Source of the DNA: an uncultured Prevotella sp.
Lineage (GTDB): Bacteria; Bacteroidota; Bacteroidia; Bacteroidales; Bacteroidaceae
NCBI GenBank assembly: GCA_900540375.1
Contig: UQFS01000014.1
Span: 17,863-81,862 of the forward strand
Reading direction: 5' to 3'
DNA length: 64,000 nucleotides
Within the stretch, counting starts at the first letter, position 1. The number at the start of each line of letters is the position of its first letter. The notes beneath the pieces were generated by a model. It searched no databases. It was not told the DNA's origin and saw nothing but the letters and a program-made list of their open reading frames with translations. The position numbers and the translations under genes are program-made. Shown here in pieces: positions 1 through 64,000 of the stretch.

Positions 1-789
1 AAGCTTTCCGGTCTTTGTTCCTGTTTCCCTCATCATCCCCGCATCGGTAGATATTATATGTGTGGCCACTCTTGGGACCAGACCGAGCAGATCGAGATTG
101 TCAGTGGCGCCTTCTGCATGCTTCGCCGCAAGGCGTTGGAGGATGTGGGGCTTTTGGATGAAGACTTCTTCATGTATGGCGAGGACATCGATCTCAGCTA
201 CCGTATCCTCAAGGCAGGGTGGGAGAACTGGTATCTGCCCTATAAGATGCTTCATTATAAAGGAGAGAGTACGGAGAAATCTAGCTTCCGGTATGTTCAT
301 GTCTTCTATGAGGCCATGCTCATCTTCTATCGCAAGCATTACCGCCACTTCAATGTTTTGATCAGTATACCCGTTCAGACTGCCATCTATATGAAGGCCT
401 TGCATACATTGATTGGCATGCAGTTGCACAAGATGCGTAAGAGTTTAGGCTTTGTCTCCAAGTCTTCCCGGCGAGATCCTCTTTATGTGGTCTTTGCGTC
501 TGCTTCGTCGCGATCTGTTTGTGAGGATGTCATCACTTTCAATGGATTAAACGCTGAACTTCATGTGGTCTCGCAGTGGAATGAGGTTCAAAATATTGCT
601 TCTGAGGTGCTTCAGCGTCATCTTCCGCAGTCCTACATGGTCTTTGACACCACCCTGTTTTCCTATCAGAAGATCTTCGATCTGCTCAACAGTCACCCAA
701 GACAGAGTCTGGTGGGCTGGCTCGATCCTGACGCTCGGCTTATCATCACGCCGAAAGATGTATTTACGTCAGAGTCTGCTCATAAATAA
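1..789 (+). CDS. Family 2 glycosyltransferase, C-terminal part; the ORF is open to the window start so the 5' end is missing
   Basis: The reading frame has no stop from position 1 to 789. The translation contains GT2-like segments (FCMLRRKALEDVGLLDEDFFMYGEDIDLSYRILKAGW). The family assignment comes from remembered motifs, not a search. Confidence 0.55.
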   Translation, partial: KLSGLCSCFPHHPRIGRYYMCGHSWDQTEQIEIVSGAFCMLRRKALEDVGLLDEDFFMYGEDIDLSYRILKAGWENWYLPYKMLHYKGESTEKSSFRYVHVFYEAMLIFYRKHYRHFNVLISIPVQTAIYMKALHTLIGMQLHKMRKSLGFVSKSSRRDPLYVVFASASSRSVCEDVITFNGLNAELHVVSQWNEVQNIASEVLQRHLPQSYMVFDTTLFSYQKIFDLLNSHPRQSLVGWLDPDARLIITPKDVFTSESAHK

Positions 790-809
790 TACATATATCA
801 TATGTAGTC

Positions 810-1358
810 ATGGAAAGGAATCCTTCAATTTCCTCATTTTGTTCCCATCGCCGCCCATTTGTACTGTTGCGTGCGATGGAACCCGAAGACTTAGAGCTGC
901 TTTATAGTATTGAGAACGATTACGACCTGTGGCAAGTGAGCAGTACCAATGTCCCTTATTCCCGCTATGTCCTCCACGACTATATTGCCAACACCACGGG
1001 CGACATCTTCACCGATAAGCAACTACGTCTGATCATCACCGATGACAGTGGAGCAAATGTCATAGGCATCGCCGATTTGGTGAATTTCAATCCTCAGCAC
1101 CTGCGGGCAGAAGTGGGACTGGTCATCCAAAGAGCCTACCGTGGACAGGGGTATGGCAAGGCTGCCATGGATGAGTTGATCACTTATGCCCATGAAGTAC
1201 TACATCTGCACCAACTCTATTCTTTGGTTGCACAGGACAACACTGATTGTCTGAGACTCTTTAAAACTGTTGGTTTTCAAGAAAATGCACAGCTCAAGGA
1301 CTGGCTCTATGATGGAAATGAGTATCATGATGTAGAGGTCTTGCAATTTTTTTTGTAA
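810..1358 (+). CDS. GNAT-family N-acetyltransferase (RimJ/RimL-like); the true start may be the internal Met at 876
   Basis: 182 aa ORF. It has an acetyl-CoA binding motif (VGLVIQRAYRGQGYGKAAMDEL) typical of GNAT motif A. Confidence 0.7.
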   Translation: MERNPSISSFCSHRRPFVLLRAMEPEDLELLYSIENDYDLWQVSSTNVPYSRYVLHDYIANTTGDIFTDKQLRLIITDDSGANVIGIADLVNFNPQHLRAEVGLVIQRAYRGQGYGKAAMDELITYAHEVLHLHQLYSLVAQDNTDCLRLFKTVGFQENAQLKDWLYDGNEYHDVEVLQFFL

Positions 1359-1444
1359 AAAAGTCGCCCAATTATTTGGTAGTATCAGGATAAACAAGTA
1401 CCTTTGCACTCGCAATTCAGAAATGAAGCGCAAAGACACAAAAT

Positions 1445-1518
1445 GGTGCGTTAGTTCAGTTGGTTAGAATGCCTGCCTGTCACGCAGGAGGTCACGAGTT
1501 CGAATCTCGTACGCACCG
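1445..1518 (+). tRNA. tRNA-Asp (anticodon GTC)
   Basis: Cloverleaf readable in GGTGCGTTAGTTCAGTTGGTTAGAATGCCTGCCTGTCACGCAGGAGGTCACGAGTTCGAATCTCGTACGCACCG. The 7-bp acceptor stem GGTGCGT/ACGCACC pairs, the anticodon loop is CTGTCAC, and a T-loop GTTCGAATC is present. No CCA is encoded. Confidence 0.85.
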
Positions 1519-1685
1519 CTGGAGTAGGGGGTTCTCGTTGAGGGAGCCTCTTTCTTTATGTCCTTTCGCTTTACACTTGCTCTATTGAGATTAGATTCTG
1601 TAAAGCTGACTTTTCCATGGTTACGCTTTTCGTCTTTTTTCTATGATTACATTGATAAAAAGGTGCTGTTTCGTTTTTTTTCTGT

Positions 1686-1693
1686 ATCTTTGC
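1686..1693 (+). promoter_or_regulatory. Bacteroidetes-type -7 promoter element (TAtcTTTG) upstream of ffh
   Basis: An octamer matching TAnnTTTG lies about 35 nt upstream of the ffh ATG. This is the known -7 consensus for Bacteroides sigma-A promoters. Confidence 0.35.
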
Positions 1694-1726
1694 AAATATA
1701 ATTAATCATAGAATAGAACTAACATT

Positions 1727-3070
1727 ATGTTTGAGAATTTAAGTGACCGTCTTGAGCGGTCGTTCAAGATATTGAAAGGTGAAGGTAAGATCACCGAGAT
1801 CAATGTCGCAGAGACGCTCAAGGACGTACGGCGCGCATTGCTGGATGCCGATGTCAACTATAAAGTCGCAAAGACATTTACTGACACGGTAAAGAAAAAA
1901 GCTTTCGGTCAGAACGTGCTCACGGCCGTGAAGCCGGGACAGATGATGGTCAAGATCGTTCATGACGAGCTGGCCAGTCTCATGGGAGGCGAGACTGCCG
2001 AGTTGCATTTGGTTCAGAAGCCGGCCGTGATTCTGATGTCCGGTTTGCAAGGTTCCGGTAAAACTACGTTCAGTGGTAAGCTTGCCAATATGCTGAAAAC
2101 CAAGCAGCACCGCAATCCGCTGTTGGTGGCTTGCGACGTTTATCGTCCCGCTGCTATCGAGCAGTTGAAGGTTGTGGGCGGTCAGATCGACGTTCCTGTC
2201 TATACAGAGCCTGAGAACAAAAACGTCAATGAGATTGCGCTTCACGCTATTCAGGAGGCCAAGGCTAAAGGCTATGACACGGTCATCGTCGATACCGCCG
2301 GTCGTTTGGCTGTTGACGAGCAGATGATGAATGAGATTGCCTCTCTCAAGGAGACCGTCAAACCCGATGAGACGCTTTTCGTCGTCGACTCCATGACAGG
2401 TCAAGATGCTGTCAACACAGCAAAGGAATTCAACGACCGTCTCGACTTCGACGGCGTTGTCCTCACTAAGCTCGACGGCGATACCCGTGGTGGTGCCGCT
2501 CTCTCTATCCGTACTGTAGTCACTAAGCCGATTAAGTTCATCGGTACCGGTGAGAAGATGGAAGCCATCGACATGTTCCATCCCGACCGTATGGCTGACC
2601 GTATCCTCGGCATGGGTGATGTCGTCTCTCTTGTGGAGCGTGCCCAGGAGCAGTTCGACGAGGAAGAGGCACGTAAACTGCAGAAGAAGATTCAGAAAAA
2701 CAAGTTTGACTTCAACGACTTTCTCAATCAGATCGAGCAGATCAAGAAAATGGGTAACTTGAAGGAGTTGGCCTCGATGATCCCGGGTGTGGGCAAAGCC
2801 ATCAAGGACATTGACATCGACGACAATGCTTTCAACGACATTGAGGCGATCATCCGCAGTATGACGCCACAGGAGCGCACACATCCCGAGGTGCTCAACG
2901 TGAGCCGTCGTCAGCGCATTGCCAAAGGTTCCGGTACGTCGATTCAGGAAGTCAACCGGCTCATCAAGCAGTTTGACCAGACCCGTAAGATGATGAAGAT
3001 GGTCACTGGTAACCAGATGAAGTCCATGATGGCGAATATGGCGCGCATGAAAGGTGCAATGAACCAATAA
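1727..3070 (+). CDS. ffh: Signal recognition particle protein Ffh
   Basis: 447 aa. It has an SRP54-type GTPase with GLQGSGKTT (P-loop), DTAGR and TKLDGD motifs, and a Met-rich C-terminal M domain. Confidence 0.95.
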   Translation: MFENLSDRLERSFKILKGEGKITEINVAETLKDVRRALLDADVNYKVAKTFTDTVKKKAFGQNVLTAVKPGQMMVKIVHDELASLMGGETAELHLVQKPAVILMSGLQGSGKTTFSGKLANMLKTKQHRNPLLVACDVYRPAAIEQLKVVGGQIDVPVYTEPENKNVNEIALHAIQEAKAKGYDTVIVDTAGRLAVDEQMMNEIASLKETVKPDETLFVVDSMTGQDAVNTAKEFNDRLDFDGVVLTKLDGDTRGGAALSIRTVVTKPIKFIGTGEKMEAIDMFHPDRMADRILGMGDVVSLVERAQEQFDEEEARKLQKKIQKNKFDFNDFLNQIEQIKKMGNLKELASMIPGVGKAIKDIDIDDNAFNDIEAIIRSMTPQERTHPEVLNVSRRQRIAKGSGTSIQEVNRLIKQFDQTRKMMKMVTGNQMKSMMANMARMKGAMNQ

Positions 3071-3079
3071 ATATAAGCT

Positions 3080-3961
3080 ATGTACACGTTGATAGATGGA
3101 AAGGCCACTGCTGCTGCCATCAAGCAGCAGATTGCCGAAGAAGTGAAGGAAATGGTGGCCAAGGGTGCCAAGCGCCCTTGTCTGGCTGCCGTGTTGGTAG
3201 GACATGATGGCGGTTCCGAGACCTATGTCAAAAACAAGGTTCTCGCCTGCGAGCAGTGTGGTTTCGAATCCCGTCTGATCCGCTATGAGGATGATGTCAC
3301 GGAGGAAGAACTTCTCACCTGTGTGGCCAAGCTCAACGACGATCCCCATGTAGATGGTTTTATCGTGCAGCTGCCTCTGCCGAGACATATTGATGAACAG
3401 AAGATCATCATGGCCATCGACTATCGCAAGGATGTCGACGGCTTCCATCCTATCAACGTGGGCCGTATGGCTATTGGTCTGCCTTGCTTTGTGTCGGCAA
3501 CACCGCTGGGCATCATGACGCTCTTGCAGCACTACCATATCGTGACATCCGGAAAGAAGTGCGTGGTGCTGGGACGCAGCAACATTGTCGGCAAACCAAT
3601 GGCACAACTGATGATGCAGAAGCAATACGGCGACGCCACAGTGACGGTCTGCCATTCCCACACAAAGGACATCAAGGCAGAGTGCCGCGAGGCCGACATC
3701 ATTATTGCGGCTATCGGTCGTCCCGACTTTGTCACTGCCGACATGGTGAAGGAAGGTGCTGTCATCATCGATGTCGGTACCACACGTGTGCCCGATGCTA
3801 TGAAGAAGAAAGGCTTCCGCCTCAATGGTGACGTGAAGTTCGATGAGGTGGCTCCGAAGTGCTCGTTTATCACACCGGTCCCCGGTGGTGTAGGTCCCAT
3901 GACGATCTGTTCTTTGATGAAGAACACGTTGGCCGCTGCCAAGAAGGAATACTACAAGTAA
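3080..3961 (+). CDS. folD: Bifunctional methylenetetrahydrofolate dehydrogenase / methenyl-THF cyclohydrolase FolD
   Basis: 293 aa. The N-terminus [15 protein letters not shown]...[13 protein letters not shown] and the [17 protein letters not shown](P)-binding segment are typical of FolD. It starts 10 nt after the ffh stop, so it is probably co-transcribed. Confidence 0.92.
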
Positions 3962-4036
3962 GCACTAGGCCCCCATCATGGGGACCACTGCTTTTGCTCT
4001 ATTAAGCCTCTGCTTTTCATTTCAAAATTTCTACCG

Positions 4037-6598
4037 ATGAACACCAAACTATTACTCTTCTCTACATCGCTTTTCATTGCAGCCTCACTGCCGTCGGCAG
4101 TTTGGGGACAGCGCCAGCAGGCTTCCTACGAGATTGCCGGACGCGACACTACATGTCAACTATTTCTCTATTCTCCCGAACCTACGAAAGGATTGCATGT
4201 TGCCTACTTCACCGATCACGACCAGTGGCAGGACTTGGGACAGCTCTGCAGTTCTGATTATGGTGCATGGGGCAGTGAGAAGAAAATGTATTCGCCTTAT
4301 GTCATTCAGGCTCAGGACGGTACATGGCGATTGCTTTTTTCCGTCAATAACTATGCACCTTGCTTTGCAGCTGCCTACAGTGAGGACTTGGTAACGTGGC
4401 GCCCACAGGACTATCCGCGTGTCAAAGAGAAGGGTGTGTTGGAGCCGATCATGTTCCAGATGGATCCCGACAACATCGACATCTATTTCAAGGCTAAAGA
4501 CGGTACCCGTCATTATGTCCAGGCATCTAATGACTTCCGCCAATTCACGGAATCCGCTGAGGCAAGCACGATAGAAGATGCAGCCTGGATGCGTGATACA
4601 GCAACCGTCGCCGGTACTACCTTTCAGGGCAATGCCTTCGACGTGCCTAAGCTGCAGTTGGATTATCTCTTCCAGTATTTCGATGCCATGGCCAATGATG
4701 CCCGCATGAGTGCTGAGACGATGAGTGGTGATGCGCAGCGCTTTGCGTCTCTCACTTCACCACTAAAGACGACCCTGACTATTGACCCGTCGAAGCAGAA
4801 GGCGATCAGTGATCGGCTGATGGGCGTTTTCTTCGAGGACATCAGCTATGCGGCCGACGGTGGCCTCTATGCCGAACTGATTCAGAACCGCGATTTCGAA
4901 TATACGTCCGACGACCACCGGGGGTGGGATGCTACGACAGCATGGAAGAGCAATCATCCGATTCGCATCAGCACGGCTGAGCCGCTGAGCACCAACAATC
5001 CTCACTATGTGCTCCTGGCCAAGCAAGACACACTCTATAATACGGGGTGGGGAAGTGTGATGGCCGAGCCACTCCGGCAGTTCGACTTCTCTGTCTTTGC
5101 CTGCTGCAAGAATGGACGCAAGAGTCAGTTGTTGGTGTGCCTTGTCGACGACAAGGGTGTAATGCTCGCAAAAGAGAAGATAAAGGTCGAGGGGGAGGGT
5201 TGGCAGCGCTATGCCCTGCCTCTGATCATTGACAAGAAAGCCGTGAAGAGTCAGGTCAGACTCATGCTGACACCCCTGAAAGAAGACAGCGTCGCCGTTG
5301 ACATGGTAAGCCTCTTCCCCCATGATACCTTTAAGGGACACGGGCTTCGCAAAGACCTGGCTGAGGCCATCGCTGCCCTTCATCCTCGGTTCGTACGCTT
5401 CCCTGGTGGCTGCATGAGCCATGGTCAGGGACTCGACAACATTTATCACTGGAATGAGAGCGTCGGCCCCTGGCAAGACCGCAAGCCCGCGAAGAACATC
5501 TGGGGTTATCATCAGACACGTGGCTTAGGCTTCTATGAGTATTTCCAGTTCTGTGAGGACATCGGCGCGGAGCCGCTTCCTGTGTTGGCTGCTGGCGTCC
5601 CTTGTCAGAATTCTGCTGCTGATAAGGATGGCTACGGCGGTCAGCAAGGTGGTATCCCAATGGCCGACATGCCGGCTTATTGTCAGGAGATCCTCCATAT
5701 GATCGAGTGGGCCAATGGTGATCCGGTCACTTCGAAATGGGCCAAAATGCGCGCCGACGCAGGTCATCCGGCACCGTTCCACCTTAAATATATAGGTATA
5801 GGCAACGAAGATCTCGTGTCCACTACCTTTGAGGAGCGCTATGAGATGATTTGCAAAGCCATCAAACAGAAGTATCCCGACATCATCGTCTGTGGTACGG
5901 TGGGTCCCTTCCATAATCCTTCGGCCGACTACATTGAGGGCTGGCGCTTCGCCAAAGCCCATCACGATCTGATCGACATGGTGGACGAGCATTACTACGA
6001 GTCGCCGGGATGGTTCTTGCATCATCAGGACTACTACGACGACTATGACCGAAAGGGGCCAAAGGTCTATCTCGGCGAATGGGCTTCCCGTGATCGCCGT
6101 GTGGAGAATGCGTTGGTCGAGGCCATCCATCTGTGCAATGTCGAGCGCAATGGCGATATCGTCAGCATGGCAAGTTATGCTCCCTTGCTCTGCAATGAGG
6201 CTCATCAGAACTGGAATCCCGACATGATCTACTTCAATTCCGACAGCATCACGGCGCTCACTCCCAGCTACTACACTCAGAAGTTGTGGGGCAACAGTGC
6301 CGGTGACCGCTATCTTGCTTCCCGTTTCTCTTTGCCCGAGAGTATTCGCTATCGTGTGGCATCAAGTGTCGTTCGAGACCAGAAGACGGGTACCACGTGG
6401 GTGAAACTCGTCAACGCCTTGCCACAATCCTTGACAGTGGAGGTAAAGGGAATGGCGATTCCCTCGGAAGCTGAAGTTGTCGGTTTCAGCGGACAGCCCA
6501 ACGATAAGAATGTAAAGGTCAAGATTACTCGTGTCAGTGGTTCCACGCTCACGCTCAAGCCCTATTCTGTGGAAGTGATCACCATACCTCGGAAATAG
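4037..6598 (+). CDS. Secreted GH51-family alpha-L-arabinofuranosidase with N-terminal accessory domain
   Basis: 853 aa. It has an N-terminal signal peptide (MNTKLLLFSTSLFIAASLPSAVWG). It carries the GH51 hallmarks RFPGGCMSHG and IGIGNEDL (catalytic Glu in GNE). Confidence 0.72.
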   Translation: MNTKLLLFSTSLFIAASLPSAVWGQRQQASYEIAGRDTTCQLFLYSPEPTKGLHVAYFTDHDQWQDLGQLCSSDYGAWGSEKKMYSPYVIQAQDGTWRLLFSVNNYAPCFAAAYSEDLVTWRPQDYPRVKEKGVLEPIMFQMDPDNIDIYFKAKDGTRHYVQASNDFRQFTESAEASTIEDAAWMRDTATVAGTTFQGNAFDVPKLQLDYLFQYFDAMANDARMSAETMSGDAQRFASLTSPLKTTLTIDPSKQKAISDRLMGVFFEDISYAADGGLYAELIQNRDFEYTSDDHRGWDATTAWKSNHPIRISTAEPLSTNNPHYVLLAKQDTLYNTGWGSVMAEPLRQFDFSVFACCKNGRKSQLLVCLVDDKGVMLAKEKIKVEGEGWQRYALPLIIDKKAVKSQVRLMLTPLKEDSVAVDMVSLFPHDTFKGHGLRKDLAEAIAALHPRFVRFPGGCMSHGQGLDNIYHWNESVGPWQDRKPAKNIWGYHQTRGLGFYEYFQFCEDIGAEPLPVLAAGVPCQNSAADKDGYGGQQGGIPMADMPAYCQEILHMIEWANGDPVTSKWAKMRADAGHPAPFHLKYIGIGNEDLVSTTFEERYEMICKAIKQKYPDIIVCGTVGPFHNPSADYIEGWRFAKAHHDLIDMVDEHYYESPGWFLHHQDYYDDYDRKGPKVYLGEWASRDRRVENALVEAIHLCNVERNGDIVSMASYAPLLCNEAHQNWNPDMIYFNSDSITALTPSYYTQKLWGNSAGDRYLASRFSLPESIRYRVASSVVRDQKTGTTWVKLVNALPQSLTVEVKGMAIPSEAEVVGFSGQPNDKNVKVKITRVSGSTLTLKPYSVEVITIPRK

Positions 6599-6640
6599 GG
6601 CAGGGGACTCGCTGATAAACGACTTCGTCGATTGACATAT

Positions 6641-6679
6641 AGGCAGGTGACAGTGACTTTCTGTCATCTGCCTTTTTCT
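6641..6679 (+). terminator. Rho-independent terminator after the arabinofuranosidase gene
   Basis: The stem aggcaggtgacag / ctgtcatctgcct has one mismatch and is followed by TTTTT. Confidence 0.5.
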
Positions 6680-6865
6680 GTAGATGATTGTTCGTTTCTT
6701 CCTATTTTATAGCCCTCAATACTCTGAATCCCGTTAATTATTGTTTTATTGGTTTCAAACTATTAAAATTATTTGGAGGTTTAAAAATAAATCCTTTACT
6801 TTGCACATAGTTTGTATGCAGTATAACAGAAATATATATATTAATTAAATTAAGACGAATAAATT

Positions 6866-7981
6866 ATGAAAAAGTTATTTACCTTGATGGCTGCAGCTTT
6901 GGTAGCTGCTGGCGCATCTGCACAGACTGTGCAGGAAAGCAAGACATTCGACAACATCTATGTTGGCGTGAATGGCGGTGTGGCTACAAAGACAACTGGC
7001 CATGCTTGGATGAAGGGTCTCGATCCTAACTTTGGCATTCGTGTGGGCCGTTGGTTCACTCCTGTCTTTGGTCTCGCTGCTGAGAGCAACGCATATTTCT
7101 CAAATAAGCCCGCCAACTCTTTCGGTACCACTGTTCGTGCTATGAACACGAGCCTGTTGGCTACTGTCAACCTCAGCAACTGGTTTGGTGGCTATCTGGG
7201 TGAGCCTCGCTCATTCGAGGTCGTGCCTGTCTTCGGTTTCGGCTGGTATCACAGTTTCGGCAACAGCGCAGTTGCTAACCGCACTTGGAACGCTCTCCAG
7301 ATCGCTCAGGCCAATCCCGATGACGTTGCTGCAACCTATTTTGCAAAGAGAAATGCCCTGACTTCTAAGGCTGGCATCGACTTCGCTTTCAACCTCGGTG
7401 AGGCTAAGGCATGGCAGGTATACGTTGAACCTTCTATCACATGGGTTCTCAATGGCTTCGACGGTGAGCAGAAGGTTGCTTACGATATCAACAAGAGCTT
7501 CGTACAGCTCAACGCTGGTGTTGTTTACAAGTTCAATAACAGCAATGGCACACATAACTTCAAGATTGTGAAGCCTTACGACCAGGCAGAGATCGATCAG
7601 CTCAACAGCACGATCAACGACCTGCGCAACGAGTTGGCTAAGAAGCCTAAAGAGGTTGTCAAAGAGGTTGTGAAAGAGGCTCCTGTTCCTCAGGTGGTGA
7701 AGGTTGAGAACCTTGTCTTCGTTACATTCGCTCAGGGCAAGAGCAATCTTACCAAGGATGCTAAGAAAGCTCTTGACGGTGTGAAGAGCGGCAAGCACGT
7801 TCAGATCGTTGGTACTGCTTCTCCAGAGGGTAGCAAAGAGATCAACGACAAGCTGTCTCAGGCTCGTGCCGATGAGGTTGCTAAGTATCTCCAGAACAAT
7901 GGTGTCGTAGTCGATGAGGCTGCAGGTAAGGGTGTTCAGGGTAATACATCCAACCGTCTGGCTGTTGTTTACGTGAAGTAA
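6866..7981 (+). CDS. OmpA-family outer-membrane protein (Omp41/PG32-like beta-barrel plus C-terminal OmpA peptidoglycan-binding domain)
   Basis: 371 aa. The signal peptide is MKKLFTLMAAALVAAGASAQ. The C-terminus has an OmpA-like domain (FAQGKSNLTKDAKKALDGV...IVGTASPEGSKEINDKLSQARADEVAKYL). Confidence 0.8.
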   Translation: MKKLFTLMAAALVAAGASAQTVQESKTFDNIYVGVNGGVATKTTGHAWMKGLDPNFGIRVGRWFTPVFGLAAESNAYFSNKPANSFGTTVRAMNTSLLATVNLSNWFGGYLGEPRSFEVVPVFGFGWYHSFGNSAVANRTWNALQIAQANPDDVAATYFAKRNALTSKAGIDFAFNLGEAKAWQVYVEPSITWVLNGFDGEQKVAYDINKSFVQLNAGVVYKFNNSNGTHNFKIVKPYDQAEIDQLNSTINDLRNELAKKPKEVVKEVVKEAPVPQVVKVENLVFVTFAQGKSNLTKDAKKALDGVKSGKHVQIVGTASPEGSKEINDKLSQARADEVAKYLQNNGVVVDEAAGKGVQGNTSNRLAVVYVK

Positions 7982-8006
7982 TCGTTTCACAAACATATCC
8001 ATTTGC

Positions 8007-8044
8007 TCCCTGCTCGTAGTTACGATGGGCAGGGAGTTTTTTTG
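8007..8044 (+). terminator. Rho-independent terminator after the OmpA gene
   Basis: The stem ctccctgc ... gcagggag is followed by a run of 7 T. Confidence 0.6.
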
Positions 8045-8258
8045 TCCCATACCTCAACCTTTCGGAATTGATATGCCCTATACGCTTTTTTATATCTTGT
8101 CCGGTTGTTGAATAAACTGACAAAAAAGTGGGTCTGAGAATGCGATTCTCAGAATCAAAGCATCTCTTGCTCTGATTTTCGCAATTTTTGAGAGTTTTTT
8201 ATAACTCATTGACTAATAGTTAGATACGAATAGGTTCATTATTGTAGCATTATGAAAG

Positions 8259-8304
8259 AGGTACTTTGACGAAAAATTCTCTAGAGAATTTTTCGTCAAA
8301 GTAC
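8259..8304. repeat. Near-perfect 46-bp palindrome (ggtactttgacgaaaaattctc ta gagaatttttcgtcaaagtacc)
   Basis: Read directly from the sequence: two 22-bp perfectly complementary arms around a central TA. Confidence 0.8.
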
Positions 8305-8315
8305 CTTTCTGATGT

Positions 8316-8432
8316 TGTCATCTCGGTTATTTCTACTGGTCATCTCGGTTATTTCACCCGGTCATCTCGCCTTTTTCATCCTATCATCTCACCTTTTTGA
8401 TCCTGTCATCCCGCTTATTTTTCATTTTGATC
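8316..8432. repeat. Five degenerate tandem direct repeats of ~22 bp (consensus about tgGTCATCTCGgTTaTTTCatcc)
   Basis: The units are tgtcatctcggttatttctac / tggtcatctcggttatttcaccc / ggtcatctcgcctttttcatcc / tatcatctcacctttttgatcc / tgtcatcccgcttatttttcattttgatc, head to tail with no spacers. Confidence 0.75.
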
Positions 8433-8631
8433 TTCCTTTTTCCGAGTTTTCAGCTCGGATGCTTCTCTATAATGTGTTAAAAGGTTGACAGACTTTTGTC
8501 AATAAGTTTGTTTTTCGAAAGGTCATGCTGAAAGGGACATGTCATAATAGTTGTTAGGTACTTTCAGCCGCCTCTGTCGCTGTCTCTGGAAACGAGTATA
8601 AGGAAACTTATATTGGCTTTTAAGTGAAACA

Positions 8632-8672
8632 CTCCGCTATGCGGAATAAAGAATATAACCGGATATAGAGAA
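8632..8672. repeat. Left terminal inverted repeat of the restriction-modification island (CTCCGCTaTGCGGAATAAAGAATATAACCGgATAT...)
   Basis: It matches the reverse complement of 12343-12384, with about 29 bp near-perfect (1 mismatch) plus imperfect extension. Confidence 0.75.
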
Positions 8673-8844
8673 TATAAAAATGACCGAATATCAAGAATGT
8701 AAATAGTTTATAAGAACGCTAATGGTTTAAAGTAAGTTACAATAAATGTGTAAATAGGGATTGAAAAGGAAAAAACATCAGATAAAGTTGGAGAGTTCAC
8801 GGAAAAATCCTATTTTGCAAAAAGCTAAACGAAAGGAATAAGTT

Positions 8845-9093
8845 ATGAATGCAATATCAATGAGCAATTTATGGACTTATCTGCAAGGATTGTCTTTGAC
8901 TGCTGACAATTGGCAATGGTTGGCGGAAAAGACATCCATGATGTCTATGTCGGTCGACTCTGCTAATAAAGGAATTGCTGGTAAAAAGAAATACCGACTG
9001 TCTCCGAGAATGAAGAAGCTGATGGGCAGTGTAAAAATCAATCCGCAAGATATGGAAGGTGATGATAGACTAAAATACATTTTAAGCAAGTAA
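8845..9093 (+). CDS. Hypothetical small protein (82 aa) inside the R-M island, opposite strand to the R-M genes
   Basis: ORF only. No motif recognised. Confidence 0.2.
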   Translation: MNAISMSNLWTYLQGLSLTADNWQWLAEKTSMMSMSVDSANKGIAGKKKYRLSPRMKKLMGSVKINPQDMEGDDRLKYILSK

Positions 9094-9202
9094 TGAGAAA
9101 AATATTTCTTGATACCAATGTGATGCTCGACTCTGTATTGGATTGAGTAATTTAGGCCAACAACATTTTAGATACTTAGGTACAGTAAAGCTCACGGCAG
9201 TT

Positions 9203-9700
9203 TTAATCATTGGGCGAGGGTTCAGCTGCAATTAGTGATGTCTCTTCTATCGTTTTGTAATGCTTTGCATGGTTTTCGAGAAAAATGCGGTTGAGGGTGA
9301 AGGCAAGGCTCTTCAGTGTCTGTTCTTTTTTTTGTTTTTTGAGCTGACATTCCCAAACGGTGATGCAATGCCAGCCCATCTTTGCTAACTGCTGTTGCTC
9401 TTCTCTGTCACGCTCTTTGTTCCGGCTTATCTTCTTTTGCCAAAAATCAGTGTTGGTCTGAGGCAGTTTGAAGTCTTTGCATCCTTCGTGTCCATGCCAA
9501 AAGCAACCGTTGACAAAGATGCATGTGCGGTATTTCCTCAGCACCAAGTCGGGATGCCCGGGCAGTCTTGGGTCGTTGAGACGATAGCGGAAGCCACGCC
9601 GCCAAAGCCAGTGCCGCACAATCAGCTCGGGACGTGTGTCTTTGCTTCGTACGGCTGCCATATTCCGATGTCGCTCAGCGGGCGTGTGGTTGTCCATCAT
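9203..9700 (-). CDS. vsr: Very-short-patch-repair endonuclease Vsr (T:G mismatch endonuclease)
   Basis: 165 aa. PELIVRHWLWRRGFRYRLN...GHPDLVLRKYRTCIFVNGCFWHGHEGC is the classic Vsr core. It lies directly downstream of a C5-cytosine methyltransferase, as in dcm-vsr. Confidence 0.9.
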   Translation of the reverse strand: MMDNHTPAERHRNMAAVRSKDTRPELIVRHWLWRRGFRYRLNDPRLPGHPDLVLRKYRTCIFVNGCFWHGHEGCKDFKLPQTNTDFWQKKISRNKERDREEQQQLAKMGWHCITVWECQLKKQKKEQTLKSLAFTLNRIFLENHAKHYKTIEETSLIAAEPSPND

Positions 9701-9707
9701 CTAATTG

Positions 9708-10904
9708 CTATACTATCAGATGCTTCAGTCTGCTTTCGCTTTCTTTCTCTCTGACAAAACCGATGAACTGCCTGAGATCGATGATAGAGGATCTGTATTC
9801 TTGGGGATAGTTCTTGATATATGTGCCGGGCACGACAAGATGGACTTTTTCATCTGCCATTTCTTTCAGCTGGTTTTTTGAGATTGTTGGCTGTAGCGTG
9901 AACAGATGCTTTTCCGGAATACGGTTTGCCTCATTGATGACTTGGCGCCAACGATCCTTGCAGGTGGTTTTAGCTGCAAGCGAAACAAGTAAGGCTTCGG
10001 GGAAATTGAAATTATGGTAGCATTGTCCATCCGGAAATATGAAATCAGGACGCTTCTTCTCCTCTGTTACCACCTGCTCTTCATAAATGATGTTGCTTGC
10101 TTCAAAAACAGAAGCAAGATGATGCTCAAGCGACTTCCCGGCTCTTGACTTGCGGCGATTCAGAACCTTATTGGCAAAATCAACGAACGACGAGACGTCT
10201 TTGAATGTATTCCCGATAATTGGCATGTAAAGTTTATGTTCCACCATTCTGAAAAGCGTATATTCGGTATTAACCCATTTCAGTAAGACTTCATCAGGCT
10301 TAGCAGCTATTTTATTATCATTCAGTTTGAAGGCTTGGTTATAGCAGTCACGAGCCGTTTGGGCCATAACCGTAGTCTCCGGAAATGATTTAATATGCTC
10401 GACGAAATAAGAAAGCATATTGTCTAGCTCAGAATCGGGTAGCTGCCCATCAACCTTTTGTATAATCTTGTTAGCGTCTTCCGGTGACAAATTGTAGTAA
10501 CTGAGAAAGCCATCAATGTCTTCTTCTGTTGACAAAACCCAAGCTTCGTAGTTCTCTATGTCTTGCTGAGCTAATACCAGCAAATCCCCTACATGTTCAT
10601 CACGAAGCCATTCAAAACCTCTGCCAAAACGAGTGATGCGGCTTTCATTACGCGTACCAACACCATAGTAAACAATACGGCTGTTCGTTATATAGCCATC
10701 CTGCCATTTTATTTTGATAAAAATATCGGCGTTGCACCCTATCTTGGCTTTATCACCCAAAATAATACCTTGCGCATCTTTCGGCAGATAGAAGCCTGAT
10801 TGATGGGATCCGGTCTTGCCCGCATCGTTTGGGGTTATGTAATGGCAAAAGGCACAATGAGAATTCTGAACACTCTCAATGGCTTGGATTAGCAATTCGG
10901 TCAT
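9708..10904 (-). CDS. Type II restriction endonuclease, EcoRII-like (predicted CCWGG-type, effector-domain plus catalytic domain)
   Basis: 398 aa; EcoRII is about 404 aa. The N-terminal segment PNDAGKTGSHQSGFYLPK resembles the EcoRII N-terminal effector domain as I recall it. The gene context is EcoRII/Dcm-like MTase plus Vsr. Family from memory and context, not a search. Confidence 0.55.
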   Translation of the reverse strand: MTELLIQAIESVQNSHCAFCHYITPNDAGKTGSHQSGFYLPKDAQGIILGDKAKIGCNADIFIKIKWQDGYITNSRIVYYGVGTRNESRITRFGRGFEWLRDEHVGDLLVLAQQDIENYEAWVLSTEEDIDGFLSYYNLSPEDANKIIQKVDGQLPDSELDNMLSYFVEHIKSFPETTVMAQTARDCYNQAFKLNDNKIAAKPDEVLLKWVNTEYTLFRMVEHKLYMPIIGNTFKDVSSFVDFANKVLNRRKSRAGKSLEHHLASVFEASNIIYEEQVVTEEKKRPDFIFPDGQCYHNFNFPEALLVSLAAKTTCKDRWRQVINEANRIPEKHLFTLQPTISKNQLKEMADEKVHLVVPGTYIKNYPQEYRSSIIDLRQFIGFVREKESESRLKHLIV

Positions 10905-10907
10905 AGG

Positions 10908-12173
10908 TTATTTTATTTTTAATGTCTTGATAATCTGTTCTGCTACTGCTGTAATTAGAGGCACGACGACTGAGTTTCCGCATTGCCGGTAGGCTTGAAC
11001 GTCGCTGACAGCATTAATGATATAATTGTCGGGATAGCCCATGAGCCGGGCACATTCACGTGGTGTCAGCTTTCTTGGATTCATACCCTCCTGCGGAATC
11101 AATATTTCGGAGCCATCCTTATAATATCTTGCGCTCAAAGTACGAGTGATCCTATCAAGATCAACCATGCCAAAACCAAAGCCGTTGCCTTTTGCTTTCT
11201 GTCTTATGGCATAGTTTTGAAGGTAATTCCAAAGCTTGTCAGAAAGCGTGTATTTGGGATCGACATCTTCTTGAAGAATATCTCTTACTGTCGTTGTAGC
11301 TTCTTTTTGTTCCGGGAAAGAGAATTCCTCCTTGCCTCCATATCTTTTGCGGTCAAAGCCCACGATCATGATACGCTCTCTATGCTGAGGAACATACATT
11401 TTACCATCCATCACGAGATAATGGACAGAATAGTCAAGCTCCTCAAGCACCTCACGAATCACTTTGAATGTGTTGCCCTTGTCATGGGATACAAGATTCT
11501 TTACGTTCTCAAGAAAGAAGGCTTTGGGGCGATAACGCTTTAGAATTTCTGCAACATCGAAAAAGAGTGTCCCTTGCGTCTTGTCCTCAAATCCAGTGGG
11601 GCGCCCTAAACTATTTTTCTTTGCTACGCCAGCAATGGAAAATGGCTGGCATGGGAAACCTGCGCAAAGTATATCAAAGCCCTTCGGGATGAAACTTTTG
11701 GTGTTTTTTTTTGTTATGTCGCCAAAAGGCATTTCACCGAAATTTGCTAAGTATGTCTTTTGTGAGAATTTATTCCATTCTGATGAAAACACGCATTTGC
11801 CCCCATTTGCCTGCATCGCTAATCTGAATCCGCCAATTCCCGCAAACAAGTCTATGAATGTGAACTTTGGATGCTCGGGAGTTGGGAAGGGTACTTTGAA
11901 GAAGTTGGCAAAAAGGTCGGACTGCATGGGTTCGGCAACAGCATCAACTATGTCCTTGTGATCATATTCGATTGTATTGTCCTTGCTTTTCTTAGCTTCC
12001 AGCCAATCTTCAGCTAACTGGACAATCTCATCACGGGTGTTGTAGTCTGCATTTTCAGAGTTGTGGGCATAGTGAGTCAATACGGCCAGGCAGTTGTCCA
12101 AGCTTGTCTGTCCGTAAACTATGAGTCCGTCTTCTGTGATTTCTTCCGGATATTTTGTGATTTCATTTTTCAT
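10908..12173 (-). CDS. DNA (cytosine-5) methyltransferase, Dcm/M.EcoRII-like
   Basis: 421 aa. It has motif I FIDLFAGIGGF, motif IV GFPCQPFSIAG (PCQ), motif VI ENVKNL and a C-terminal QCGNSV. Confidence 0.92.
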   Translation of the reverse strand: MKNEITKYPEEITEDGLIVYGQTSLDNCLAVLTHYAHNSENADYNTRDEIVQLAEDWLEAKKSKDNTIEYDHKDIVDAVAEPMQSDLFANFFKVPFPTPEHPKFTFIDLFAGIGGFRLAMQANGGKCVFSSEWNKFSQKTYLANFGEMPFGDITKKNTKSFIPKGFDILCAGFPCQPFSIAGVAKKNSLGRPTGFEDKTQGTLFFDVAEILKRYRPKAFFLENVKNLVSHDKGNTFKVIREVLEELDYSVHYLVMDGKMYVPQHRERIMIVGFDRKRYGGKEEFSFPEQKEATTTVRDILQEDVDPKYTLSDKLWNYLQNYAIRQKAKGNGFGFGMVDLDRITRTLSARYYKDGSEILIPQEGMNPRKLTPRECARLMGYPDNYIINAVSDVQAYRQCGNSVVVPLITAVAEQIIKTLKIK

Positions 12174-12193
12174 TGGATAATTCTTTCAGCATG

Positions 12194-12201
12194 CAAATAT
12201 A
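12194..12201 (-). promoter_or_regulatory. Candidate -7 promoter element (TAtaTTTG on minus strand) for the methyltransferase gene
   Basis: The reverse complement of caaatata is tatatttg, about 20 nt upstream of the M gene start. Confidence 0.3.
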
Positions 12202-12342
12202 CAAACTTTTTCCGACTTATCCAACTCCTTGTATCTGTTTGTTGTTTTACTGCTCTTTGCTATTATAGTCAACACGCTTGTTTTTCTTTTAACGTGTCAT
12301 CCTTAATGGCATCAAAAAGATTAACGAATATCGAGAATATAT

Positions 12343-12384
12343 TTTCTTAATATTCGGTTATATTCTTTATTCCGCAGAGCGGAG
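12343..12384. repeat. Right terminal inverted repeat of the restriction-modification island
   Basis: cggttatattctttattccgcagagcggag is the reverse complement of the left repeat at 8632-8672. Confidence 0.75.
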
Positions 12385-12482
12385 CGTTAGTTTGCACAAC
12401 TATCTTTAGTATTCTTGTGTCGGCCTCACACTCTTGTTACTTCCAAAAACTTTGAAGTCGGTCTCTTTTTTTCTTTATAGTT

Positions 12483-13262
12483 CTATAGCTTTCTTCTGCC
12501 AAAGAAGTATTGTCCTTTATGCTTGGTTCTGTTACCAAACTCAATGGCGTGGTGCGGGCAATGATGATAGCAGGCAAAGCAAGTCATGCATTGACCATTG
12601 TGAATCCAGCGAGGCTCTTTGCCAAGTCCGCCGTCGATGTCGTGGACGGGACAGACCGAGGCACAGATGCCGCATTTCACACAACGGTCTGAAACGATAC
12701 GGAAAGGCTTGTCGGTGATCAGCCAGTGGCAGAAGGCGGCACCGAGGACGCGGCTGTTGATGCGTGGCCAACGGCCGATGGTCAGACGCTCTACGTGCTT
12801 TTGATGTTGTTCGATCAGTTGGGCAAACTCTTTCAGGTCTTCCGCAGCCTTGTCCTGCTTGGCTTTCTCACGTTCTTTCTTGTCCACATCCATGAAGGGC
12901 AGGCCGACATACGACTCCGGCATCAGCAACGAGAAGGCTGCATCGAGCGTGATGCCTTTCTCTGACAACTTGTGACGGAAGATGTCCATAGCTTCACCTA
13001 CCGTGTCACCGGCAGTGCAGAGCGCATAGACATAGTGCCCGGTGGCATCGATCACGAGTTGCTTGACAAAGTCAACGACGATGCGCGGAGGACGCCAGCC
13101 ATGGATCGGGAAGCAAAATCCAATATCTCCGCCCGGTTCTAACTGAGCGATGAAAGGCTCGGCGCTGTTCTTGGCGATGTTGATGAGCCGGTCGCTGGTG
13201 TAGAAGCCCAACTGTTTGGCGGCCCAGGCGGTATTACCCGTTGCGGAGAAGAAAAAGATCAT
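12483..13262 (-). CDS. Flavodoxin-like / 4Fe-4S ferredoxin fusion protein (EFR1-family style)
   Basis: 259 aa. The N-terminus MIFFFSATGNTAWAAKQL is flavodoxin-like. The C-terminus has two CxxCxxC...CP ferredoxin motifs (CVKCGICASVCP, CMTCFACYHHCP). Confidence 0.65.
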   Translation of the reverse strand: MIFFFSATGNTAWAAKQLGFYTSDRLINIAKNSAEPFIAQLEPGGDIGFCFPIHGWRPPRIVVDFVKQLVIDATGHYVYALCTAGDTVGEAMDIFRHKLSEKGITLDAAFSLLMPESYVGLPFMDVDKKEREKAKQDKAAEDLKEFAQLIEQHQKHVERLTIGRWPRINSRVLGAAFCHWLITDKPFRIVSDRCVKCGICASVCPVHDIDGGLGKEPRWIHNGQCMTCFACYHHCPHHAIEFGNRTKHKGQYFFGRRKL

Positions 13263-13278
13263 GAGCGTTGCAACTTAG

Positions 13279-13434
13279 TTACCCTTGTATGAGGAAATAA
13301 GCAGTCACCACTACTCCAAGGGCGACAGCAGCAATGATGAGCTTGAGGAGGCAACTCGCAATCTTGCGTATGATGAAGATGCTGACGACAAAGGCCAGAA
13401 TCAGAATGACGTAGAAGGTGAAGTGGGTGTCCAT
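13279..13434 (-). CDS. Possible small membrane protein (51 aa, two predicted TM segments)
   Basis: Translated by hand: MDTHFTFYVILILAFVVSIFIIRKIASCLLKLIIAAVALGVVVTAYFLIQG. It is below the ORF-track size cutoff and strongly hydrophobic. Confidence 0.25.
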   Translation of the reverse strand: MDTHFTFYVILILAFVVSIFIIRKIASCLLKLIIAAVALGVVVTAYFLIQG

Positions 13435-13473
13435 GGATAGAGCTGTTGTATGTAAATGTTTCTAATGATGCCT

Positions 13474-14355
13474 TTATGGATGATTACTGGTTCCGAAGAG
13501 CCGGCGGAAGATCACGGGGATAGGCGTGCTGAACTCCATCGGCTTGTGGGTAACCGGGTGATAGAAGCAAAGCACGTAGGCATGGAGACAGAGACGTCCG
13601 ATCGGATCATCGCCATTGCCGTATTTGATGTCGCCGCAGACAGGATGCCCCATGTCGGCGGAGTGCACACGTATCTGGTTCTTGCGTCCTGTCTCCAGTT
13701 TGAACTCCACGAGCGAATGGTCTCTGCTGCGGTCGAGCGTATAGAAGTGGGTGATAGCCAACTTGCCATCACCCTCCCGTTGACTGCTGTAGGTAACATA
13801 AGCCCGGTTCTCTTTGAGCCAACTGGTGATGGTGCCCTGGTCTTGCTTCATCACGCCGGAGAGCACTGCCACGTAGCGGCGGTCATAAACCGTGTGGTGC
13901 CAGTTCTCTTCCAGTTTCAGTTCTGTTTTCTTATCCTTGGCATAGATCATCAGTCCGCTGGTGTCTCGGTCGAGGCGGTGCACCACGTGGGCGGTGCAAT
14001 GCTGTCGGGTCTGCTCGAAGTATTCGTCCAGCACCGATTTGACATTCAGCGTGCTGTGACCAGCGGCCATGGAGAGAATACCCACGTTTTTCTCGACCAC
14101 GACGAGATAAGGATCCTCATAGACGATCTTCACGTAATGGTTTTTAAGAGTGGGGTTGCGTTTGGTCTTGCTGACCGCAATCTTCATCCCTGCCTTGAGC
14201 GGATAGTCATATCGTGTGATGGTTTTGCCATTGACCTGTATGCCTCGCCCTTGCAGTGTGGCTTTAATTCTGGAATGGCTGCCATCGAGATGGGTGAGCA
14301 GCCAGTCCAGTAGTTGGGCATCAGCCTCAACCGTGTAGTGATCGAACTGTTTCAT
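13474..14355 (-). CDS. RNA pseudouridine synthase with N-terminal S4 domain (RsuA/RluB-like)
   Basis: 293 aa. It has the catalytic motif HRLDRDTSGLMIYAKD and an S4-like N-terminus (GRGIQVNGKTITRYDYPLKAGMKI). Confidence 0.8.
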   Translation of the reverse strand: MKQFDHYTVEADAQLLDWLLTHLDGSHSRIKATLQGRGIQVNGKTITRYDYPLKAGMKIAVSKTKRNPTLKNHYVKIVYEDPYLVVVEKNVGILSMAAGHSTLNVKSVLDEYFEQTRQHCTAHVVHRLDRDTSGLMIYAKDKKTELKLEENWHHTVYDRRYVAVLSGVMKQDQGTITSWLKENRAYVTYSSQREGDGKLAITHFYTLDRSRDHSLVEFKLETGRKNQIRVHSADMGHPVCGDIKYGNGDDPIGRLCLHAYVLCFYHPVTHKPMEFSTPIPVIFRRLFGTSNHP

Positions 14356-14377
14356 GCCTGAATCGTTGTGTCGGGGG

Positions 14378-15577
14378 TTATTCTTTTCTCTTCCAGATGG
14401 AGACGATCTTATGTCTGATGGCGATGATGTTGCAGATGCTCACTAAGGCAAAGAGACAGAGTCCGAGGATGATAGCCGGCAGCATCGTGCTGCTGTCGAT
14501 GTCGGGGAAGAGTATCTCGATGACGCCCATGTAGTAGTCCCGAACGAAGTAGAGCGTAGTCCAGGCGATGAGCAGCACACCGATGTTGAGGCCGATAGTG
14601 AGCAGCTGGTAGGGTCGTGCGACATTGTTGGGGCTATAGCCGATAAGCAGCAGGTTTTCAAGTTTCGACGAGTTCTTCTGTACGAGCAGATAGATACTCA
14701 GCATGAGAATGTAGAAACTCAGGATGGAGATGACCAAACCGACAACCATGACCATGGTGACTATCATTCTCAGGAAGTATGTAGTCTTTTCGGCTTGCAG
14801 CTTGTCGTCCTCCACCTCGTAGCCTTTCTGGTCGATATATTTTGTCACCTTCTCGTTGGCAGGATTATCGACCTGCATGATCAGTCGGGTAGGATCGGAG
14901 TGGCTGCCCGGCGCGAAGTAGTTGTTGCTCCAGTCCATGAAGGCCTGTGGCACGAGAATCGTGTTGAGTCGTGATGAGAAGCCGATGACCTTACCTTTGA
15001 AGCGGTCGGCGTGTCCGTTGCCGTGGATGAAGATGTCGAAGTTGATCATCCCCACGAGACCGTCGCTGATCTTAGGCAGGGAACGGCTTTGGGCAAAGCC
15101 GAAATTATACATGGTGATATAGGCGCGCGGCAGGATGATGGGTACGACATGATCGCCCGGCGTGTATATCCAACTGCCCTTGGGCGCGTCAACGAAATGA
15201 TCGGGGATACTCTCAAAGAAGAGTTCGGAGTTGAGCACATTGACGCCATTGACGCCCATGCTGGCTTCCACCTTATACTCTGTGGAGGTGAAGGTGCCCA
15301 CGCTGGAGGCAAACGGTTGATTCTCTACTTCGTTGACCTCAGTGGGCGAGAAAGTGTTGGTGCGGCCGGAGATAGTGTTGCCCATACCAATCTTCTTGCT
15401 GACGATGATGTAGTCGGACTTCATGAAAGAGTCCTCAGAGGTGAAGACGGGCATCACGTCGCGATAGAACTGATAGCCCAGCAACACGATGAGCATGCCA
15501 AAGAGGTTGGCAAAGAAAAATCCCACAAACTGGGGTATGCTGATATGCTGACGAAGCAGCTTCCAAACTAAGTTCAT
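14378..15577 (-). CDS. ABC transporter permease, FtsX/MacB-like
   Basis: 399 aa. There is an N-terminal TM helix, a large extracytoplasmic domain and three C-terminal TM helices. It overlaps the upstream ATPase gene by 4 nt. Confidence 0.7.
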   Translation of the reverse strand: MNLVWKLLRQHISIPQFVGFFFANLFGMLIVLLGYQFYRDVMPVFTSEDSFMKSDYIIVSKKIGMGNTISGRTNTFSPTEVNEVENQPFASSVGTFTSTEYKVEASMGVNGVNVLNSELFFESIPDHFVDAPKGSWIYTPGDHVVPIILPRAYITMYNFGFAQSRSLPKISDGLVGMINFDIFIHGNGHADRFKGKVIGFSSRLNTILVPQAFMDWSNNYFAPGSHSDPTRLIMQVDNPANEKVTKYIDQKGYEVEDDKLQAEKTTYFLRMIVTMVMVVGLVISILSFYILMLSIYLLVQKNSSKLENLLLIGYSPNNVARPYQLLTIGLNIGVLLIAWTTLYFVRDYYMGVIEILFPDIDSSTMLPAIILGLCLFALVSICNIIAIRHKIVSIWKRKE

Positions 15578-16218
15578 AGCAATAATGTCTTTTCGTAGTT
15601 TAAGTCCATGTGTTTACCGATGCTGGTCACGATGACTCCGGCTCCCTGTGCCTTGGCCTCGGTCATCATGATGTCGGCCATGATGCGTGAGTTGTTGTCG
15701 TCGAGGTGGGAGATCGGCTCATCGGCGAGCAGGAAGTCAAATGGCTGAACGAGGGCGCGGATCATTGCCACGCGCTGCTGCTGTCCAAAGGACATGCGCC
15801 CAATCTTGGCGTCGAGTTTGTCACTGATGCCGAGCATCTCGAACCATTGGCGAATGGTCGTGTCACCTTTGAAGTTGGTCAGCTTGTTTTTGATCTGAAC
15901 GTTTTCCCACGCGGTGAGTTCCGGGAACAGTCTCAGCTCCTGAAACAGATGACTGATATGCTGCTGGCGCATCTCCACCCAGTCCTTGACCTTGAAAGTC
16001 TTGGCGTCGAGGTCGTCGAACATCACGGTACCACTATAGTCGTGGCGATAGCCAACTATGTAGCTGCAAAAAGTACTCTTTCCTTTTCCTGAGTCAGCCT
16101 CTACAAGATAGAGGTGTCCTTTCTCGAATTTCACATCTTGCTTCCAGATCTCTGACTTCAGATCCTTGTTTTGCTGGAACACTTGAGGCAGCACGGAAGA
16201 CAAATTAATGGTTTGCAT
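15574..16218 (-). CDS. ABC transporter ATP-binding protein
   Basis: 214 aa. It has Walker A GKGKST, Walker B LLADEP and a Q-loop/signature region. Confidence 0.85.
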   Translation of the reverse strand: MQTINLSSVLPQVFQQNKDLKSEIWKQDVKFEKGHLYLVEADSGKGKSTFCSYIVGYRHDYSGTVMFDDLDAKTFKVKDWVEMRQQHISHLFQELRLFPELTAWENVQIKNKLTNFKGDTTIRQWFEMLGISDKLDAKIGRMSFGQQQRVAMIRALVQPFDFLLADEPISHLDDNNSRIMADIMMTEAKAQGAGVIVTSIGKHMDLNYEKTLLL

Positions 16219-16280
16219 ATCTCTGATTGAATATAAAGTCCCGCTCCTCTCTTGAGGAGGAGAGAAAGGTGGGTTGTATC

Positions 16281-17615
16281 TTATTGAAGTGTATATACGA
16301 TCGCGTTGAGTTTACCGAAGAGTGGAGCGAGCATGCCGGTGACGGCCTGAGCTTTGCTGCCCTTGACGGCGGCGAGGTTGATGACCAGTACGAGCTTTTG
16401 TCCCTTGATGTCCTGTTGCAATGTGGCGTCGATAGGATCAGCGGCGGCTTTGATGCTTTGTAAAGCCTTCTCCTTGGAACTGCCGCTCATGTATTGCCAG
16501 TCTTGCGTGACACCGAAGAAGTAGGTGGTCTTTGAATCAGTATAGTAGTAGCAGTCTCTTCCCCAGTCACCGATATGTCCTCCCTGCGGTACGCTCTGTT
16601 TCCAATAGTCCACATCGCCGAGCCAATCAGCGTTTTTGAGCTGTGCCGCCATGGTCATCTGGAAATTGTCTGAGCCAAGGGAAGGAGCGATGATGGTCAT
16701 GTCGCCATTGACACCTTTGATGATGTTGTCCATGTCAATGGCAGAGTTGATGCCGGTCAGGAGAGCCTGGATGCCTCTGTTCTGTTGCATGAGCTTGATG
16801 AACTTTGTGCCGTCGACATTGAGGAATATGCCGATCATGTCGTTCTTGGCCATCGACTTCACATATTTGCCTTTGATGGGGCGGTAGATGGCATGGGCCT
16901 GCTGCAAAGCCTGTTCGATGTTGCGCTTGAAAGAGAAAGTCTGTCCGTTGATATGGAGTTGTCCGTTGGCCACTTTCATCTCGGCGGCTATATAGATGTC
17001 GGAGGGATTGGCGTCTCGGGGAGCGCCAAGGGTGAACGGAGCGACAAACTGGTCGGGTAGGGCGCTGGTCTGACAGACGAGTGACATCGGCGCGTTGATG
17101 GAGTCAATCTTGTCGTAGATAGGTGTTGCCTTGATGCCGTCGTCCTCGTCTTCACCAAGATATTTGGCCATGAGCGACATCATCTCGGCTTGGGCAGCCG
17201 GTACGACAGGACCCATCAGCAACGCGGCCCGCTTTGACCAGCCGAGAATCCAGTTGTTGGGCAGGGCCGCAAAATTGAAGTCGCGCTTATGGTGAACGTC
17301 GCATTTCAGACGTTTGGCCGTCTTCTCCAAATCGTCTTCGTCTTTGACTTTGGCGCACAGTCCCAAATTGCCCTGGGCGTCTTCAAAGAAGAAGACATCC
17401 TCAGAGAGGTCGAGGCCGGCATTGTCGAGGTTGCTCACATGAAGCATTGTCTTGAGCATGGTGGGACTGCCGACACCACTGAGCTTGGCTGGCTTCGTGG
17501 AGATCAGCAGCGTGCTGTTGCCTGGGATGGCGTTGATATAGTCGTTGTTGGAACATGAGCAGAGGGACAATGCCAGTGCCATGAATAGTGAAAGTACAAA
17601 TGATATTCTTTTCAT
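16281..17615 (-). CDS. Putative lipoprotein (DUF4836-like), first gene of the lipoprotein-ABC cluster
   Basis: 444 aa. It has a lipoprotein signal peptide with lipobox (MKRISFVLSLFMALALSLCSC). No enzymatic motif recognised. Confidence 0.5.
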   Translation of the reverse strand: MKRISFVLSLFMALALSLCSCSNNDYINAIPGNSTLLISTKPAKLSGVGSPTMLKTMLHVSNLDNAGLDLSEDVFFFEDAQGNLGLCAKVKDEDDLEKTAKRLKCDVHHKRDFNFAALPNNWILGWSKRAALLMGPVVPAAQAEMMSLMAKYLGEDEDDGIKATPIYDKIDSINAPMSLVCQTSALPDQFVAPFTLGAPRDANPSDIYIAAEMKVANGQLHINGQTFSFKRNIEQALQQAHAIYRPIKGKYVKSMAKNDMIGIFLNVDGTKFIKLMQQNRGIQALLTGINSAIDMDNIIKGVNGDMTIIAPSLGSDNFQMTMAAQLKNADWLGDVDYWKQSVPQGGHIGDWGRDCYYYTDSKTTYFFGVTQDWQYMSGSSKEKALQSIKAAADPIDATLQQDIKGQKLVLVINLAAVKGSKAQAVTGMLAPLFGKLNAIVYTLQ

Positions 17616-17714
17616 TGTCGTGTTACCCGTTATTGATCATCTATTGAGATTTCTTCCTTATACCTATATATAATAATGTGTTTGTCAACTGTCGCCTTAG
17701 ACTTTCCTGTTACT

Positions 17715-18440
17715 TTAGAATCTCCGTTTGGACAGCTGAGCCATAGCGACGGCCATCAGTCCGGCGGTTTCAGTGCGCAGTCGGCTGCTGCCAAGCGTGA
17801 TGGACTCATAACCTTGGCTGATGGCTTCCTTCACTTCTTCGGTAGAGAAGTCACCTTCCGGACCGATGAGTATGGTTACGTCCTGCTCCTTTGGTGTCTG
17901 TTGCAAGGCCTGGAAGAGATCGGCACGGTCGATTTCATCATAACAATGGGCGATGAATTTCCGTCCCTGCCGTGGCGCATGGATGAAGTCGCTGAACTTT
18001 ATCAATTCCTTGACCGTCGGCTTCCATGCCTTGCGACTTTGCTTGACGGCTCCGACAACAATCTTTTCGATGCGGTCGGTGCGGATCGTCGTGCGCTCAG
18101 AGAACTGACATCTCAGAAACGAGAGCTCGTCAAAGCCGATCTCTGTGCATTTCTCTGTCATCCATTCCATCCGGTCCATCATCTTCGTAGGGGCAATGGC
18201 GAGATGGATCCGGCCGTTCCACGTCGTCTCTTGAGGCTGTGCTTTCCGGATGTTGTAGAGACAATGCTTGGTGTTGGCGGCTGAAATCTCAGCTTGATAG
18301 AAGGTGCCGCAGCCGTCCATGAGAAACATCTCATCGCCGACTTGCATGCGTAGCACTCTTAGGGCGTGTTGTGCTTCTTCTTTCGGCAACTCATTTTGAT
18401 GGCCGGCATCAGGCACATAGAAATATCTTTCTTCCTTCAT
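17715..18440 (-). CDS. rsmE: 16S rRNA (uracil1498-N3)-methyltransferase RsmE
   Basis: 241 aa. The N-terminal PUA-like segment (RYFYVPD...EAQHALRVLRMQVGDEMFLMDGCG) and C-terminal SPOUT-type fold are consistent with RsmE. Confidence 0.75.
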   Translation of the reverse strand: MKEERYFYVPDAGHQNELPKEEAQHALRVLRMQVGDEMFLMDGCGTFYQAEISAANTKHCLYNIRKAQPQETTWNGRIHLAIAPTKMMDRMEWMTEKCTEIGFDELSFLRCQFSERTTIRTDRIEKIVVGAVKQSRKAWKPTVKELIKFSDFIHAPRQGRKFIAHCYDEIDRADLFQALQQTPKEQDVTILIGPEGDFSTEEVKEAISQGYESITLGSSRLRTETAGLMAVAMAQLSKRRF

Positions 18441-18452
18441 GGCTGTGGGCTG

Positions 18453-19052
18453 TTATTGGGCATCCTCTGCTTCGTCTTTGCTTTCTTGGCTGCGCCTCTT
18501 GTCTTCTTCCTCCCTTTTCTTCAATTCATCTCTCAGTTCAGAGGCGATTTCGTAGCGCTCGGCCTTCACGGCATTGTCGAGAAGATCGTGAAGCATTGGT
18601 TCGCTGATGATGTTGAGGGGCAGCTGCAATCCTTTGGCATTGGGCTGATAGACAGAACTCTGTCTGCGAAACAACGCGGCATCCATGTAGATAGGGATCT
18701 CGTTGTGACTGACAAAAGAGAGCAGGATAGCGGTATCGGCTTTGATGGGAAGACTGAACTGATTCTCTTCATTGATGAGCAATGCCTTGTATACGCCATC
18801 CTCCAATGTATTGATATGGATGGACAGCTCCAGCGTGGTTTGCCAATGGATCATCTCCCAAAGTATCTTGACAATGTCATCGTTGTTGTTGGTGTCATTG
18901 TTCTTACTCTCTGTGATCTCTTGGAGGATCTTTCTGCTGCACGTAATCACGAGTTGGCGTTGCTGCTCCTGGTCAGAGAGCAGCAATAGACCATCTTGTT
19001 CTTTGCCGTTGACTTCGGCAGCAGTTTGGAATCTAAGCTGTATATTTGCCAT
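18453..19052 (-). CDS. Bifunctional-nuclease-like (DUF151) protein with C-terminal UVR motif; the ORF track extends to 19115 but the Met at 19052 avoids overlap with the upstream permease
   Basis: The C-terminal UvrB/UvrC-type motif is AERYEIASELRDELKKRE. Size and layout resemble BFN-domain proteins. Assignment is tentative. Confidence 0.4.
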   Translation of the reverse strand: MANIQLRFQTAAEVNGKEQDGLLLLSDQEQQRQLVITCSRKILQEITESKNNDTNNNDDIVKILWEMIHWQTTLELSIHINTLEDGVYKALLINEENQFSLPIKADTAILLSFVSHNEIPIYMDAALFRRQSSVYQPNAKGLQLPLNIISEPMLHDLLDNAVKAERYEIASELRDELKKREEEDKRRSQESKDEAEDAQ

Positions 19053-19065
19053 TGCCTGATAAAGA

Positions 19066-20313
19066 TTATTTTGTAGCTTTTTTCTTCTTGGGGCGGAAGA
19101 CCAGTGCGAAGGCAATGCCTACGATGAGGGCATAACTTGCAAAGATATACCAGCACGACTGCCATTGCGTGACACCGCCGACGGTATGGAGGTCTACAAC
19201 TTCCTGTGCAGCCAGTGAACCGATCGTGGCGCCTAAGCCGTTGGTCATCAGCATGAAGAGACCCTGTGCGGAAGAACGCAGACAAGGATCGGTGGCCTTG
19301 TCGACAAACAGCGAGCCGGAAATATTAAAGAAATCGAAGGCGACGCCATAGATGATCATGGAGGCCACAAACATCCATACCTTGCTGCCCGGATCACCGG
19401 CACCGAGAAGGCCAAAGCGGAGAACCCATGCAAACATAGCGATGAGCATAACGTTCTTGATGCCGAAATGCTTCATGAAGAAAGGTATCATCAGAATGCA
19501 CAGCGTCTCACTGATTTGGGAGATCGAATAGAGAATGACAGAGTGCTTCACACCAAAGGTATCGGCGAACTCAGGTATCTTGGCGAAGCTCTCAATAAAC
19601 GGGGTTGCAAAGCCATTGGTGATCTGCAGGCTGACACCCAGCAGCATGGAGAAGATGAAGAAGATAGCCATCTTCTTTTGACGGAACAGCGTGAAGGCAC
19701 GCAGACCGAAAGCGTCGACCAGACTCTTATGCTTGTCGTCATGGCTGACAGGACAGGCTGGGAGGGTGAACGTATAGAGGAAGAGAAGAATACTCAGCAC
19801 GCCGCTGACGACAAACTGTAACTCATTAGCCTTGAAGCCCATGATATCGACGAACCACATGCTACAGATGAAACCGACCGTACCAAAAACACGGATGGGC
19901 GGGAAGTCCTTCACGGTGTCCATGCTGGCTTGGGTGAGTGCGCAGTAAGCTACGGAATTGCTGAGTGCCAAAGTGGGCATGTAGAATGCTACGCTGACGG
20001 AGTAGAGGGTGAATAAAGTGGCAAAGGTCACGTTAGAGCCTGCATAATAGCCATAAGCCGCAGCACCCATCATAAAGGAACCGGCCAGCAGGTGGCAGAG
20101 GCCAAGCAAACGCTGGGCTGGTATCCAACGGTCTGCTACAATGCCCATGAGTGCGGGCATGAAAATAGAGACAATGCCTTGCATGGCAAAAAACGCACCG
20201 ATATGAGTGGACATCCCGGCATTGGTGAGATAAATGCCCATACAGGTTAGGTAAGCACCCCATACAGCAAACTGCAGGAAGTTCATGAATGCCAAACGCA
20301 CTTTTAAGTTCAT
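19066..20313 (-). CDS. Nucleoside:H+ symporter-family MFS permease (NupG/XapB-like)
   Basis: 415 aa with about 12 TM helices. The N-terminus MNLKVRLAFMNFLQFAVWGAYLT is typical of nucleoside permeases. Confidence 0.7.
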   Translation of the reverse strand: MNLKVRLAFMNFLQFAVWGAYLTCMGIYLTNAGMSTHIGAFFAMQGIVSIFMPALMGIVADRWIPAQRLLGLCHLLAGSFMMGAAAYGYYAGSNVTFATLFTLYSVSVAFYMPTLALSNSVAYCALTQASMDTVKDFPPIRVFGTVGFICSMWFVDIMGFKANELQFVVSGVLSILLFLYTFTLPACPVSHDDKHKSLVDAFGLRAFTLFRQKKMAIFFIFSMLLGVSLQITNGFATPFIESFAKIPEFADTFGVKHSVILYSISQISETLCILMIPFFMKHFGIKNVMLIAMFAWVLRFGLLGAGDPGSKVWMFVASMIIYGVAFDFFNISGSLFVDKATDPCLRSSAQGLFMLMTNGLGATIGSLAAQEVVDLHTVGGVTQWQSCWYIFASYALIVGIAFALVFRPKKKKATK

Positions 20314-20356
20314 AGTCGTGTCTTTTTAGGATTGGTCTTGGGTATTATGACTTTTT

Positions 20357-21052
20357 TCATTGATTGACGTACTTCCCATTGCTCCACTTCAATCGAAGCG
20401 GCACAAGGATAGCAGCAACTTTGTCCTTATCCTCTTTGGAGAGCAGCGGAAGAGAGAGTTGAAGGGCCAAGTTATGGTCTTCTGCACTGAGAGATGCTTT
20501 GACCATGACCGGATCGATCATAGACTTCAGTTTTCCGTATTCTGCCGTACTGAGATGATCCGGACGTGAGGTCAGACGGTCAGCGAGTTCCTGTAAGGAA
20601 GATACTCCAAGGAAGCGCTGTACAGGAAGTGGCTGCCACTGGGGAGTGAAAAACAATATCTGGCTCTCACCTGTGTCACCGCTTGTCCAGGTCTTCAAAA
20701 GGCAGACAACAGTGTCGCGACGCTCTGTTGGCAACAACTTCAGTTGCAGAGTGGTAGCCTCATTGAGTTTGACTTCTGTGAAATCTGTTGTCAGTGTGTC
20801 CATTCTACTTTTCCCTCCTAACTGGTTGTCAATGGTGCCATCTACATGCATGGAAGTATAGCTGGGCATATCTACTCTTTGGTTGTGGTCGAGATATGGG
20901 AGAATGCTGTCGGGCATAGCTTTCCATATCTCCGTCAGGGATTGTGCGTGAAGAGGTGTGCCACACGCAAGAAAGAGACAAGCCGACATCAAACAGTGAC
21001 TGTAGCGCCGCCGGATGGGGTGGAAGAGATTGTTGGATAAGAATGGAATCAT
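20357..21052 (-). CDS. Hypothetical secreted/lipoprotein
   Basis: 231 aa. Signal-peptide-like N-terminus ...CLMSACLFLACGTPLHAQ. Confidence 0.4.
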   Translation of the reverse strand: MIPFLSNNLFHPIRRRYSHCLMSACLFLACGTPLHAQSLTEIWKAMPDSILPYLDHNQRVDMPSYTSMHVDGTIDNQLGGKSRMDTLTTDFTEVKLNEATTLQLKLLPTERRDTVVCLLKTWTSGDTGESQILFFTPQWQPLPVQRFLGVSSLQELADRLTSRPDHLSTAEYGKLKSMIDPVMVKASLSAEDHNLALQLSLPLLSKEDKDKVAAILVPLRLKWSNGKYVNQ

Positions 21053-21075
21053 GTGTGGAAAACGTCGATAATCGA

Positions 21076-21549
21076 TTAGTGCTTCAATTCAAAGGGACCG
21101 TAACGAAGCTGAGTCGTCCAATGTCCTGATCTTGGTGAAACGAAGATGGTGAACAGATGGCCGAAACCGTCGGGAGACTTGCCGCCGGCGTAGAAAGGAG
21201 TGCCGTCGTCCTCATAGTCTTCAGTCATCACATTGTCTTTGCCCAACATATTGTAGACGCTCTTAGCCTGTACTTTTGCAGCGACTTTGTTCTTAACGGT
21301 CATATAGAAACGGGCTTCGCTGAGTTTTCCATCCTTAAAAAAAAAGTGGATCTCATTCCATTTAAAGCCATTGAAGACCTTGTTAGTGTAGCAGAGCTCC
21401 TCTTCGCTTTCCTTTGACGGAGTGCCCAACTGCGTAGTGATTTCTGTCTTAGCTTCAGATAGAAGGGTGCCAAATTGAACTTTACCAATGTTTTGTGCTT
21501 TTATCATCATGGAGAACATGAGCAGAGCCGCTAAACAAATCTTTCTCAT
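21076..21549 (-). CDS. Hypothetical secreted protein
   Basis: 157 aa. Signal peptide MRKICLAALLMFSMMIKAQN. Confidence 0.4.
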   Translation of the reverse strand: MRKICLAALLMFSMMIKAQNIGKVQFGTLLSEAKTEITTQLGTPSKESEEELCYTNKVFNGFKWNEIHFFFKDGKLSEARFYMTVKNKVAAKVQAKSVYNMLGKDNVMTEDYEDDGTPFYAGGKSPDGFGHLFTIFVSPRSGHWTTQLRYGPFELKH

Positions 21550-21679
21550 TTTTCTGCTTTTATATTTGCTTTTATCATTTTACAGAATACAAAGTTAAGA
21601 AAAAAGACTGAATTGAGCGCGCTTTTCATATAAAAAATGAGTGTTTGCTCAGTTTGGCTCGTGTTTATCTCTTGTCATT

Positions 21680-24600
21680 TCATCTTTTCTTTTCCATCTT
21701 TGTCTGCTTAACGTCTTTTGTACCCGCTGTTTCCTTACTTTGTGATATTTGCTTTTTTCTATGCCACAACTCTTTCCAATTGTCGAAATCGTGCTTGATC
21801 ACAAAGCCAACACCTTGTGTGTTCAGGGCATTGCGGGTGAAGTATCGGTCATTGGTCTGATTGTAGATGCGTACACTCAGATTGCCGTTGGGTACAATGA
21901 GGTAGCGGATGTCGAAGTCACCGATAAACGATTGGTTAGCCGTAGTCGCATTGTCGCGGTAGCCGAACTGTCCGTTGAAGAGAAGACGGTTGTTGAGGAA
22001 ACTGCCGCTGAGAATACCCTCGTACTCGGCGTTGTTCCAGCCCTCAGTACCTGTAGAGATGTTGGCACCGAAGTTCCAGTTCTTGTTCTTAACGACCGAG
22101 CCGAGCACGTTGTTGATCTGTTGGCTCAGCTGTCCGCTGAGGATGCTCTGCATGGCGAGTGTCGTCTTACTCTCCTTGGCTTCTACATCCTGGGCGTTGT
22201 TTTCGGTCTTATTATAGAATCGGCCTACGGCAAGCAGATATAGCACCTGTTGCTTCATCTCGTCCTCGCTGTTGATGATGCTGTAGATCATCTGCTTCAC
22301 GTCGGCGCTGACAGTTGGCATGTCCATGTCGAAGTCGACCTTGGGATCAGACGGTGTCCCTGTGACTTTCATCAGACAGTTGACACGGATGTTGTTGCCA
22401 GAGAATCTACGACCCAACTGCAGGTCTGCAAGATTCACGGAATTGAGCATATATTGTGCTTCGAGGTTGAGGTTGGCATAGCTTGGATCACCGCCAAAAG
22501 TGATGGTACTGCCTTGCTTGAAGGTGAAGTCACGCTTGATGATGTTCTGGATGGTCAGTTTATAGATGCCACGATCTACAACGTAGTTACCATAGAGTTT
22601 CACGCCACCTTTATTATAATAGGTGGCGCGAATGATGCCTGTACCGTTCAGGTCGATATAGTCTCCGCTTGTCTTGTCCATGATGATCTTCAGCGTAGCG
22701 TCGGGTGTGGCATGGATGAGGAAGTTGATATGTATGTCGGTAGGCACATCTTCCGGTTTTGCGTCGTTGTCAGAGGGAGGCGGAGCGTTGACCAGTTGGG
22801 CTTGGAGAGAGTCTCTGGATACCCATTGGATAAACTCTTGTGTGCCAATCGCTTCCGGACTGGTGATGTCGTAACACATCACGGACCTATGGGAAGGAGT
22901 AGCGTCTACTTTGATATTTACTTCCCCAGGCTTACCGTTGATGTCGACGGAGCCTGTTCCGGCAATAGTTCCATAGACCGTATTGCCATCGTCCGGACCA
23001 AGATCATAACCAATCAGGTTGTTGGCTTTGACATGGAGGGCGTAGCTCAGGTGTGAGAGATGGGTATGGTAAAGGGCTCCGGAGAGAAGTCCACGGTTGC
23101 CGAGTCGGTCACGGATAGTATCACCGGCAAACCGAATTTCATTTACCAGAAAGCGGACAGAGTCGTCAGATAGGTAATATCTTGTATTAATAGGTGTGAT
23201 TGTGGTGGCTCCCGATACCTTGGCACCACCCGTGAGGTTGAGTTTCTTCAAGTCTCCCCAAAGATTGAGCTTACCATTTACGGAAAGGTCTATGTCGCTC
23301 ATGAAATTGGAACAAAAGCCTTTGAGGAACTCGCCTCTGGCGTTCTCGGCGTTAAAGGTGAGGTTGATGTCGTTGCGCTTGGGTGAGACATATCCATTGA
23401 TGATAGTCCGTCGGTCTTGAAAGCCCCTATCAGTATGCATCGTGTCCAAGGCGATCGCATCGATGTCGATCTGTTTTTTCTCGTTGTTCCATCTGACATT
23501 GGCATTGAGCGTTCCCATATTGCCTTCTTCAAACTGGAAGTCAGAGACTACAATGTTTCCTTTGGCCTTCGGCGTGCCGAAGAGTGAGGATAGATAAGCC
23601 TTACCGTTGACATTGCCGGAGAAGTCTACGGAATGGAAGTTGACAAGGTCGAGAATATACTCAACATTGACATTGTTGAGATCCACAATGATGGAGTCAT
23701 CACGATTGGGCGATGCCTGGCCGTTGATTCGGATGGACTGTGAGTTGCTGGCAATATTGAGATTGTCGATGGTGAGGTGCTTCTTGCTGTAAGTGAGCAG
23801 GTCGGCATGGATGGTATACACTGAATCGCCAACGAACAGATGGGATTTCTTAACATCAATAGACGCAACCACTTGGTTTTTCTCATTGGGGAGGAATGCC
23901 ATGTCGGCATTGAGTTGTCCTCTCAAACGTTGCTTCTTGGCATGATTGTCCATGGACAGACTTGTGCGCAAGGTGTTGCCGACTGCGGTAGCTTGGATCT
24001 GATAATCAGTGCCAGGCCTATTGTCATCTGTCTTGGTGAGCGATCCCTGACAGTTGAGTTGGTTGTTGGGTGATGTGGCAATGATGTTGACATTCTGATA
24101 GCGTCCTCCATTGTAGGAAAGATCCGGTGCAACGACATGGCAGTCGATGCCCTCGGTCTTGCTGTCCAAACTGCAAGTGAGGGAGAGAGGCTGCAGAAGA
24201 TTCAGATCCACACCCGTGAAGAAGCGTAGCCAGTCGTCACGTAGGATGGTGGCTGTCAGAGCGAAGTTGTTGGAGTGGGAAGGACGATATCTGAAAGATG
24301 TAAGTGTCTGAATGCTGGGAAGTTGATGAATAAAGACGTTTTGGATGCTTTGCAATAGCGTAGCGTAATCAAACTGTCCTGTCACCTCGATATGCCCGAA
24401 ATCACTGAGCATCGTGACGAAATGATCATGATTGCTCTTTCCTGCTTTGATCTGCAAGGATTGCAACTCGTATCTTTCATCACCTCTCTGGGCTCGGAAA
24501 TTAGTGACCTTGAGAAGACCGTTGAGGTTGTTGAGGCTTGAGCCAGAGAGATTGGCCGATAAGTTGACCGCATAGTTGGTGTCGCCAAGTTTGCCTTTGA

Positions 24601-26161
24601 GTAGATTGACGGCAGAAGGATGTAAGTGGGAAATCTCCGCATCAAGAACGTAATGATGCCGTGACAGCGATATTCCGTCCTTGCTCTCTATAGTAGCAAC
24701 GATGTTGGGGTCGTTGATGGAGCAATGGCCTGAGAATGTCTCATTTCTGAAAGCGCCATTGATATTAATATGCTGATAGGGATAGCCTTTGAAGTCGATT
24801 CTGTCAATGCGCCCATCCGCGAGGAACATCTTCTGACGAAGATTTCCTGCCACTTTGATGCTGGCAGCCAATTCACCCAAATCTTTGTTAGCAGTGATCT
24901 GTTGGAGATTGAAGCGTTGTGTCTCAAGATAACCGGAAAGCGCCTGGTGATCTATTTTGAAATTCACCTTAGCATTTCCTGCGTCTGAGAGCAGGGAACC
25001 ACTGACATGGATTTGTCTCGTGCCTTTTCCACGTCCACTGCCTGTGAAAGCAAGATGGTCAAGACGGTCGGCAACTGCCGGGAGATCAACGTTGAATATG
25101 TTTTTACCCTCTTGGTTGATATAGAGGCTGTGGCAGATGATGCTCCAGTCGGGCTGGTGGTCACAGAGTGTCGTACGGATGTCGCCACCAAAATGGAGGA
25201 TAGACGATTTTCGGGCACTTCCCGGAAAGACATCGAAAAGGATGTTTTCAATTGCGATATGATGTTTAGTGCCGTGGAACCTTGTGCTGAGCTGAATGTT
25301 GTGTCGTGATCTTTTAATCTTGTCAGTGAGGCAACTGATATCGTATGTGCTGATAAGTGAAGGTTTAATGCTTCCGGCGTAAGACATTGTGTTCCAGTCT
25401 ATCATATCCCCCTTGCGCTTGAAGTTGGCTGCGATTTCTTTCAAGAAAACCCTCGATGTAGGTGTACGAAGAAAGAGATGGTCTAAAGCGATCTTATGGT
25501 TTGACAAAGATGCCTTGGCGGTGAGTTCTTTTATGTCCAAGCCACACTGCTCTGAGAGGCTGAGTTTCTTGATGTTGATGCTGCCAGCGTCTTTTGTCAG
25601 GTCTGACAGCAAGATATGTGTACTGATATTTTTAATATTGAGATGATGGATGTCTAAGGTGTGCATCCTCAGCATATCGAACTGGTCATAGCAGAGAGCA
25701 CCGCGTCGGATGACCAGACTGTGAATCTGAAAGTTGAGTTTGGAATGCACTGTAGTGTCTTTGGAAGCCAATGAATCCACAACGAACTGATAATTGGGGC
25801 GGGCACTCGCCGAGGCACGGTTGATGCGGATGTCAGCACCGAAGAGCTGGGCGGAGGTGATACAGATCTCGTTGTAAGGCAGTCGGAGCAAATCAAGCTT
25901 GGCGGAAATACGGCCGGCACGCAGCAAAGGGTGGCGCTGATGGTCGAGCATTGTCACATCGTCGATGATGATACGATTGAACAGACCAACGTCAATACGT
26001 CCTACACATACCTTCGTGCCAAATTTTTCAGACAATGCGGAGGATACTTCGCGTCCGAAATATTTTTGTACAGCAGGTATGTTCACAGAGATGGTAAGAG
26101 TGACGTAAAATGTCAATAAAACCCATATCACAGTATTGATAGTGTGCCTAAGCCATTTCAT
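21680..26161 (-). CDS. tamB: Translocation and assembly module protein TamB (AsmA-like, DUF490 C-terminus)
   Basis: 1493 aa. There is an N-terminal membrane anchor (TVIWVLLTFYVTLTISV) followed by a long beta-rich repeat region typical of TamB. Confidence 0.75.
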   Translation of the reverse strand: MKWLRHTINTVIWVLLTFYVTLTISVNIPAVQKYFGREVSSALSEKFGTKVCVGRIDVGLFNRIIIDDVTMLDHQRHPLLRAGRISAKLDLLRLPYNEICITSAQLFGADIRINRASASARPNYQFVVDSLASKDTTVHSKLNFQIHSLVIRRGALCYDQFDMLRMHTLDIHHLNIKNISTHILLSDLTKDAGSINIKKLSLSEQCGLDIKELTAKASLSNHKIALDHLFLRTPTSRVFLKEIAANFKRKGDMIDWNTMSYAGSIKPSLISTYDISCLTDKIKRSRHNIQLSTRFHGTKHHIAIENILFDVFPGSARKSSILHFGGDIRTTLCDHQPDWSIICHSLYINQEGKNIFNVDLPAVADRLDHLAFTGSGRGKGTRQIHVSGSLLSDAGNAKVNFKIDHQALSGYLETQRFNLQQITANKDLGELAASIKVAGNLRQKMFLADGRIDRIDFKGYPYQHININGAFRNETFSGHCSINDPNIVATIESKDGISLSRHHYVLDAEISHLHPSAVNLLKGKLGDTNYAVNLSANLSGSSLNNLNGLLKVTNFRAQRGDERYELQSLQIKAGKSNHDHFVTMLSDFGHIEVTGQFDYATLLQSIQNVFIHQLPSIQTLTSFRYRPSHSNNFALTATILRDDWLRFFTGVDLNLLQPLSLTCSLDSKTEGIDCHVVAPDLSYNGGRYQNVNIIATSPNNQLNCQGSLTKTDDNRPGTDYQIQATAVGNTLRTSLSMDNHAKKQRLRGQLNADMAFLPNEKNQVVASIDVKKSHLFVGDSVYTIHADLLTYSKKHLTIDNLNIASNSQSIRINGQASPNRDDSIIVDLNNVNVEYILDLVNFHSVDFSGNVNGKAYLSSLFGTPKAKGNIVVSDFQFEEGNMGTLNANVRWNNEKKQIDIDAIALDTMHTDRGFQDRRTIINGYVSPKRNDINLTFNAENARGEFLKGFCSNFMSDIDLSVNGKLNLWGDLKKLNLTGGAKVSGATTITPINTRYYLSDDSVRFLVNEIRFAGDTIRDRLGNRGLLSGALYHTHLSHLSYALHVKANNLIGYDLGPDDGNTVYGTIAGTGSVDINGKPGEVNIKVDATPSHRSVMCYDITSPEAIGTQEFIQWVSRDSLQAQLVNAPPPSDNDAKPEDVPTDIHINFLIHATPDATLKIIMDKTSGDYIDLNGTGIIRATYYNKGGVKLYGNYVVDRGIYKLTIQNIIKRDFTFKQGSTITFGGDPSYANLNLEAQYMLNSVNLADLQLGRRFSGNNIRVNCLMKVTGTPSDPKVDFDMDMPTVSADVKQMIYSIINSEDEMKQQVLYLLAVGRFYNKTENNAQDVEAKESKTTLAMQSILSGQLSQQINNVLGSVVKNKNWNFGANISTGTEGWNNAEYEGILSGSFLNNRLLFNGQFGYRDNATTANQSFIGDFDIRYLIVPNGNLSVRIYNQTNDRYFTRNALNTQGVGFVIKHDFDNWKELWHRKKQISQSKETAGTKDVKQTKMEKKR

Positions 26162-26239
26162 TTTATGTGCAAAAATATAAAATTAAACTCGAAAATGAAA
26201 TAAAATAGCCATCTTTATCATTTTTAATCTAAATTTTCA

Positions 26240-26247
26240 GTATATTT
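26240..26247 (+). promoter_or_regulatory. Bacteroidetes -7 promoter element (TATATTTG) upstream of the nqr operon
   Basis: A perfect TAnnTTTG lies about 115 nt upstream of nqrA. Confidence 0.35.
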
Positions 26248-26361
26248 GCAACGTCAAAGATTGCTTCACCGTGAAAAAGGGAAAACCGCAGTCGTGCGTT
26301 TTAGGACACAATGAGACATTTCAGCATCATATCATAAGAAGTATTACTTATTATTTTTTCT

Positions 26362-27717
26362 ATGACAAATGTAGTTAAGATACGAAAAGGCTTAGACATC
26401 CATTTAAAGGGAAAGGCTTCGACGGACAAACGTGTGGAAGTGATTTCATCCGGGGAGTTTGCCCTTGTGCCAAGTAGTTTCGTAGGTTTAAAGCCAAAAG
26501 TAGTTGTCAAGGAGGGAGATCATGTTCTTGCCGGAGATCCCTTGTTTGTGGACAAGTTATCTCGGGAGGTGCGGTGTGCTTCTCCAGTGAGTGGCACTGT
26601 AGAGCAAGTGCTTCGTGGTGAACGGCGTAAAGTGCTCTATGTGAAAGTAAAGGTTGATCAGGAGCAGAGCTTCCATGATTATGGCAAACACGATGTCGCG
26701 TCGTTGGACGGAAATGCAGTGAAATCATTGCTGTTGGAATCCGGGCTGTTTGCTTATATCAATCAATTGCCCTACGCTGTTGTGGCTTCCCCCGCTTCGT
26801 CTCCTAAGGCTATCTTTGTTTCCGCCTTGCGTGACATGCCGTTGGCTGCTGACTTTGAAGTAGAACTTAAAGGCAATGAAGCTGCTTTTCAGGCTGGTCT
26901 TACTGCGTTGTCGAAGATGGCACCCGTATCTTTAGGTATCGGTGCCGCACAGCAATCTGCAGCACTCACGCAGGCTAAGGATGTAGAGATTACCGTGTTC
27001 GATGGTTCTTGCCCTGCCGGTAATGTGGGGGTGCAAGTCAATCATCTCAATCCTGTCAACCGCGGTGAGGTGGTTTGGACCGTTGATCCGTCAGCCGTCA
27101 TCTTCATCGGTCGTCTGATGTTGACCGGCAAGGTGGATCTTCACCGTGTCATCGCTATCGCTGGCAGTCAGGTAAAGGAGCCGTCATACGCCAATGTGCT
27201 GGTGGGAACGAAGATGTCTGACATTCTGAAGGACCGCTTAGCAACAGATCAGCATGTGCGTATTCTCAACGGCAATCCCCTGACGGGTGAGAAGGGTGGC
27301 TTGGATGATTATCTGGGTGCTCATACGTCAGAGGTGACGGTTATTCCTGAAGGTGATGACCGCGACGAGGTGCTGGGTTGGATCGCTCTTCGCACCAAAG
27401 ACTTCTCAGTTTCTCATAGCTATTTCTCTTGGCTTCAGGGCAAGCGTCACGAGTTTGATCTTGATGCAAGAGTAAAAGGTGGAGAGCGCCATATGATTAT
27501 GAGTGGCGAATATGACAGGGTATTGCCGATGGATATCTACGGTGAGTACCTCATCAAGGCGCTCATAGCTGGTGATATCGACCGCCAGGAGCAGTTAGGT
27601 ATCTACGAGGTGTCGCCCGAGGACTTCGCTTTGGCTGAGTTCGTGGACTCCTCAAAGCTGCCTTTACAAAAGATTGTGCGTCAGGGACTTGATATCCTGC
27701 GCAAGGAGAATGCTTAA
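26362..27717 (+). CDS. nqrA: Na+-translocating NADH:quinone oxidoreductase subunit A
   Basis: 451 aa, first gene of the six-gene nqr cluster. The N-terminus MTNVVKIRKGLDIHLKGKA is typical of NqrA. Confidence 0.9.
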   Translation: MTNVVKIRKGLDIHLKGKASTDKRVEVISSGEFALVPSSFVGLKPKVVVKEGDHVLAGDPLFVDKLSREVRCASPVSGTVEQVLRGERRKVLYVKVKVDQEQSFHDYGKHDVASLDGNAVKSLLLESGLFAYINQLPYAVVASPASSPKAIFVSALRDMPLAADFEVELKGNEAAFQAGLTALSKMAPVSLGIGAAQQSAALTQAKDVEITVFDGSCPAGNVGVQVNHLNPVNRGEVVWTVDPSAVIFIGRLMLTGKVDLHRVIAIAGSQVKEPSYANVLVGTKMSDILKDRLATDQHVRILNGNPLTGEKGGLDDYLGAHTSEVTVIPEGDDRDEVLGWIALRTKDFSVSHSYFSWLQGKRHEFDLDARVKGGERHMIMSGEYDRVLPMDIYGEYLIKALIAGDIDRQEQLGIYEVSPEDFALAEFVDSSKLPLQKIVRQGLDILRKENA

Positions 27718-27750
27718 TGTAAATTAGCACAGAAACAATAATATAAAACT

Positions 27751-28908
27751 ATGAATGGTTTAAAAAAATACTTTGACCGCATTCGACCTAATTTCCAAGA
27801 AGGCGGGAAACTTCATGCCTTCAATAGCATCTATGAAGGCTTTGAGAGTTTTCTGTTCGTTCCCAATACTACGTCGAATTCCGGTGCCAGTATTCACGAC
27901 GCCTTAGACTCGAAGCGTATCATGAGCATCGTCGTCATCGCTCTGCTCCCTGCGCTGTTCTTCGGCATGTACAATGTAGGCTGTCAGAATGCTACGTCTG
28001 CCGGAAAGTTGGCCGAGACTGGTTTTTGGTCGCTCTTCTTCTATGGTCTTCTGGCTGTGTTGCCCAATTTGCTGGTTAGCTACATTGTTGGTCTGGGCAT
28101 TGAGTTTGCTTGGGCTCAGTGGAAAGGTGAGGAAATCCAAGAGGGCTATCTGGTTTCCGGTATCATCATTCCGCTGATCATCCCCGTGACTACACCTTTG
28201 TGGATGTTGGCCATTGCCGTTGCCTTTGCTGTCATCTTCGCCAAGGAGATCTTTGGTGGCACGGGTATGAACATCTTCAATGTGGCTATCGCAGCCCGCA
28301 TGTTCCTGTTCTTCTCTTATCCTAACAAGATGACGGGCGATTCAGTGTGGGTAAGCACTGATTCCATCTGTGGCCTCGGCTATCAGTTGCCCGATGGTTT
28401 CACGGCCGCTACGCCGTTGGGCCAGATTGCTCAGGGTATTACTCCACAGTCAAGTCTGGCCGACATGATCCTCGGCTTCATCCCCGGCTCTGTGGGGGAG
28501 ACTTCGGTGATTGCCATCGCTATTGGTGCCGTCATTCTGTTGTGGACAGGCATTGCCAGTTGGAAGACTATGCTGAGTGTCTTCGTCGGCGGCATTGCTA
28601 TGGCATTGATATTTGCCGTGACGGGCAAGACACCTATTCCTTGGTATGAGCACATCGTGCTGGGAGGCTTCTGCTTTGGTGCCGTGTTCATGGCTACCGA
28701 CCCTGTTACCTCAGCACGTACCGAGACCGGCAAGTATATCTATGGTCTTCTCATCGGTATCATGGCTGTGGTGGTGCGCGTGCTGAACCCGGGTTATCCT
28801 GAGGGTATGATGCTCGCTATCTTCTTCGGCAACATGTTTGCGCCGCTGATTGACTACTGTGTTGTTCAGTCCAACATCTCGAAGCGTGCCAAACGTTCTT
28901 CTAACTAA
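27751..28908 (+). CDS. nqrB: Na+-NQR subunit B
   Basis: 385 aa polytopic membrane protein in the expected operon position. Confidence 0.9.
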   Translation: MNGLKKYFDRIRPNFQEGGKLHAFNSIYEGFESFLFVPNTTSNSGASIHDALDSKRIMSIVVIALLPALFFGMYNVGCQNATSAGKLAETGFWSLFFYGLLAVLPNLLVSYIVGLGIEFAWAQWKGEEIQEGYLVSGIIIPLIIPVTTPLWMLAIAVAFAVIFAKEIFGGTGMNIFNVAIAARMFLFFSYPNKMTGDSVWVSTDSICGLGYQLPDGFTAATPLGQIAQGITPQSSLADMILGFIPGSVGETSVIAIAIGAVILLWTGIASWKTMLSVFVGGIAMALIFAVTGKTPIPWYEHIVLGGFCFGAVFMATDPVTSARTETGKYIYGLLIGIMAVVVRVLNPGYPEGMMLAIFFGNMFAPLIDYCVVQSNISKRAKRSSN

Positions 28909-28936
28909 TCAAGCAGATGACATTATATAATAAGGT

Positions 28937-29641
28937 ATGAAAACAAATTCCAATTCTTATACGATTGTCTATGCTGCCGTTCTTGTGGTGATCGTTGCCT
29001 TCTTGCTGGCCTTTGTCTTTCAGGCACTGCGCCCGGCACAGGAAGCTAATGTGGCACTTGACAAGCAGAAGCAGATACTCTATTCTCTCAACATCCGTGG
29101 CTTGCAGGATCAGGCTGCTGCCGCTAAATATAAAGAGGTGGTCACTGCCGACGAGGTTATTGATGCCAACGGCAATGTTGTTGACAAAGGTTCAAAAGGT
29201 GGCACCACTGCCGGCTTTAAGCTCAACTCCGGTGATTTCAAGGCTGGTAAGTTGGCTGTGTATGTCTGCTCCGTCAATGGACAGACCAAATATGTGATTC
29301 CTGTCTATGGCATGGGATTGTGGGGACCGATCAGTGGCTATATCGCTTTGAATGACGACAAGTCCACAATTTATGGTGCTTACTTCAACCATGAGAGTGA
29401 GACAGCCGGACTGGGTGCCGAGATCAAGGACAACCAGAAGTGGCAAGAGCAGTTCCAGGGCAAGAGACTCTTCAAGGGTGCTGACCGCAATGCCATCGCC
29501 ATCTCGGTGTTGAAGAAGCGTGACAGCAATGATCCCAACTCTGTGGATGCTGTCACTGGCGCAACGCTGACATCCAATGGTGTCACGGATATGCTTCACG
29601 ATTGTCTGGGACAGTATATTAAATTTCTGAATGCTAAATAA
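28937..29641 (+). CDS. nqrC: Na+-NQR subunit C
   Basis: 234 aa. It has a single N-terminal TM and the FMN-attachment motif region (SVDAVTGATLTSNG). Confidence 0.9.
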   Translation: MKTNSNSYTIVYAAVLVVIVAFLLAFVFQALRPAQEANVALDKQKQILYSLNIRGLQDQAAAAKYKEVVTADEVIDANGNVVDKGSKGGTTAGFKLNSGDFKAGKLAVYVCSVNGQTKYVIPVYGMGLWGPISGYIALNDDKSTIYGAYFNHESETAGLGAEIKDNQKWQEQFQGKRLFKGADRNAIAISVLKKRDSNDPNSVDAVTGATLTSNGVTDMLHDCLGQYIKFLNAK

Positions 29642-29653
29642 TAAAGACGAATT

Positions 29654-30283
29654 ATGAGTTTATTCAGTAAGCAAAATAAAGAGGTGCTGGGTGGCCCGTT
29701 GAATATCAACAATCCTATCCTCGTTCAGATTCTCGGTATCTGCTCTGCGCTGGCCGTGACATCTCAGCTCAAGCCGGCCATTGTTATGGGATTGGCTGTG
29801 ACAGTGATTACGGCTTTTTCTAATGTGATCATTGCACTCATCCGCAAGACCATCCCAATGCGTATCCGCATCATCGTGCAGTTGGTCGTCGTCGCTGCCT
29901 TGGTGACTATTGTCAGTCAGATTCTGAAGGCTGTGGCCTACGACGTGAGTGTTCAGCTCTCGGTGTATGTAGGATTGATCATCACCAACTGTATCCTCAT
30001 GGGTCGTCTGGAGGCTTTCGCCATGATGAACAAGCCTTGGCCGAGCTTCCTCGACGGTATCGGCAACGGTCTCGGCTATGCGATGATTCTGGTCATCGTC
30101 GGTGCTTTCCGTGAGTTCTTCGGCCGCGGTTCACTCCTTGGCTTCAAGATCATTCCGCAGAGCTTCTACGACGCGGGGTATGTCAACAACGGTATGATGA
30201 CCATGCCAGCTATGGCTCTTATTCTATTGGGATGTGTCATCTGGGTTCACCGCGCCTATTTCTATAAGGAGGACAAGAAGTAA
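29654..30283 (+). CDS. nqrD: Na+-NQR subunit D
   Basis: 209 aa membrane protein, homologous in layout to NqrE/RnfA. Confidence 0.9.
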   Translation: MSLFSKQNKEVLGGPLNINNPILVQILGICSALAVTSQLKPAIVMGLAVTVITAFSNVIIALIRKTIPMRIRIIVQLVVVAALVTIVSQILKAVAYDVSVQLSVYVGLIITNCILMGRLEAFAMMNKPWPSFLDGIGNGLGYAMILVIVGAFREFFGRGSLLGFKIIPQSFYDAGYVNNGMMTMPAMALILLGCVIWVHRAYFYKEDKK

Positions 30284-30324
30284 GGTTTGTCGGTATTGAT
30301 CATTATTAAAGCGATATTTCTATT

Positions 30325-30951
30325 ATGGAACATTTCTTTGGATTATTTTTCAGGTCGATCTTTGTCGACAACATGATATTCGCCTTCTTCCTCGGCATGT
30401 GCTCTTTCCTGGCTGTGTCGAAGAATGTGAAGACATCATTTGGATTGGGTATGGCCGTGACCTTCGTGTTATTGGTCACCGTGCCCGTTGACTATCTGCT
30501 TCAGGTGCATGTCTTGGGTCCGGACTGCCTCGTCAAGGGCGTTGACCTGAGCTATCTGAGTTTCATCTTGTTCATTGCTATTATTGCCGGTATCACGCAG
30601 TTGGTGGAGATGGCTGTGGAGAAGTATAGCCCTTCACTCTATTCGGCATTAGGCATCTTCCTGCCTCTGATTGCCGTGAACTGCTGTATCATGGGTGCTT
30701 CGCTGTTCATGCAGCAGCGCATCAACATGGATCCGTCGAGCGCTCAGTACATTGGCTCCGTGTGGGACAGCATCGGTTACGCACTCGGTAGCGGACTGGG
30801 GTGGACGTTGTCCATCGTGTCCATGGGTGCCATTCGCGAGAAGATGGAGTATAGCGATGTGCCAAAGCCATTGCAGGGTATGGGTATCACCTTCATCACT
30901 GTTGGCCTCATGGCCATGGCCATGATGTGCTTCTCGGGTATTAAATTTTAA
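30325..30951 (+). CDS. nqrE: Na+-NQR subunit E
   Basis: 208 aa membrane protein. Confidence 0.9.
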   Translation: MEHFFGLFFRSIFVDNMIFAFFLGMCSFLAVSKNVKTSFGLGMAVTFVLLVTVPVDYLLQVHVLGPDCLVKGVDLSYLSFILFIAIIAGITQLVEMAVEKYSPSLYSALGIFLPLIAVNCCIMGASLFMQQRINMDPSSAQYIGSVWDSIGYALGSGLGWTLSIVSMGAIREKMEYSDVPKPLQGMGITFITVGLMAMAMMCFSGIKF

Positions 30952-30970
30952 GGAGAAGAAAACATAGATT

Positions 30971-32239
30971 ATGGGACAGTTTATATCAGTAAGTATTGCA
31001 GTCTTCCTTGCTGCGATTCTCCTTTTGGTCATCATCCTGCTTATCGCGAAGAAATATCTCTCGCCCAGCGGTAACGTGACCATCACAATCAATGGCGACA
31101 AGAAACTCACGGTGTCTCAGGGCGACAGCCTGATGTCTACGCTCAATGCCAATGGCATCTTCCTGCCCTCTGCCTGCGGTGGAAAGGCCAGTTGCGGACA
31201 GTGCAAGGTACAGGTGCTCAGCGGTGGCGGTGAGATCCTCGATTCAGAGCGCCCGCACTTCACGCGTAAGCAGATCAAGGAGCATTGGCGTCTGGGATGC
31301 CAGACGAAGGTCAAGGGCGATTTCGACATTAAGATTCCGGAGTCTATCCTTGGTGTGAAAGAGTGGGAGTGTACCGTCATCTCCAACGAAAACGTTTCAA
31401 GCTTCATCAAGGAGTTTAAGGTGGCGTTGCCGCCGGGTGAGCACATGGACTTCATCCCTGGCTCCTATGCTCAGATCAAGATTCCGGCTTACGGCTGTAT
31501 CGACTATGATAAGGACTTCGATAAGAGTATGATTGGCGATGACTATATCGGAGCTTGGAAAAAGTTCAATATCTTCTCGTTGAAAGCTCATAACCCAGAG
31601 CCTACCGTGAGAGCTTATTCCATGGCCAACTATCCTGCCGAGGGCGATATCATCACGCTGACCGTGCGTATCGCTTCCACGCCGTTCTTGCCAAGACCGC
31701 AGGTGGGCTTCCAGAATGTGCCGACAGGTATCGGCTCGTCTTACATCTTCAGTCTCAAGCCTGGTGACAAGGTGATGATGAGTGGTCCTTATGGTGACTT
31801 CCATCCTCGCTTTGACACTGGCAAGGAGATGATTTGGATTGGCGGCGGTGCCGGTATGGCTCCTCTGCGTTCTCAGATCATGCACATGACCAAGACGCTG
31901 CACTGCACCGACCGTGAGATGCATTTCTTCTATGGTGCCCGTTCGCTGACAGAGGCTTTCTTCTTGGAGGACTTCTGGGAACTGGAGAAGGAATTCCCCA
32001 ACTTCCACTTCCATCTCTCTCTCGACCGTCCTGATCCCAAGGCCGATGCAGCCGGTGTGAAGTATTATGCCGGCTTTGCGGTGAACTGCATCCGCGACAC
32101 CTATCTCAAGAATCACGATGCGCCGGAAGACTGCGAGTACTACCTCTGCGGCCCTCCAATGCTGATCAAGACCGTGACCGACTACCTTGATTCTCTCGGC
32201 GTGGAGCCTGAGAATATTATGTACGACAACTTCGGGTAA
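30971..32239 (+). CDS. nqrF: Na+-NQR subunit F (2Fe-2S ferredoxin plus FAD/NADH-binding reductase)
   Basis: 422 aa. There is an N-terminal TM, a 2Fe-2S motif (CGGKASCGQCKV) and a ferredoxin-reductase-type C-terminus. Confidence 0.92.
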   Translation: MGQFISVSIAVFLAAILLLVIILLIAKKYLSPSGNVTITINGDKKLTVSQGDSLMSTLNANGIFLPSACGGKASCGQCKVQVLSGGGEILDSERPHFTRKQIKEHWRLGCQTKVKGDFDIKIPESILGVKEWECTVISNENVSSFIKEFKVALPPGEHMDFIPGSYAQIKIPAYGCIDYDKDFDKSMIGDDYIGAWKKFNIFSLKAHNPEPTVRAYSMANYPAEGDIITLTVRIASTPFLPRPQVGFQNVPTGIGSSYIFSLKPGDKVMMSGPYGDFHPRFDTGKEMIWIGGGAGMAPLRSQIMHMTKTLHCTDREMHFFYGARSLTEAFFLEDFWELEKEFPNFHFHLSLDRPDPKADAAGVKYYAGFAVNCIRDTYLKNHDAPEDCEYYLCGPPMLIKTVTDYLDSLGVEPENIMYDNFG

Positions 32240-32278
32240 GCCAATGCAAACCCAAGGAAACTATATATAAACCGTAAG

Positions 32279-32305
32279 AAAGCCGCTGATTTTCAGCGGC
32301 TTTCG
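32279..32305 (+). terminator. Terminator hairpin after nqrF (agccgctg atttt cagcggct)
   Basis: Perfect 8-bp stem with a T-containing tail. It is flanked on both sides by a repeated tatatataaac motif. Confidence 0.5.
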
Positions 32306-32421
32306 GCGTATATATAAACTTCGGTTGTTGTGGTTTGGATAGGGTTTATTATGGTTTATTAGGGCTGATATTGTCACCCAAGTGTCACCGGAAAGTGTCA
32401 CCTAAAACTAAGTTATGCGAT

Positions 32422-33561
32422 ATGACGAAAAAGAATTATGATTTCGAGCCTGTACATATCAGGTCAAAGAAGATTTCGGGCGGCAGGAGGTCGCTCTACC
32501 TTGACATCGTGAGTGATGGCGTGAGGTCAAGGGAGTTTTTGAAGCTTTACCTTTTGCCGGAGGACGGGAAGGGTGCCAAGACTGCCAACAGTGCAGTGAT
32601 GAGAATGGCGGAAGAGATGAAGGCCAAGCGCACACTGGAGGTGATGCGTGATGGTTTACAGATTGAGGATCATTCTAAGGGCAGCGTGGTACTCGTGGAT
32701 TGGCTAAAGGAGCAGCAGGCGTACTACAAGGCGCATGACAACAAGAACTATTCCCGGACGATAGGTAATCTCATCGTGCATCTGGGTAAACATGCCAAGA
32801 AGGGGCTGAGGCTGAAAGATGTTACTCCGAAGTTCCTGAGGGGTTTCCTTGAATACCTCCGGGGCGACAACGTGAACAAGTATGGCGGCAGACTGTGCCC
32901 TGAGACTATCTACACGTACTTCACGGTGTTCGCTATCCTGATGAACAAGGCGGTGAGGCTGGAGATGATACCAAGCAACCCGTTTCACAAGCTGTCGCAG
33001 GCGGAAAAGCCTCAGCGGCGGACGAAGAAACGGGAGTTCCTGACAATGGAGGAACTACAGAAGCTTGCAAAGGCGGAGTGCGACGACTGGCGGGTGAAGA
33101 AGGCTTTCATGTTCTGCTGCTTCACCGGACTCCGTTACATCGACGTGTCGAGGTTGAAGTGGAAGCACATTCAGAAGCTTGGCGACGGAACGTACCAGAT
33201 GGACATGATGCAGAAGAAGACGCAGGAGCCAGTGTATGTGCCGTTGTCGAAGAATGCCATCAGGTGGTTGCCGGAGAGGGGCGACAACGGCAGGGAGAAC
33301 TACGTCTTCCAGTTCCAGGACCGCAGCATCATCTACAAGTATTTGCAGGATTGGGGCAAGCGTGCCGGGATAGAGAAGCACCTCATCTTCCACATGAGCC
33401 GCCACACGTGCGCCACGATGTTGCTGTACTATGGTGCGGACCTCTACACGGTGAGCAAGATACTTGGGCATACGTCGATAAAGAGTACGCAGATATACGC
33501 AAAGGTCGTTGACGGCATGAAAAGGAAGGCTGTTGACAATGTACCAGAGTTGGACGTATAG
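32422..33561 (+). CDS. Tyrosine-type site-specific integrase; the ORF is open from 32335 but the probable start is ATG at 32422
   Basis: It has the C-terminal catalytic box HMSRHTCATMLLYYGADLYTVSKILGHTSIKSTQIYAKV (R...HxxR...Y). The N-terminal arm-binding-like domain is typical of Bacteroidales phage/CTn integrases. Confidence 0.9.
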   Translation: MTKKNYDFEPVHIRSKKISGGRRSLYLDIVSDGVRSREFLKLYLLPEDGKGAKTANSAVMRMAEEMKAKRTLEVMRDGLQIEDHSKGSVVLVDWLKEQQAYYKAHDNKNYSRTIGNLIVHLGKHAKKGLRLKDVTPKFLRGFLEYLRGDNVNKYGGRLCPETIYTYFTVFAILMNKAVRLEMIPSNPFHKLSQAEKPQRRTKKREFLTMEELQKLAKAECDDWRVKKAFMFCCFTGLRYIDVSRLKWKHIQKLGDGTYQMDMMQKKTQEPVYVPLSKNAIRWLPERGDNGRENYVFQFQDRSIIYKYLQDWGKRAGIEKHLIFHMSRHTCATMLLYYGADLYTVSKILGHTSIKSTQIYAKVVDGMKRKAVDNVPELDV

Positions 33562-33924
33562 TTTTGCCCTCTCGCATGCGCGCACGCGCGTATCACCATC
33601 ATCATCAACTAAGATTATTATTAATAATATTATCTATAAATATAAATAATAACACGCACGCGCGAGAGACGTTGGTGATGGTGGTGAAAAACAATTCAAA
33701 AACAATTCGAGCCGATTTGTTTTCATGTTTTTGCACGAAGTTGGAAGCAAATGCGCACGAATTGTTTTTGCTTTTTGTTCGACTTTGTTTCAGTCTGTCT
33801 TTGTAACTTATTGATAATCAAGCAAAGTTAAAATCAATTCTGCATGAATTGTTTTAGAATTGATTTTGGAATTGTTTTAGAATTGATTTTGGAATTGTTT
33901 TAGCCTTAAAAAGGGCATAAAAAA

Positions 33925-33952
33925 GAGGGCAGCCGCAATGGCTGTCCTCTAT
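33925..33952 (-). terminator. Terminator hairpin for the minus-strand gene at 34007-34345
   Basis: On the minus strand gaggacagccattgcggctgccctc is followed by TTTTTTATGCCC. Confidence 0.5.
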
Positions 33953-34006
33953 AAGTAGACGGAAGTAGATGAGTGGGCAGATACTTCCGTCCGGGGGAGG
34001 AAAGAG

Positions 34007-34345
34007 TTATTCTTCTTCGGGCTCTTGTGAGAGCTTTAAGAGTTTGTCTTCGATAGTTACCTTTGTGTCGGGCATGTTGACATCGACGGAGGTGCTCTGC
34101 ATCTTCGGCGTGTGGAACTCCATGAGCTTTACTTCGATTTGTGCCCGTTCGGCGGCCTTCATCATTGCGAGGTCCATGTCGAGCTGTGAGAGCATAGAGT
34201 GTTCGCCGGTCTCTTCGTCGACGACATCATGTGGTGTGATGTAGGCAAGGGAGTGGTCGCGAAGAATAGCCTTGATAGCTTTCTTCTGCGGCGTGTCCTT
34301 GTTTGGCGTGCCCTTTGTGCGTCCACCTGTTTTCTTACCTTTCAT
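34007..34345 (-). CDS. Hypothetical protein with a basic N-terminus (possible DNA-binding, excisionase or regulator candidate)
   Basis: 112 aa. The N-terminus is lysine/arginine rich (MKGKKTGGRTKGTPNK) and the C-terminus is acidic. The gene is divergent from 34436 and sits between operator-like repeats. Confidence 0.35.
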   Translation of the reverse strand: MKGKKTGGRTKGTPNKDTPQKKAIKAILRDHSLAYITPHDVVDEETGEHSMLSQLDMDLAMMKAAERAQIEVKLMEFHTPKMQSTSVDVNMPDTKVTIEDKLLKLSQEPEEE

Positions 34346-34388
34346 CAGCGTATAAGTTATATCAGCGTATAAAGTTAAACTCGTTGTG

Positions 34389-34410
34389 CAAAGGTAAAGC
34401 TTTACCTTTG
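34389..34410. promoter_or_regulatory. Perfect 22-bp palindrome (caaaggtaaag ctttacctttg) between divergent genes; candidate operator
   Basis: Read directly: 11-bp arms with no spacer. Confidence 0.45.
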
Positions 34411-34435
34411 AGCGATAAATTTAAGTTTATACAAT

Positions 34436-34915
34436 ATGGGAATAGTAGGCTCAGCAGTAGGCGCAGCTGGTGCCGTTTTCGGCGGTATCAGCGCAAGCAA
34501 GGCGATCAAGAAGATGAAGCGCAACATCGAGGCTCAGCGCAAAAAGAACCAAGACTGGTACGACCAGCGGTATAACGAGGATGCCACACAGCGTGCTGAC
34601 GCTCAGCGTGTGCTCAGTCAGACGCAGGACATGCTGAAACGTCAGACAGACGCTGCGGCGGGCAGTGCTGCCGTTGGCGGTGGCACAGACGAGAGCGTGG
34701 CGCAGGCAAAGGCTCAGGCTAACGAGACTTTGGGCAATGTGATGAGCAACATCAACGCTCAGGCAGACGCACGCAAGGACGAGATAGAGCAGACCTATCA
34801 GGCTAACGACAATGCCTTTGTGGAGCAGCTGAACAACTTGGAGCAAAAAAAGGCTGAGAATATCAGTCAGGCTGTTCAAGGCGTTACTAATGCAGCGAGC
34901 AAAATGCCGTGGTGA
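34436..34915 (+). CDS. Hypothetical protein with a glycine-zipper N-terminal helix and a coiled-coil body
   Basis: 159 aa. The N-terminus is MGIVGSAVGAAGAVFGGISASKAI and the rest is Q/A-rich and predicted helical. Confidence 0.35.
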   Translation: MGIVGSAVGAAGAVFGGISASKAIKKMKRNIEAQRKKNQDWYDQRYNEDATQRADAQRVLSQTQDMLKRQTDAAAGSAAVGGGTDESVAQAKAQANETLGNVMSNINAQADARKDEIEQTYQANDNAFVEQLNNLEQKKAENISQAVQGVTNAASKMPW

Positions 34916-35008
34916 ATCAAAGCGGATTGTTTTCGTATTCAATTCTGAAACAATACGAAAACAATTCGCCATTCTTTGTTTTTGAATTGAATAAGAATTG
35001 TTTTTCAA

Positions 35009-36448
35009 ATGGCACAGAAAGACGTAACAATCAATGATATTTTGAACGGCGGAAAAGGCTCACCGGGCAATGGAGGCACGACTGCCACCGGCACGACCAG
35101 GGGCACTGACACCACATCGTCGCAACCGCCCGCTACTGGAGGCGGAAGTACCGCCACCCCTCCTGTTGACGGCGCACAAGGTGTTGTTGACTTTGGCAAT
35201 AGTGCGAGTGCGCAGCCAAAGAAGCCTGTAACGACCGCAGAGGCGACCGACCCGACACAAGCCGCCATCAACCTTGTGGAGCAGCAGCAGGCGCAGCAGG
35301 CACCTACGCCTGCCAGCACGGGTAATTTCACACCTAACGTGCAGACCACTACTCATTCCTCCACCGCCTCCACCACCGGTAACACAACCACTTCCACCAC
35401 CGGTAACACCACCACTACCCCCACCGGCAGTAATGGTGATGTTGGCAAGGATAAGGACGCAGCAGCGGTGGACACAGAGCCGCAGGACAGTAAGAAGAAG
35501 TCGGCGATGTCGTATGCTGACATGTTCGCGGCTATGGAGCCATACAAGGAGCCGACCAAGGAAGAGCTGGAGAAGGAGCGGAAGAAGGAGAAGCGTGAGC
35601 GTCTCTTCGCCGCCATCGGCGACGGCATATCGGCACTTAGCAACCTCTTCTTCACTACCCAGTATGCCCCGAATATGTACGACCCCAATAAGGAGACGAA
35701 CAGCGAGCGTGTTGAAAACTACTGGACGAACCTTAAAAAGGAGCGTGAGGCGAACAGGCAGCGTTATGTGGACGGATACATCAAAGCCAAGCAAGCCGAC
35801 GACCTTCACGCCATACAGCAGCAGAATGCCGACGCAGCAGCCGAATGGAAGAAGGCGGACACTGAGCGCAAGAATGCCATTGCCAAGGCACAGGGCGAGG
35901 TGCTTGCAGCCCGTGCAGCCAAAGACCAGTCAGCCGCCGACCTTGCCGCTAAGAAATTGGAGTACCTCATAGCAGGTTGGCCGGAGGAGCAAGCCAAGAA
36001 GCAGGCTGAAATCGACCTGCTGAAAGCAAAGAAAAAGCAGGCTGACGCACAGACGAACAACGCGAATGCCTCAGCAGACGAGCACCGCAGACGTGGAACA
36101 GCGTCGTGGGTAGGCGGCAGTAGCGACAAGGGCGGCAACTCTGGCGGCAAGGGCGGCAAACCTTACGCTACGCTCAACGGTGTGCCCTACGCATCGAAAG
36201 CAGACTACGAGAGAGCGGTTGTCAGCTATGCTAAACAGTATGGCATTCCTTTGCAATATAAGAAGAAGGGCGGTGTTGGTGGAATGACTGAGACGACTAC
36301 CAACAGAACTATTGCCAGCCTTGCCTCGGATGTAGAGGCTCTTTACAGGAAGACACACGCAAAGTCGAAGCCGAATGCACCATCCAAGCCAGCCAAGAAA
36401 GGCGGTGGTGCCAAGGGCGGCAACTGGGCATCAGGGCTTAAATTATAA
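35009..36448 (+). CDS. Hypothetical low-complexity protein (T/N/G-rich N-terminus, central K/E coiled coil, glycine-rich C-terminus)
   Basis: 479 aa. It contains TTGNTTTSTTGNTTTTPTG repeats and the stretch KEELEKERKKEKRER. It lies immediately upstream of the giant gene. Confidence 0.4.
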   Translation: MAQKDVTINDILNGGKGSPGNGGTTATGTTRGTDTTSSQPPATGGGSTATPPVDGAQGVVDFGNSASAQPKKPVTTAEATDPTQAAINLVEQQQAQQAPTPASTGNFTPNVQTTTHSSTASTTGNTTTSTTGNTTTTPTGSNGDVGKDKDAAAVDTEPQDSKKKSAMSYADMFAAMEPYKEPTKEELEKERKKEKRERLFAAIGDGISALSNLFFTTQYAPNMYDPNKETNSERVENYWTNLKKEREANRQRYVDGYIKAKQADDLHAIQQQNADAAAEWKKADTERKNAIAKAQGEVLAARAAKDQSAADLAAKKLEYLIAGWPEEQAKKQAEIDLLKAKKKQADAQTNNANASADEHRRRGTASWVGGSSDKGGNSGGKGGKPYATLNGVPYASKADYERAVVSYAKQYGIPLQYKKKGGVGGMTETTTNRTIASLASDVEALYRKTHAKSKPNAPSKPAKKGGGAKGGNWASGLKL

Positions 36449-36470
36449 CGATCATCAAAGACTATAAGAT

Positions 36471-39400
36471 ATGCCATTAGATAAAGGTAAACTTCAAAAG
36501 TTGTACTCCACTCTCCAGCAGGGCGGATACTCACAGAGCTATGATGAGTTTGAGAAAGGCTTCACGGGTAATGACAACTACCCCAACAGAAAGAAGGTCT
36601 ATGACCTCCTGACCGAGCATGGAGCTAACATCGGTAAAACGTATGAGGACTTCATGGGTAAGATGCAGGCACCGCCTCAGCCTTCCCAGCCTCAGCATCA
36701 GAACACCCCGGCACCGGCTCCTAAGCCTCAGCCGAAGCCAAAGGGCGGCGGCATGACTGCGGCTGAGCGTGCGCAATTCATCCGGAATGCCCAAGGCATT
36801 GTGCATCAAAGTGCAGCCGGACTCCAACGCGCGAAAAACCAGATGGACTATGCCAACAGCAACCGTGGGTTGAAAGTGGACCCCGTGCATTTGGGCCAGA
36901 ACGCGAAGGTAGTCAGGCGACATGTTAACGGCACGGTGGCAAAACCGCGTCCCGTCTTCGATGTTGCTCCTGAACAGCAGCCGGGCGACACCTACTTGAC
37001 CGAGAGCGGCAATGAGTTTGCCAGCCGAGCCGAGGCAGACACCGAGCAGAATGCCGTTGACCAGTATCGCTATGACCAGAGCGAGACCGGGCAGTTGAAT
37101 AATGCCTATGCCGAAGCAGAGAGGCTTGACAAGCTCTTGGAACAGCATGGTAAGGAACTCGACGATGAGAATAGAGACAAATGGTGGCGAGATCTTCCCC
37201 GTGGCGGTGGCGGTGCTGTCAGTACGATGAACGCCAACGACAACAACGGTCGCATGACCGATACCGAATACCTCAATTTATTGGCAGCACGCAAGAAGGT
37301 TGACGAGCAGATTAGAGACCTGAAGGCGGCGCGAGACGAGAAGACAGGCACCTTCCTTGGCGGACTGTGGCGTGGCTTCCGCGACTATGCCTTTGACCCG
37401 TCGAACTGGGACAACGGCTATAGTGACTTGCTGACTACCTCAGCCATGCTCCGTGCAAAGACAGGAGCTGCACAGACACCGAGAGAGAAAGCTTCCGAGC
37501 GCATGATGATGGAGGATACCTACAAGGCAGGTGTTGCAGCTCAGCAGGCAGAAAAGGTGCTTGGCAATGGCTACCGCTTTATGAGGATATGCGCACAGTC
37601 GCTGCCATTCGCACTCCAGTTTATGGCAGGCAATGCAACCGGCATGATAGGCGGGCTGACAAGAGCCGGTGAGGGCATGGGCGTGAAGCTGGCCCGTAAG
37701 ATAGCCATCAAGCAGGGAGCCAACAACATGATGCGCAATATTGGTCGCAGCGTGTTGAAAAATACCGGCGTTGCGCTTGGTGACCTTGGAGCAGCCACTG
37801 CACTTTCAAATACTATTCAAGCAGCACAGACATGGGCTGACATAGGTCATAGATATGCTGGTGATGTTACCTACGACCCTAAAACCGGCGATTATAAGCT
37901 TGAAGGAGGCAAGAGCCTCGGACGTTCTATCTATGAAGGTGAAGCCAATTCTATCATTGAGAACTACACCGAGCAGCTTGGCGAGCACATGCACCTTGGC
38001 AAGTTTGCTTCTTCCGCATTAACGAAGATGGGACTTGGCAGAGTGAGCAACTGGTTTACCAAGGTCGGCAAGAGTGAGTTCATGCAGGGCGTGAACAAAT
38101 ACATGAAGATGGCTAGCTTCAATGGTTATCCGCAAGAAGTGATGGAGGAAGAGGTAGGCATACCCCTTCATGCCATCTTTGACGGTGGAAACAAGATGAG
38201 TGACTTGCTTGACGGCAGGCAGCAACTTGACATCGTAGGCGGCATGCTGTTCTCAATGGCAGGTATGGGCGGTGCGTCGATGGTGATGCAGGGCGGACAT
38301 AAGGCGGCAATGGCAGTCCAGTACCACCAAGACCAACACAAACTCGACAATGCCGATAAGGTAGCGTCGTTCAGGCTCACGGCAGACAAGTGGGCACCCA
38401 TCAAGGAAGAGATTGACGGTACTACCAATGAGGATTTCGGCAAGGTGATGAAGGATGTACTCAGCAATGACGAGCTATCCGACCAAGAGAAGCAAGCCGT
38501 GTGGGACTATGCCCAGCGGCTTGTCATCATGCGTGGGCATAACATGGGTCAGGAGGCTGCTACTCGCAACGGCATGACCGATAAGGAGACCAATGCAGCC
38601 AACGAGAGCTACACACAAGGCTACAACACCACCGACGCAACGGCGATGAACGATGCGAAGAACAGACTGGCAGCTGCTCAGCAGAAGTTCGATGAATATA
38701 TGGAGCAGACGGGCCGCGAGCGTTGGGAAGGTGAACCGAGTATGCAGGACATACAGCATCGTCACCGAGACGCACAGAGTCTATTGAATGACAAGTGGGC
38801 TGACGGCACTCCAGTATATAATGAAAACGACGAGGAATACAAGCTTGCTCAGGCTGTTGTCAATGCCCAGCAGGAGTATGAGGGCATGATGCAGCGTGTG
38901 AGGGACGATATAGACGACGAGGTTCAGCAGACAGGAGCCATCTATGACAGCCGTACGAATGACCAAGGCGTTATTCAGTCGGCGACGCTGAAGGCGCAGA
39001 ACCCGGACGGCACCGACAAGAAGGTGTATATCACCAGCGGCAATGTCGTAATGACCGACGACGGGAAGAGCGTTGACAATCAGAAGAGCGACATGAGTAT
39101 TGTCGTTGTCGATGAGGACGGCAAGGTTCAAATGATTTCTCCTGATGAACTATTCTCCCTTGACACGCCGATAGACGGTGCTCAGGCAAAACAGCAAGCC
39201 ATTGACGCTATCCAGCAGAGCAAGGCGCAGGAAGCCGCAGATAAGATAAACGGCAAGGTCAATCTTACCGCAGGCAACACCTATACCCTTACGGACAACA
39301 CCGGACAGCAGATAGAGGCTACCATCGTTGCTGACGGTCAGACAGGAGCCGTGCAGAACCCTGACGGCACCGTTAACGTGAGCATGAACGGAAAGGTTGT

Positions 39401-42400
39401 GGCCATGGACGTGAACACGTTGCAGCAGATGGTGGACAACACCAACATGCAGAGAACGGCACAAGGCGACGAAGAGGGCGGACAGGAGCAGCCAACAGAG
39501 CAGAAAGGCGACCAAGGCATATTGGACCAAGGCGGCAATGTCGTAGACCTCTCCAACATCGGCGAAAGCGAGGAAGGCGGCGGAACCGTCGTGCAAGGTG
39601 ATGAAGACAGCGGAGCAGTACCGACCTATCCGGGTGGTGTTGTGGCTCCTGATATGTCAGAGCCTCATCAGTGGCAAGTCGATGATACGTTTACCATCGA
39701 CAACGGCGGTATGCCCATACGTGGGCAGGTTACCGGTGTCGGCGAGGACGGTGTGGAGATATACACCGAGAGCCCGGTGAATGGTAAGAAGATGCAGGTT
39801 GTTAGCCCGGAAGAGCTGCAAAGCATGACGACCGAGATTAACGGGGAGACGGTGCAGGCTCCGCAAGATGAAGCCGCTGCAGAGCAGCGGCCTACGGAAC
39901 CCAGCCCTACCGAACAGAGTGGGGTCAATGGGGTGAATGGGGAGCAGGCGCAAGAGCAAGCACCTCAGACACAAGAGCAAGCACAGCCTCAGCAGGCTGA
40001 TGGAGAGCAACCCGCACGAGCCATTGACCGCATACCGTCGCAGCAGATTGATGATGGTAAGGGAAATGTGCGCACAGTGCATAGCTGGGAGCAGGCAGAG
40101 CCGGGAGATACCTATGACGCACTGACAGAGATATACCACGGCAATGCCGACCGTGTGAAGAAAGGCATAGACAACCGTGTCGGCAAGATTGACAAGGCTA
40201 TCAAGGGCGTGCATAAGCAGATGGACGCTATCGACAACAGCGACGACTTCGACGAGGTTGCCGCACAGAGCGAGCAGTACGACCAGCTCCAGCAGCAGAA
40301 AGACGAGTTGGAGAAGCAGAAGAAGTACTGGCAGGGTGTGCAGATGGTACCCCGCAATCGCAAGATGGACGCCGACCGTCGTAGTGCTGAGGAACAGGCA
40401 GCTGCCAAAGCCGCACAGGAGAAGGCGGAAGCCGAGGCCGCTGAGAAAGCCCGTCAGGAGCGTGAGCAGGTGAACGGCGTGCCAAATGTAGTCAATGATA
40501 TACCGGCAGACGCGCGGAAGCGTGGTTTCCGCAATGTGAACGGCATGGTGGTGAACCGACAGGGCGAGACGCAGGGCGTTAGCGGCAGGGAGAGCAATGT
40601 GAAGTTCTCTTCCACCGACACAGCCAAAGGCCACATCAAGGTTATTGATGCTGACGAGCTCCAGCCGTCACACGTCAGCGGACAGCGCAACCCGTCATTC
40701 TTCATCGACGAGGCACAGCCAAAGGACAGAACGGACACTGTATCCGGAATGGCAGCTGCTAAGATTGCAGCTGACCTCAACCCGGAAGAGATAACGGGCG
40801 ACGGCAGTGCCTACCAGTTCAGTGCCCCGACGGTGAACAGCCGTGGTGAGGTCATTCAGGGCAACAACCGCAGTGACGCATTGAAGCTTATGTACTCCAA
40901 TCCAGCCTTCAAACCGGCTCAGGACGCATACAAGCAGTATATCGCCGACCATGCCGAAGAGTTTGGCTTCACTCCTGAGGACGTAGCGAAGATACAGCAG
41001 ATGGAGCACCCGGTGATGGTGAACGAGCTTGACGTGCCTGATGATGAGGCTATCCGCTTAGGCCAGATGAGAGCGAGCGACAACGAAAGTGGCGGCATTG
41101 AGCGTATCGACCCTGTGACGACCTCACAGAAGCTTGACGGCAAGGTGAGCAGCTTTGCCAACGTGTTGCTGTCCTCACCCGACGAGGACGCAAGTCTGAG
41201 CGATGTGCTCATGCAGAACGGAGCCAAGGCAGTGAATTGGCTGGCAACACAGGGAGCTATCAGCGACACGGCTGCACAGAGTGCCTTTGACAAGAAAGGC
41301 AACCTCACGCCTGAGGCACGCATGGACTTGCAGAATATCTTGAAGCAGAGTTTGTTCCAAGGTGGTGTGAGCGACCTGCCCACGATGTTTGACAAGATGC
41401 CCGCCAAGGCGCAGAAAGCTATCCTCTCCACGTTCATGCGCGACTTCGACAGTGCTGAGAGCGAGCGGATATTGCCTGAGATACAGCGAGCCATTGAGGC
41501 ATGGTACGACTGTGCGATGAGCAATGAGGCGTTTGCCAAGGCTTCCAACTACAAAGGAGCCAAGAATGCCATGCACGACTGGGAGCGTCAGACAAACATG
41601 CTTGACGACAACATGCCGTCGGATAAATTCAGTAACTTTGCAAGAGAGCTGGCATGCCGTCTGCAAGGTTGCAGCATGCGCGAGACGCAACAGAGCCTCA
41701 ACGACTTCTTCGACCTTGTGCAGGGCAAGAGCCAAGGTGATTTGTTTGGCGGCACGACAATGGGCGAGCAGGCAGACAGACAAGAGTCTATCCGCCGTAT
41801 TTTCAATATCGAATATAAACCAATAAGCAATGGAAAGACAAGAAGCAATGCTGTGGCTGACAACAGTAGCCAGAGCGGAGAAGGGCGACAAGGAAGCCCA
41901 ACAGATGGTAAGGGACGCGAACGAGCTGAGAGCGGAAGCGGGTCAGCCAACGGTGCAGGAGGAACTGAGAGCCATGATGAGGAAGGCATAAAGGCTACCC
42001 ATGTTGATACCTACGGTCATGGCTCCCGTACAATATATAAAAACCTTAAGACTGGAAAGGTAACTGTAATCTTCGGCGAAGGTGACAAGGCGAACCGTAA
42101 TGGTGGAAAATATAATGTGAGAACCGCTGCGGAGCAGCAACCTACAGAACCGAGCGGGGATAGTAGCCATAGAAACGATAGTAGCCATAGTATAGGATCG
42201 ACTTCTTCATCTGAGAAGAAGGAGACAGAGCGGCAAGGCGTGAACACTGAGCCTACTGAGAAGCAGAAAGAGGCCGGTAACTATAAGAAGGGACATATCA
42301 AGGTTGACGGCTACGACATCACCATTGAGAACCCTAAGGGCAGTACCCGGAGCGACAAGGACGCGTCGGGGAAGGCTTGGAGTGTGCCTATGCACTATGA

Positions 42401-45400
42401 CTACGGCTATATCAAGGGTACTGAGGGCGTTGACGGCGACCATATCGACGTGTACCTGTCAGACAACCCTACGAGCGGCAATGTGTATGTCATTGACCAG
42501 ATAGACCAGAAGACCGGCAAGTTTGACGAGCATAAGGTGATGTACGGTTTTCCATCCAAGGAAGCTGCTGTTGAGGCTTACAAGGGACAGTACGAGAAAG
42601 GCTGGAAAGTTGGCACGGTTACTGAGGTGAGCCGCGAGGACTTCAAGAAGTGGGTGGAGAGCAGCAAACGGAAGACCAAGCCGTTCGGCGAGTATAAGAG
42701 CGTGAAGGAGGCCGCTGTGGAGCGGCAGCCTACACAACCGAGCGCATCAACCGAGCGTACAGAGCAGAAGCAAAAGCGTACTACCACTAAGGGAAAGACG
42801 GAAAAGAACTTTGTCATTGAAATTCAGAACGCCATCGAGGACGATGCAGCCTACGGAAAGTACGACCACAAGCTTACGATGAGCGACATCAAGAAAATGG
42901 CTCAGAAGTATGACTTGCTGAAAGACTACAAGGACACCGACATGCAGGAGCTTGTGGAGAGAGCAATGACACTTGCCACAAGGCAGGTTGCTCAGGCTGA
43001 CATCAATAAGGACGAGCAGACAAAAAAGGCTGGTTTTGACGAGGTTGTAAGACTGTATCAGTCTCAGCCGAGCCTGAACGCGAGAGACACCAGCCGTGTT
43101 GCTCATCAGCAATACTCAACACCTACCCCATTCGGCTATGTGATGGATATGTTCATGATGGGTGGCGATAAGAAGCCGTTGAAGCTGTTGGAGCCGAGCG
43201 CAGGCAACGGAGCGTTGACGATAGGCATCCCGGCACCGCTGTGGCATGTGAACGACATCGACGAGCGCAGACTTATGAACCTCCGTACCATGCCCTACGG
43301 TCGGATAACCAATCAGGACGGCACCATGCCGTTTGAGCCCAAGGCATACGACGCAGTGGCTACCAACCCACCATTCGGCAGTACGCAGGAGAAGGAGTTT
43401 GACGGCGGCAGGACGAAGATAACCAGTCTGGAGGGGCTTATGGCTATTAATGCTCTTGCCTCCATGAAGGACGACGGGCGTGCCGCCATCATCATCGGCG
43501 GCAACACCCAGTATATGAGCAATGGTGCTATGCAGGCCAAGGATATGAAACTGTTCAAGCACCTGTACACCCATTACAACGTCGTTGACGTTATCAACCT
43601 TGACGGCGACATGTACAAGCGCAACGGAACCGGTTACAATGTGCGCATGATACTCATTGCCGGACGCAAGACCGACGTAGGCGACAATCCTGAGAAGTTC
43701 ACCTTCCCACCGGTGAAGAAGAAGGCGCGAGCCGAGCAAGTAAAGACATTCGACGAATTATATAAACGAGTAGAAGATGACATTCAACAAGCTAAGCAAA
43801 TGGAGCGTGAGCCTTCCGCTGCTGTCAACAGTGACGGAAGTCAGCCAGTCAACAGTACGTCAGAGCGTACTGGCAATAGTGAGGCAGCAGGTGGAGTTCA
43901 GCAACAACCCGTACGAGCAGGCGAGATGGAGCGACGTCCACAACCCGGACGGAGTGTACGACCTTCCTCAGCCCAAGACGGACGAGGAAATGGAGAACGA
44001 GGCCAACATGGAAGCGCTGACCGACTGGATAATGCAGACGGACGAGATGCAGGAAGCAATAACACTGTTCAGGGGAACAGACCCACACAAGGGCAATCCT
44101 CAGAACGGCGAGAAGTCGGAAGCACTGGACGAGGAACAGTCGGAGGAAATCAGCGTGGAGGAACTTCTGAACGGAATAACACCACTGGAGAGCGACCCGC
44201 GATAACCAAAAATGCTGAGGCACAGCCTCAGCGTACAGAACCGCGCGCACCACAAGCACCCCGTCAGAAGGTAGAGTTAGGACAGGAGAAAGTAGCCTAT
44301 CCTAACAAGAGCCAGAGCATGACACTTCAAAGCCGTGTGCCAGCCGCACAGGCTGAGGCTATTGCCGAGAACCTTGACAAGCTTGGCGATGTTGACGAGA
44401 TGGTACGCTCAGAGCTTGGCTACAGCAGCAAGGACGAACTGTACTCTCATCTTGCCGCCGAGCAGATAGACAGTGTGGCACTTGCCATCAATCAGATGAA
44501 GCATGGCAAGGGCTTCATTATCGGCGATATGACCGGTGTAGGCAAAGGCAGACAGGGTGCAGCCCTTATCCGCTGGGCTATCAAGCAAGGCAAGACCCCT
44601 ATCTACTTCACTCAGAAGGCACGTCTGTACACGGACAACTACCGTGATATGTGCGATATAGGCAGCAATGGTTTACGTCCGTTCCTTATTGCCTCAAATG
44701 ATGATGGCAATATCGTTGAGAACGTTGTCGATGAGAACGGCAAGAAAGTCTATGACAAGAATGGCGAGCCCGTTACCCGTGTCGTTTACGGACTTCCCAA
44801 GCCCAAGGAGCGTGAGCGTGTCTATGACTACATACTCCAGAACGGCAAGCTGCCACCTGAGTATGACTATGTGCTTGTCACCTACTCTCAGATACAGTCC
44901 GGCACCAAGACCTATGAGATAGGCAAGAATGGTGAAATAGAAGTTAAGGACAAGAAATACAAGGGCAAGACACCCGGTGCTGACAAGAATGGTGATATTC
45001 GCCGTGATGTGCTGGAGACGCTTGCCAAGGACAACTATGTCTTCTTGGACGAGAGCCATACCGTAGGCAGTCAGTCGTCGAGTGGTTTGTACATGCAAGA
45101 CTTGCTCAAAGGTGCAGAGGGAGTAACATATCTTAGTGCCACCTTTGCCAAGCGTCCCGATAACATGCCCCTGTATGCCATGAAGACAGCCATGAGCGAG
45201 AGCGGTCTGAGCCAAAAGGATATGATTGACGCTATCCAGAATGGCGGTGTAACATTGCAGGAAATTATGTCCAAGCAGCTTGTTCAGAGCGGTCAGATGA
45301 TTAGACGTGAGCGTGATTTCACCGGCGTAAGCATTGACTGGGAAGGCGTGGACGAAGAGACCGACAAGCAGCAGCGTGCCCAGTTTGACGAGGTTGCCAA

Positions 45401-48400
45401 GATATACAATGCCATCCGTGAGTTCCAAGACAACTATGTAGACCCGTCTATCGAGAAGATGAGCGAGGACATGGCCGAGGAAGGCATGTTCAGCAAGAAG
45501 ACCCAAGGCACCAGCCACATGGGTGTGAACAATGTCCCCTTTGCCAGCAAGATGTACAATCTTGTCAATCAGCTGTTGTTCTCACTGAAGGCCAATGCCG
45601 TAGCCGATAAAGCCATAGAGTGCTTGAAGAAAGGCGAGAAGCCCGTTATCAGTTTCAACAACACGATGGAAGGCTTCTTGGACGACATGCCGAGGAACAC
45701 CCCAATGCCGGAGCTTCCAAACTTCTCCTTGACTCTGATGAGAGCTTTGGAGGGCACGCTTCGTTATACCGAGGGCGAGGTAGGCAATAAGGACAATCAG
45801 GTCAACAAGACCCTCAACATCAACGACCTTGGCGATGAAGCCGTTGCCAAGTACAACGAGATACGCAAGACCATTCTCAACCTGAGCATAGGCTTGCCCA
45901 TTGACCCTATGGACGCTATCAAGATGCGGATTGAGGCAGCAGGTTACAAGGTAGGTGAGATTACCGGCCGCAAGTCAGAGATGGTGATGGACGCCGAGGG
46001 CAACTATATCGTTCAGAGCCGCAGCAGCAAGGAGATGGACGGCAAGGCCGCCGCCTCTGCCTTCAACAGTGCCAGCGGCAAGAATGGCGGTTTGGACGTA
46101 CTGCTTATCAATAAGAGCGGCAGCACCGGCATCAGCCTCCATGCGAGCAGCAAGTTCAGCGACCAAAGTCCTCGTGTGATGATAGCCGCGCAGTTCCAGA
46201 GCGACATCAACGACGAGGTACAGATGCGCGGCCGTATAGACCGTACCGGGCAGGTTCATCGTGGCAGGTACATCTACTTAGTGAGTTCCATCCCGGCAGA
46301 GCAGCGTTTGCAGATGATGTTCAAGAACAAACTGAAATCGCTTGACGCAAACACCACCTCTTCGCAGAAGTCGAAGTTCAACGAAATGGAAGTTACCGAC
46401 TTCATGAATAAGTACGGCGATGAAGTAACATGGTCGTATATGATGGAGCACCCCGACTTGGAAGATCGCCTTGGCGACCCACTCGACATGCTTTCTGATG
46501 AGAGCAAGAAGAGCAACCGCCGTGGCGGTGATGAAGAGAACAATCCAAACTCAGGTTGTGCCGGAAAGATACTCCGTCGTCTGCCATTCCTCAGCGTTAA
46601 GGAGCAGGAGCAAATCTTCAATGACCTTGCCGACGCATACAAGGTGAAGATGCAGATACTTAACGACGCAGGAGAGAACGACCTTGAAATTACCACCATG
46701 CCACTGAGAGCCGAGACCAAATCAAGGAAGGTTTGGAAACAAGGCTCAGACCCCGGCAGTGATAATGCCTTTGCCGACAATACATATCTGGAGACGGCAG
46801 AAGTGGACGTGCTGAAAAAGCCTATGAAGGCTAAGGAGGCGCGTGAGTATGCCGACCGCCTGACCGACGGCAAACCGTGGGAGCAGTGGCACGAAGAGCA
46901 GCATGAAGCCGTAGAGAAGTTCTATGCAGACAAGGCAAAAGCCGTTGAGGATAAGGCGAAAGCCGAGGCACAGAAGCGCATTAACAAAGCCCGTGAGGAC
47001 TATATCAAAGGTTGCCTGAAAGCCCGTAAGAAAGGTGACAACAACTGGAGTGACGAAGAGATAAGCCACATGGCAGATATTGCCGCAAAGGAAGCCGCCG
47101 ACAAGGAGCAGACGAAGATTAACAAGCGTACCGTGAGCATAGACGCACAGCGCAACGACGTATTGGGAGCATTGGACGCCTTCACTCCTTTGGAACCGTT
47201 AATCATCCCTCTGAACTTAAAGGACACGAGCACGACCGTTATTCCGAGCCTTGGCACCTTCCTTGGTATCAAGTTCGGCAAAGGTTATTCCCGTTCATCC
47301 TCAACGGCAGTGTTTGCCACCCTTGACGGACGCAGAAAGATTGAAGTGCCCCTTAGCGATAAGACAAGCCTTGAAAACATCAAGCACCAAAGCGTGATGT
47401 TGGGTTATCAGGCCCGTGGCCTCAGCATGGACAACTGGGATAGCAAGGTACCAACAAAGAGCCGCAAGACCGCATACATCGTAACCGGTAACTTGATGCA
47501 GGCACTTGTAGATACTCAGAAATCTCCGGAGACCAAAGGTCAGCTTATCAGCTATACGACCATTGACGGTGATGTCAAGCAAGGTATTCTGATGAATGAC
47601 CGCTTCAAAGAAGAGGACTTAAAGACCAGCGTTCCCATCAGTGCCATGCTGCAAAAGATTATCGACGGCGACGCCGTTGAGAGTGCTGACAAAGAAGTCA
47701 AGATAGAGCGTGGCATGTCGTACCACTATAACGACTTCAAGCTGAGCGTCCCCAAATCGAAGTCTCGTGGCGGCAAGTACTTCTTGGATAAGAAACTTCT
47801 GAGGCTACTCGATGACGAGTTCACCACCAGCGGCAGCAACATGACCGCTTGGGTCAGCCAGCAGAACCTTAAGAAAGTACTTGACTATCTGAGCAAGACC
47901 CTTGGCGTTACCGTACAGGTGAAAGCCAACCTTGAAGAGACAGCGGACAGTCCACATAATGACGAACCTGGCACCCCATCAGAGGCTGAGGAAGGTGGCG
48001 TGCTGTACAGAGAAGTTGACGACGAAGAGGCAGCGAGACTTGACAGCGAGCCGACGGTTAAGGTGTACCGAGCCATGCAGGAGCACGACGGTAAGCTCTA
48101 TCCACCGATGAGTGGCAGGGTGAAGACACAGGTTGAGACAAAGAAAGGCACCCTGCGCACGAAGTGGGTATGGCGTAGTCCTATAGAGATTGGCAAGTGG
48201 GAGCAGAGCGAGGAATACCCAGAGATGGCTAATGAAGACGGAACCTTTACCCTTGACAAGGGCAACGGCAGCACCATCAACGCAGCCTACAATCCGTATA
48301 TCCACACTTCACGCACCCCCATCAACGACCAGTTCTCATCAGCATGGAACAGACCAAAACTTGTTACCGTAGAGGTGGAAGTCCCGGTTAGCGAGCTTAC

Positions 48401-51400
48401 GAGCGGTTATCATGCTGAGAAGGCAAAGGACTCGACGGGCGAGGTAGAATGGAAGTCCGGTCCCGTCGGCAGAGAGATGGCGGCACAGGGCAATCCTCGA
48501 ATGGTTATTTTGAGCCGTTGGGATAAGCCTGTACGCATTGTACCTGTAGATGAAGTTGCCGATGAGTATGCCGTCAGGCTGGCAGGGACGGGGATAAAGG
48601 TACCGTTCAACACCGTGCCACCTGCACTTAGAGACGCGCTTGTTGCAAGAGGCGTTGAGATTAGCGAGCCTGAGGAAGGCAATGCAGGAAAGGCGAGCCG
48701 TCCGAGCTATGAAGAGTGGCTGAAAGGCAATACCCGTCGTCGTGAGGGCAGTGGAGCCTATAGCGATGAAGAATTATCGCTGATGAACGACCCTGTAGCG
48801 AAATGGCTTGGCAAGAGCAACCGCACCAAGGCACAGCAGAAAGCCTTTGCCAACAGAGAGCGCAAGAGCATGGAGAGTGCCGCAAAGGAGCTGGCTGATA
48901 GGCTTCACCTTGACAACGTGAATATCGTGATGGACGCATCCACGCTGGAGGGCAGAAAGGCACGTGCCAAAGGTTTCTATGACCGCAACACGAATGAGAT
49001 AACCATCGTTATTCCTAACCACCGTGATATTGACGACGTGATGCAGACCTTGCTCCATGAAGGCGTGGCGCACTACGGACTGAGGAAGATGTTCGGCAGC
49101 CACTTCGACATGTTCCTTGACAACGTGTATGCAGCCGCCGACAACGATGTGCGCAGGCGGATCACGGAGTTGGCACTGAGCAAGTACGGTGGCGACTTCC
49201 GTGTGGCTACTGAGGAATATCTTGCAAGCCTTGCAGAGCAGACCGACTTCGAGCACATACCCGAGACCTTCTGGCAGAAGATAAAGGACTTTTTCCTTGA
49301 TATGCTTCATGCCATTGGCTTTGCGGACTTTGCCGATAAGTATGACTTTACCCTGTCGGACAACGAGCTGAGGTATATCCTTTGGCGTAGCTATGAGAAC
49401 CTGAAGGAGCCGGGACGGTACCGCAGCATCTTAGGTGAGGCTGAGGACGTGGCAAAGCAGGCAGAGCTACAAGTTGGTAACTATGCACCTGAAAGCCTTG
49501 ACAGCAGTGATAACCGTGTAGCAGAGGCAAGTCCAAAGCTATCATCTGTAAAAAATGAGTTCGGCAAGCCATTTGTACTTTCTTCAAAGGGAAGTATAGA
49601 CATGGGATTTATTGATAAGGCTTCAGGTCTTAAAGAGGCTCCTATCAGACTTAGCGAAGGTGAAGATATTGTTGACGAAGATGGAAAGCACCATGGATAT
49701 GGGCTTCTGCATATTGCAGCAGAGCATGAAGGAGAAATACGCAATGCCAGCTATAACTCTGTCGAAGAGTTTGTTGAAGACGTAGCCAGCAATTACAACA
49801 CAATCCGTGAGGGCAATGTTGTTGCTAATAACCAAACCTACCTTGTTGAATTGACAGACAAGCACAACAATACATTGTATGTCGAACTTTCAAGAGACGG
49901 GAAGTACTGGAATATAAATAGCGCAGGAGTATTCCGTAAAGGCTATTCAAAGAATAAAAAGGAAGTCTACTCCCGACCCGCAATCGGTAGCAGTTCCGGC
50001 ACTCGAACTGCTGGAGTTAATCACGGCGTTAATAATAGTGCCACCGTCACCAGCGGGAACTCTCCTTTGACTTCCAATGCAAAGATAGGGAATAATTCCG
50101 AAAGAGGTGTCAATAATTCCGAAAATGTTTCGGAACCGAAGTCATGGGGCAAGCAAGACCTTATGAGCAAGGCAGAGCAGATAAGTAATGGCATTGAGCC
50201 GGATTTACTGTTCAGAGACACTATAGAAGATGATGATAACACGGCAAGGGAGACTTACGACCGATGGGCAGACCAAGCAAAGGAGCAGTTTCGTGAGGCT
50301 TGGCAAGACTCCATGATTAACGTCAGGAACCTGCAGGAGGCAGTATTGAAACAGCGTGGCGAGAAGTTAGAGCCATACGAGGATGCATACAACGAGGAAA
50401 ACCGCAGCCACGGCATAGGACAGGATAAGAGTGAGTATTTCACTGACAACCTCTATAAGCCGTTGATTGCATCTGTGAACGAAGCAGCCAAAAAGGCGAA
50501 GGTAAGCATTGGCGATGTTACAACGTATATGATGGCTAAGCACGGACTGGAGCGAAACGAAGCATTCGCAAAGAGAGACGCTGACGCAGCATGGACCAAG
50601 TACCAAGAGAAGCAGAAAGCGAAGTTCGACGAATACCAGAAGGCGCACCCCAACGGCAAGCAGACTCTAGCTGATTTCATAAAGAAGAGCTATGACGACT
50701 TCTACAATGATTATCGTGAGAAGGACTATAGCGGACTGACCTCACTCACCGATACCGACAATGTGCAGGACGCTGAGGCAGAAGCACAGCGCATCATAGC
50801 CGATATGGAGAGGAAAACCGACACCAAAGACATATGGGATAAAGTGAACGCTGCAACAAAGTGGACGCTGCATCAGGCTCACGAGAGCGGTATCATCAGC
50901 AGGGACAACTACCAGAGCGTGAAAGATATGTTCAAATACTACATTCCTCTGCGTGGTTGGAACGAGGACACGGCTGGGGACATCTATGACTATGTTGGCA
51001 GTGCCAAGGGAACGGCGTTCTCACCGACACTCGCCAAAGCAAAAGGGCGAAAAAGCCAGGCTGACAATCCTATTGCCTATATAGGCAGCATGGGAATAAG
51101 CGCAATCATACAGGGTGAGAGAAACAGGGTGAAGCAAGCCTTCATGCGGTTTGCAGAGAACCACCCGACAAACCTTGTAATGGTGAGTGAGATGTGGTAC
51201 AGGAACTTCGGCACAGACACCGCCCCCGATTGGCGTGAGGACGTGCCGAACATTCCCGAGAACACATCAGCCGACCAAGTGGCAGCCATTGTGGAGCAGC
51301 ACGAAAAGGACATGAAGGCTTTGGAGGCACAAGGGCTTGCTACCAAGAGACGTGGCAGGCTTCACCTTGGCGTGCCAATAAAGCCGAAAGAGGCTACAGA

Positions 51401-53354
51401 GCACCACGTAGAGGTGATGCTCAACGGAAAGAAATATGTACTCTATATCAACGGCAACCCCCGTGCAGCACAGGCACTTAACGGCACGAGGGCAAAGAGG
51501 GCACAAGAACACAGCACCACTGCAAAGCTTGATGATATAGCCAAGAACTTTGAGGATATGCACAACTGGATTGGAAGAAGGCTTGCATCCCTTACACGAA
51601 TGCTTGCCCATGGCCAAAGATGGATGGGCGCACGCTTCACCAGCAAGAACCCGGCGTTCATTCTCAGTAATGCTATGCGAGACGTGGATATGGCACTTGC
51701 CTCTACCGCCATAAAGGAAAGCCCGATGTACGCCTTGCGTTTCCGCCTGAACTTAGCAAGACTTGTGGGACCGGTGCGCATGCTTGGATTGAAGCACTGG
51801 TATGAGAACTACCGTGCAGCAGGCGGCAATAGTGCAGGACTGACAGGCTTGAAGAAATACTTCTATGAGTTCAATGCTGGTGGCGCACGTACAGGCTTCA
51901 CGTCGCTAAAGGATATCAAAGATTACAAGAAAGAAATTGAGAAGATGGTCAAGCAGTCGCAACAGTCGGTTGTCAATCCAAGACGATGGCTTCGTGTACT
52001 TGGCGATGGTTTCGAGTTTGCCAACAGCGCTGTTGAAGACATGACACGTTTCGCTACGTTCATGGCTTCAAGGCAAAGCGGACGCACAGTGAGGGAAAGC
52101 GTAACAGACGCAAAGAACATCACGCTGAACTTCAACCGAAAGGGCAGCGGAGAAATGGGCAACGCCACAATCAGGGAGATGCAGATATTCGTCAACCCTG
52201 CCATTCAATCATTGCAAACGATAGCCAGTCTGGCTACGCACCACCCTGTCAAATTCTCTGCTTACACAGCATTGAGAGTCTTGATAGGTATCGGTACGCC
52301 TTTCGCTACGTCACTCCTTTGGAGCATCTTCGGTGGTGGTAACGGTGATGATGACGACTGGAACGCAGAGGATGAATACTGGAAGCTGCCTACATGGACA
52401 CGCCGTTCTAACTTCGTGTGCTGGATACCGGGGACTCACAAATTTCTGATGATACCACTGGCTCAGGAGTTCCGTGTCATGAACGGCTTTGGCGAGACAA
52501 TTGCAAGTGCCATGACAGGTAACAGCGACGAGAACCCTGCATTGGAGATGTTAAGTCAGACATCAGGTCTGCTTCCTATAGACTTCACAGGTAACGGCAA
52601 CAATCCGTTTATCACCCTTTCGCCGACCATCATACAACCGCTGATGCAGATTCGCTTCAATACAGATTTCACTGGCAGACCAATATACAAGGACAGCGAG
52701 TGGAACAAATACGAGCCGGCATCGCAGAAGGCATATATCGGCACTCCGGGCGAGCTTGTAGACTGGTCGGCTAAGATAAACAATCATACGGGCGGTAACG
52801 AGCACAAGCAAGGCTGGTGGGAGCGGACGCTTGCTGGCAAGTATGCCAACAACCCTGCCATTGTTGACCATTTTCTGAAGGGCTATTACGGAGGATTATA
52901 CTCGTTCATTGCGCAGCTCGGAGGTCTCGCCTTCCATGCTTACAACGGTGAGTCTCCGGACGTGCAGGAAATACCAATGGCAAACCGCCTAGTCACTGCG
53001 CCTAGGGAAAAGTTGCAGAACGGCAAGATGAAGATGCCTGTCTGGTATTATGATATGCTGGACGACAACAAGCGCTACATGGACGAGGTGAACGGCTACC
53101 GCAAGGACATGCTTGCCAATAAGCCGGGAGCCGAGAAGCACTTCATGGAAATGACCAAGACGGACGAGTTCATGAAGCAGCAACAGGTCAATGCGCTGAT
53201 GAACGGTATCAACCAGATACGAGCGGCAATGCCTACCGTGGAAAATTCTCAAAATGACGAGGACGCCAAGACCAAGCAAGAGCTTGAGGGCGGTATAAAG
53301 GAGATACTCTCAGAACTTGAAAAGATAAGGAAAACGGGTAAGCCGTTGGAGTAA
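36471..53354 (+). CDS. Giant polyvalent protein (5,627 aa) with ParB-like, pyrophosphatase-like, N6-adenine methyltransferase, SNF2-family helicase and HExxH zincin modules
   Basis: One uninterrupted 16,884-nt ORF. It contains ParB-like ...VIQGNNRSDAL, PPase-like YGYIKGTEGVDGDHIDV, MTase LLEPSAGNGALT ... VATNPPFG, helicase GDMTGVGKGRQ / LDESHTV / LSATF / GSTGISLHA / QMRGRIDRTGQ, and zincin LLHEGVAHYG. Only short antisense ORFs overlap it. Confidence 0.85.
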   Translation: MPLDKGKLQKLYSTLQQGGYSQSYDEFEKGFTGNDNYPNRKKVYDLLTEHGANIGKTYEDFMGKMQAPPQPSQPQHQNTPAPAPKPQPKPKGGGMTAAERAQFIRNAQGIVHQSAAGLQRAKNQMDYANSNRGLKVDPVHLGQNAKVVRRHVNGTVAKPRPVFDVAPEQQPGDTYLTESGNEFASRAEADTEQNAVDQYRYDQSETGQLNNAYAEAERLDKLLEQHGKELDDENRDKWWRDLPRGGGGAVSTMNANDNNGRMTDTEYLNLLAARKKVDEQIRDLKAARDEKTGTFLGGLWRGFRDYAFDPSNWDNGYSDLLTTSAMLRAKTGAAQTPREKASERMMMEDTYKAGVAAQQAEKVLGNGYRFMRICAQSLPFALQFMAGNATGMIGGLTRAGEGMGVKLARKIAIKQGANNMMRNIGRSVLKNTGVALGDLGAATALSNTIQAAQTWADIGHRYAGDVTYDPKTGDYKLEGGKSLGRSIYEGEANSIIENYTEQLGEHMHLGKFASSALTKMGLGRVSNWFTKVGKSEFMQGVNKYMKMASFNGYPQEVMEEEVGIPLHAIFDGGNKMSDLLDGRQQLDIVGGMLFSMAGMGGASMVMQGGHKAAMAVQYHQDQHKLDNADKVASFRLTADKWAPIKEEIDGTTNEDFGKVMKDVLSNDELSDQEKQAVWDYAQRLVIMRGHNMGQEAATRNGMTDKETNAANESYTQGYNTTDATAMNDAKNRLAAAQQKFDEYMEQTGRERWEGEPSMQDIQHRHRDAQSLLNDKWADGTPVYNENDEEYKLAQAVVNAQQEYEGMMQRVRDDIDDEVQQTGAIYDSRTNDQGVIQSATLKAQNPDGTDKKVYITSGNVVMTDDGKSVDNQKSDMSIVVVDEDGKVQMISPDELFSLDTPIDGAQAKQQAIDAIQQSKAQEAADKINGKVNLTAGNTYTLTDNTGQQIEATIVADGQTGAVQNPDGTVNVSMNGKVVAMDVNTLQQMVDNTNMQRTAQGDEEGGQEQPTEQKGDQGILDQGGNVVDLSNIGESEEGGGTVVQGDEDSGAVPTYPGGVVAPDMSEPHQWQVDDTFTIDNGGMPIRGQVTGVGEDGVEIYTESPVNGKKMQVVSPEELQSMTTEINGETVQAPQDEAAAEQRPTEPSPTEQSGVNGVNGEQAQEQAPQTQEQAQPQQADGEQPARAIDRIPSQQIDDGKGNVRTVHSWEQAEPGDTYDALTEIYHGNADRVKKGIDNRVGKIDKAIKGVHKQMDAIDNSDDFDEVAAQSEQYDQLQQQKDELEKQKKYWQGVQMVPRNRKMDADRRSAEEQAAAKAAQEKAEAEAAEKARQEREQVNGVPNVVNDIPADARKRGFRNVNGMVVNRQGETQGVSGRESNVKFSSTDTAKGHIKVIDADELQPSHVSGQRNPSFFIDEAQPKDRTDTVSGMAAAKIAADLNPEEITGDGSAYQFSAPTVNSRGEVIQGNNRSDALKLMYSNPAFKPAQDAYKQYIADHAEEFGFTPEDVAKIQQMEHPVMVNELDVPDDEAIRLGQMRASDNESGGIERIDPVTTSQKLDGKVSSFANVLLSSPDEDASLSDVLMQNGAKAVNWLATQGAISDTAAQSAFDKKGNLTPEARMDLQNILKQSLFQGGVSDLPTMFDKMPAKAQKAILSTFMRDFDSAESERILPEIQRAIEAWYDCAMSNEAFAKASNYKGAKNAMHDWERQTNMLDDNMPSDKFSNFARELACRLQGCSMRETQQSLNDFFDLVQGKSQGDLFGGTTMGEQADRQESIRRIFNIEYKPISNGKTRSNAVADNSSQSGEGRQGSPTDGKGRERAESGSGSANGAGGTESHDEEGIKATHVDTYGHGSRTIYKNLKTGKVTVIFGEGDKANRNGGKYNVRTAAEQQPTEPSGDSSHRNDSSHSIGSTSSSEKKETERQGVNTEPTEKQKEAGNYKKGHIKVDGYDITIENPKGSTRSDKDASGKAWSVPMHYDYGYIKGTEGVDGDHIDVYLSDNPTSGNVYVIDQIDQKTGKFDEHKVMYGFPSKEAAVEAYKGQYEKGWKVGTVTEVSREDFKKWVESSKRKTKPFGEYKSVKEAAVERQPTQPSASTERTEQKQKRTTTKGKTEKNFVIEIQNAIEDDAAYGKYDHKLTMSDIKKMAQKYDLLKDYKDTDMQELVERAMTLATRQVAQADINKDEQTKKAGFDEVVRLYQSQPSLNARDTSRVAHQQYSTPTPFGYVMDMFMMGGDKKPLKLLEPSAGNGALTIGIPAPLWHVNDIDERRLMNLRTMPYGRITNQDGTMPFEPKAYDAVATNPPFGSTQEKEFDGGRTKITSLEGLMAINALASMKDDGRAAIIIGGNTQYMSNGAMQAKDMKLFKHLYTHYNVVDVINLDGDMYKRNGTGYNVRMILIAGRKTDVGDNPEKFTFPPVKKKARAEQVKTFDELYKRVEDDIQQAKQMEREPSAAVNSDGSQPVNSTSERTGNSEAAGGVQQQPVRAGEMERRPQPGRSVRPSSAQDGRGNGERGQHGSADRLDNADGRDAGSNNTVQGNRPTQGQSSERREVGSTGRGTVGGNQRGGTSERNNTTGERPAITKNAEAQPQRTEPRAPQAPRQKVELGQEKVAYPNKSQSMTLQSRVPAAQAEAIAENLDKLGDVDEMVRSELGYSSKDELYSHLAAEQIDSVALAINQMKHGKGFIIGDMTGVGKGRQGAALIRWAIKQGKTPIYFTQKARLYTDNYRDMCDIGSNGLRPFLIASNDDGNIVENVVDENGKKVYDKNGEPVTRVVYGLPKPKERERVYDYILQNGKLPPEYDYVLVTYSQIQSGTKTYEIGKNGEIEVKDKKYKGKTPGADKNGDIRRDVLETLAKDNYVFLDESHTVGSQSSSGLYMQDLLKGAEGVTYLSATFAKRPDNMPLYAMKTAMSESGLSQKDMIDAIQNGGVTLQEIMSKQLVQSGQMIRRERDFTGVSIDWEGVDEETDKQQRAQFDEVAKIYNAIREFQDNYVDPSIEKMSEDMAEEGMFSKKTQGTSHMGVNNVPFASKMYNLVNQLLFSLKANAVADKAIECLKKGEKPVISFNNTMEGFLDDMPRNTPMPELPNFSLTLMRALEGTLRYTEGEVGNKDNQVNKTLNINDLGDEAVAKYNEIRKTILNLSIGLPIDPMDAIKMRIEAAGYKVGEITGRKSEMVMDAEGNYIVQSRSSKEMDGKAAASAFNSASGKNGGLDVLLINKSGSTGISLHASSKFSDQSPRVMIAAQFQSDINDEVQMRGRIDRTGQVHRGRYIYLVSSIPAEQRLQMMFKNKLKSLDANTTSSQKSKFNEMEVTDFMNKYGDEVTWSYMMEHPDLEDRLGDPLDMLSDESKKSNRRGGDEENNPNSGCAGKILRRLPFLSVKEQEQIFNDLADAYKVKMQILNDAGENDLEITTMPLRAETKSRKVWKQGSDPGSDNAFADNTYLETAEVDVLKKPMKAKEAREYADRLTDGKPWEQWHEEQHEAVEKFYADKAKAVEDKAKAEAQKRINKAREDYIKGCLKARKKGDNNWSDEEISHMADIAAKEAADKEQTKINKRTVSIDAQRNDVLGALDAFTPLEPLIIPLNLKDTSTTVIPSLGTFLGIKFGKGYSRSSSTAVFATLDGRRKIEVPLSDKTSLENIKHQSVMLGYQARGLSMDNWDSKVPTKSRKTAYIVTGNLMQALVDTQKSPETKGQLISYTTIDGDVKQGILMNDRFKEEDLKTSVPISAMLQKIIDGDAVESADKEVKIERGMSYHYNDFKLSVPKSKSRGGKYFLDKKLLRLLDDEFTTSGSNMTAWVSQQNLKKVLDYLSKTLGVTVQVKANLEETADSPHNDEPGTPSEAEEGGVLYREVDDEEAARLDSEPTVKVYRAMQEHDGKLYPPMSGRVKTQVETKKGTLRTKWVWRSPIEIGKWEQSEEYPEMANEDGTFTLDKGNGSTINAAYNPYIHTSRTPINDQFSSAWNRPKLVTVEVEVPVSELTSGYHAEKAKDSTGEVEWKSGPVGREMAAQGNPRMVILSRWDKPVRIVPVDEVADEYAVRLAGTGIKVPFNTVPPALRDALVARGVEISEPEEGNAGKASRPSYEEWLKGNTRRREGSGAYSDEELSLMNDPVAKWLGKSNRTKAQQKAFANRERKSMESAAKELADRLHLDNVNIVMDASTLEGRKARAKGFYDRNTNEITIVIPNHRDIDDVMQTLLHEGVAHYGLRKMFGSHFDMFLDNVYAAADNDVRRRITELALSKYGGDFRVATEEYLASLAEQTDFEHIPETFWQKIKDFFLDMLHAIGFADFADKYDFTLSDNELRYILWRSYENLKEPGRYRSILGEAEDVAKQAELQVGNYAPESLDSSDNRVAEASPKLSSVKNEFGKPFVLSSKGSIDMGFIDKASGLKEAPIRLSEGEDIVDEDGKHHGYGLLHIAAEHEGEIRNASYNSVEEFVEDVASNYNTIREGNVVANNQTYLVELTDKHNNTLYVELSRDGKYWNINSAGVFRKGYSKNKKEVYSRPAIGSSSGTRTAGVNHGVNNSATVTSGNSPLTSNAKIGNNSERGVNNSENVSEPKSWGKQDLMSKAEQISNGIEPDLLFRDTIEDDDNTARETYDRWADQAKEQFREAWQDSMINVRNLQEAVLKQRGEKLEPYEDAYNEENRSHGIGQDKSEYFTDNLYKPLIASVNEAAKKAKVSIGDVTTYMMAKHGLERNEAFAKRDADAAWTKYQEKQKAKFDEYQKAHPNGKQTLADFIKKSYDDFYNDYREKDYSGLTSLTDTDNVQDAEAEAQRIIADMERKTDTKDIWDKVNAATKWTLHQAHESGIISRDNYQSVKDMFKYYIPLRGWNEDTAGDIYDYVGSAKGTAFSPTLAKAKGRKSQADNPIAYIGSMGISAIIQGERNRVKQAFMRFAENHPTNLVMVSEMWYRNFGTDTAPDWREDVPNIPENTSADQVAAIVEQHEKDMKALEAQGLATKRRGRLHLGVPIKPKEATEHHVEVMLNGKKYVLYINGNPRAAQALNGTRAKRAQEHSTTAKLDDIAKNFEDMHNWIGRRLASLTRMLAHGQRWMGARFTSKNPAFILSNAMRDVDMALASTAIKESPMYALRFRLNLARLVGPVRMLGLKHWYENYRAAGGNSAGLTGLKKYFYEFNAGGARTGFTSLKDIKDYKKEIEKMVKQSQQSVVNPRRWLRVLGDGFEFANSAVEDMTRFATFMASRQSGRTVRESVTDAKNITLNFNRKGSGEMGNATIREMQIFVNPAIQSLQTIASLATHHPVKFSAYTALRVLIGIGTPFATSLLWSIFGGGNGDDDDWNAEDEYWKLPTWTRRSNFVCWIPGTHKFLMIPLAQEFRVMNGFGETIASAMTGNSDENPALEMLSQTSGLLPIDFTGNGNNPFITLSPTIIQPLMQIRFNTDFTGRPIYKDSEWNKYEPASQKAYIGTPGELVDWSAKINNHTGGNEHKQGWWERTLAGKYANNPAIVDHFLKGYYGGLYSFIAQLGGLAFHAYNGESPDVQEIPMANRLVTAPREKLQNGKMKMPVWYYDMLDDNKRYMDEVNGYRKDMLANKPGAEKHFMEMTKTDEFMKQQQVNALMNGINQIRAAMPTVENSQNDEDAKTKQELEGGIKEILSELEKIRKTGKPLE

Positions 53355-53360
53355 TGAGAA

Positions 53361-53393
53361 AAGGGGACGTACCGAATTGCCGGTGCGCCCCTT
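53361..53393. terminator. Bidirectional terminator hairpin between the convergent giant gene and the 53410-53739 gene
   Basis: The stem aagggg...cccctt (aaggggacgtaccg aattgcc ggtgcgcccctt) lies between two convergent stops. Confidence 0.4.
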
Positions 53394-53409
53394 CGTTAGA
53401 ACTATTCCA

Positions 53410-53739
53410 TTAAACGTACATCTCGCACTGCTTCACCCGTGCGGTCTTAGGCGTGCCGTGGTCTTTTCCCCAATAGGAATTGAAGAAGTCGTTCATGCGC
53501 TCAGGCGAAATCTCCATCTGCTGGAGAAGGAGGTTGCAATAGAAGAGGCTGTCGGAGTCGGCTGTAATCTGGTCGCCGTCGAGCAGATAACCCAAGCAGT
53601 CGCATAGGGCGAGCTTGATACGCTGCACTTCTTCCATGTCAGGCATGTTGCTTTCGAACACGATTGCGACGTGTTCCTTTCCGTCTACCTTGATTTTCGT
53701 CATCATAATACAGATAATTTTGAACTTAAAAACGCGCAC
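53410..53739 (-). CDS. Hypothetical small protein; the likely start is the internal Met at about 53703
   Basis: 109 aa ORF convergent with the giant gene. No motif recognised. Confidence 0.3.
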   Translation of the reverse strand: MRVFKFKIICIMMTKIKVDGKEHVAIVFESNMPDMEEVQRIKLALCDCLGYLLDGDQITADSDSLFYCNLLLQQMEISPERMNDFFNSYWGKDHGTPKTARVKQCEMYV

Positions 53740-54055
53740 CGCTACCCTTTGTTCAACGCCATCTGTGAGGGCGCGGCAATGCCATTACGACAATGTCAAG
53801 GGGCGGCACGCGCTATAATGCGTGTTGATGCTCATGATTTACGGACATAAAAACGCCCTACCATGAAGATATGGCAGAGCTTCCTAAACATCCGCCACAG
53901 ATTATTTTGAACATTGGCAAAGATAGTCTTTTTTGGCGACACGGACAAGGAAAGGAATGAAAATTTATGGTTTGTTAAGGTTTGATTATGGTTTGGATTG
54001 TTGTTAAAATTGTGAATTAGTGTGAATAACATTTGTCGGAAATAGAAATTTTACC

Positions 54056-54063
54056 TAATTTTG
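54056..54063 (+). promoter_or_regulatory. -7 promoter element TAatTTTG upstream of the NYN-domain gene
   Basis: A TAnnTTTG match lies about 90 nt upstream of the ATG at 54152. Confidence 0.35.
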
Positions 54064-54151
54064 CACTACAAGATTATGCTCATGGCAACGTTCACCCGAA
54101 AGCCGCCTCCAAGCCGCTTGTCTTGATAATGGGTGAGCCTACCCATGAGCG

Positions 54152-54856
54152 TTGTTTTTTACAAATACCCGTATGAGAAATAAAGACTATCCTCCCGTGA
54201 AGGTTGCCGTGATGATAGACGGCGGATTTTTCGTGAAGCGTTTCAACGCATTGTACAACAAAGACAAGAAATATGACGGAGCTAAAGTAGCCGATTTATT
54301 ATACACAATGGCGATGCGTCACGTTGGTGAACGAAATACGCTTTATCGCATTTTCTACTATGACTGCTACCCGTTAGACAAGAAGTACAACCATCCACTT
54401 ACGCATCGTGCAATTGACTTCAGTAAAACTCCAGAGTATCGATTCAAAACGGAGCTGATAGATGCCTTGAAACGTAAGCGAAAAGTTGCTCTCCGTATGG
54501 GAACATTAAAGGACAATCACAACTGGCTTATCAGACCACGTGCAGTAAAGGAACTATTGTCAGGCAAGATGAAATTAAGTGACTTGTCTGAGGGCGACGT
54601 TTACCTTGACATCAAGCAGAAAGCCATTGACATGAAGATAGGAGTTGACATTGCGTCGCTTGCCTTGAAAGGCTTCGTCGACACCATAGTCCTCTTTTCC
54701 GGTGACTCAGACTTTGTGCCTGCCTCAAAGCTGGCAAGGCGCGAAGGCATGGATTTTATACTAGACCCGATGCGTGGCAATGTTGAGCCTCAGCTTTTCG
54801 AGCATATCGACGGTATGAAGAGTTGTTCTCCTTTCGGCTTCAAGGAACACAAATAA
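54152..54856 (+). CDS. NYN-domain (LabA/PIN-like) nuclease
   Basis: 234 aa. The NYN signature is VAVMIDGGFF ... GVDIASLALKGFVDTIVLFSGDSDFVPASKLARREG, with conserved Asp residues. Confidence 0.65.
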   Translation: MFFTNTRMRNKDYPPVKVAVMIDGGFFVKRFNALYNKDKKYDGAKVADLLYTMAMRHVGERNTLYRIFYYDCYPLDKKYNHPLTHRAIDFSKTPEYRFKTELIDALKRKRKVALRMGTLKDNHNWLIRPRAVKELLSGKMKLSDLSEGDVYLDIKQKAIDMKIGVDIASLALKGFVDTIVLFSGDSDFVPASKLARREGMDFILDPMRGNVEPQLFEHIDGMKSCSPFGFKEHK

Positions 54857-55034
54857 ATAAAAGAACCTTACCTTTCACATTTTTATGGCAGTCCTGCAAG
54901 CAAATGTAGTGCTGCCTTTTACTTTATACCATCTTCACAAATTGCGCCGCATGGGCAAGCCCGTACGGACGTATAAACTTAAACGGCAGGGATAGTCGCA
55001 AAAGCCTATCTTTGCCTTTATATATGTAAATGAT

Positions 55035-57089
55035 ATGCTGACAATAGGAACAAAGAAAGCACAGGCAAATGTCGAGAACGGCGTACCGCACGTGAAGTTG
55101 GGAAGGCGCAAGCGTAACAGCTTGCACCCGATGAGCCGTGTTCGTGGCGATGATGCACTCGACTTGGACAGTATCAAGAGAGAGGTGCACAACCGCACTA
55201 ACCGCCGAGCCTATGACGTGCTGATGGAAGCCAACTACTATTGGAACCAGATGAGCGACTTCCGCCGCGAACGAGAGCGCAACAAACGCTATACCTACGG
55301 TTACCAGTGGGACGACATCGTTACGGTGAATGAAGATGGCTGCATCAAGAAAATGACCGAGGGCGAGTACATCAAGAAGCAGGGCAACGTACCGCTTAAG
55401 AACAATATGATACGCAGGCTTGTGAGGAATGTTGTCGGCGTTTTCCGCAGCCAGTCGAAAGAGCCTACCTGCACGGCACGAGACAGAGACGAGCAGAAGC
55501 TTGGCGAGACGATGAGCACTATCCTTCAATGCAACCGCCAGCTGAACCGCATGAGCGAGGTTGACGCACGCACGATGGAAGAGTTTCTTATTAGCGGCTT
55601 CATTGTTCATCGCAAGAGCTACGGCTGGCGTAACGGCAAGGAAGACTGTTGGACGGACTATGTGCAGCCCAACAATTTCTTCATCGACAACAACATGCGC
55701 GACTTCCGCGGTTGGGACGTAAGCTGTCTTGGTGAGGTGCATGACATCAGCTTCGGGGAGCTGTGCGAACAGTTTGCCCAAAGCCCTGAGGACTATCAGA
55801 AGCTGAAAGACATCTACGCCTATGCCATGGACAAGCAAGTTATCTCCACTACCATGGCCAGCTTCGGTTACAGCAACAACAACGATACCGACTTCCTTGT
55901 TCCGAGGGACTACGGTCGTTGCAGGGTTATCGAGGTGTGGCGGAAGGAGCAGAAGCCGAGATACCGCTGCCACGACTATCAGAACGGTGACATCTTCAAA
56001 ATCAATGTCGAGGACTACAACTACTATGTTACTCAGGTGAACAAGGAGCGCATGGAACTTGGCAGAGCCAACGGCATGGAGGATGATGAAATGCCGCTTG
56101 TTGAAGCGGAGTGGTTCATGGACGACTACTGGTACTTCTACTACCTCAGTCCGTTTGGCGACATACTGAAAGAGGGTGAGACCCCGTTTGAGCACGGCAG
56201 TCACCCGTATGTATTCAAGGCTTATCCGTTCATTGACGGAGAAATTCACTCTTTTGTCGCCGACGTTATCGACCAGCAGCGCTACACGAACCGCCTCATC
56301 ACCCTTTACGACTGGGTAATCAGAGCCACCGCCAAGGGAGTTCTGCTCATACCTGAGGACTGTCTTGGCGACCACGACCCACAAGAGTTTGCCGACGCAT
56401 GGACACAGGTCAACGGCGTTATCGTTTTCAAGCCGAGCAAGAGCGGTCAGTTGCCCACTCAGATAGCCGCTAACGCCACGAACATCGGCATTGGTGAGTT
56501 GCTGAACTTGCAGTTGAAGTTCTTTGAGGACATCAGCGGCGTTAACGGCGCATTGCAAGGCAAGCCCGGCTATTCGGGCACGTCTGCAGCCCTCTACAAC
56601 CAGCAGACACAGAATGCCACGACGAGCCTTTTGGACTTGTTAGAGGCGTTCAGCTATTTTGTCAGGGACGGCGCCTACAAGGACGTAAAGAACATGCAGC
56701 AGTTCTATGATACCAAGCGCGTGTTCAACATTGCCGGTAAGGCAGGTTCCCAGATTGTCTATGACCCGAAGAAGATACGTGATGTTGACTTCGACCTGAA
56801 TATCAGCGAGAGCACTACGACCCCGGCCTACCGTCAGATAGCCAATGACTTCCTGATGCAGTTGTGGCAGAGTCAAGCCATCAGCGTAGAGCAGCTGTTG
56901 CAGTATGGCGACTTCCCGTTTGCCGACGATTTGCTACAGAGCATACAGAGCCAGAAGGAGCAGGTCAAACAAGGCGGCATTCCGGATGGTGTCAGTCCTC
57001 AGATTATGCAGCAGGCACAGGCACAAGCCGACCCGAAGGCGATGCAGATGCTTGGGCAGTATATGGGTAACGGCAGGCAAGAGGGATAG
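55035..57089 (+). CDS. Putative phage portal protein
   Basis: 684 aa. It lies next to, and divergent from, the large terminase gene and upstream of scaffold/capsid-like genes. Assigned by size and position only; no definitive motif. Confidence 0.4.
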   Translation: MLTIGTKKAQANVENGVPHVKLGRRKRNSLHPMSRVRGDDALDLDSIKREVHNRTNRRAYDVLMEANYYWNQMSDFRRERERNKRYTYGYQWDDIVTVNEDGCIKKMTEGEYIKKQGNVPLKNNMIRRLVRNVVGVFRSQSKEPTCTARDRDEQKLGETMSTILQCNRQLNRMSEVDARTMEEFLISGFIVHRKSYGWRNGKEDCWTDYVQPNNFFIDNNMRDFRGWDVSCLGEVHDISFGELCEQFAQSPEDYQKLKDIYAYAMDKQVISTTMASFGYSNNNDTDFLVPRDYGRCRVIEVWRKEQKPRYRCHDYQNGDIFKINVEDYNYYVTQVNKERMELGRANGMEDDEMPLVEAEWFMDDYWYFYYLSPFGDILKEGETPFEHGSHPYVFKAYPFIDGEIHSFVADVIDQQRYTNRLITLYDWVIRATAKGVLLIPEDCLGDHDPQEFADAWTQVNGVIVFKPSKSGQLPTQIAANATNIGIGELLNLQLKFFEDISGVNGALQGKPGYSGTSAALYNQQTQNATTSLLDLLEAFSYFVRDGAYKDVKNMQQFYDTKRVFNIAGKAGSQIVYDPKKIRDVDFDLNISESTTTPAYRQIANDFLMQLWQSQAISVEQLLQYGDFPFADDLLQSIQSQKEQVKQGGIPDGVSPQIMQQAQAQADPKAMQMLGQYMGNGRQEG

Positions 57090-57419
57090 GGAGCCGCTGC
57101 TTTGCAGCGGCGAACCGAACAGAACCAAGCACGCCGCCTTGTAAGGCGGCGCACGGAACGGAGCTACAGGCAGTGGCGTAGTGAACAGACCGGAGAACAA
57201 GGAAGACAATGCGTTTTTACCATAGGATTGCGTAATGAATAGTAATAATGTTTTTAGTTGGAAGTTTAGTCATTAAGGTTGAATTAGGTTAGTTTCTTTA
57301 TTAGTAAAAGGTTGTTTTTAGGAGTAAAGACGGAATGCGAGGGACTTGTGAGAAGCCTCTCGCATTTTTTGTTATTAAATATACTGTTATGGCGATGTTC
57401 GCATTGTACAGAAATGCCG

Positions 57420-59534
57420 TTAGATGGTAGCGGCAGATACCGCCGTGCGCTGCACACCCACAATGGAGGCATGCCGCTTCACCGCCTTAGGCGTTTCCAT
57501 CTCGAAGAAACAGATGTGCAGACCTATAGCCCGTGTCATTAGCAAGTCGTCGTGCTTTCCCTCTATAGCCCCGAAGGCACCATTCTGTTTGCGCTCATAC
57601 GTCTTGTACTCATCAAGACACCGTTCATCACGCTCGACGTACAGGCTTTCCCGAATAACCTTCACGAGCGTGGATATAATCATCGGCTTAGTGGAGACGT
57701 TGGTGTGGAAGCCATACTTGCGAGGCGCGCCCTCCTTGATGTCCTCTTCCGACTGTTTGCGAGCGTACAGGTTATCGTACACGTCCTTTATTTGGTTGAG
57801 TATAAACTGCGACTGGTCTCCATCGACAATGCGCTCCTTATCGTGTGTCTCCAGTGTGTTGCTCTCAATGACAAGCAGTGCGTTGTCGTAATACGCTGCA
57901 ATCTGTGCCGCCTTCCATGCGAGCAGGTCGATGTCGATATGCCCGTACCACTGCGCCACGACGACCGGTTTGTCTCCGTCCATCATGTACAGTCGGTCGA
58001 ATACCACGATAACAGACCAGTCGGCCTTGTTAGAGCGTCCTCCGATATCCACCGTAACGAGATAACGGTGCCTTATAACCTCTTCGGGGTCAATGTCCGG
58101 CTTCTCCCATATCCAGAACAACCCTTGCTTATCCTCAGAGAAGCGCACATGTCTGAGTGCATCCGGTCCCTCATCTTTATCCCCGTAGACATCACCGATG
58201 AACTTAGGCGGACGGCACCCTGCTTTGAGCTTATCGACGAGAGCCTCATCAAAGACGTGTGAGCCAGAGTTGACGAATGCCTCAATGTCGTCGGACGGAT
58301 ACTCCGAAGCCATGACGCTGTGCGAGTTTTTTCCCGACCTCTCGACGACATACCAGTGAATAGCCTCCAGTGTAGCCCCATACGTCCACAACTTCCACAA
58401 GTACGCTCCACATTCCTCCCGGTCGGACATTACGTTGTGGTTGTTTCTATTTTCCCACAGGCTTATGGCGAAGTCAGCCCGCTCATCGTCTGATGCGAAT
58501 GGCAGCGTGTAGATGTCGATGTCATACCACGCGATGAAAAGCGCCTTGAACATTGAACGTCCAGCCTTTGCCGCGTCGTACTCATGCTGAAAGAAGTTCC
58601 CCGTACCGTTAGCCGTTGACTCATATACCACCATTGTGTATGGTCGATATACCATACCCGAGCATGCCGAGCGCACAATATCCTCCGGCTTCTTTCCGTC
58701 GGTAGTTTTCCATAGTCCCACCTCAGAGAGGTGTACAAGGTTGTAATCGCCACCACGACATGAGTCAGGTCTTTCCGCCGTACCAATCTTAATCTTGCAG
58801 TTGCGTTGCGGCACACGCTTTATAGCTCCCGATTTTCCGACCCCAACGAATGTTTCTTCGTTGTCGTTGTACTTCTCTCCGAGCTTGTGCAGCATTTCGA
58901 CAGGATATGAAGCCATCATACGGTTGAACATATCCATAATCTCATCCGAGCCCATTCCCTGATGCGCTATGATGAGCGAGTTGAGCCCGACCCTTAGCAC
59001 GAGCTGCAACCAAGCCATGTATAGCTGTATTGTCGTTGAGCCACCCCATTGCCGTGCTTTGAGCAGAATAAGCCGTATCGGCATGTTGTGCGTGCGCATA
59101 CCCTCCAGTACCTCCACGAGCTTTCTCTGCGGACGCGTGAGCCTGAAGAGCACGTCTGGCCCTCCACCTTTGTTTTTGATATAAACGAACATAGCCGCCC
59201 AGAAGGGGAAGTCGTGCTTGCACCTTATTCTGACGAACTGCTCCACGACCTTGTGCACGTCTTCCTCTGTAGGGTTGTCAATGTTCATTTCCTCCGCGAG
59301 GAACTTTCCGATAGAGCCGCACTTGACAATCTGCCTTACGAGCGGCACCCTCATCATATCCTTTGGCAGCCATTGTTCCTTTATCGGGAAGTCGCTGATA
59401 ACAGCCCTGACGCGTCTTCCCACACTTCCTTGCCCCGTGACAGGATTGAATACGGCATGAATAACCGCTTGCCTATGCTCATTCTCTTTTAGAATGGCCT
59501 GAGCCTCAGTCTTCGCAACTTTTTCCTTTTCCAT
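57420..59534 (-). CDS. Phage terminase large subunit
   Basis: 704 aa. It has a Walker A-like KARQWGGST (terminase-type K/S-RQ-G-S/T), Walker B LVHLSE and a C-terminal RNase-H-like nuclease region with acidic residues (DIGGRSNKADWSVIVVFD). Confidence 0.6.
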   Translation of the reverse strand: MEKEKVAKTEAQAILKENEHRQAVIHAVFNPVTGQGSVGRRVRAVISDFPIKEQWLPKDMMRVPLVRQIVKCGSIGKFLAEEMNIDNPTEEDVHKVVEQFVRIRCKHDFPFWAAMFVYIKNKGGGPDVLFRLTRPQRKLVEVLEGMRTHNMPIRLILLKARQWGGSTTIQLYMAWLQLVLRVGLNSLIIAHQGMGSDEIMDMFNRMMASYPVEMLHKLGEKYNDNEETFVGVGKSGAIKRVPQRNCKIKIGTAERPDSCRGGDYNLVHLSEVGLWKTTDGKKPEDIVRSACSGMVYRPYTMVVYESTANGTGNFFQHEYDAAKAGRSMFKALFIAWYDIDIYTLPFASDDERADFAISLWENRNNHNVMSDREECGAYLWKLWTYGATLEAIHWYVVERSGKNSHSVMASEYPSDDIEAFVNSGSHVFDEALVDKLKAGCRPPKFIGDVYGDKDEGPDALRHVRFSEDKQGLFWIWEKPDIDPEEVIRHRYLVTVDIGGRSNKADWSVIVVFDRLYMMDGDKPVVVAQWYGHIDIDLLAWKAAQIAAYYDNALLVIESNTLETHDKERIVDGDQSQFILNQIKDVYDNLYARKQSEEDIKEGAPRKYGFHTNVSTKPMIISTLVKVIRESLYVERDERCLDEYKTYERKQNGAFGAIEGKHDDLLMTRAIGLHICFFEMETPKAVKRHASIVGVQRTAVSAATI

Positions 59535-59932
59535 TCTTCACGGTTCTTACAGATTATACACTTTGCAGTATTTGCACTGATATAGAATTTCGGTGCTGGC
59601 TGCACCACAACCTCCTTGCAACATTCAAGGACAGTCATCCCCGGCGTATTCTTTCTCATCTTCACAACCCGTCGGTAAATCTCCTGAAACATCTCCCGCT
59701 TTAGCGGCCTCATGTTCTTATAGCTTTTTGTCCGTTTGTCAATCATTGCCGACACGACAATCGCCGCCCTGATGTCAGAGACATAGAAGCGTGGCGCAGG
59801 CTGACATGCAAGGAACTCGTAACACTCAGGCATACGTATGTATGCACACGATGAAATATAATCGTCGTATGCCTGCATGAGGTCAGCAATCCTCTCCTCA
59901 GCGCATTCCATGATAGAGCCGAAATGCTTCAT
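59489..59932 (-). CDS. Hypothetical protein upstream of the terminase (small-terminase candidate) with an internal duplicated segment
   Basis: 147 aa, overlapping the terminase start by 46 nt. It has an internal repeat QPAPRFYVSDIRAAIVVSAM / QPAPKFYISANTAKCIIC. Confidence 0.3.
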   Translation of the reverse strand: MKHFGSIMECAEERIADLMQAYDDYISSCAYIRMPECYEFLACQPAPRFYVSDIRAAIVVSAMIDKRTKSYKNMRPLKREMFQEIYRRVVKMRKNTPGMTVLECCKEVVVQPAPKFYISANTAKCIICKNREEWKRKKLRRLRLRPF

Positions 59933-59968
59933 TTTTAGCCTTATGTTGCTGAAAGTAGATTATTTGCA

Positions 59969-59976
59969 CAAAGGTA
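59969..59976 (-). promoter_or_regulatory. -7 promoter element (TAccTTTG on minus strand) for the 59932 gene, part of a 12-bp inverted-repeat pair
   Basis: caaaggta on the plus strand lies about 35 nt upstream of the minus-strand start at 59932. Confidence 0.35.
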
Positions 59977-60034
59977 ATAAATCTTTTTGTATAAAGATAA
60001 ACTTGCACTCCGAAATTTAAGCGTTATTTTTGTG

Positions 60035-60042
60035 CAAATAAA
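60035..60042 (+). promoter_or_regulatory. -7 promoter element TAttTTTG for the 60093 gene
   Basis: A TAnnTTTG match lies about 50 nt upstream of the ATG at 60093. Confidence 0.35.
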
Positions 60043-60092
60043 ATTGGCATTGTCCGCATTATTGCGGCTTACCCATAAAAACTACTGTAAAT

Positions 60093-60860
60093 ATGGCAAA
60101 CGACAACAAAGGTGGTGGCGTATCAGCCCCTCCGACAAAGAGCAGGCGTGACACGGCCCTTGAACGTCTGAAGGCACGCTATCCGGACAAGAGCTTTGAC
60201 GATGACGAGTCGATGTACGGTCAGATGCTTGACGACTACGACGCAGGCGAGCAGGAGCTTAACGGCTACAAGGAGCGAGAGGAAGCCTTCTCCGACCTTT
60301 TCACGAGCGACCCACGCAGCGCAAAGTTCCTCACCGACTGGAAGAACGGCAAGAACCCTGCTGTGGCACTGGTAGAGATGTTCGGTGACGACTTCGTAGA
60401 TGAGCTTAAAGACCCCGACAAGCAGGCGGAGCTTGCTCAGGCGAGCAAGGACTTTGCCGAGCGTGTGGCAAAGGAGAAGGAGTATGACGAAGAATACACC
60501 AAGAATATCGATGCGAGCCGCCAGATGATAGAGCAGCTTCAGCAAGAGGAAGGTCTATCTGACGACGACATCGACCGTGCAATGGAGTTCCTTGTCGGTA
60601 TCATGAAGGACGGCATTCTTGGTAAGTTCAGCAAGGAGAGCGTACTGATGGCACTGAACGCCTTGGACCACGATGCTGATGTAGCCGCTGCCGAGGAAGA
60701 GGGCAAGGTAGCCGGCCGCAACACCAAGATACAGGAGAAGCTGAGGCAGCGCAGCAAAGGCGACGGTACAGCGAACCTTGCAGGCAAGAATGGCTCAGGC
60801 ACCAAGCAGCAGACACGTCGGCCGAGCATCTTCACACTGGCAGAAGAGGCGCAGACATAA
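60093..60860 (+). CDS. Acidic, helical scaffold-like protein
   Basis: 255 aa, D/E-rich, between the terminase and capsid-like genes. Assigned by position and composition only. Confidence 0.35.
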   Translation: MANDNKGGGVSAPPTKSRRDTALERLKARYPDKSFDDDESMYGQMLDDYDAGEQELNGYKEREEAFSDLFTSDPRSAKFLTDWKNGKNPAVALVEMFGDDFVDELKDPDKQAELAQASKDFAERVAKEKEYDEEYTKNIDASRQMIEQLQQEEGLSDDDIDRAMEFLVGIMKDGILGKFSKESVLMALNALDHDADVAAAEEEGKVAGRNTKIQEKLRQRSKGDGTANLAGKNGSGTKQQTRRPSIFTLAEEAQT

Positions 60861-61092
60861 CAGCAGCCGTGGCAGAGCCCCGGCATACAGAACGGCAAGA
60901 GTTATGATAGAAGTGAAAGTTATAGAGCCAAGGAAAAACCTCCTTTCAAAAGGCACGGCGGGTATGCGCTGTCACGCTGGCGGACAGTGTGCGACAGTAA
61001 GCGCCCTTGCCGGTGCCTCTGGAGGGATAGGCAATGGCAGACTTGTTGAAACGAGTATAGGTTAGAAATTTATCATTAAAACATTAACGACA

Positions 61093-62607
61093 ATGGCAGA
61101 ACAATCAGCACAGGTAGCCACCGGCGGTGCACAGGCCACCTCCGGCAGCGCAGGACTAAAGACTCAGGTAGGTGGAGCCTCCACCTCCGTGAGTGCAGCC
61201 GCAGAGGCAACTGGAGGCATTGCCCCCGGTAATTTCGTTGAGACAGACATCGACGACGAACTATTCAAGTTTAACAGTGACGACACCCCGCTTATGCAGC
61301 TCATGCTGAGGGCGAAGAAAGTCAAGGCCACCTCGCCAAAAGTAGAACACTACATGATTGACGAGGCTAAGAGCAGCGTTACCACAGTCAAGGCTGTTGA
61401 AGCCGGTACTACCATGCAGGTAGTGCTTCCCCTTGGCAGTGAGGACCAGCCCATCGTCCATGCCTATGACACCCTCCGTGTGCGTGGCGTGAACGGTTAT
61501 TCAGAGGCAGGCATTGAGCAGCCGGGCAAAGACCTCATGCTTTGGGTTGTTGGCAAGGACACCACGACCGGCAACCCCGTTGTTAGAGCCGTCAACGGCA
61601 CCAAGGAAAGTGCCGAAAACCTTTACAGCAAGGTTCCTGCCATCCCCTCAGGAACTGTCATTGACCTTTTGGGCAATGCCATGTACGAGACTCAGAAGGT
61701 TGTACCTCCAAGTCTTGTTTTGCCGAAGCCAACCATCATTCAGTTGCAGAAGCGCGGCATGACGCAGATAGTCAGCGATTACTTCGACGCACAGAAGAAG
61801 CGCATCCCATTCACCAAGGCCGTAGTTGCCGAGGCAATGATTACCGACTTCAAGCGCAAGGGCAACCGCACGCTGTGGGTGAGTCGCAGCGGTCACTTCG
61901 TTGTTGACACCGAGAAGGTAGGCACACAGGACGTATACACCACCGAGGGTATCCGCTGGCAGTTCAAGAAGGAGCTCCAGCATACCGGCAAGTGGACTTA
62001 CGAGCAGTTTGTAGGTTTAGCCAAGATGTTCTTCACTGGCGAGGACGTACCTAACACCTGTCTTGCCCTTTGCGGTAAGAACTTCTTGGAGAATATCCAG
62101 TGCATCGACTTCTCCAAGCACCCCGAGGTACAGATTAGCGTGCAGACGAACAAGCTTGGCTGGAAGGTTACCAATATCCACACCGTATTTGGCGACTTGC
62201 AGTTCAAGCGTGAGCCGACCCTTGACCGATTAGGTTATTCTAACTCCGCCGGTCTCTTAGGCGATAACCGCCTTGTCCACTATGTTTATCGTCCTGAGAG
62301 CAGCGACACCGAGAAGATTGAGGGCGAAGAGGCAAGCCGCGAGAGCGTAATTGCTTGGGACGGTCTTGGTCTGAAAGGCACCTGCCACATCTGGATTGAC
62401 GGTGAGGGCGAGGGTGCTAACGCAGACAGCACCACATTTGTCATGTGGGACAGCGCAGGGGCACCAGCCACTACGCAGGGCACCAAGAGCCCCGTTTATT
62501 ACCTCATGCAGGACTGCAAGGGTATCTCCGCCAGTGCAACCCTTGGCGAGCTGTGGTACTACGACGGCAGGGCATGGGCAGAGTACACCGGCGAGATTAT
62601 CGTGTAA
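61093..62607 (+). CDS. Putative major capsid protein
   Basis: 504 aa, following a scaffold-like gene. The N-terminal Gly/Ala/Ser-rich segment could be a propeptide. No direct motif. Confidence 0.4.
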   Translation: MAEQSAQVATGGAQATSGSAGLKTQVGGASTSVSAAAEATGGIAPGNFVETDIDDELFKFNSDDTPLMQLMLRAKKVKATSPKVEHYMIDEAKSSVTTVKAVEAGTTMQVVLPLGSEDQPIVHAYDTLRVRGVNGYSEAGIEQPGKDLMLWVVGKDTTTGNPVVRAVNGTKESAENLYSKVPAIPSGTVIDLLGNAMYETQKVVPPSLVLPKPTIIQLQKRGMTQIVSDYFDAQKKRIPFTKAVVAEAMITDFKRKGNRTLWVSRSGHFVVDTEKVGTQDVYTTEGIRWQFKKELQHTGKWTYEQFVGLAKMFFTGEDVPNTCLALCGKNFLENIQCIDFSKHPEVQISVQTNKLGWKVTNIHTVFGDLQFKREPTLDRLGYSNSAGLLGDNRLVHYVYRPESSDTEKIEGEEASRESVIAWDGLGLKGTCHIWIDGEGEGANADSTTFVMWDSAGAPATTQGTKSPVYYLMQDCKGISASATLGELWYYDGRAWAEYTGEIIV

Positions 62608-62712
62608 GCTGAGAGCCACTGCAAAGCAGCGGCATACAGAACGCAAAGAACCATTAACGAGGCTGACGGGCAAAGAAGCCTGTCAGCCTTTCATAAAAAC
62701 AAGCAACGAAAG

Positions 62713-63351
62713 ATGGCAACTAAAAAGAAGATAAAGACATACGGAGTTCGTGGTCTTATGGAATGGGTATGCAATATCCCCGTTGGCAAGTCCCACATGC
62801 GCATCGAGTTTACCGGCGGCATACTGACAAGCTACGGCAACACCCCTGCGAAGTACGTTACCAAGGACCTCTTGCAGCAGACAATCATCGAGCACAGTGA
62901 GTTTTTCAAGAAAAAGCGCATTGTCCTCCTTAGCGTTGTTGACACTGACGAGGACGAGGACAAACTGCCCAAGAGTTCCGAGGCGCCCAAGTCGGCAGAG
63001 AGCACAGAGGCACCTAAGCCAGCCTCGGAAGCCAAGAGCGCGCCTTCCAATGCAGTGGCAGCATCAAGCGATGATAACGTCAGTGAAGCAGATACCGCAG
63101 AAGCAGCACCTGAGGAAGCCACCGATGAGGACGACAGTGACATCTCCGTCGATGATGGCACATTGAATGGCGAAGCAGACACCGACGGCGAGCGCACCCC
63201 AGACGGCAAGCTCATCGTAAAGGTAACGAGCCTTGACGATGCAAAAAGCTATCTCAACGAGAAGTGCGGGATAGCTGTGAGAGAGCTTCGCAGCCGAGCA
63301 AAGATTGTTGAAGCCGCAGAGTCGAACGGTGTGTTTTTTGAAGGCATTTAA
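62713..63351 (+). CDS. Hypothetical protein with an acidic low-complexity centre (head-decoration or accessory candidate)
   Basis: 212 aa. The central region is Asp/Glu/Ser/Ala-rich between conserved-looking N- and C-terminal blocks. Confidence 0.35.
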   Translation: MATKKKIKTYGVRGLMEWVCNIPVGKSHMRIEFTGGILTSYGNTPAKYVTKDLLQQTIIEHSEFFKKKRIVLLSVVDTDEDEDKLPKSSEAPKSAESTEAPKPASEAKSAPSNAVAASSDDNVSEADTAEAAPEEATDEDDSDISVDDGTLNGEADTDGERTPDGKLIVKVTSLDDAKSYLNEKCGIAVRELRSRAKIVEAAESNGVFFEGI

Positions 63352-63376
63352 TAAAATGACATGAACGACTTTTGGC

Positions 63377-64000
63377 ATGATATATCAATTAACCACACTC
63401 ATGCGGGAAGTGCGTATTGTCATGGACAAAAACATGACCAGTACCGCATTGCGCGGTCTTGGTGATGTAGATACGCTAAGCGTTGACGACATCATCAAGA
63501 GCCGTATCGTTGACGCAGCGAAGCGAGTAGAGCTCCAAGCCCCACTCCATTATCTTGAGAACGGTCACAATTTTGGTGACAACATCTATTGGGAGCAAGG
63601 GAAAGCCCGTGCAGGTTGCGGCTGGACGTTGCTCCCAACTGATTTTATGCGGTTGATGGTCTTCCAGATGAGCGATTGGAAGCGTCCCGTTTTTCAGGCT
63701 ATCTCCCCGACAGACGAGGAATACGCCCTACAGTGGAGCCAGTTTAGCGGTATCCGTGGCAATACCGAGTTTCCCGTTTGCGCCATCAGCGTCCGTCCCG
63801 AGGGCAAGGCGTTGGAATTTTTCTCCTGCAAGGACAACACCGCCGAGATTGTCAAGGCAGTCTATCTTCCCGAGCCAGCGATAGACAGCGACGAAGGCAT
63901 AGACATCTGTGAGCGATGCCACGATGCCATTGTGTATATGATCGCTTCCCTTTCTTTCTATGTGTTAGGCGAGAAGGAGCAGGGGGACGCAATGGCACAA
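63377..64000 (+). CDS. Hypothetical protein, 5' part only; the ORF runs off the window end
   Basis: Translated by hand from ATG 63377: MIYQLTTLMREVRIVMDKNMTSTALRGLGDVDTLSVDD... with no stop through 64000. It is not in the ORF track because no stop is reached. Confidence 0.3.
   Translation, partial: MIYQLTTLMREVRIVMDKNMTSTALRGLGDVDTLSVDDIIKSRIVDAAKRVELQAPLHYLENGHNFGDNIYWEQGKARAGCGWTLLPTDFMRLMVFQMSDWKRPVFQAISPTDEEYALQWSQFSGIRGNTEFPVCAISVRPEGKALEFFSCKDNTAEIVKAVYLPEPAIDSDEGIDICERCHDAIVYMIASLSFYVLGEKEQGDAMAQ

What the first reader, a model, noticed from the sequence alone, without database searches (positions are those of the whole stretch)
8632..12384. Complete EcoRII-like restriction enzyme, Dcm-like methyltransferase and Vsr module as a discrete island bounded by ~40 bp inverted repeats
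Three co-oriented genes make a functionally closed system. The C5-methyltransferase has motifs I, IV and VI. The 398 aa restriction enzyme has an EcoRII-like N-terminus. Vsr repairs the T:G mismatches made by 5mC deamination. They are flanked by CTCCGCTaTGCGGAATAAAGAATATAACCG at 8632 and its reverse complement at 12355-12384, and each repeat carries a small CCGC-NNN-GCGG hairpin. The island lies between ompA and a ferredoxin gene and looks AT-richer than its neighbours. No transposase is inside. This looks like a mobilisable or relic-transposon R-M cassette, and the repeats may be recombination substrates.
Basis: partly seen in the sequence, partly recalled or inferred. Interest (0 to 1): 0.75.

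Follow-up and report, generated by a model that had tools for sequence, protein, structure and literature searches.

The report
EcoRII-type restriction island between repeat copies
An ordinary three-gene DNA-defence module (restriction enzyme, methylase and repair nickase) sits in a strain-variable spot of a human-gut Prevotellaceae chromosome, and its flanking "inverted repeats" are two copies of a small palindromic repeat common in related genomes, not the private ends of a transposon.

Summary
M (10908-12173), an EcoRII-family R (9708-10904) and Vsr (9203-9700) lie on the minus strand. They are flanked by a 49-nt, 88% inverted repeat (8628-8676 / 12340-12388), in DNA of 42% GC against 51-52% in the flanks.

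The transposon reading is only partly supported.
- The repeats are arms of a ~110-nt MITE-like palindromic unit. It occurs as solo copies at about 10 other intergenic sites in Hallella genomes and metagenomes.
- The right repeat belongs to a whole but decayed inverted unit (12286-12392). The left one is a unit cut at its centre (8627-8705).
- Strains without the R-M genes carry an LRR gene instead and keep the left unit, complete in L016.
- The variable segment is 8706-12468, there is no target duplication, and the island always sits at this locus.
- The R-M core (9243-12228) occurs elsewhere at 78% nt identity, and on a 10.3-kb plasmid, without the unit.
- The island is a mosaic: a VapBC-like toxin-antitoxin relic plus the R-M core.

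In related genomes the same repeat arms bracket an MmeI-type R-M gene and HigBA.

CCWGG is depleted in the window (observed/expected 0.44). Verdict: a known kind of system with moderate interest.

The parts
8627..8705 (+). Left repeat: the 'a' arm plus centre of a MITE-like palindromic unit, cut at its centre.
   Evidence: The unit profile hits 8627-8675, model positions 8-56. Homology with the R-M-less allele L016 runs to 8705, after which L016 continues with the other half of the unit. This copy is part of the resident backbone.
8770..9139 (+). Relic of a VapBC-like toxin-antitoxin pair. The 82-aa antitoxin-like ORF (8845-9093) is intact. The PIN toxin gene starts at 9095 and is cut after about 15 codons (MRKIFLDTNVMLDSVLD*).
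   Evidence: 79% nt identity to L094-L101. There the 81-aa homologue (80% aa) is followed by a 147-aa PF01850 PIN protein starting MKRIFLDTNVLLDSAL. Pfam, NCBIfam and PADLOC give no hit for the 82-aa ORF.
9203..9700 (-). vsr: very-short-patch T:G mismatch endonuclease, 165 aa.
   Evidence: PF03852 3.5e-31; TIGR00632 149 bits against a cut-off of 97.85; PDB 1CW0 5e-33.
9708..10904 (-). EcoRII-family type II restriction endonuclease, 398 aa, with an N-terminal effector domain and a C-terminal catalytic domain.
   Evidence: EcoRII-N 2.5e-27 (residues 15-131) and EcoRII-C 1.8e-62 (residues 218-381). PDB 1NA6, residues 15-382 against 17-394, E = 3e-55. 36.5% aa identity to plasmid-borne EcoRII of Enterobacteriaceae over 90% of its length.
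10908..12173 (-). Dcm-like C5-cytosine DNA methyltransferase, 421 aa.
   Evidence: PF00145 9e-93; TIGR00675 3e-95. Best solved relatives are 3LX6/3ME5 ('Cytosine-specific methyltransferase'), E = 3e-88, and the alignment includes the variable region.
9243..12228 (-). The R-M-Vsr core module shared with other genomes. It runs from 55 nt upstream of M to near the 3' end of vsr.
   Evidence: blastn gives 78% nt identity to L038/L039 and L042-L044 over exactly this span and nothing beyond it. Identity is 69% to plasmid L047/L048 over M-R. A promoter-like site lies at 12223-12196.
12286..12392 (-). Right repeat: a complete but decayed copy of the unit in inverted orientation.
   Evidence: The unit profile covers model positions 5-111, E = 1e-28. 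The alignment with solo units shows a deletion in the inner right arm. It folds weakly, z = -2.2, against -8 to -11 for solo units. It is absent from the LRR alleles.
12393..12468 (.). Allele-specific spacer between the right unit and the ferredoxin gene end.
   Evidence: Homology with the LRR alleles resumes only at 12469. Homology with a related species stops at 12483, the ferredoxin stop codon.

Best explanation
What it does.
The three genes are a type II, EcoRII-family restriction-modification system with its own repair function.
- The Dcm-like enzyme most probably methylates the inner cytosine of CCWGG.
- The two-domain EcoRII-like nuclease cuts unmethylated CCWGG DNA. In this family the N-terminal domain keeps the enzyme inactive until a second site is bound.
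- Vsr nicks at T:G mismatches made by deamination of 5-methylcytosine, so the host does not lose its CCWGG sites.

The domain architecture and homology are shown. The CCWGG specificity and the activity are inferred.

What the island is.
It is not a self-contained transposon. It is a mosaic of acquired DNA lodged in a repeat-rich intergenic hot spot between the OmpA and ferredoxin genes. It consists of a VapBC-like toxin-antitoxin relic whose toxin gene is cut off at the junction (an inferred insertion or deletion), the 3-kb R-M-Vsr core, and a decayed repeat copy.

The 'inverted repeats' are the outer arms of two oppositely oriented copies of a ~110-nt MITE-like palindromic unit.
- Each terminal arm is ~45 nt: TTTTAACGC(T/A)CC, a small hairpin, then AAGAATATAACCGAATAT.
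- As single-stranded DNA the unit folds into a three-way junction.
- The left copy is resident at this site and was broken at its centre, where the foreign DNA begins.
- The right copy belongs to the R-M allele.

How it moves (inferred).
Between species, the R-M core travels on other vehicles: a 10.3-kb mobilisable plasmid and integrated elements. Within this species, the R-M allele and the alternative LRR-gene allele are exchanged by homologous recombination in the conserved flanks. The centre of the palindromic unit acts as a fragile or recombination-prone point where foreign DNA is joined.
For: Function:
- Pfam, NCBIfam, PADLOC and PDB matches for all three proteins.
- CCWGG is the second most depleted pentamer pair in the window: observed/expected 0.44, rank 3-4 of 1024. 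CCSGG is not depleted, at 1.09.
- Only one CCWGG lies in the island.

Strain-variable island:
- Among contigs carrying the identical OmpA protein, about 12 carry the R-M genes and about 6 carry an LRR_5 gene instead.
- Homology between the alleles runs to window 8659 (L010/L011) or 8705 (L016) and resumes at 12469.

The repeat is a family:
- Genome scan: 9 solo copies in Hallella mizrahii, H. absiana and a bin.
- Metagenome scan: 30 loci falling into about 11 sites. Most are solo, complete and orthologously conserved.
- Anatomy, with compensatory hairpin variants CCGC/GCGG, CCAC/GTGG, CCATC/GATGG, TCATC/GATGA and GCCAT/ATGGC.
- Folds with z = -8 to -11.

The R-M core travels without the unit:
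- 78% nt identity over 9243-12228 only.
- No unit hit in L038-L051.
- Circular 10,325-bp plasmid.

Mosaic structure: the toxin-antitoxin relic.

Breakpoints at the unit centre in independent cases: the window's left copy, L060 against L027, the split unit around MmeI, and the half unit in L072.

Fixed location: the exact R protein lies in the same context in all 24 contigs read.
Against: - The arrangement is exactly that of terminal inverted repeats, with both 'a' arms pointing outward.
- With only a handful of unit copies per genome, a second copy at the far edge of a 3.7-kb island is unlikely to be chance.
- In related genomes the same arms form clean 55-nt inverted repeats with TTAA on both sides around an MmeI-type R-M gene.
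- That cassette, arms included, is more diverged (86.5%) than its flanks (96-98%).

This suggests that arms and cargo can share a history. A relic non-autonomous transposon is therefore not excluded.

- No outgroup shows the ancestral state of the OmpA-ferredoxin site.
- Fragility at the palindrome centre is inferred only from where the breakpoints fall.
- The CCWGG specificity rests on homology and site depletion, not on a measurement.
Confidence: 0.55

Rival explanations
1. Relic non-autonomous transposon, in the manner of a mobile insertion cassette or a cargo-carrying MITE. The ~45-nt arms are terminal inverted repeats recognised by a transposase supplied in trans. The R-M genes, and earlier the toxin-antitoxin pair, are passengers. 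The solo ~110-nt units are deletion derivatives. The window copy has since decayed and become fixed in place.
For: - Outward-facing arms at both ends, 49 nt and 88% complementary.
- Family-wide arms with TTAA, or in L019 CTAA/CTAA, on both sides.
- An MmeI R-M gene between 55-nt near-identical arms with TTAA flanks, in two lineages.
- HigBA between arm remnants, with a ~40-nt duplication.
- Precedent for transposon-like R-M units without a transposase (PMC2853133).
Against: - No target duplication around the window island (GAAA against TTAG).
- The R-M-less alleles keep the left arm, and in L016 a complete unit, instead of showing an empty site.
- The right-hand breakpoint is about 80 nt outside the right arm.
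- The island and the MmeI cassette were each seen at one locus only.
- Homologues of the R-M core, the toxin-antitoxin pair and MmeI elsewhere lack the arms.
- Solo units are conserved at orthologous sites rather than polymorphic.
- Neither scan returned a pair of arms around a transposase gene.
- The right end is a whole unit, not a single arm, and it is decayed.
Confidence: 0.22
2. Site-specific cassette system. The unit is a recombination site for a tyrosine or serine recombinase encoded elsewhere. Its symmetric core is TCNAGAA-AATATA-TTCTNGA, with flanking GAATAT motifs. Defence cassettes (R-M, toxin-antitoxin) are inserted or exchanged at its centre, loosely as integron cassettes are exchanged at attC/attI or as Xer-dependent elements insert at dif.
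For: - Independent junctions fall at the unit centre, model positions ~55-61: the window's left copy, L060 twice, L072, and L082-L088.
- The cargo is always defence or addiction genes: EcoRII-Dcm-Vsr, MmeI, HigBA, VapBC relic.
- The unit has the symmetric architecture typical of recombinase core sites.
Against: - The junction positions are close to each other but not shown to be identical to the nucleotide.
- No recombinase gene lies next to any copy.
- The only integrase in the window (32335-33561) belongs to a prophage 20 kb away.
- The window's second copy is inverted, which would give inversion rather than excision. No inverted form was seen in about 40 contigs.
- The other boundary of the polymorphism (12469) is not in a unit.
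- Centre breakpoints are equally expected from hairpin-tip cleavage of a palindrome.
Confidence: 0.1
3. Invertible (phase-variable) segment. Recombination between the two inverted arms flips the 3.7-kb R-M island and switches its expression.
For: - A 49-nt inverted repeat brackets the operon.
- From my own knowledge, not checked here: Bacteroidales use many invertible regions.
- Two Logan contigs (L005, L006) end inside the right repeat.
Against: - Every contig that spans the island has the same orientation.
- The operon carries its own conserved upstream region and a promoter-like site inside the island, so flipping would not uncouple it.
- Contig ends at a short repeat are an expected assembly effect.
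Confidence: 0.03
4. Coincidence. Two copies of a common intergenic repeat happen to lie on either side of an island that arrived by unrelated means.
For: - Solo units are scattered in intergenic regions.
- The R-M core travels without them.
Against: - Only about 3-4 exact-pattern copies occur per representative genome, and none elsewhere in this 64-kb window.
- The left junction of the foreign DNA lies exactly at the unit centre.
- A second R-M gene is bracketed in the same way elsewhere.
Confidence: 0.08

Closest known systems
EcoRII / Dcm / Vsr of Enterobacteriaceae (type IIE R-M recognising CCWGG, with very-short-patch repair)
   Same: - The nuclease has the same two-domain architecture and aligns over its full length with the 1NA6 structure.
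- The adjacent C5-methyltransferase has a 'Cytosine-specific methyltransferase' (3LX6/3ME5) as its best solved relative; that this entry is a Dcm is my own recollection, supported only indirectly by the NCBIfam dcm hits.
- The Vsr matches the E. coli Vsr structure.
- CCWGG is depleted in the host DNA.
   Different: - Only 36.5% aa identity to EcoRII.
- All three genes form one co-oriented cluster, M-R-vsr. From my own knowledge, in E. coli dcm-vsr is chromosomal and EcoRII is plasmid-borne.
- The host is a gut Prevotellaceae species.
- Specificity and the need for multiple sites are untested.
Transposon-like R-M units flanked by long imperfect inverted repeats (Furuta, Abe and Kobayashi 2010, NAR 38:2428; PMC2853133)
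   Same: R-M genes without a transposase lie between imperfect inverted repeats of tens of bp. The same open question applies: who moves them.
   Different: The defining comparison in that paper is that the inverted repeats are absent from the empty site and are flanked by an 8-bp target duplication. This fails here. One repeat aligns with the R-M-less genome, there is no duplication, and the repeats are not unique to the unit. By that paper's scheme the case falls under 'substitution'.
MITEs and mobile insertion cassettes (MICs: IS ends around passenger genes, e.g. MIC231 of Bacillus cereus). The MIC comparison is from my own knowledge.
   Same: For the repeat unit:
- Small and non-coding, with ~45-nt terminal inverted repeats.
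- Several intergenic copies per genome.
- TTAA-type flanks and strong secondary structure.
- Some copies enclose passenger genes.
   Different: - No parent IS or transposase is known.
- Copies are conserved at orthologous sites rather than polymorphic.
- Copy number is low.
- The passengers are defence genes.
R-M insertion with long target duplication (Kobayashi group; PMC2853133)
   Same: In L060 the block carrying HigBA is bracketed by a ~40-nt direct duplication that includes the outer hairpin of the unit arm.
   Different: This was seen for the HigBA block in a related genome, not for the window's R-M island, whose repeats are inverted.

Membership tests
EcoRII-family type II restriction endonuclease | Two-domain protein: an N-terminal effector DNA-binding domain and a C-terminal PD-(D/E)XK catalytic domain | tested here: met
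   PF09217 2.5e-27 (residues 15-131) and PF09019 1.8e-62 (residues 218-381). 1NA6 residues 17-394 aligned, E = 3e-55.
EcoRII-family type II restriction endonuclease | An adjacent cognate C5-cytosine methyltransferase | tested here: met
   M ends 4 nt upstream of R on the same strand. PF00145 9e-93; TIGR00675 3e-95.
EcoRII-family type II restriction endonuclease | Recognition of CCWGG | tested here: inconclusive
   Indirect only. CCWGG observed/expected is 0.44, rank 3-4 of 1024 pentamers, while CCSGG is 1.09. The best solved relative of M is the 'Cytosine-specific methyltransferase' 3LX6/3ME5, Dcm-like by my own recollection. No cleavage or methylation data.
EcoRII-family type II restriction endonuclease | Type IIE behaviour: activation by a second recognition site | not testable with these tools
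   Needs enzymology.
Vsr (very-short-patch repair endonuclease) | Vsr fold and family membership above curated thresholds | tested here: met
   TIGR00632 149.2 bits (cut-off 97.85); PF03852 107 bits (cut-off 27); 1CW0 5e-33.
Vsr (very-short-patch repair endonuclease) | Nicking 5' of the T in T:G mismatches within the methylase's site | not testable with these tools
   Needs biochemistry.
Transposon-like R-M unit (criteria of PMC2853133) | Imperfect inverted repeats at both ends of the unit | tested here: met
   49 nt, 88% complementary. The 30-nt core has one mismatch, and 0 matches are expected by chance.
Transposon-like R-M unit (criteria of PMC2853133) | The inverted repeats do not align with the genome that lacks the unit (a clean empty site) | tested here: not met
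   L010, L011 and L016 lack the R-M genes but keep the left repeat. L016 has a complete unit there.
Transposon-like R-M unit (criteria of PMC2853133) | A short direct target duplication outside the repeats | tested here: not met
   The flanks are ...AAGTGAAA|CACTCC and GGAGCG|TTAGTTTG, with no shared 4-8-mer.
Transposon-like R-M unit (criteria of PMC2853133) | The repeats are unique to the unit, or the unit is found at more than one locus | tested here: not met
   The repeat occurs solo at about 10 other sites. The exact R protein lies in one context only. R-M homologues elsewhere lack the repeat.
MITE (applied to the ~110-nt repeat unit) | Small and non-coding, with terminal inverted repeats and several intergenic copies per genome | tested here: met
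   ~110 nt with ~45-nt arms. Four copies in H. mizrahii and three in H. absiana by exact pattern.
MITE (applied to the ~110-nt repeat unit) | Target-site duplication | tested here: inconclusive
   TTAA lies on both sides of most copies. Because TTAA is a palindrome, it could equally be part of the arms. L019 has CTAA/CTAA as a direct repeat.
MITE (applied to the ~110-nt repeat unit) | Presence/absence polymorphism between close relatives, and a cognate transposase | tested here: not met
   Copies are conserved at orthologous sites across species. Neither scan found a member carrying a transposase. The sampling is limited to exact-pattern matches.

The most novel reading that the evidence does not exclude
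The ~110-nt palindromic unit of Hallella-like Prevotellaceae defines a previously undescribed family of transposase-less cassettes. Its ~45-nt hairpin-bearing arms enclose defence or addiction genes: EcoRII-Dcm-Vsr here, an MmeI-type enzyme and HigBA in relatives. The cargo is either captured at the centre of the palindrome or moved in trans. The window island would be a decayed member of this family.
Probability: 0.2. Interest if true: 0.6.

Novelty: new member of a known kind. Interest (0 to 1): 0.35.

Why it matters
The R-M-Vsr module itself is textbook biology. It matters locally as a strain-variable barrier to phage and plasmid DNA in a prevalent human-gut Prevotellaceae species, and as a source of CCWGG methylation that will appear in methylome data.

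The wider point concerns how R-M genes come to be flanked by inverted repeats, an association noted statistically in 2010. Here the repeats can be traced to a small palindromic repeat family. Its centre repeatedly coincides with the junctions of foreign DNA, and its arms bracket a second, unrelated R-M gene and a toxin-antitoxin pair in related genomes. If that association is mechanistic, it would offer a tractable example of how defence genes are inserted and exchanged without a linked transposase or integrase.

Tried and rejected
- Rfam search of 7900-12600 at E <= 1: nothing relevant, only a chance microRNA match to an unrelated palindrome.
- Viral-contig scan with the repeat pattern: 0 hits.
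- The LRR_5 gene that replaces the R-M genes in some strains, compared with the LRR_5 gene next to the R-M genes on the 10.3-kb plasmid: only repeat-level similarity. The co-occurrence is taken as coincidence.
- Inversion of the island: no inverted form in any spanning contig.
- tRNA or tmRNA as an integration target: the only tRNA is at 1445-1519, far from the island.
- Integrase or transposase in the window: the only recombinase is a prophage integrase at 32335-33561, and none lies in the +/-10-kb gene lists.
- Organism name from protein clusters: the sources give none.
- Plasmid collection, DNA level: only distant dcm matches.
- An empty site for the MmeI cassette and an outgroup for the OmpA-ferredoxin site could not be obtained. 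The related species found (L091-L093) has broken synteny right at the ferredoxin stop codon.
- A first regular-expression attempt to tabulate the hairpins failed. It was replaced by profile-anchored extraction.

Full report
1. THE OBSERVATION

The minus strand of 9203-12173 carries three tightly packed genes.
- M (10908-12173, 421 aa) is a full-length C5-cytosine methyltransferase: PF00145 9e-93, TIGR00675 3e-95.
- R (9708-10904, 398 aa) has both EcoRII domains: EcoRII-N 2.5e-27 and EcoRII-C 1.8e-62. It aligns end to end with the EcoRII crystal structure 1NA6, E = 3e-55. It is 36.5% identical to plasmid-borne EcoRII of Enterobacteriaceae.
- Vsr (9203-9700, 165 aa) exceeds the curated thresholds of PF03852 and TIGR00632 and matches E. 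coli Vsr 1CW0.

The 30-nt repeat core occurs exactly twice in the window, in inverted orientation at 8632-8661 and 12355-12384, with none expected by chance. It extends to 49 nt at 88% complementarity. The island is 42% GC against 51-52% in the flanks. The description is therefore correct.

2. SPECIFICITY (INFERRED)

The best solved relative of M is the 'Cytosine-specific methyltransferase' 3LX6/3ME5, which I recall as a Dcm, and the alignment runs through the variable region. In the 64-kb window CCWGG is the second most depleted pentamer pair. Its observed/expected ratio under a maximal-order Markov model is 0.44, rank 3-4 of 1024. CCSGG is not depleted, at 1.09. This fits long exposure of the lineage to CCWGG restriction. 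It is not a measurement.

3. STRAIN COMPARISON

Contigs encoding the identical OmpA protein come from human-gut metagenomes and fall into two alleles.
- About 12 carry the 82-aa ORF, vsr, R and M.
- About 6 carry a single LRR_5 gene instead.

Homology between the alleles runs from the OmpA side up to window 8659 (L010, L011) or 8705 (L016). It resumes at 12469, 14 nt before the ferredoxin stop codon.

The left repeat is therefore part of the shared backbone. The right repeat and the ~80 nt outside it belong to the R-M allele. In a related species with 92% nt identity in the flank, homology stops exactly at the ferredoxin stop codon, followed by an IS256-like fragment. That position is a general synteny breakpoint.

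The exact R protein was found only in this context, in 24 contigs read from 157 index blocks. All spanning contigs have the same orientation.

4. WHAT THE REPEATS ARE

4a. Distribution.
I scanned one genome from each of 185,579 species with CCRCNNNGCGGAATAAANAATATAAC. This returned 9 loci:
- four in Hallella mizrahii;
- three in H. absiana;
- two in a bin labelled Paratractidigestivibacter, whose contigs match the Hallella loci.
Each holds a single copy.

The metagenome scan returned 30 loci that collapse into about 11 sites. Most are complete solo copies in intergenic regions between housekeeping genes, conserved at orthologous positions between species.

4b. Anatomy.
Alignment shows a ~110-nt unit. 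It has two ~45-nt terminal arms in inverted orientation: TTTTAACGC(T/A)CC, a small hairpin, (A/T)AT(A/C)AAGAATATAACCGAATAT, around a ~15-nt centre. Most copies are flanked by TTAA.

The small hairpins vary by compensatory changes: CCGC/GCGG, CCAC/GTGG, CCATC/GATGG, TCATC/GATGA and GCCAT/ATGGC. Solo units fold as a three-way junction with z = -8 to -11.

4c. The two window copies.
The right repeat is the 'a' arm of a whole unit in inverted orientation (12286-12392; E = 1e-28). That unit has lost part of its inner right arm and folds poorly, z = -2.2. The left repeat is the 'a' arm plus centre of a unit that is complete in L016 but in the window is cut at its centre, at 8705/8706. No other copy lies in the window. 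Rfam has no match.

5. THE CARGO IS A MOSAIC AND TRAVELS WITHOUT THE REPEATS

DNA homology to the closest R-M relatives covers only 9243-12228, at 78% nt identity. Amino-acid identities for M/R/Vsr are 91/83/76% with L039 and 89/83/79% with L042. Those relatives lie in other contexts:
- between HU-HIG and phage-like or integrative-element genes next to the nqr operon;
- between a SusD gene and a PDDEXK_2 gene;
- as M-R-LRR_5, at 74% and 67% aa identity, on a 10,325-bp plasmid with relaxase, NikA-like and ParA genes. Terminal overlaps and rotated contigs show that it is circular.

None of these loci contains the unit.

Window 8770-9139 is 79% identical to a toxin-antitoxin pair of another species. 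There the 81-aa homologue of the 82-aa ORF is followed by a 147-aa PIN protein. In the window the PIN gene stops after about 15 codons.

The island was therefore assembled from at least two sources. The junction between them truncated the toxin gene.

6. EVIDENCE THAT THE REPEAT IS NEVERTHELESS LINKED TO CARGO

L060 is 98.7% identical to H. mizrahii L027 over 4.4 kb. In L060 a 928-aa protein with all five MmeI domains lies between a left half-unit (4126-4183) and a right half-unit (7142-7197) in the same orientation. This is one unit split at its centre.

MmeI homologues of 86-88% aa identity in human-gut relatives (L082-L088) sit at the same M23-peptidase/GT2 locus. They lie between near-identical 55-nt arms with TTAA on both sides. 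The cassette, arms included, is 86.5% identical between L082 and L060, while the flanks are 96-98% identical.

In L060 a ~1-kb block carrying HigBA follows the cassette. It is bracketed by a ~40-nt direct duplication that includes the outer arm hairpin.

Other copies show further variation:
- Homology between L060 and L027 ends at a unit centre.
- L072 holds only a half unit.
- L024 has a 750-bp non-coding insertion inside a unit.
- L010 and L011 have the unit centre replaced by another short repeat.
- L062 has three tandem units with a 156-nt period.

An 80% MmeI homologue in yet another context has no unit.

7. INTERPRETATION

The function is that of a standard EcoRII/Dcm/Vsr-type system.

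For the architecture, the criteria of Furuta et al. 2010 (PMC2853133) separate transposon-like R-M units from substitutions. In a transposon-like unit the inverted repeats are absent from the empty site and a short target duplication is present. The window island fails both tests and also fails uniqueness of the repeats. It therefore classes as an allelic substitution at a hot spot.

I judge it most likely (about 0.55) that foreign DNA was joined at the centre of a resident palindromic unit. On this view the second, decayed unit belongs to the incoming or accreted DNA. The two alleles now spread by homologous recombination in the flanks.

A relic non-autonomous transposon is the main rival (about 0.22), because of the clean arm-bounded MmeI cassette. 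A recombinase-dependent cassette site (about 0.1), coincidence (about 0.08) and an invertible segment (about 0.03) follow.

8. COMPARISON AND NOVELTY

The R-M-Vsr module is a new, distant member of a well-known family. R-M genes between inverted repeats have been described. What is not described, as far as the literature searches show, is this Prevotellaceae repeat family and its association with defence cargo. That association rests on three loci and remains a lead.

Noticed in passing
window 8037-8626: A conserved non-coding element lies between the OmpA terminator and the left repeat. It has a minus-strand terminator-like hairpin (8133-8153) followed by TTTTTTGTCAGTTTAT, a perfect 48-nt palindrome (8259-8306) and five tandem 22-nt repeats GTCATCTCGGTTATTTC... 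(8317-8426). Related copies lie within 0.2-4 kb of the repeat unit at 8 or more other sites (L019, L023, L026, L058, L062, L072, L081, L082/L060). In L082 the hairpin sequence differs but the T-tract motif is kept. This may be an unannotated RNA gene or a protein-binding region. Rfam has no match.
   Followed up: partly
window 32335-63351: A prophage-like region lies next to the nqr operon: a tyrosine integrase (32335-33561), a T7 gp14-like protein (34436-34915), a single 5,627-aa ORF (36471-53354), a P22-like portal (55035-57089) and an SU10-like major capsid protein (61093-62607). The giant ORF was not analysed.
   Followed up: partly
window, whole: GGWCC is the most depleted pentamer pair (observed/expected 0.37), and GANTC (0.57) is also low. 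This suggests pressure from other restriction systems in this lineage.
   Followed up: no
L048-L051 (and L047): A circular 10,325-bp mobilisable plasmid from pig and human gut metagenomes. It carries a C5-methyltransferase, an EcoRII-like nuclease (67% aa identity to the window's), an LRR_5 protein, ParA, relaxase, a NikA-like protein and a 605-aa protein with no Pfam match. The index lists the protein in 204 blocks.
   Followed up: partly
L022 and L026: Two contigs of a bin labelled Paratractidigestivibacter (an actinobacterial genus name) match Hallella mizrahii and H. absiana loci over long stretches of the 1.5-kb flanks compared on each side of the unit, so they are probably mis-binned.
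   Followed up: no
L010 11795-11905; L053 around 9240-9440; L055 around 1835-1870: A second short repeat family...GGGAGGGAATTGCAATACCC...CCCCTCTCCCCTTGGAGAGGGGTACGGGGGTGAGG, replaces the centre of the unit in L010 and L011 and abuts units in L053 and L055.
   Followed up: no
L060 3090-4125: A ~1-kb block with HigB/HigA is bracketed by a ~40-nt direct duplication (CATCTTTGATGGAGCGTT(T)AACCTTCAAGG...). This resembles the 'insertion with long target duplication' described for R-M genes.
   Followed up: partly
L024 3883-4600: A ~750-bp non-coding insertion rich in long hairpins lies inside a unit. It has terminal inverted repeats TCCTGACTTC(G/A)TCA and is absent from the orthologous site in L026.
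   Followed up: no
L062 776-1197: Three complete units lie in tandem with a 156-nt period. The 46-nt spacer also follows solo units in L019 and L020, so the full repeat may be ~156 nt.
   Followed up: no
L005 and L006 (ends of contigs): Two Logan contigs stop about 10 nt into the right repeat. This is most simply an assembly break at a short inverted repeat or at the allele branch point.
   Followed up: no
L038/L039 4373-13875: The closest R-M-Vsr relative (83% aa for R) lies in an integrated element with Bro-N/ANT, DUF3127 and BT4734-like genes. This element sits directly after the nqr operon, apparently the same chromosomal neighbourhood in which the window carries its prophage.
   Followed up: no

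Follow-up and report, generated by a model that had tools for sequence, protein, structure and literature searches.

Polyvalent proteins join unrelated enzymatic domains in one chain and are encoded in a prophage late-gene setting (Iyer et al. 2017, PMC5512222). They can be very large; that study cites one of 12,242 aa. It also named the pairing of a methyltransferase with an SF2 helicase the 'methylase-helicase dyad' and placed Strawberry-notch helicases in the SWI2/SNF2 clade. DarB of phage P1, whose packaging and antirestriction activity were shown by others (as cited in Iyer et al. 2017, PMC5512222), has this pair on a single phage polypeptide, an EcoKI/TaqI-type N6A methyltransferase and, after it, an SF2 helicase. 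The domains InPase, DdrB-ParB and LPD38 are reported to be phage-only.

Other described systems bear on how such proteins travel. Protein gp47 of the Stx phage phi24B (vb_24B_48, ADN68472.1, 2,807 aa; identity confirmed by domain content) has been detected by virion proteomics and is missing from the cryo-EM shell; the authors propose, in a preprint, an ejection role as a transperiplasmic conduit. A cryo-EM preprint on a Xanthomonas phage makes no mention of a giant protein. The cultured, temperate Bacteroides phages BKO1-TP3 and BS-TP4 encode proteins of 5,553 aa (gp55, XPO94969.1, annotated 'DarB-like antirestriction') and 5,391 aa (gp3, XPO95421.1), and BS-TP4 is present in 31% of healthy-donor viromes. 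The paper that describes the isolation of these two phages does not discuss the giant gene.

The 64,000-nucleotide stretch analysed here (the window) contains a gene of this kind (Table 1). It is not new: the large family of which it is a member has already been described. Its product is a phage-type polyvalent protein and, as we read the evidence, probably also an internal virion (ejection) protein of a temperate podovirus in gut Prevotellaceae. The polyvalent concept goes back to 2017 and databases already include close homologues, so the class assignment is unchanged; what we add is a pattern of conserved ends and variable cargo, and two extra candidate effectors, one tentatively ADP-ribosyltransferase (ART)-like and one weakly PBECR1-like.

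Table 1. Features of the prophage and of the giant protein (window positions; aa, residues of the giant protein)
Feature	Coordinates	Strand	Residues (aa)	Basis or remark
Tyrosine integrase	32335..33561	+		Left prophage end adjoining nqrF; Phage_integrase, Phage_int_SAM_5, Arm-DNA-bind_5
159-aa protein	34436..34915	+		N-terminal glycine-zipper hydrophobic segment; weak PF24072 T7_gp14, E 1.4e-5
479-aa low-complexity, coiled-coil protein	35009..36448	+		22-nt gap to giant gene; candidate co-ejected protein
Giant polyvalent protein gene	36471..53354	+	5,627 in all	ATG-to-stop ORF (ORF listing and translation); ~625 kDa predicted
Conserved N-terminal core (N-core)	37458..39470	+	~330-1000	Proposed packaging/ejection anchor
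ddrB-like ParB domain	40620..41027	+	1384-1519	PF18763, E 1.2e-21, 77.5 bits (cutoff 27.6)
InPase, polyvalent-type inorganic pyrophosphatase	42258..42659	+	1930-2063	PF18823, E 4.8e-55
N6-adenine DNA methyltransferase	43068..43808	+	2289-2446 (Pfam match)	PF02384 N6_Mtase, 22.9 bits (cutoff 20.4)
Strawberry-notch (Sno)-type SF2 (SWI2/SNF2-clade) helicase/translocase	44448..46694	+	2660-3408	PF13872 and PF13871
Post-helicase region	46695..47918	+	3409-3816	Accompanies methyltransferase-helicase cassette
Module A, ADP-ribosyltransferase-like fold (tentative)	47946..48755	+	3826-4095	
Module B, HExxH zincin metallopeptidase	48732..49550	+	4088-4360	
Module C, PBECR1-like stretch	49671..49895	+		PF18809 PBECR1, E 6.5e-4, 20.6 bits (under cutoff 27.6)
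Conserved C-terminal module (C-module)	50163..52991	+	4565-5507	LPD38 at 5300-5503; hydrophobic segment at 5270-5288
P22-like portal protein	55035..57089	+		PF16510, E 3.1e-39
SU10-like capsid protein	61093..62607			Downstream of giant gene

The giant gene is a real single ORF. Its 16.9 kb are exactly the frame listed by the initial annotation, with no internal stop, and a run of 5,627 codons free of stops has a probability of ~1e-123 at this base composition. Three human-gut metagenome assemblies, independent of one another, contain the final 8,319 nt again; they differ by 0-1 nt and encode the same C-terminal 2,772 aa without one amino-acid change, so the frame is not an assembly artefact. 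The initial annotation had named frameshifts or stops dividing the gene as a finding that would overturn it, and over these last 2,772 codons the assemblies agree that there are none. The exceptional length, and one relative that has the gene in two pieces, might otherwise have suggested that errors of sequencing or assembly had joined neighbouring genes, or that a defective prophage carries the gene as a decaying pseudogene. We regard that as next to impossible and effectively already refuted. Besides the assemblies, intact syntenic genes are present in the cultured, propagating phages BKO1-TP3 and BS-TP4, the ORF is open through the entire 10 kb fetched upstream in 51 of 55 IMG/VR loci, and 50 of the 150 best relatives reach at least 5,000 aa. 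The split relative is accounted for by insertion of a 7.8-kb mobile element into a prophage gene that would previously have encoded at least 6,561 aa. Scans for sigma-70 promoters and terminators around the giant gene gave counts close to shuffle expectation, the sigma-70 consensus being ill-suited to Bacteroidota promoters.

The family is broad. A genome-collection scan finds it in 175 or more species-representative genomes, almost all of them Bacteroidales, with the best match 68% identical; megablast of the gene against phage records gave no match. The initial annotation put the protein at the extreme of the size range, and this did not hold: among the 150 best representative relatives, 23 exceed it in length, the longest reaching 7,236 aa. 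The first listed matches, none above 1,365 aa, had raised the idea that relatives exist as multiple split genes; those matches are fragments, and exhaustive search gives intact proteins of 3,000-7,236 aa. Among PHROG families, 14770 spans the methyltransferase to the C-terminus, and 10089 ('DarB-like antirestriction') matches the InPase and C-terminal regions, not the methyltransferase-helicase dyad.

All five modules read from the sequence by the initial annotation (ParB-like, pyrophosphatase-like, gamma-class N6A methyltransferase, SNF2-type helicase and HExxH zincin) hold, with catalytic motifs intact. The Pfam/LPD scan that it suggested puts ddrB-ParB, InPase, N6_Mtase, AAA_34, Helicase_C_4 and LPD38 above their cutoffs, among them all three phage-restricted domains. 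Several unrelated enzymatic domains thus share one uninterrupted ORF with LPD38, bearing out the proposed polyvalent architecture. The hub domains of Iyer et al. 2017 are found here (MPTase, methylase-helicase dyad, DdrB-ParB, InPase and LPDs), and there is no categorical difference from the proteins of that study. The ParB-like domain has a GNNR motif at aa 1464-1467. InPase matches PF18823 over its full length (1-135 of 135), has the acidic motif DGDHID at aa 1988-1993, and is the stretch across which the giant protein of a third cultured phage, BF1-TP2, is 62% identical to the window protein; PHROG matches of this region include 'virion structural protein', 'minor head protein' and 'DarB-like antirestriction'. 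The methyltransferase has the gamma-class order: EPSAGNG (motif I, aa 2241-2247) comes before NPPF (motif IV, aa 2299-2302), and no target-recognition domain intervenes. The helicase is recognized by both of its Pfam halves (AAA_34, E 2e-19, 70.1 bits against a cutoff of 27; Helicase_C_4, E 5.4e-24, 85.8 bits against 30.5) and keeps Walker A (aa 2688-2694), DESH (2860-2863) and motif VI (3251-3261). The zincin is the best-conserved module in the family: HExxH lies on a helix (H4196, E4197, H4201), a third ligand follows downstream, ATEEYLA at aa 4246-4252 is invariant, and the fold is that of a zincin. An NCBIfam search gave no useful match, and single-sequence and profile searches of PDB sequences found nothing for modules A, B or C or the methyltransferase-helicase block.

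The prediction of further hidden effector domains is partly borne out, by modules A and C. Module A has invariant residues Y3866-R3867, H3945/S3947 and E3968-x-E3970; it has no Pfam match and lies outside the Pfam families of the polyvalent proteins of Iyer et al. 2017. We describe it tentatively as ART-like. A Foldseek search did not support the ART fold, and assignment to Pfam ART-PolyVal was rejected, given the missing Pfam match and an hhalign result limited to a 15-residue junction motif, in part owing to overlap of the extracted segments. Module C, matched under the Pfam cutoff, is a weak candidate for a PBECR1-like nuclease; 10 of the 123 large relatives have this module, and in one relative the homologous stretch is placed differently, upstream of InPase. 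A linker motif, [DE]-x-[IVL]-[RL]-[FY]-[RS], was considered as a processing site and dropped: there is only one convincing copy, which the model shows as module A's first beta strand.

Comparison across the 123 large relatives separates a scaffold from a cargo. Both ends and the zincin are kept (the zincin in 103), whereas ParB, the methyltransferase, the Sno helicase, module A and the PBECR1-like module vary; the exact domain set of the window protein recurs in one other cluster. In relatives the middle region holds ART-PolyVal, Kinase-PolyVal, PBECR2/3/5, MuF_C and LPD1/3/5/13/23. The N-core keeps the same N-terminal position (aa 330-700 in 87 of 123 and aa 700-1000 in 65 of 123), contains a hydrophobic Gly/Met-rich segment at aa 588-606 by hydropathy scan, and matches LPD14 weakly (E 2e-3, under cutoff). 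At the other end LPD38 is a strong match (E 1.9e-28, above the Pfam cutoff). The C-terminal query matched 333 phage records, and a search with the C-module reached 5,774 representative clusters, the module being invariably C-terminal among the matches listed. A conserved scaffold at both ends thus encloses a variable region of cargo. The initial annotation had described the long N- and C-terminal stretches as low-complexity or unassigned; residues ~330-1000 and 4565-5507 of these stretches are instead the family's conserved scaffold. Neither the N-core nor the C-module has a solved-structure relative in single-sequence and profile searches of PDB sequences.

The gene lies, as had been proposed, inside a prophage and in a virion-gene setting, with portal and capsid genes downstream and an integrase upstream beside chromosomal nqr genes. 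To this we can add a left boundary, the one side on which the prophage is confirmed: the nqrA-F operon ends at 32239 and the tyrosine integrase follows. The right end lies beyond the window, and no terminase was found within it. Judged from its gene content (integrase, giant gene, P22-like portal and SU10-like capsid), the element is a podovirus-like prophage in a Prevotellaceae chromosome. The giant gene sits among virion genes, with the gp14-like gene on one side and the portal on the other; another neighbour is a tailspike homologue. The gene for the 159-aa protein opens a three-gene block that the giant gene closes. Its score against T7_gp14 is 25.5 bits, slightly under the cutoff of 27; the 479-aa gene and the giant gene gave no match to gp15 or gp16 of the T7 ejectosome in Pfam or PHROG searches.

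This setting could also suit a different role. The giant protein might be mainly a structural ejectosome or conduit spanning the Bacteroidales envelope, an analogue of T7 gp16 or P22 gp16/gp20, with the enzymes as accessory passengers of little effect on infection. The family's conserved parts are its two ends rather than its enzymes, both ends have a hydrophobic segment, and immediately upstream come a gp14-like gene and another conserved gene, in a rising size order that recalls T7 gp14-15-16; the conduit proposed for phi24B gp47 points the same way. We nevertheless think this unlikely as the main function, and it is compatible with an injected polyvalent protein rather than exclusive of it. 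InPase (79 of 123) and the zincin are widely kept too, and every enzymatic module has intact catalytic motifs, arguing for selection on activity. Moreover, neither a lytic transglycosylase nor any other domain known from ejection proteins turned up in Pfam scans, and ejection proteins of solved structure do not resemble the giant protein in sequence.

BKO1-TP3 and BS-TP4 share the gene order seen here: integrase, small genes, 159-aa gene, ~400-aa gene, giant gene and portal. At the equivalent positions, BKO1-TP3 gp57 is 66% identical to the 159-aa protein, and BKO1-TP3 gp56 and BS-TP4 gp2 are 39% identical to the 479-aa protein. Their giant proteins are collinear with the window protein over the N-terminal ~2,080 aa at 35% identity (N-core, ParB and InPase), 57-63% identical in the zincin and 33% identical in the C-module. 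There is no DNA-level similarity to the window gene, and the host family is Bacteroidaceae rather than Prevotellaceae. The middle differs. BS-TP4 gp3 shares the methyltransferase-Sno block and is collinear with aa 2136-3816 of the window protein at 38% identity; BKO1-TP3 has a classical SNF2-rel_dom/Helicase_C block where the window protein has the Sno type. The post-helicase region, absent from BKO1-TP3 and BF1-TP2, occurs in 8 of 123 large relatives, as does the Sno helicase. All three cultured phages lack module A and the PBECR1-like module.

A more distant relative points to how the protein may travel. Residues 1868-2698 of phi24B gp47 match the C-terminal ~940 aa of the window protein, LPD38 included (BLASTP E 5.5e-31, 21% identity). 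Each is a polyvalent protein from a temperate podovirus, with its gene adjoining the integrase across the attachment site. However, homology is restricted to the C-terminal ~830-940 aa: gp47 is half the size, carries LPD5, LPD1 and MuF_C, and lacks ParB, InPase, methyltransferase, helicase and the Bacteroidales N-core. It is the only relative we encountered with experimental virion evidence. Because the C-module is homologous to a protein found in virions, packaging and injection would be the mode of action best supported for the giant protein, and the support is good.

The same homology bears on a contrary idea, that a methyltransferase, a helicase and nucleases form a prophage defence or R-M-like system, expressed in the lysogen against other phages or plasmids and never packaged. 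The combination of methyltransferase, SF2 helicase and ParB-like and BECR-like nucleases does recall parts of type I/III R-M, DISARM and BREX-like systems, PADLOC gives weak type I MTase matches, and the methyltransferase-Sno cassette is common on plasmids. But the PADLOC result consists of two weak generic methyltransferase matches with no system-specific protein or defence-system assignment, the gene lies between same-strand virion genes and not in a moron or lysogeny module, and its C-terminal homologue is a virion protein. A defence role is therefore very improbable.

The initial annotation called the protein DarB/ArdC-like. Architecture and fold bear this out: N6_Mtase precedes AAA_34/Helicase_C_4 in the DarB-type order, and the best structural match of the zincin is ArdC of plasmid R388 (PDB 6SNA), to which it has no sequence-level similarity. 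The closer parallels failed. A tblastn search of 50,697 phage records with aa 2136-3816 recovered only BS-TP4 and a single Acinetobacter phage, not P1 or P7 DarB; LPD36 was not detected N-terminal to the methyltransferase in Pfam scans (aa 2101-2450 at E up to 1, and larger pieces), where a divergent form is possible; and Pfam scans of the giant protein found no ArdC-N ssDNA-binding domain. With P1 DarB missing from these matches, the ground for an antirestriction role is the architecture that the two proteins share. Unlike P1 DarB, the window protein has the Strawberry-notch helicase subtype and is much larger, with the dyad occupying only ~30% of its length.

ArdC moves by conjugation, whereas we propose that the window protein moves in the virion. 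Could it, too, be a conjugative-element protein (ArdC/TraC-like), delivered by a type IV secretion system? Its methyltransferase-Sno cassette is mostly plasmid-borne (444 plasmid records, 162 of them conjugative, against 3 phage records), plasmid relatives of the helicase carry the annotation 'strawberry notch', and the structural match of the zincin to ArdC fits as well. We give this reading hardly any credence. Relaxase, coupling protein and T4SS genes are absent from the window, where the neighbours are integrase, portal, tailspike homologue and capsid; ArdC-N was not detected; and InPase, DdrB-ParB and LPD38 are the domains reported as phage-only.

For the preferred reading, an injected polyvalent protein, we propose the following sequence of events. 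The giant protein would be made late, alongside the gp14-like and 479-aa proteins encoded upstream and the portal encoded downstream, and would be packed into the capsid through its conserved end modules, the N-core and the LPD38-containing C-module. On infection it would leave with the DNA through portal and tail, its hydrophobic segments perhaps forming part of a trans-envelope conduit. Inside the cell the HExxH zincin might cleave the polyprotein into separate units. The methyltransferase and Strawberry-notch translocase could then run along the incoming DNA and methylate adenines, protecting it in cis from restriction, as P1 DarB does. The remaining effectors (ParB-like nuclease/NTPase, pyrophosphatase, ART-like module, PBECR1-like nuclease) may serve takeover by acting on the host's nucleic acids, nucleotide signals or proteins.

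A bolder version can be imagined for the Bacteroidales giants as a whole. They might be modular delivery chassis whose conserved ends load the capsid and cross the envelope (the protein itself being the ejectosome), with exchangeable effector cargo between them freed by the zincin; here the cargo would include module A as an unclassified NAD-using ART-like family and a methyltransferase-Sno cassette borrowed from conjugative plasmids. We hold this full scheme to be possible though doubtful. The swapping of effectors between two fixed ends does hint at a natural route for phage protein delivery.

Phages of the window-prophage type are common in the human gut and devote about a quarter of the genome to one giant gene. 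We know of no study that has characterised such a gene in any Bacteroidales host. Restriction barriers in Bacteroidales hamper genetic work and phage use; if injected, the giant protein would be a ready catalogue of Bacteroidales counter-defence and takeover enzymes.

Two smaller observations concern its neighbours. An NYN-domain gene separates giant gene and portal in the window prophage, in contrast to BKO1-TP3 and BS-TP4. The 479-aa protein has already been deposited (GenBank DAV17392.1, 'Caudoviricetes sp.') and is found on 34 contigs.

The giant gene is a single, real gene. It runs from ATG to stop without an internal stop codon (ORF listing and translation) and encodes 5,627 residues with a predicted mass of ~625 kDa; so long a stop-free run has a chance probability of ~1e-123 at the base composition of the window. 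The idea that it is an artefact rather than a genuine single gene is refuted. Three or more independent assemblies of human-gut metagenomes contain the same element's portal protein, and each of them repeats the final 8,319 nt of the giant gene with 0-1 nt changed and no amino-acid difference, so that the frame is not a product of sequencing or assembly error. Cultured phages carry homologous giant genes, and 51 of 55 IMG/VR loci keep the ORF open over the entire 10 kb fetched upstream. On this point the initial annotation was right.

However, its placing of the protein at the extreme of the size range did not hold. Among the 150 best relatives 23 are longer (up to 7,236 residues), a related prophage gene, before being interrupted by an insertion, would have been 6,561 aa or longer, and Iyer et al. 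(PMC5512222), who defined the polyvalent class in 2017, cite a protein of 12,242 aa. GenBank already holds syntenic genes from cultured temperate Bacteroides phages, BKO1-TP3 gp55 (5,553 aa, annotated 'DarB-like antirestriction') and BS-TP4 gp3 (5,391 aa), which the isolation paper does not discuss, and PHROG 14770 models the methyltransferase-to-C-terminus architecture. The gene is striking, yet any specialist would immediately place it in a known class.

The split gene (locus L009, 10001-25202, ENA ERZ24911475 NODE_143) lies in pieces of 1,733 and 4,828 aa around a ~7.8-kb insertion that brings a tyrosine integrase of its own besides genes for class A beta-lactamase (Beta-lactamase2), Mob_Pre relaxase, Toprim_2 and DUF5906. 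The insertion resembles a mobilisable resistance element that has jumped into a phage polyvalent gene. The junction between N-terminal half and beta-lactamase recurs in a second sample (L010).

The protein is a mosaic. When aligned by BLAST with its giant counterparts from three cultured temperate Bacteroides phages, it matches BKO1-TP3 and BS-TP4 collinearly over aa 1-2079 (35% identity), whereas the methyltransferase-helicase block is common to BS-TP4 only; where the Strawberry-notch (Sno) block stands here, BKO1-TP3 carries a classical SNF2 helicase and BF1-TP2 carries ART-PolyVal and PBECR5. All three share aa 4090-4357 (zincin, 45-63% identity) and aa 4592-5546, though BF1-TP2 aligns well only over aa 4751-5615. 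None has aa ~3817-4090 or ~4358-4591. Metagenomic relatives have Kinase-PolyVal, ART-PolyVal, PBECR2/3/5, MuF_C and LPD1/3/5/13/23.

With the C-terminal 1,064 residues as query, an exhaustive search retrieved 5,774 representative clusters, with the module at or near the protein C-terminus among the matches listed. Module frequencies in large relatives (see table) indicate that the termini are a conserved scaffold around a variable cargo region, and not filler. The domain combination is uncommon: the complete set occurs in just one other cluster of the 123 (P0195, 6,030 aa). The zincin module of this family occurs in 175 stretches from species-representative genomes (almost all of them Bacteroidales) and in 381 IMG/VR stretches. 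The methyltransferase-Sno cassette matches 3 of 50,697 phage records versus 444 plasmid records (162 predicted conjugative), a pattern that suggests traffic of the cassette between phage polyvalent genes and conjugative elements.

Features of the prophage region and modules of the giant protein, with module counts among the 123 relatives of at least 3,000 aa in the best 150 of 5,774 clusters
Feature	Position	Relatives	Remarks
TamB, nqrA-F operon	upstream; operon end 32239		ordinary chromosome
Tyrosine integrase	32335-33561		Bacteroidota type
112-aa ORF	34007-34345 (-)		lysine-rich; between integrase and 159-aa gene
159-aa protein			first of three same-strand genes; glycine-zipper N-terminus; T7 gp14 (internal virion protein) match just sub-threshold
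479-aa protein			second of three; low complexity
Giant gene	36471..53354 (+)		third of three; begins 22 nt after 479-aa gene
NYN-domain gene	54152-54856 (+)		downstream of giant gene
Portal			downstream; P22-like
704-aa gene			downstream, opposite strand; tailspike in relatives
Major capsid protein			downstream; SU10-like
207-aa ORF	63401-64000		extends past window end (64000)
N-terminal core	aa 330-700	87/123	
N-terminal core	aa 700-1000	65/123	
ddrB-ParB	aa 1384-1519	18/123	Pfam
InPase	aa 1930-2063	79/123	Pfam; acidic motif DGDHID intact
Methyltransferase-Sno cassette	aa 2136-3816 (42876-47918)		
N6_Mtase	aa 2289-2446	11/123	Pfam, just over cutoff when small piece scanned
AAA_34 + Helicase_C_4	aa 2660-3408	8/123	Pfam; Sno type
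Junction motif	aa ~3840-3853 (47991-48030)		
Module A	aa 3826-4095	14/123	tentative ART-like fold
HExxH zincin	aa 4088-4360	103/123	
PBECR1-like stretch	aa 4401-4475	10/123	20.6 bits, cutoff 27.6 (Pfam)
LPD38	aa 5300-5503		Pfam

The catalytic motifs are intact. The methyltransferase shows the gamma-class order, with motif I EPSAGNG (aa 2241) ahead of motif IV NPPF (aa 2299); the helicase retains Walker A, DESH and motif VI. There are two additional candidate effectors. One, judging by sequence, is the sub-cutoff PBECR1-like stretch, whose homologue in one relative sits elsewhere in the protein, upstream of InPase, as fits a shuffled cassette; the other is module A with its tentative ART-like fold. 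One module is possibly unclassified. A short junction motif, approximately D-[IV]-[RL]-[FY]-[RS]-x-V-x-D, lies ahead of module A in nearly all of 23 aligned relatives, and an AlphaFold2 model makes it the first beta strand of that module. Elsewhere the motif comes after ART-PolyVal domains, and in BF1-TP2 it occurs three times at module boundaries versus ~0.3 expected by shuffling.

What does the giant protein do? Its C-terminal module aligns to aa 1868-2698 of vb_24B_48 of the Stx phage phi24B (E 5.5e-31), whose domain content (LPD5, LPD1, MuF_C, LPD38) is exactly that reported for 'gp47'. In a 2026 preprint, virion proteomics picked up gp47, the cryo-EM shell did not show it, and the authors proposed an encapsidated ejection protein. 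This homology offers the strongest pointer to function. The position of the giant gene, between the gp14-like gene and the portal, points the same way, as does phage P1 DarB, the archetype of the methylase-helicase dyad (PMC5512222). Most likely, we infer, the giant protein is expressed late, loaded into the capsid and expelled together with the DNA. The methyltransferase-translocase would then protect incoming DNA against restriction, and the zincin may free the other enzymes by a presumed processing step; all enzymatic targets are putative. P1 DarB was not retrieved by tblastn with the methyltransferase-helicase block against 50,697 phage records and Pfam scans of the giant protein gave no LPD36, so it is architecture that suggests an antirestriction role.

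A purely structural conduit is compatible with these data and agrees with the conserved ends, but the intact catalytic motifs speak for the importance of the enzymes. Against a defence system expressed in the lysogen stand the place of the gene amid virion genes and the PADLOC matches, which are weak and to generic methyltransferases only. Nor does the protein appear to belong to a conjugative element: T4SS genes are absent within the window and the protein has phage-only domains. It is possible, if rather unlikely, that the protein is itself the ejectosome as well as a delivery chassis, its ends conserved and its cargo including an ART-like effector of an unclassified kind.

The window takes in the left half of this podovirus-like prophage; the right attachment site lies outside it. 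The integrase starts 96 nt after the nqrF stop codon, so the attachment site is probably within the 3' flank of nqrF; in L009, the related prophage has a pyruvate phosphate dikinase gene as its neighbour instead. Proteins from Leyella, Segatella, Hallella and Prevotella share exact-sequence clusters with NqrF and NqrA, which places the host in Prevotellaceae. GenBank already lists the 479-aa protein, as a virome protein of 'Caudoviricetes sp.'. The 112-aa ORF had no match in a PHROG search; the equivalent slot in BF1-TP2 holds a DUF5681 protein. Between giant gene and portal, where BKO1-TP3 and BS-TP4 have no gene, the NYN-domain protein is a predicted RNase (PHROG 5783; weak PADLOC HEC-09 match). 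On the metagenome contig that matches (L004), the following gene begins ~29 nt beyond the window end and is homologous to BKO1-TP3 gp44 and BS-TP4 gp14. These encode a second large protein (~2,600 aa), which in BS-TP4 is, according to the isolation paper, the target of a diversity-generating retroelement.

Follow-up and report, generated by a model that had tools for sequence, protein, structure and literature searches.

The question raised by this locus is whether a giant phage-type protein really contains an inorganic pyrophosphatase (PPase) and, if so, what such a module would do there. The window, i.e., the whole analyzed stretch of 64,000 nucleotides from an uncultured Prevotella sp., contains a stop-free open reading frame (ORF) of 5,627 aa, in which a sequence-only reading had placed a PPase-like module at 42280-42670; the peptide quoted there lies in frame 1 of the ORF. 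Polyvalent proteins are defined as carrying several unrelated conflict-related domains per chain, including phage-specific ones (Iyer et al. 2017, PMC5512222), and the giant ORF is of this kind, with ddrB-ParB, InPase and LPD38 in one polypeptide. Its parts are listed below in window positions.

36471..53354, + strand: giant phage-type polyvalent protein, a single ORF with in-frame Pfam matches to ddrB-ParB, InPase, N6_Mtase (weak), AAA_34, Helicase_C_4 and LPD38
40620..41027 (aa 1384-1519), + strand: ddrB-like ParB domain, the upstream neighbour of InPase (PF18763, E=3.4e-22)
42126..42155 (aa 1886-1895), + strand: linker repeat AAEQQPTEPS upstream of InPase, one of three copies in the ORF
42258..42659 (aa 1930-2063), + strand: InPase domain, Pfam PF18823 envelope (E=1.2e-56)
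42711..42743 (aa 2081-2091), + strand: linker repeat AAVERQPTQPS downstream of InPase
43335..46694, + strand: DarB-like core, made up of an N6-adenine methylase-like region and, after it, a Strawberry-notch-like SF2 helicase
aa ~2289-2447, within this core: N6-adenine methylase-like region with an NPPF motif (PF02384, E=9.6e-4, below its cut-off)
aa ~2660-3408, within this core: Strawberry-notch-like SF2 helicase (PF13872, E=2.3e-19; PF13871, E=1e-24)
52368..52979 (aa 5300-5503), + strand: LPD38, a marker domain of phage-type polyvalent proteins (PF18857, E=7.4e-28)

The element carrying the giant ORF is a podovirus-like prophage, and its host is probably Prevotella or another member of the Bacteroidales. 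Integrase, portal, terminase and capsid genes flank the ORF. It is preceded by a 479-aa ORF and a gene resembling T7 gp14 (PF24072, sub-threshold at E=1.4e-5), a place where an internal or ejection protein would be encoded. The ORFs ahead of the integrase, and the two directly before the giant gene, gave nothing informative in PHROG scans; the PHROG annotations of the homologues name virion proteins. Homologues of the giant protein in the representative library span 2,000-7,091 aa, and ORFs of at least 3,000 aa were found at 58 of 80 related genome loci. A megablast search of the giant ORF against 50,697 phage records gave zero matches and therefore no close isolated relative. The ORF is split in one close relative (L001), where stop-codon reassignment was rejected; the overlap of the split ORFs and the sequence divergence at their ends point to frameshifts. 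The linker motif of ~11 aa (33 nt) occurs three times in the giant ORF, with two copies bracketing the InPase module, and such QPTEPS-type linkers are found at module junctions in close relatives only, which makes them lineage-specific. Phage P1 DarB is a methylase-helicase of ~2,255 aa without an InPase module. Like P1 DarB and DarB-like proteins, which are large and capsid-packaged, the giant protein combines an N6-methylase with a helicase, but its DarB-like core makes up a portion of a longer polypeptide, and the InPase segment itself matches inside the 4,647-position profile phrog_10089, 'DarB-like antirestriction'. The giant protein, InPase included, would be packaged in the capsid and, once the DNA has been ejected, would act early in the host cell.

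The segment itself is an unexceptional PF18823 (InPase) domain; the family is a shortened offshoot of the family I soluble inorganic pyrophosphatases. The segment scored 190.7 bits, the cut-off being 26.8, and matched the profile over its full length (positions 1-135 of 135), and the match was unchanged when larger chunks of the ORF were scanned; the Pfam envelope thus bears out the module's proposed location. An NCBIfam scan of the module returned no family. The three motifs of the sequence-only reading map to aa 1953 onwards (ENPKGS, from nt 42327), aa 1988-1994 (DGDHIDV, nt 42432-42452) and aa 2043-2053 (KGWKVGTVTEV, nt 42597-42629). A PPase-like module in an injected protein had been called unusual, a view that does not hold, as InPase has been known since 2017 to be a widespread module of giant phage proteins packaged with DNA (Iyer et al., PMC5512222). 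In the same comparative study, Iyer, Burroughs, Anand, de Souza and Aravind (2017, J Bacteriol, PMC5512222) ascribed the shortened form to loss of a hairpin insert after the first core strand. The window copy resembles the InPase domains of polyvalent proteins in its full-length HMM match, shortened form, acidic metal-site residues and phage polyvalent/virion setting with a DdrB-ParB and LPD38 architecture, and differs from them in nothing of substance; it has Asp at domain position 37, where 57 of 61 homologues have Gly, and is bracketed by the lineage-specific linker.

Conservation was counted across these 61 InPase homologues (43-89% identity), with residues numbered within the domain unless four-digit positions of the giant protein are given. 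The blocks concerned are as follows.

42252..42296 (aa 1928-1942), + strand: N-terminal family-specific motif PTEKQKEAGNYKKGH, absent from classic PPases
42327..42350, + strand: ENPKGSTR, with E1953 (~ E. coli E20) and R1960 (near the K29 position)
42399..42452, + strand: DYGYIKGTEGVDGDHIDV, with Y1978 (~ E. coli Y55) and the Asp triad D1988, D1990, D1993 (~ D65, D67, D70)
42525..42536, + strand: DEHK (D2019, E2020, H2021, K2022), a second acidic cluster with Lys
42669..42707 (aa 2067-2079), + strand: basic C-terminal tail RKTKPFGEYKSVK, directly past the Pfam envelope

In the N-terminal motif, Y13 is invariant and G11, N12, K15 and H17 are each conserved in at least 90% of the homologues; the motif is also kept, as GNY(K/R)KGH, in giant homologues. 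E28 and R35 of ENPKGSTR are invariant (61/61), as are Y53, D63 and D68 of the following block, in which D65 is present in 59/61, and D94, E95 and K97 of DEHK (61/61). The conservation of Asp/Glu metal ligands, which the earlier proposal had named as a check, is thus evident: E28, D63, D68, D94 and E95 are invariant, D65 is nearly so, and all six occur in the window copy. Judged from the alignment, all metal-site-type residues appear to be retained in the module. The C-terminal tail is kept as RKTKPFxEYKSV in distant giant homologues and also in the portal fusion of Pseudomonas phage Pa193.

The active site of E. coli PPase comprises E20, K29, E31, R43, Y55, D65, D67, D70, D97, D102, K104, Y141 and K142, and the PROSITE-type signature of the family reads D-[SGDN]-D-[PE]-[LIVMF]-D-[LIVMGAC]. 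As had been noted from the sequence, DGDHIDV departs from this signature at position 4 only, with His for Pro/Glu; 43 of the 61 homologues likewise have His here, 9 have Ala and 4 have Glu. Two of the three motif equivalences proposed with E. coli PPA, EIPANAD and the Y55-Asp triad block, were reproduced by both HMMER and hhalign: ENPKGSTR aligned with the IEIPxx of PPases, and DYGYIKGTEGVDGDHIDV gave the highest-confidence alignment with classic PPases. Counterparts of E20, Y55, D65, D67 and D70 are thereby firmly aligned in the profile-profile comparison, R35 falls close to the K29 position, and R43 is matched by K43 (Lys in 37/61). The third equivalence, KGWKVG... with KGKWVKVEGW, was not significant in local alignment, with 920 of 2,000 shuffles scoring as high, and was not recovered by hhalign; this motif equivalence was therefore rejected, and an assignment of Y141/K142 through it gained no statistical support. 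The E-x-K of DEHK is spaced like D102-A103-K104 of E. coli, and extended hhalign placed E95 on D102 and K97 on K104 at low confidence, so this E-x-K may be the equivalent of D102-x-K104. The forced longer or global alignments that give this plausible mapping have near-zero confidence in the C-terminal half.

The module is also shorter than standalone PPases, as first proposed, with ~135 aa against 162-176 aa. Compared with the M. tuberculosis (Rv3628) and E. coli enzymes, sequence alignments by HMMER and hhalign show ~9 residues deleted between the counterparts of E20 and Y55, and the loop of E. coli residues ~110-126 is missing. In contrast to the free oligomeric family I enzymes, InPase is a module within a 5,627-aa protein and adds the N-terminal motif and the basic tail; the barrel and two C-terminal helices follow in the same order in both. 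The expected match to the PPase profile PF00719 stayed below threshold (13.0 bits against 23.5, E=0.091, query residues 47-71 only), whereas profile-profile comparison related InPase to PPases at 93% probability, confidently over 54 columns only. This short span reflects a shallow PPase profile of 9 sequences, including the validated E. coli and M. tuberculosis ones, since the E. coli Ppa search gave only relatives of 82-99% identity among the best 120 listed.

AlphaFold2 modeling predicts a PPase-like fold for the module (pLDDT 88.6, pTM 0.83), with the GNY residues of the N-terminal motif below pLDDT 50. An unrelated fold would have spoken against the original proposal; the best PDB matches of the model are family I PPases, and fold searches returned almost only PPases, at moderate similarity. 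That the motifs match by chance, within a giant ORF of low complexity, might have been suspected from the PF00719 result alone and from a C-terminal motif no better than shuffles. This view is refuted by the PF18823 E-value, the profile-profile probability, the near-exclusive PPase hits of the fold searches and the breadth of the family, in which 11,490 cluster representatives in total were found, 10,048 of them at E 1e-10 or better.

InPase is kept where neighbouring modules are shuffled and is highly conserved across phages of distant hosts. Among isolated phages, 461 carry matches, of which 293 are Pseudomonas phages; the Pseudomonas matches listed all span 17/18-148, as the Pa193 portal fusion does, and the annotated ones among them are minor head, portal or virion proteins. 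In UniProt, viral homologues carry the label 'Inorganic pyrophosphatase domain-containing protein'. The same domain is part of a virion protein in Pbunavirus and related phages, as a portal-InPase fusion (Pa193 gp19, PDB 9B41; BcepF1 gp124). The Pa193 copy shares 43% identity with that of the window (E=9e-28 with a single sequence, 1.6e-49 with a profile), in HMMER alignments that begin only past the GNYKKGH motif, but is located at the portal C-terminus (aa 636-763 of 765) instead of within a polyvalent chain.

Taken together, the module is probably an active metal-dependent hydrolase of the InPase family, with a PPase-like fold, in a polyvalent protein of a podovirus-like prophage. Its activity would require a divalent metal; the attacked phosphate would be held in place by Glu1953, Arg1960, Tyr1978 and Lys2022, and a P-O-P anhydride bond would be cleaved as in classic PPases, with which the metal-activated water chemistry is presumably shared. 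The default substrate would be PPi. The leaving-group side of the pocket, however, appears remodelled relative to classic PPases: the E20-Y55 loop is shortened, 57/61 homologues have Gly at the E31 position, 37/61 have Leu at the K142-like position, and GNY(K/R)KGH is added. Because of this remodelling, a bulkier nucleoside-polyphosphate would be about as likely a substrate as PPi itself. The literature search found no published assay or structure of a PF18823 member; apart from unrelated work, it returned just the comparative study of 2017.

A variant differing in substrate only, possible though considerably less probable, is that the module is a counter-defence enzyme applying PPase chemistry not to PPi but to a nucleotide-derived signal, an alarmone or the nucleotide pool. 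Candidate substrates would be an oligonucleotide, linear or cyclic, that carries a polyphosphate, (p)ppGpp, an ADP-ribose derivative or a polyphosphate-bearing nucleotide made on infection, with specificity conferred by GNY(K/R)KGH and the remodelled pocket. The part that has changed is indeed the side binding the leaving phosphate in classic PPases, the added motif is retained throughout, and the module sits within a protein full of counter-defence modules; a few injected molecules would also suit a rare signal better than millimolar PPi. Related InPase domains moreover adjoin Nudix, GNAT and TmrB genes (Iyer et al., PMC5512222). However, at the attacked-phosphate site and in its metal ligands the module is a plain PPase, and conservation across phages of distant hosts would demand a signal common to all of them. 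No anti-defence enzyme is known to use a PPase fold, and the literature search found none.

An unlikely reading is that the PPase-like fold is retained for a structural or binding purpose, e.g., capsid anchoring near the portal or phosphate/Mg2+ binding on DNA. The fusions to the C-terminus of portal proteins, which stay un-ejected, fit such a role, as do the many isolated phages whose listed matches have the portal-fusion extent, the moderate fold similarity to PPases, and the Pa193 InPase region, which is flexible or disordered and not resolved in the cryo-EM map. Against it, near-invariance of the metal- and phosphate-site residues is typical of active enzymes, not scaffolds, and the portal fusions were read by Iyer et al. 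(PMC5512222) as a packaging and delivery route.

As a sequence finding, nothing here is new: the 2017 publication and Pfam already cover the domain, its relation to PPases, its shortened form and its occurrence in giant proteins and as portal fusions, together with the two functional hypotheses. InPase is nevertheless a very abundant and unusually well-conserved module, and its substrate would tell whether phages inject a PPase that favours early nucleotidyl transfer or an enzyme that destroys a host signal. Should the counter-defence reading be true, a new fold would join the phage enzymes that destroy immune signals, represented in more than 10,000 protein clusters.

The inorganic pyrophosphatase (PPase)-like module proposed at 42280-42670 by the sequence-only reading is encoded within the giant ORF; the coordinates and residue numbers of that reading are correct, and the peptide it quoted is found in frame. 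A Pfam scan assigned the module to the InPase family (PF18823) and gave the domain order LPD14 (weak), ddrB-ParB, InPase, methylase-like, helicase, PBECR1-like (weak) and LPD38. By architecture, the giant ORF is a phage-type polyvalent protein; InPase, DdrB-ParB and LPD38 are confined to such proteins (Iyer et al. 2017, PMC5512222). In its C-terminal third, away from the PBECR1-like match, lies the segment LLHEGVAHYGLRKMF, which has an H-E-x-x-x-H spacing, not the zincin HExxH, and is without a Pfam match.

Features of the giant ORF (window coordinates where nt; all on the plus strand)
36471..53354: giant ORF, 5,627 aa, single frame without stops
aa 498-611: weak LPD14 match (Pfam scan)
~39876-39920, aa 1136-1150: linker repeat, third copy
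aa 1384-1519: ddrB-ParB (Pfam, E=3e-22)
42126-42155, aa 1886-1895: linker repeat, upstream of InPase
42258-42659, aa 1930-2063: InPase domain PF18823 (Pfam scan)
from 42327, aa 1953: ENPKGS, in frame
42432-42452, aa 1988-1994: DGDHIDV, in frame
42597-42629, aa 2043-2053: KGWKVGTVTEV, in frame
42711-42743, aa 2081-2091: linker repeat, downstream of InPase
aa ~2289-2447: N6-adenine methylase-like region with NPPF motif (Pfam E=1e-3, under cut-off)
aa ~2660-3408: Strawberry-notch-like SF2 helicase (AAA_34 and Helicase_C_4; Pfam)
~49671-49895, aa ~4401-4475: weak PBECR1-like match (Barnase/EndoU/colicin-like nuclease; E=0.003-0.008, under cut-off)
aa 5300-5503: LPD38 (Pfam, E=7e-28)

The PPase homology first recognized by eye was borne out. 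PF18823 matched the isolated segment over all 135 model positions (E=1.2e-56, 190.7 bits; cut-off 26.8 bits). The family I model PF00719 gave a match under its cut-off of 23.5 bits (13 bits, E=0.09), confined to the DYGY...DGDxxD block. In a comparison of family profiles, a 61-sequence InPase alignment matched a PPase alignment (E. coli Ppa, M. tuberculosis Ppa and seven database relatives) with 93% probability (E=3.6e-7, 54 columns). The two Ppa sequences were checked to be identical to PDB chains 4UM4_A and 4Z70_A. Searching PDB sequences with the module's own sequence gave PPases, that of M. tuberculosis among them, at E ~0.05; the 61-homologue profile gave weak matches (E 0.006-0.8), mostly to PPases. 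AlphaFold2 modeling on the family alignment was confident (mean pLDDT 88.6, pTM 0.83), and Foldseek of the model against the PDB returned nearly all family I PPases, yet weakly (best E=9e-4, TM 0.42). Given these sequence, profile and fold matches, the module is a genuine yet strongly diverged family I PPase relative, easily detected as such only by the dedicated PF18823 model.

A PPase-like module in this setting had been considered unusual, a view that the distribution of the domain contradicts. When 1.84 billion cluster representatives were searched exhaustively with HMMER, 11,490 proteins matched at E <=1e-3 (10,048 at <=1e-10). The best 150 of these have a median length of 3,996 aa and a maximum of 7,091 aa, with 119 reaching 2,000 aa or more and 98 reaching 3,000 aa or more, and the domain usually lies 1,200-2,300 residues from the N-terminus. 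At least 375 confirmed loci were found in GTDB species-representative genomes, and in at least 58 of the best 80 the open frame that contains the domain spans 3,000 codons or more (flanks taken to 10 kb). Matches in 461 isolated phage genomes include 293 Pseudomonas phages; the Pseudomonas matches listed all cover the stretch matched in the Pa193 portal fusion, and the annotated ones are minor head, portal or virion proteins. Eleven PHROG families were matched, including 'DarB-like antirestriction', 'virion structural protein' and 'minor head protein', and 24 viral proteins in BFVD match the model at E <=1e-3 (TM up to 0.86), several of them already called 'Inorganic pyrophosphatase domain-containing protein'.

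The feature is already known, the module being an ordinary PF18823 member and its host protein an ordinary phage polyvalent protein. 'The InPase domain' has a section of its own in Iyer, Burroughs, Anand, de Souza and Aravind (2017, PMC5512222), who describe relatives of type I PPases that share four conserved acidic residues, a distinct form that lacks a beta-hairpin insert, and portal fusions such as BcepF1.124. They proposed that InPase either processes a nucleotide-like substrate produced upon infection or clears PPi, which would favour early replication and transcription; the sequence-only reading put forward the same two hypotheses. No experimental work on InPase later than that paper was found in the literature searched. 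The sole PDB entry with the domain in its sequence is the Pa193 portal gp19 (9B41, aa 636-763, E=9e-28), whose residues 529-765 have no density according to its authors; the PDB holds no experimental structure of the InPase clade.

Conservation was assessed in the 61 homologues, which are 43-89% identical to the window copy. Domain positions Y13, E28, R35, Y53, G54, D63, D68, Q85, D94, E95, K97, A108, Y112 and F133 are invariant (61/61), among them metal-site-type Asp/Glu residues, and D65 is kept in 59/61. Equivalences to the E. coli enzyme (mature numbering) were drawn from hhalign and HMMER alignments.

Equivalences between the InPase module and E. coli PPase
E1953 (domain E28): E20, firmly aligned
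R1960 (R35): near K29, two positions ahead of the K29 column
K1968 (K43): R43; K in 37/61 homologues
Y1978 (Y53): Y55, firmly aligned
D1988, D1990, D1993 (D63, D65, D68): D65, D67, D70, firmly aligned

The E. coli E31 column of the hhalign alignment is Gly in 57/61 homologues and Asp in the window copy (aa 1962, window 42354-42356). The invariant D2019-E2020-H2021-K2022 has the E/D-x-K spacing of E. coli D102-A103-K104, and may be its equivalent; a relaxed hhalign run pairs the two with negligible confidence. The earlier pairing of KGWKVG... with KGKWVKVEGW (Y2037/K2038 = Y141/K142) is appealing by eye and agrees with the secondary-structure order in the AlphaFold2 model; it did not hold up statistically, the C-terminal local alignment being matched by 920 of 2,000 shuffles, and the K142-like position is Leu in 37/61 homologues. 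In family I PPases, the attacked phosphate is held by K29, Y55, K104 and the metals, and the leaving phosphate by R43, Y141 and K142. Given these roles, the altered part of InPase would be the leaving-group side, with the metal site and attacked-phosphate site apparently kept.

Directly ahead of the first strand sits a motif invariant in the family, PTEAQKEAGNY(K/R)KGH (A4 variable; aa 1928-1942, window 42252-42296), to which classic PPases have no counterpart. Its GNY residues form the sole low-confidence part of the AlphaFold2 core model (pLDDT <50), and HMMER alignments of the Pa193 portal fusion start only past GNY(K/R)KGH. A conserved basic tail, RKTKPFxEYKSV, lies beyond the C-terminal end of the Pfam envelope.

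The locus is a podovirus-like prophage, and the nearest genomic relatives among the matches listed are Prevotella and other Bacteroidales (GTDB species representatives).

Genes around the giant ORF (window coordinates)
32335-33561, upstream: tyrosine integrase with Arm-DNA-binding domain
34436-34915, upstream: 159-aa ORF, T7 gp14-like match under threshold
within 32335-36448, upstream: 479-aa ORF
within 54152-62607, downstream: NYN-domain ORF (phrog_5783)
55035-57089, downstream: P22-like portal
57420-59534, minus strand, downstream: large terminase
61093-62607, downstream: SU10-like major capsid protein

This gene order suggests that the giant gene occupies the slot of internal or ejection proteins, and its product would be packaged and ejected. 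Upstream of the integrase lies a 1,493-aa ORF (21680-26161, minus strand) with no PHROG match; a tRNA-Asp is located at 1445-1519, distant from the integrase.

The InPase module is exactly flanked by two of three copies of a linker motif of ~11 aa, A-A-(A/V)-E-(Q/R)-(Q/R)-P-T-(E/Q)-P-S, ~80% alike at the DNA level over 33 nt. In the closest relatives (homologous proteins P0122-P0125 and the related locus L001) the motif lies where modules meet; distant relatives lack it. It may mark a site of proteolytic processing, or one at which recombination shuffles modules. By tblastn (E <=1e-5), InPase was found in 80/80 related loci (L003-L082) at 54-91% identity, in contrast to the window's ParB module in 15/80 and methylase-helicase in 8-9/80, which indicates that modules have been extensively shuffled around a conserved InPase. 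L001 (Logan ERR4562048_664, 1497-17613) shares the module order of window 36471-53354, with 82-93% identity in most modules and 68-70% at N-terminal and distal segments. Directly after InPase, L001 has an additional 714-aa module, matched by MutS_I, which is missing from the window protein. Its counterpart of the giant ORF is split into seven ORF calls, consecutive or overlapping, and the divergence of their ends suggests frameshifts or assembly errors. Seven homologues (P0141, P0148, P0176, P0195, P0201, P0214, P0240) each match the InPase query over two stretches, an indication of tandem or duplicated modules in some giant proteins.

We predict that the module is probably an active, divalent metal-dependent phosphoanhydride hydrolase acting as PPases do: metals bound by Asp/Glu would activate water for attack on a phosphate, itself held in place by Lys, Arg and Tyr. 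A purely structural role appears improbable; portal fusions are its main support, as the domain there may never enter the cell, but the invariant catalytic-type residues oppose it. The high conservation of InPase across all 80 loci favours an enzyme with a universal small molecule as its substrate. PPi is the default substrate, and a larger, nucleotide-derived one is about equally likely: the putatively remodelled leaving-group side and the added N-terminal motif point to the latter, and a few injected molecules would, we reason, add little beside the host's own PPase. The remaining value of the finding lies in the substrate of the PF18823 family.
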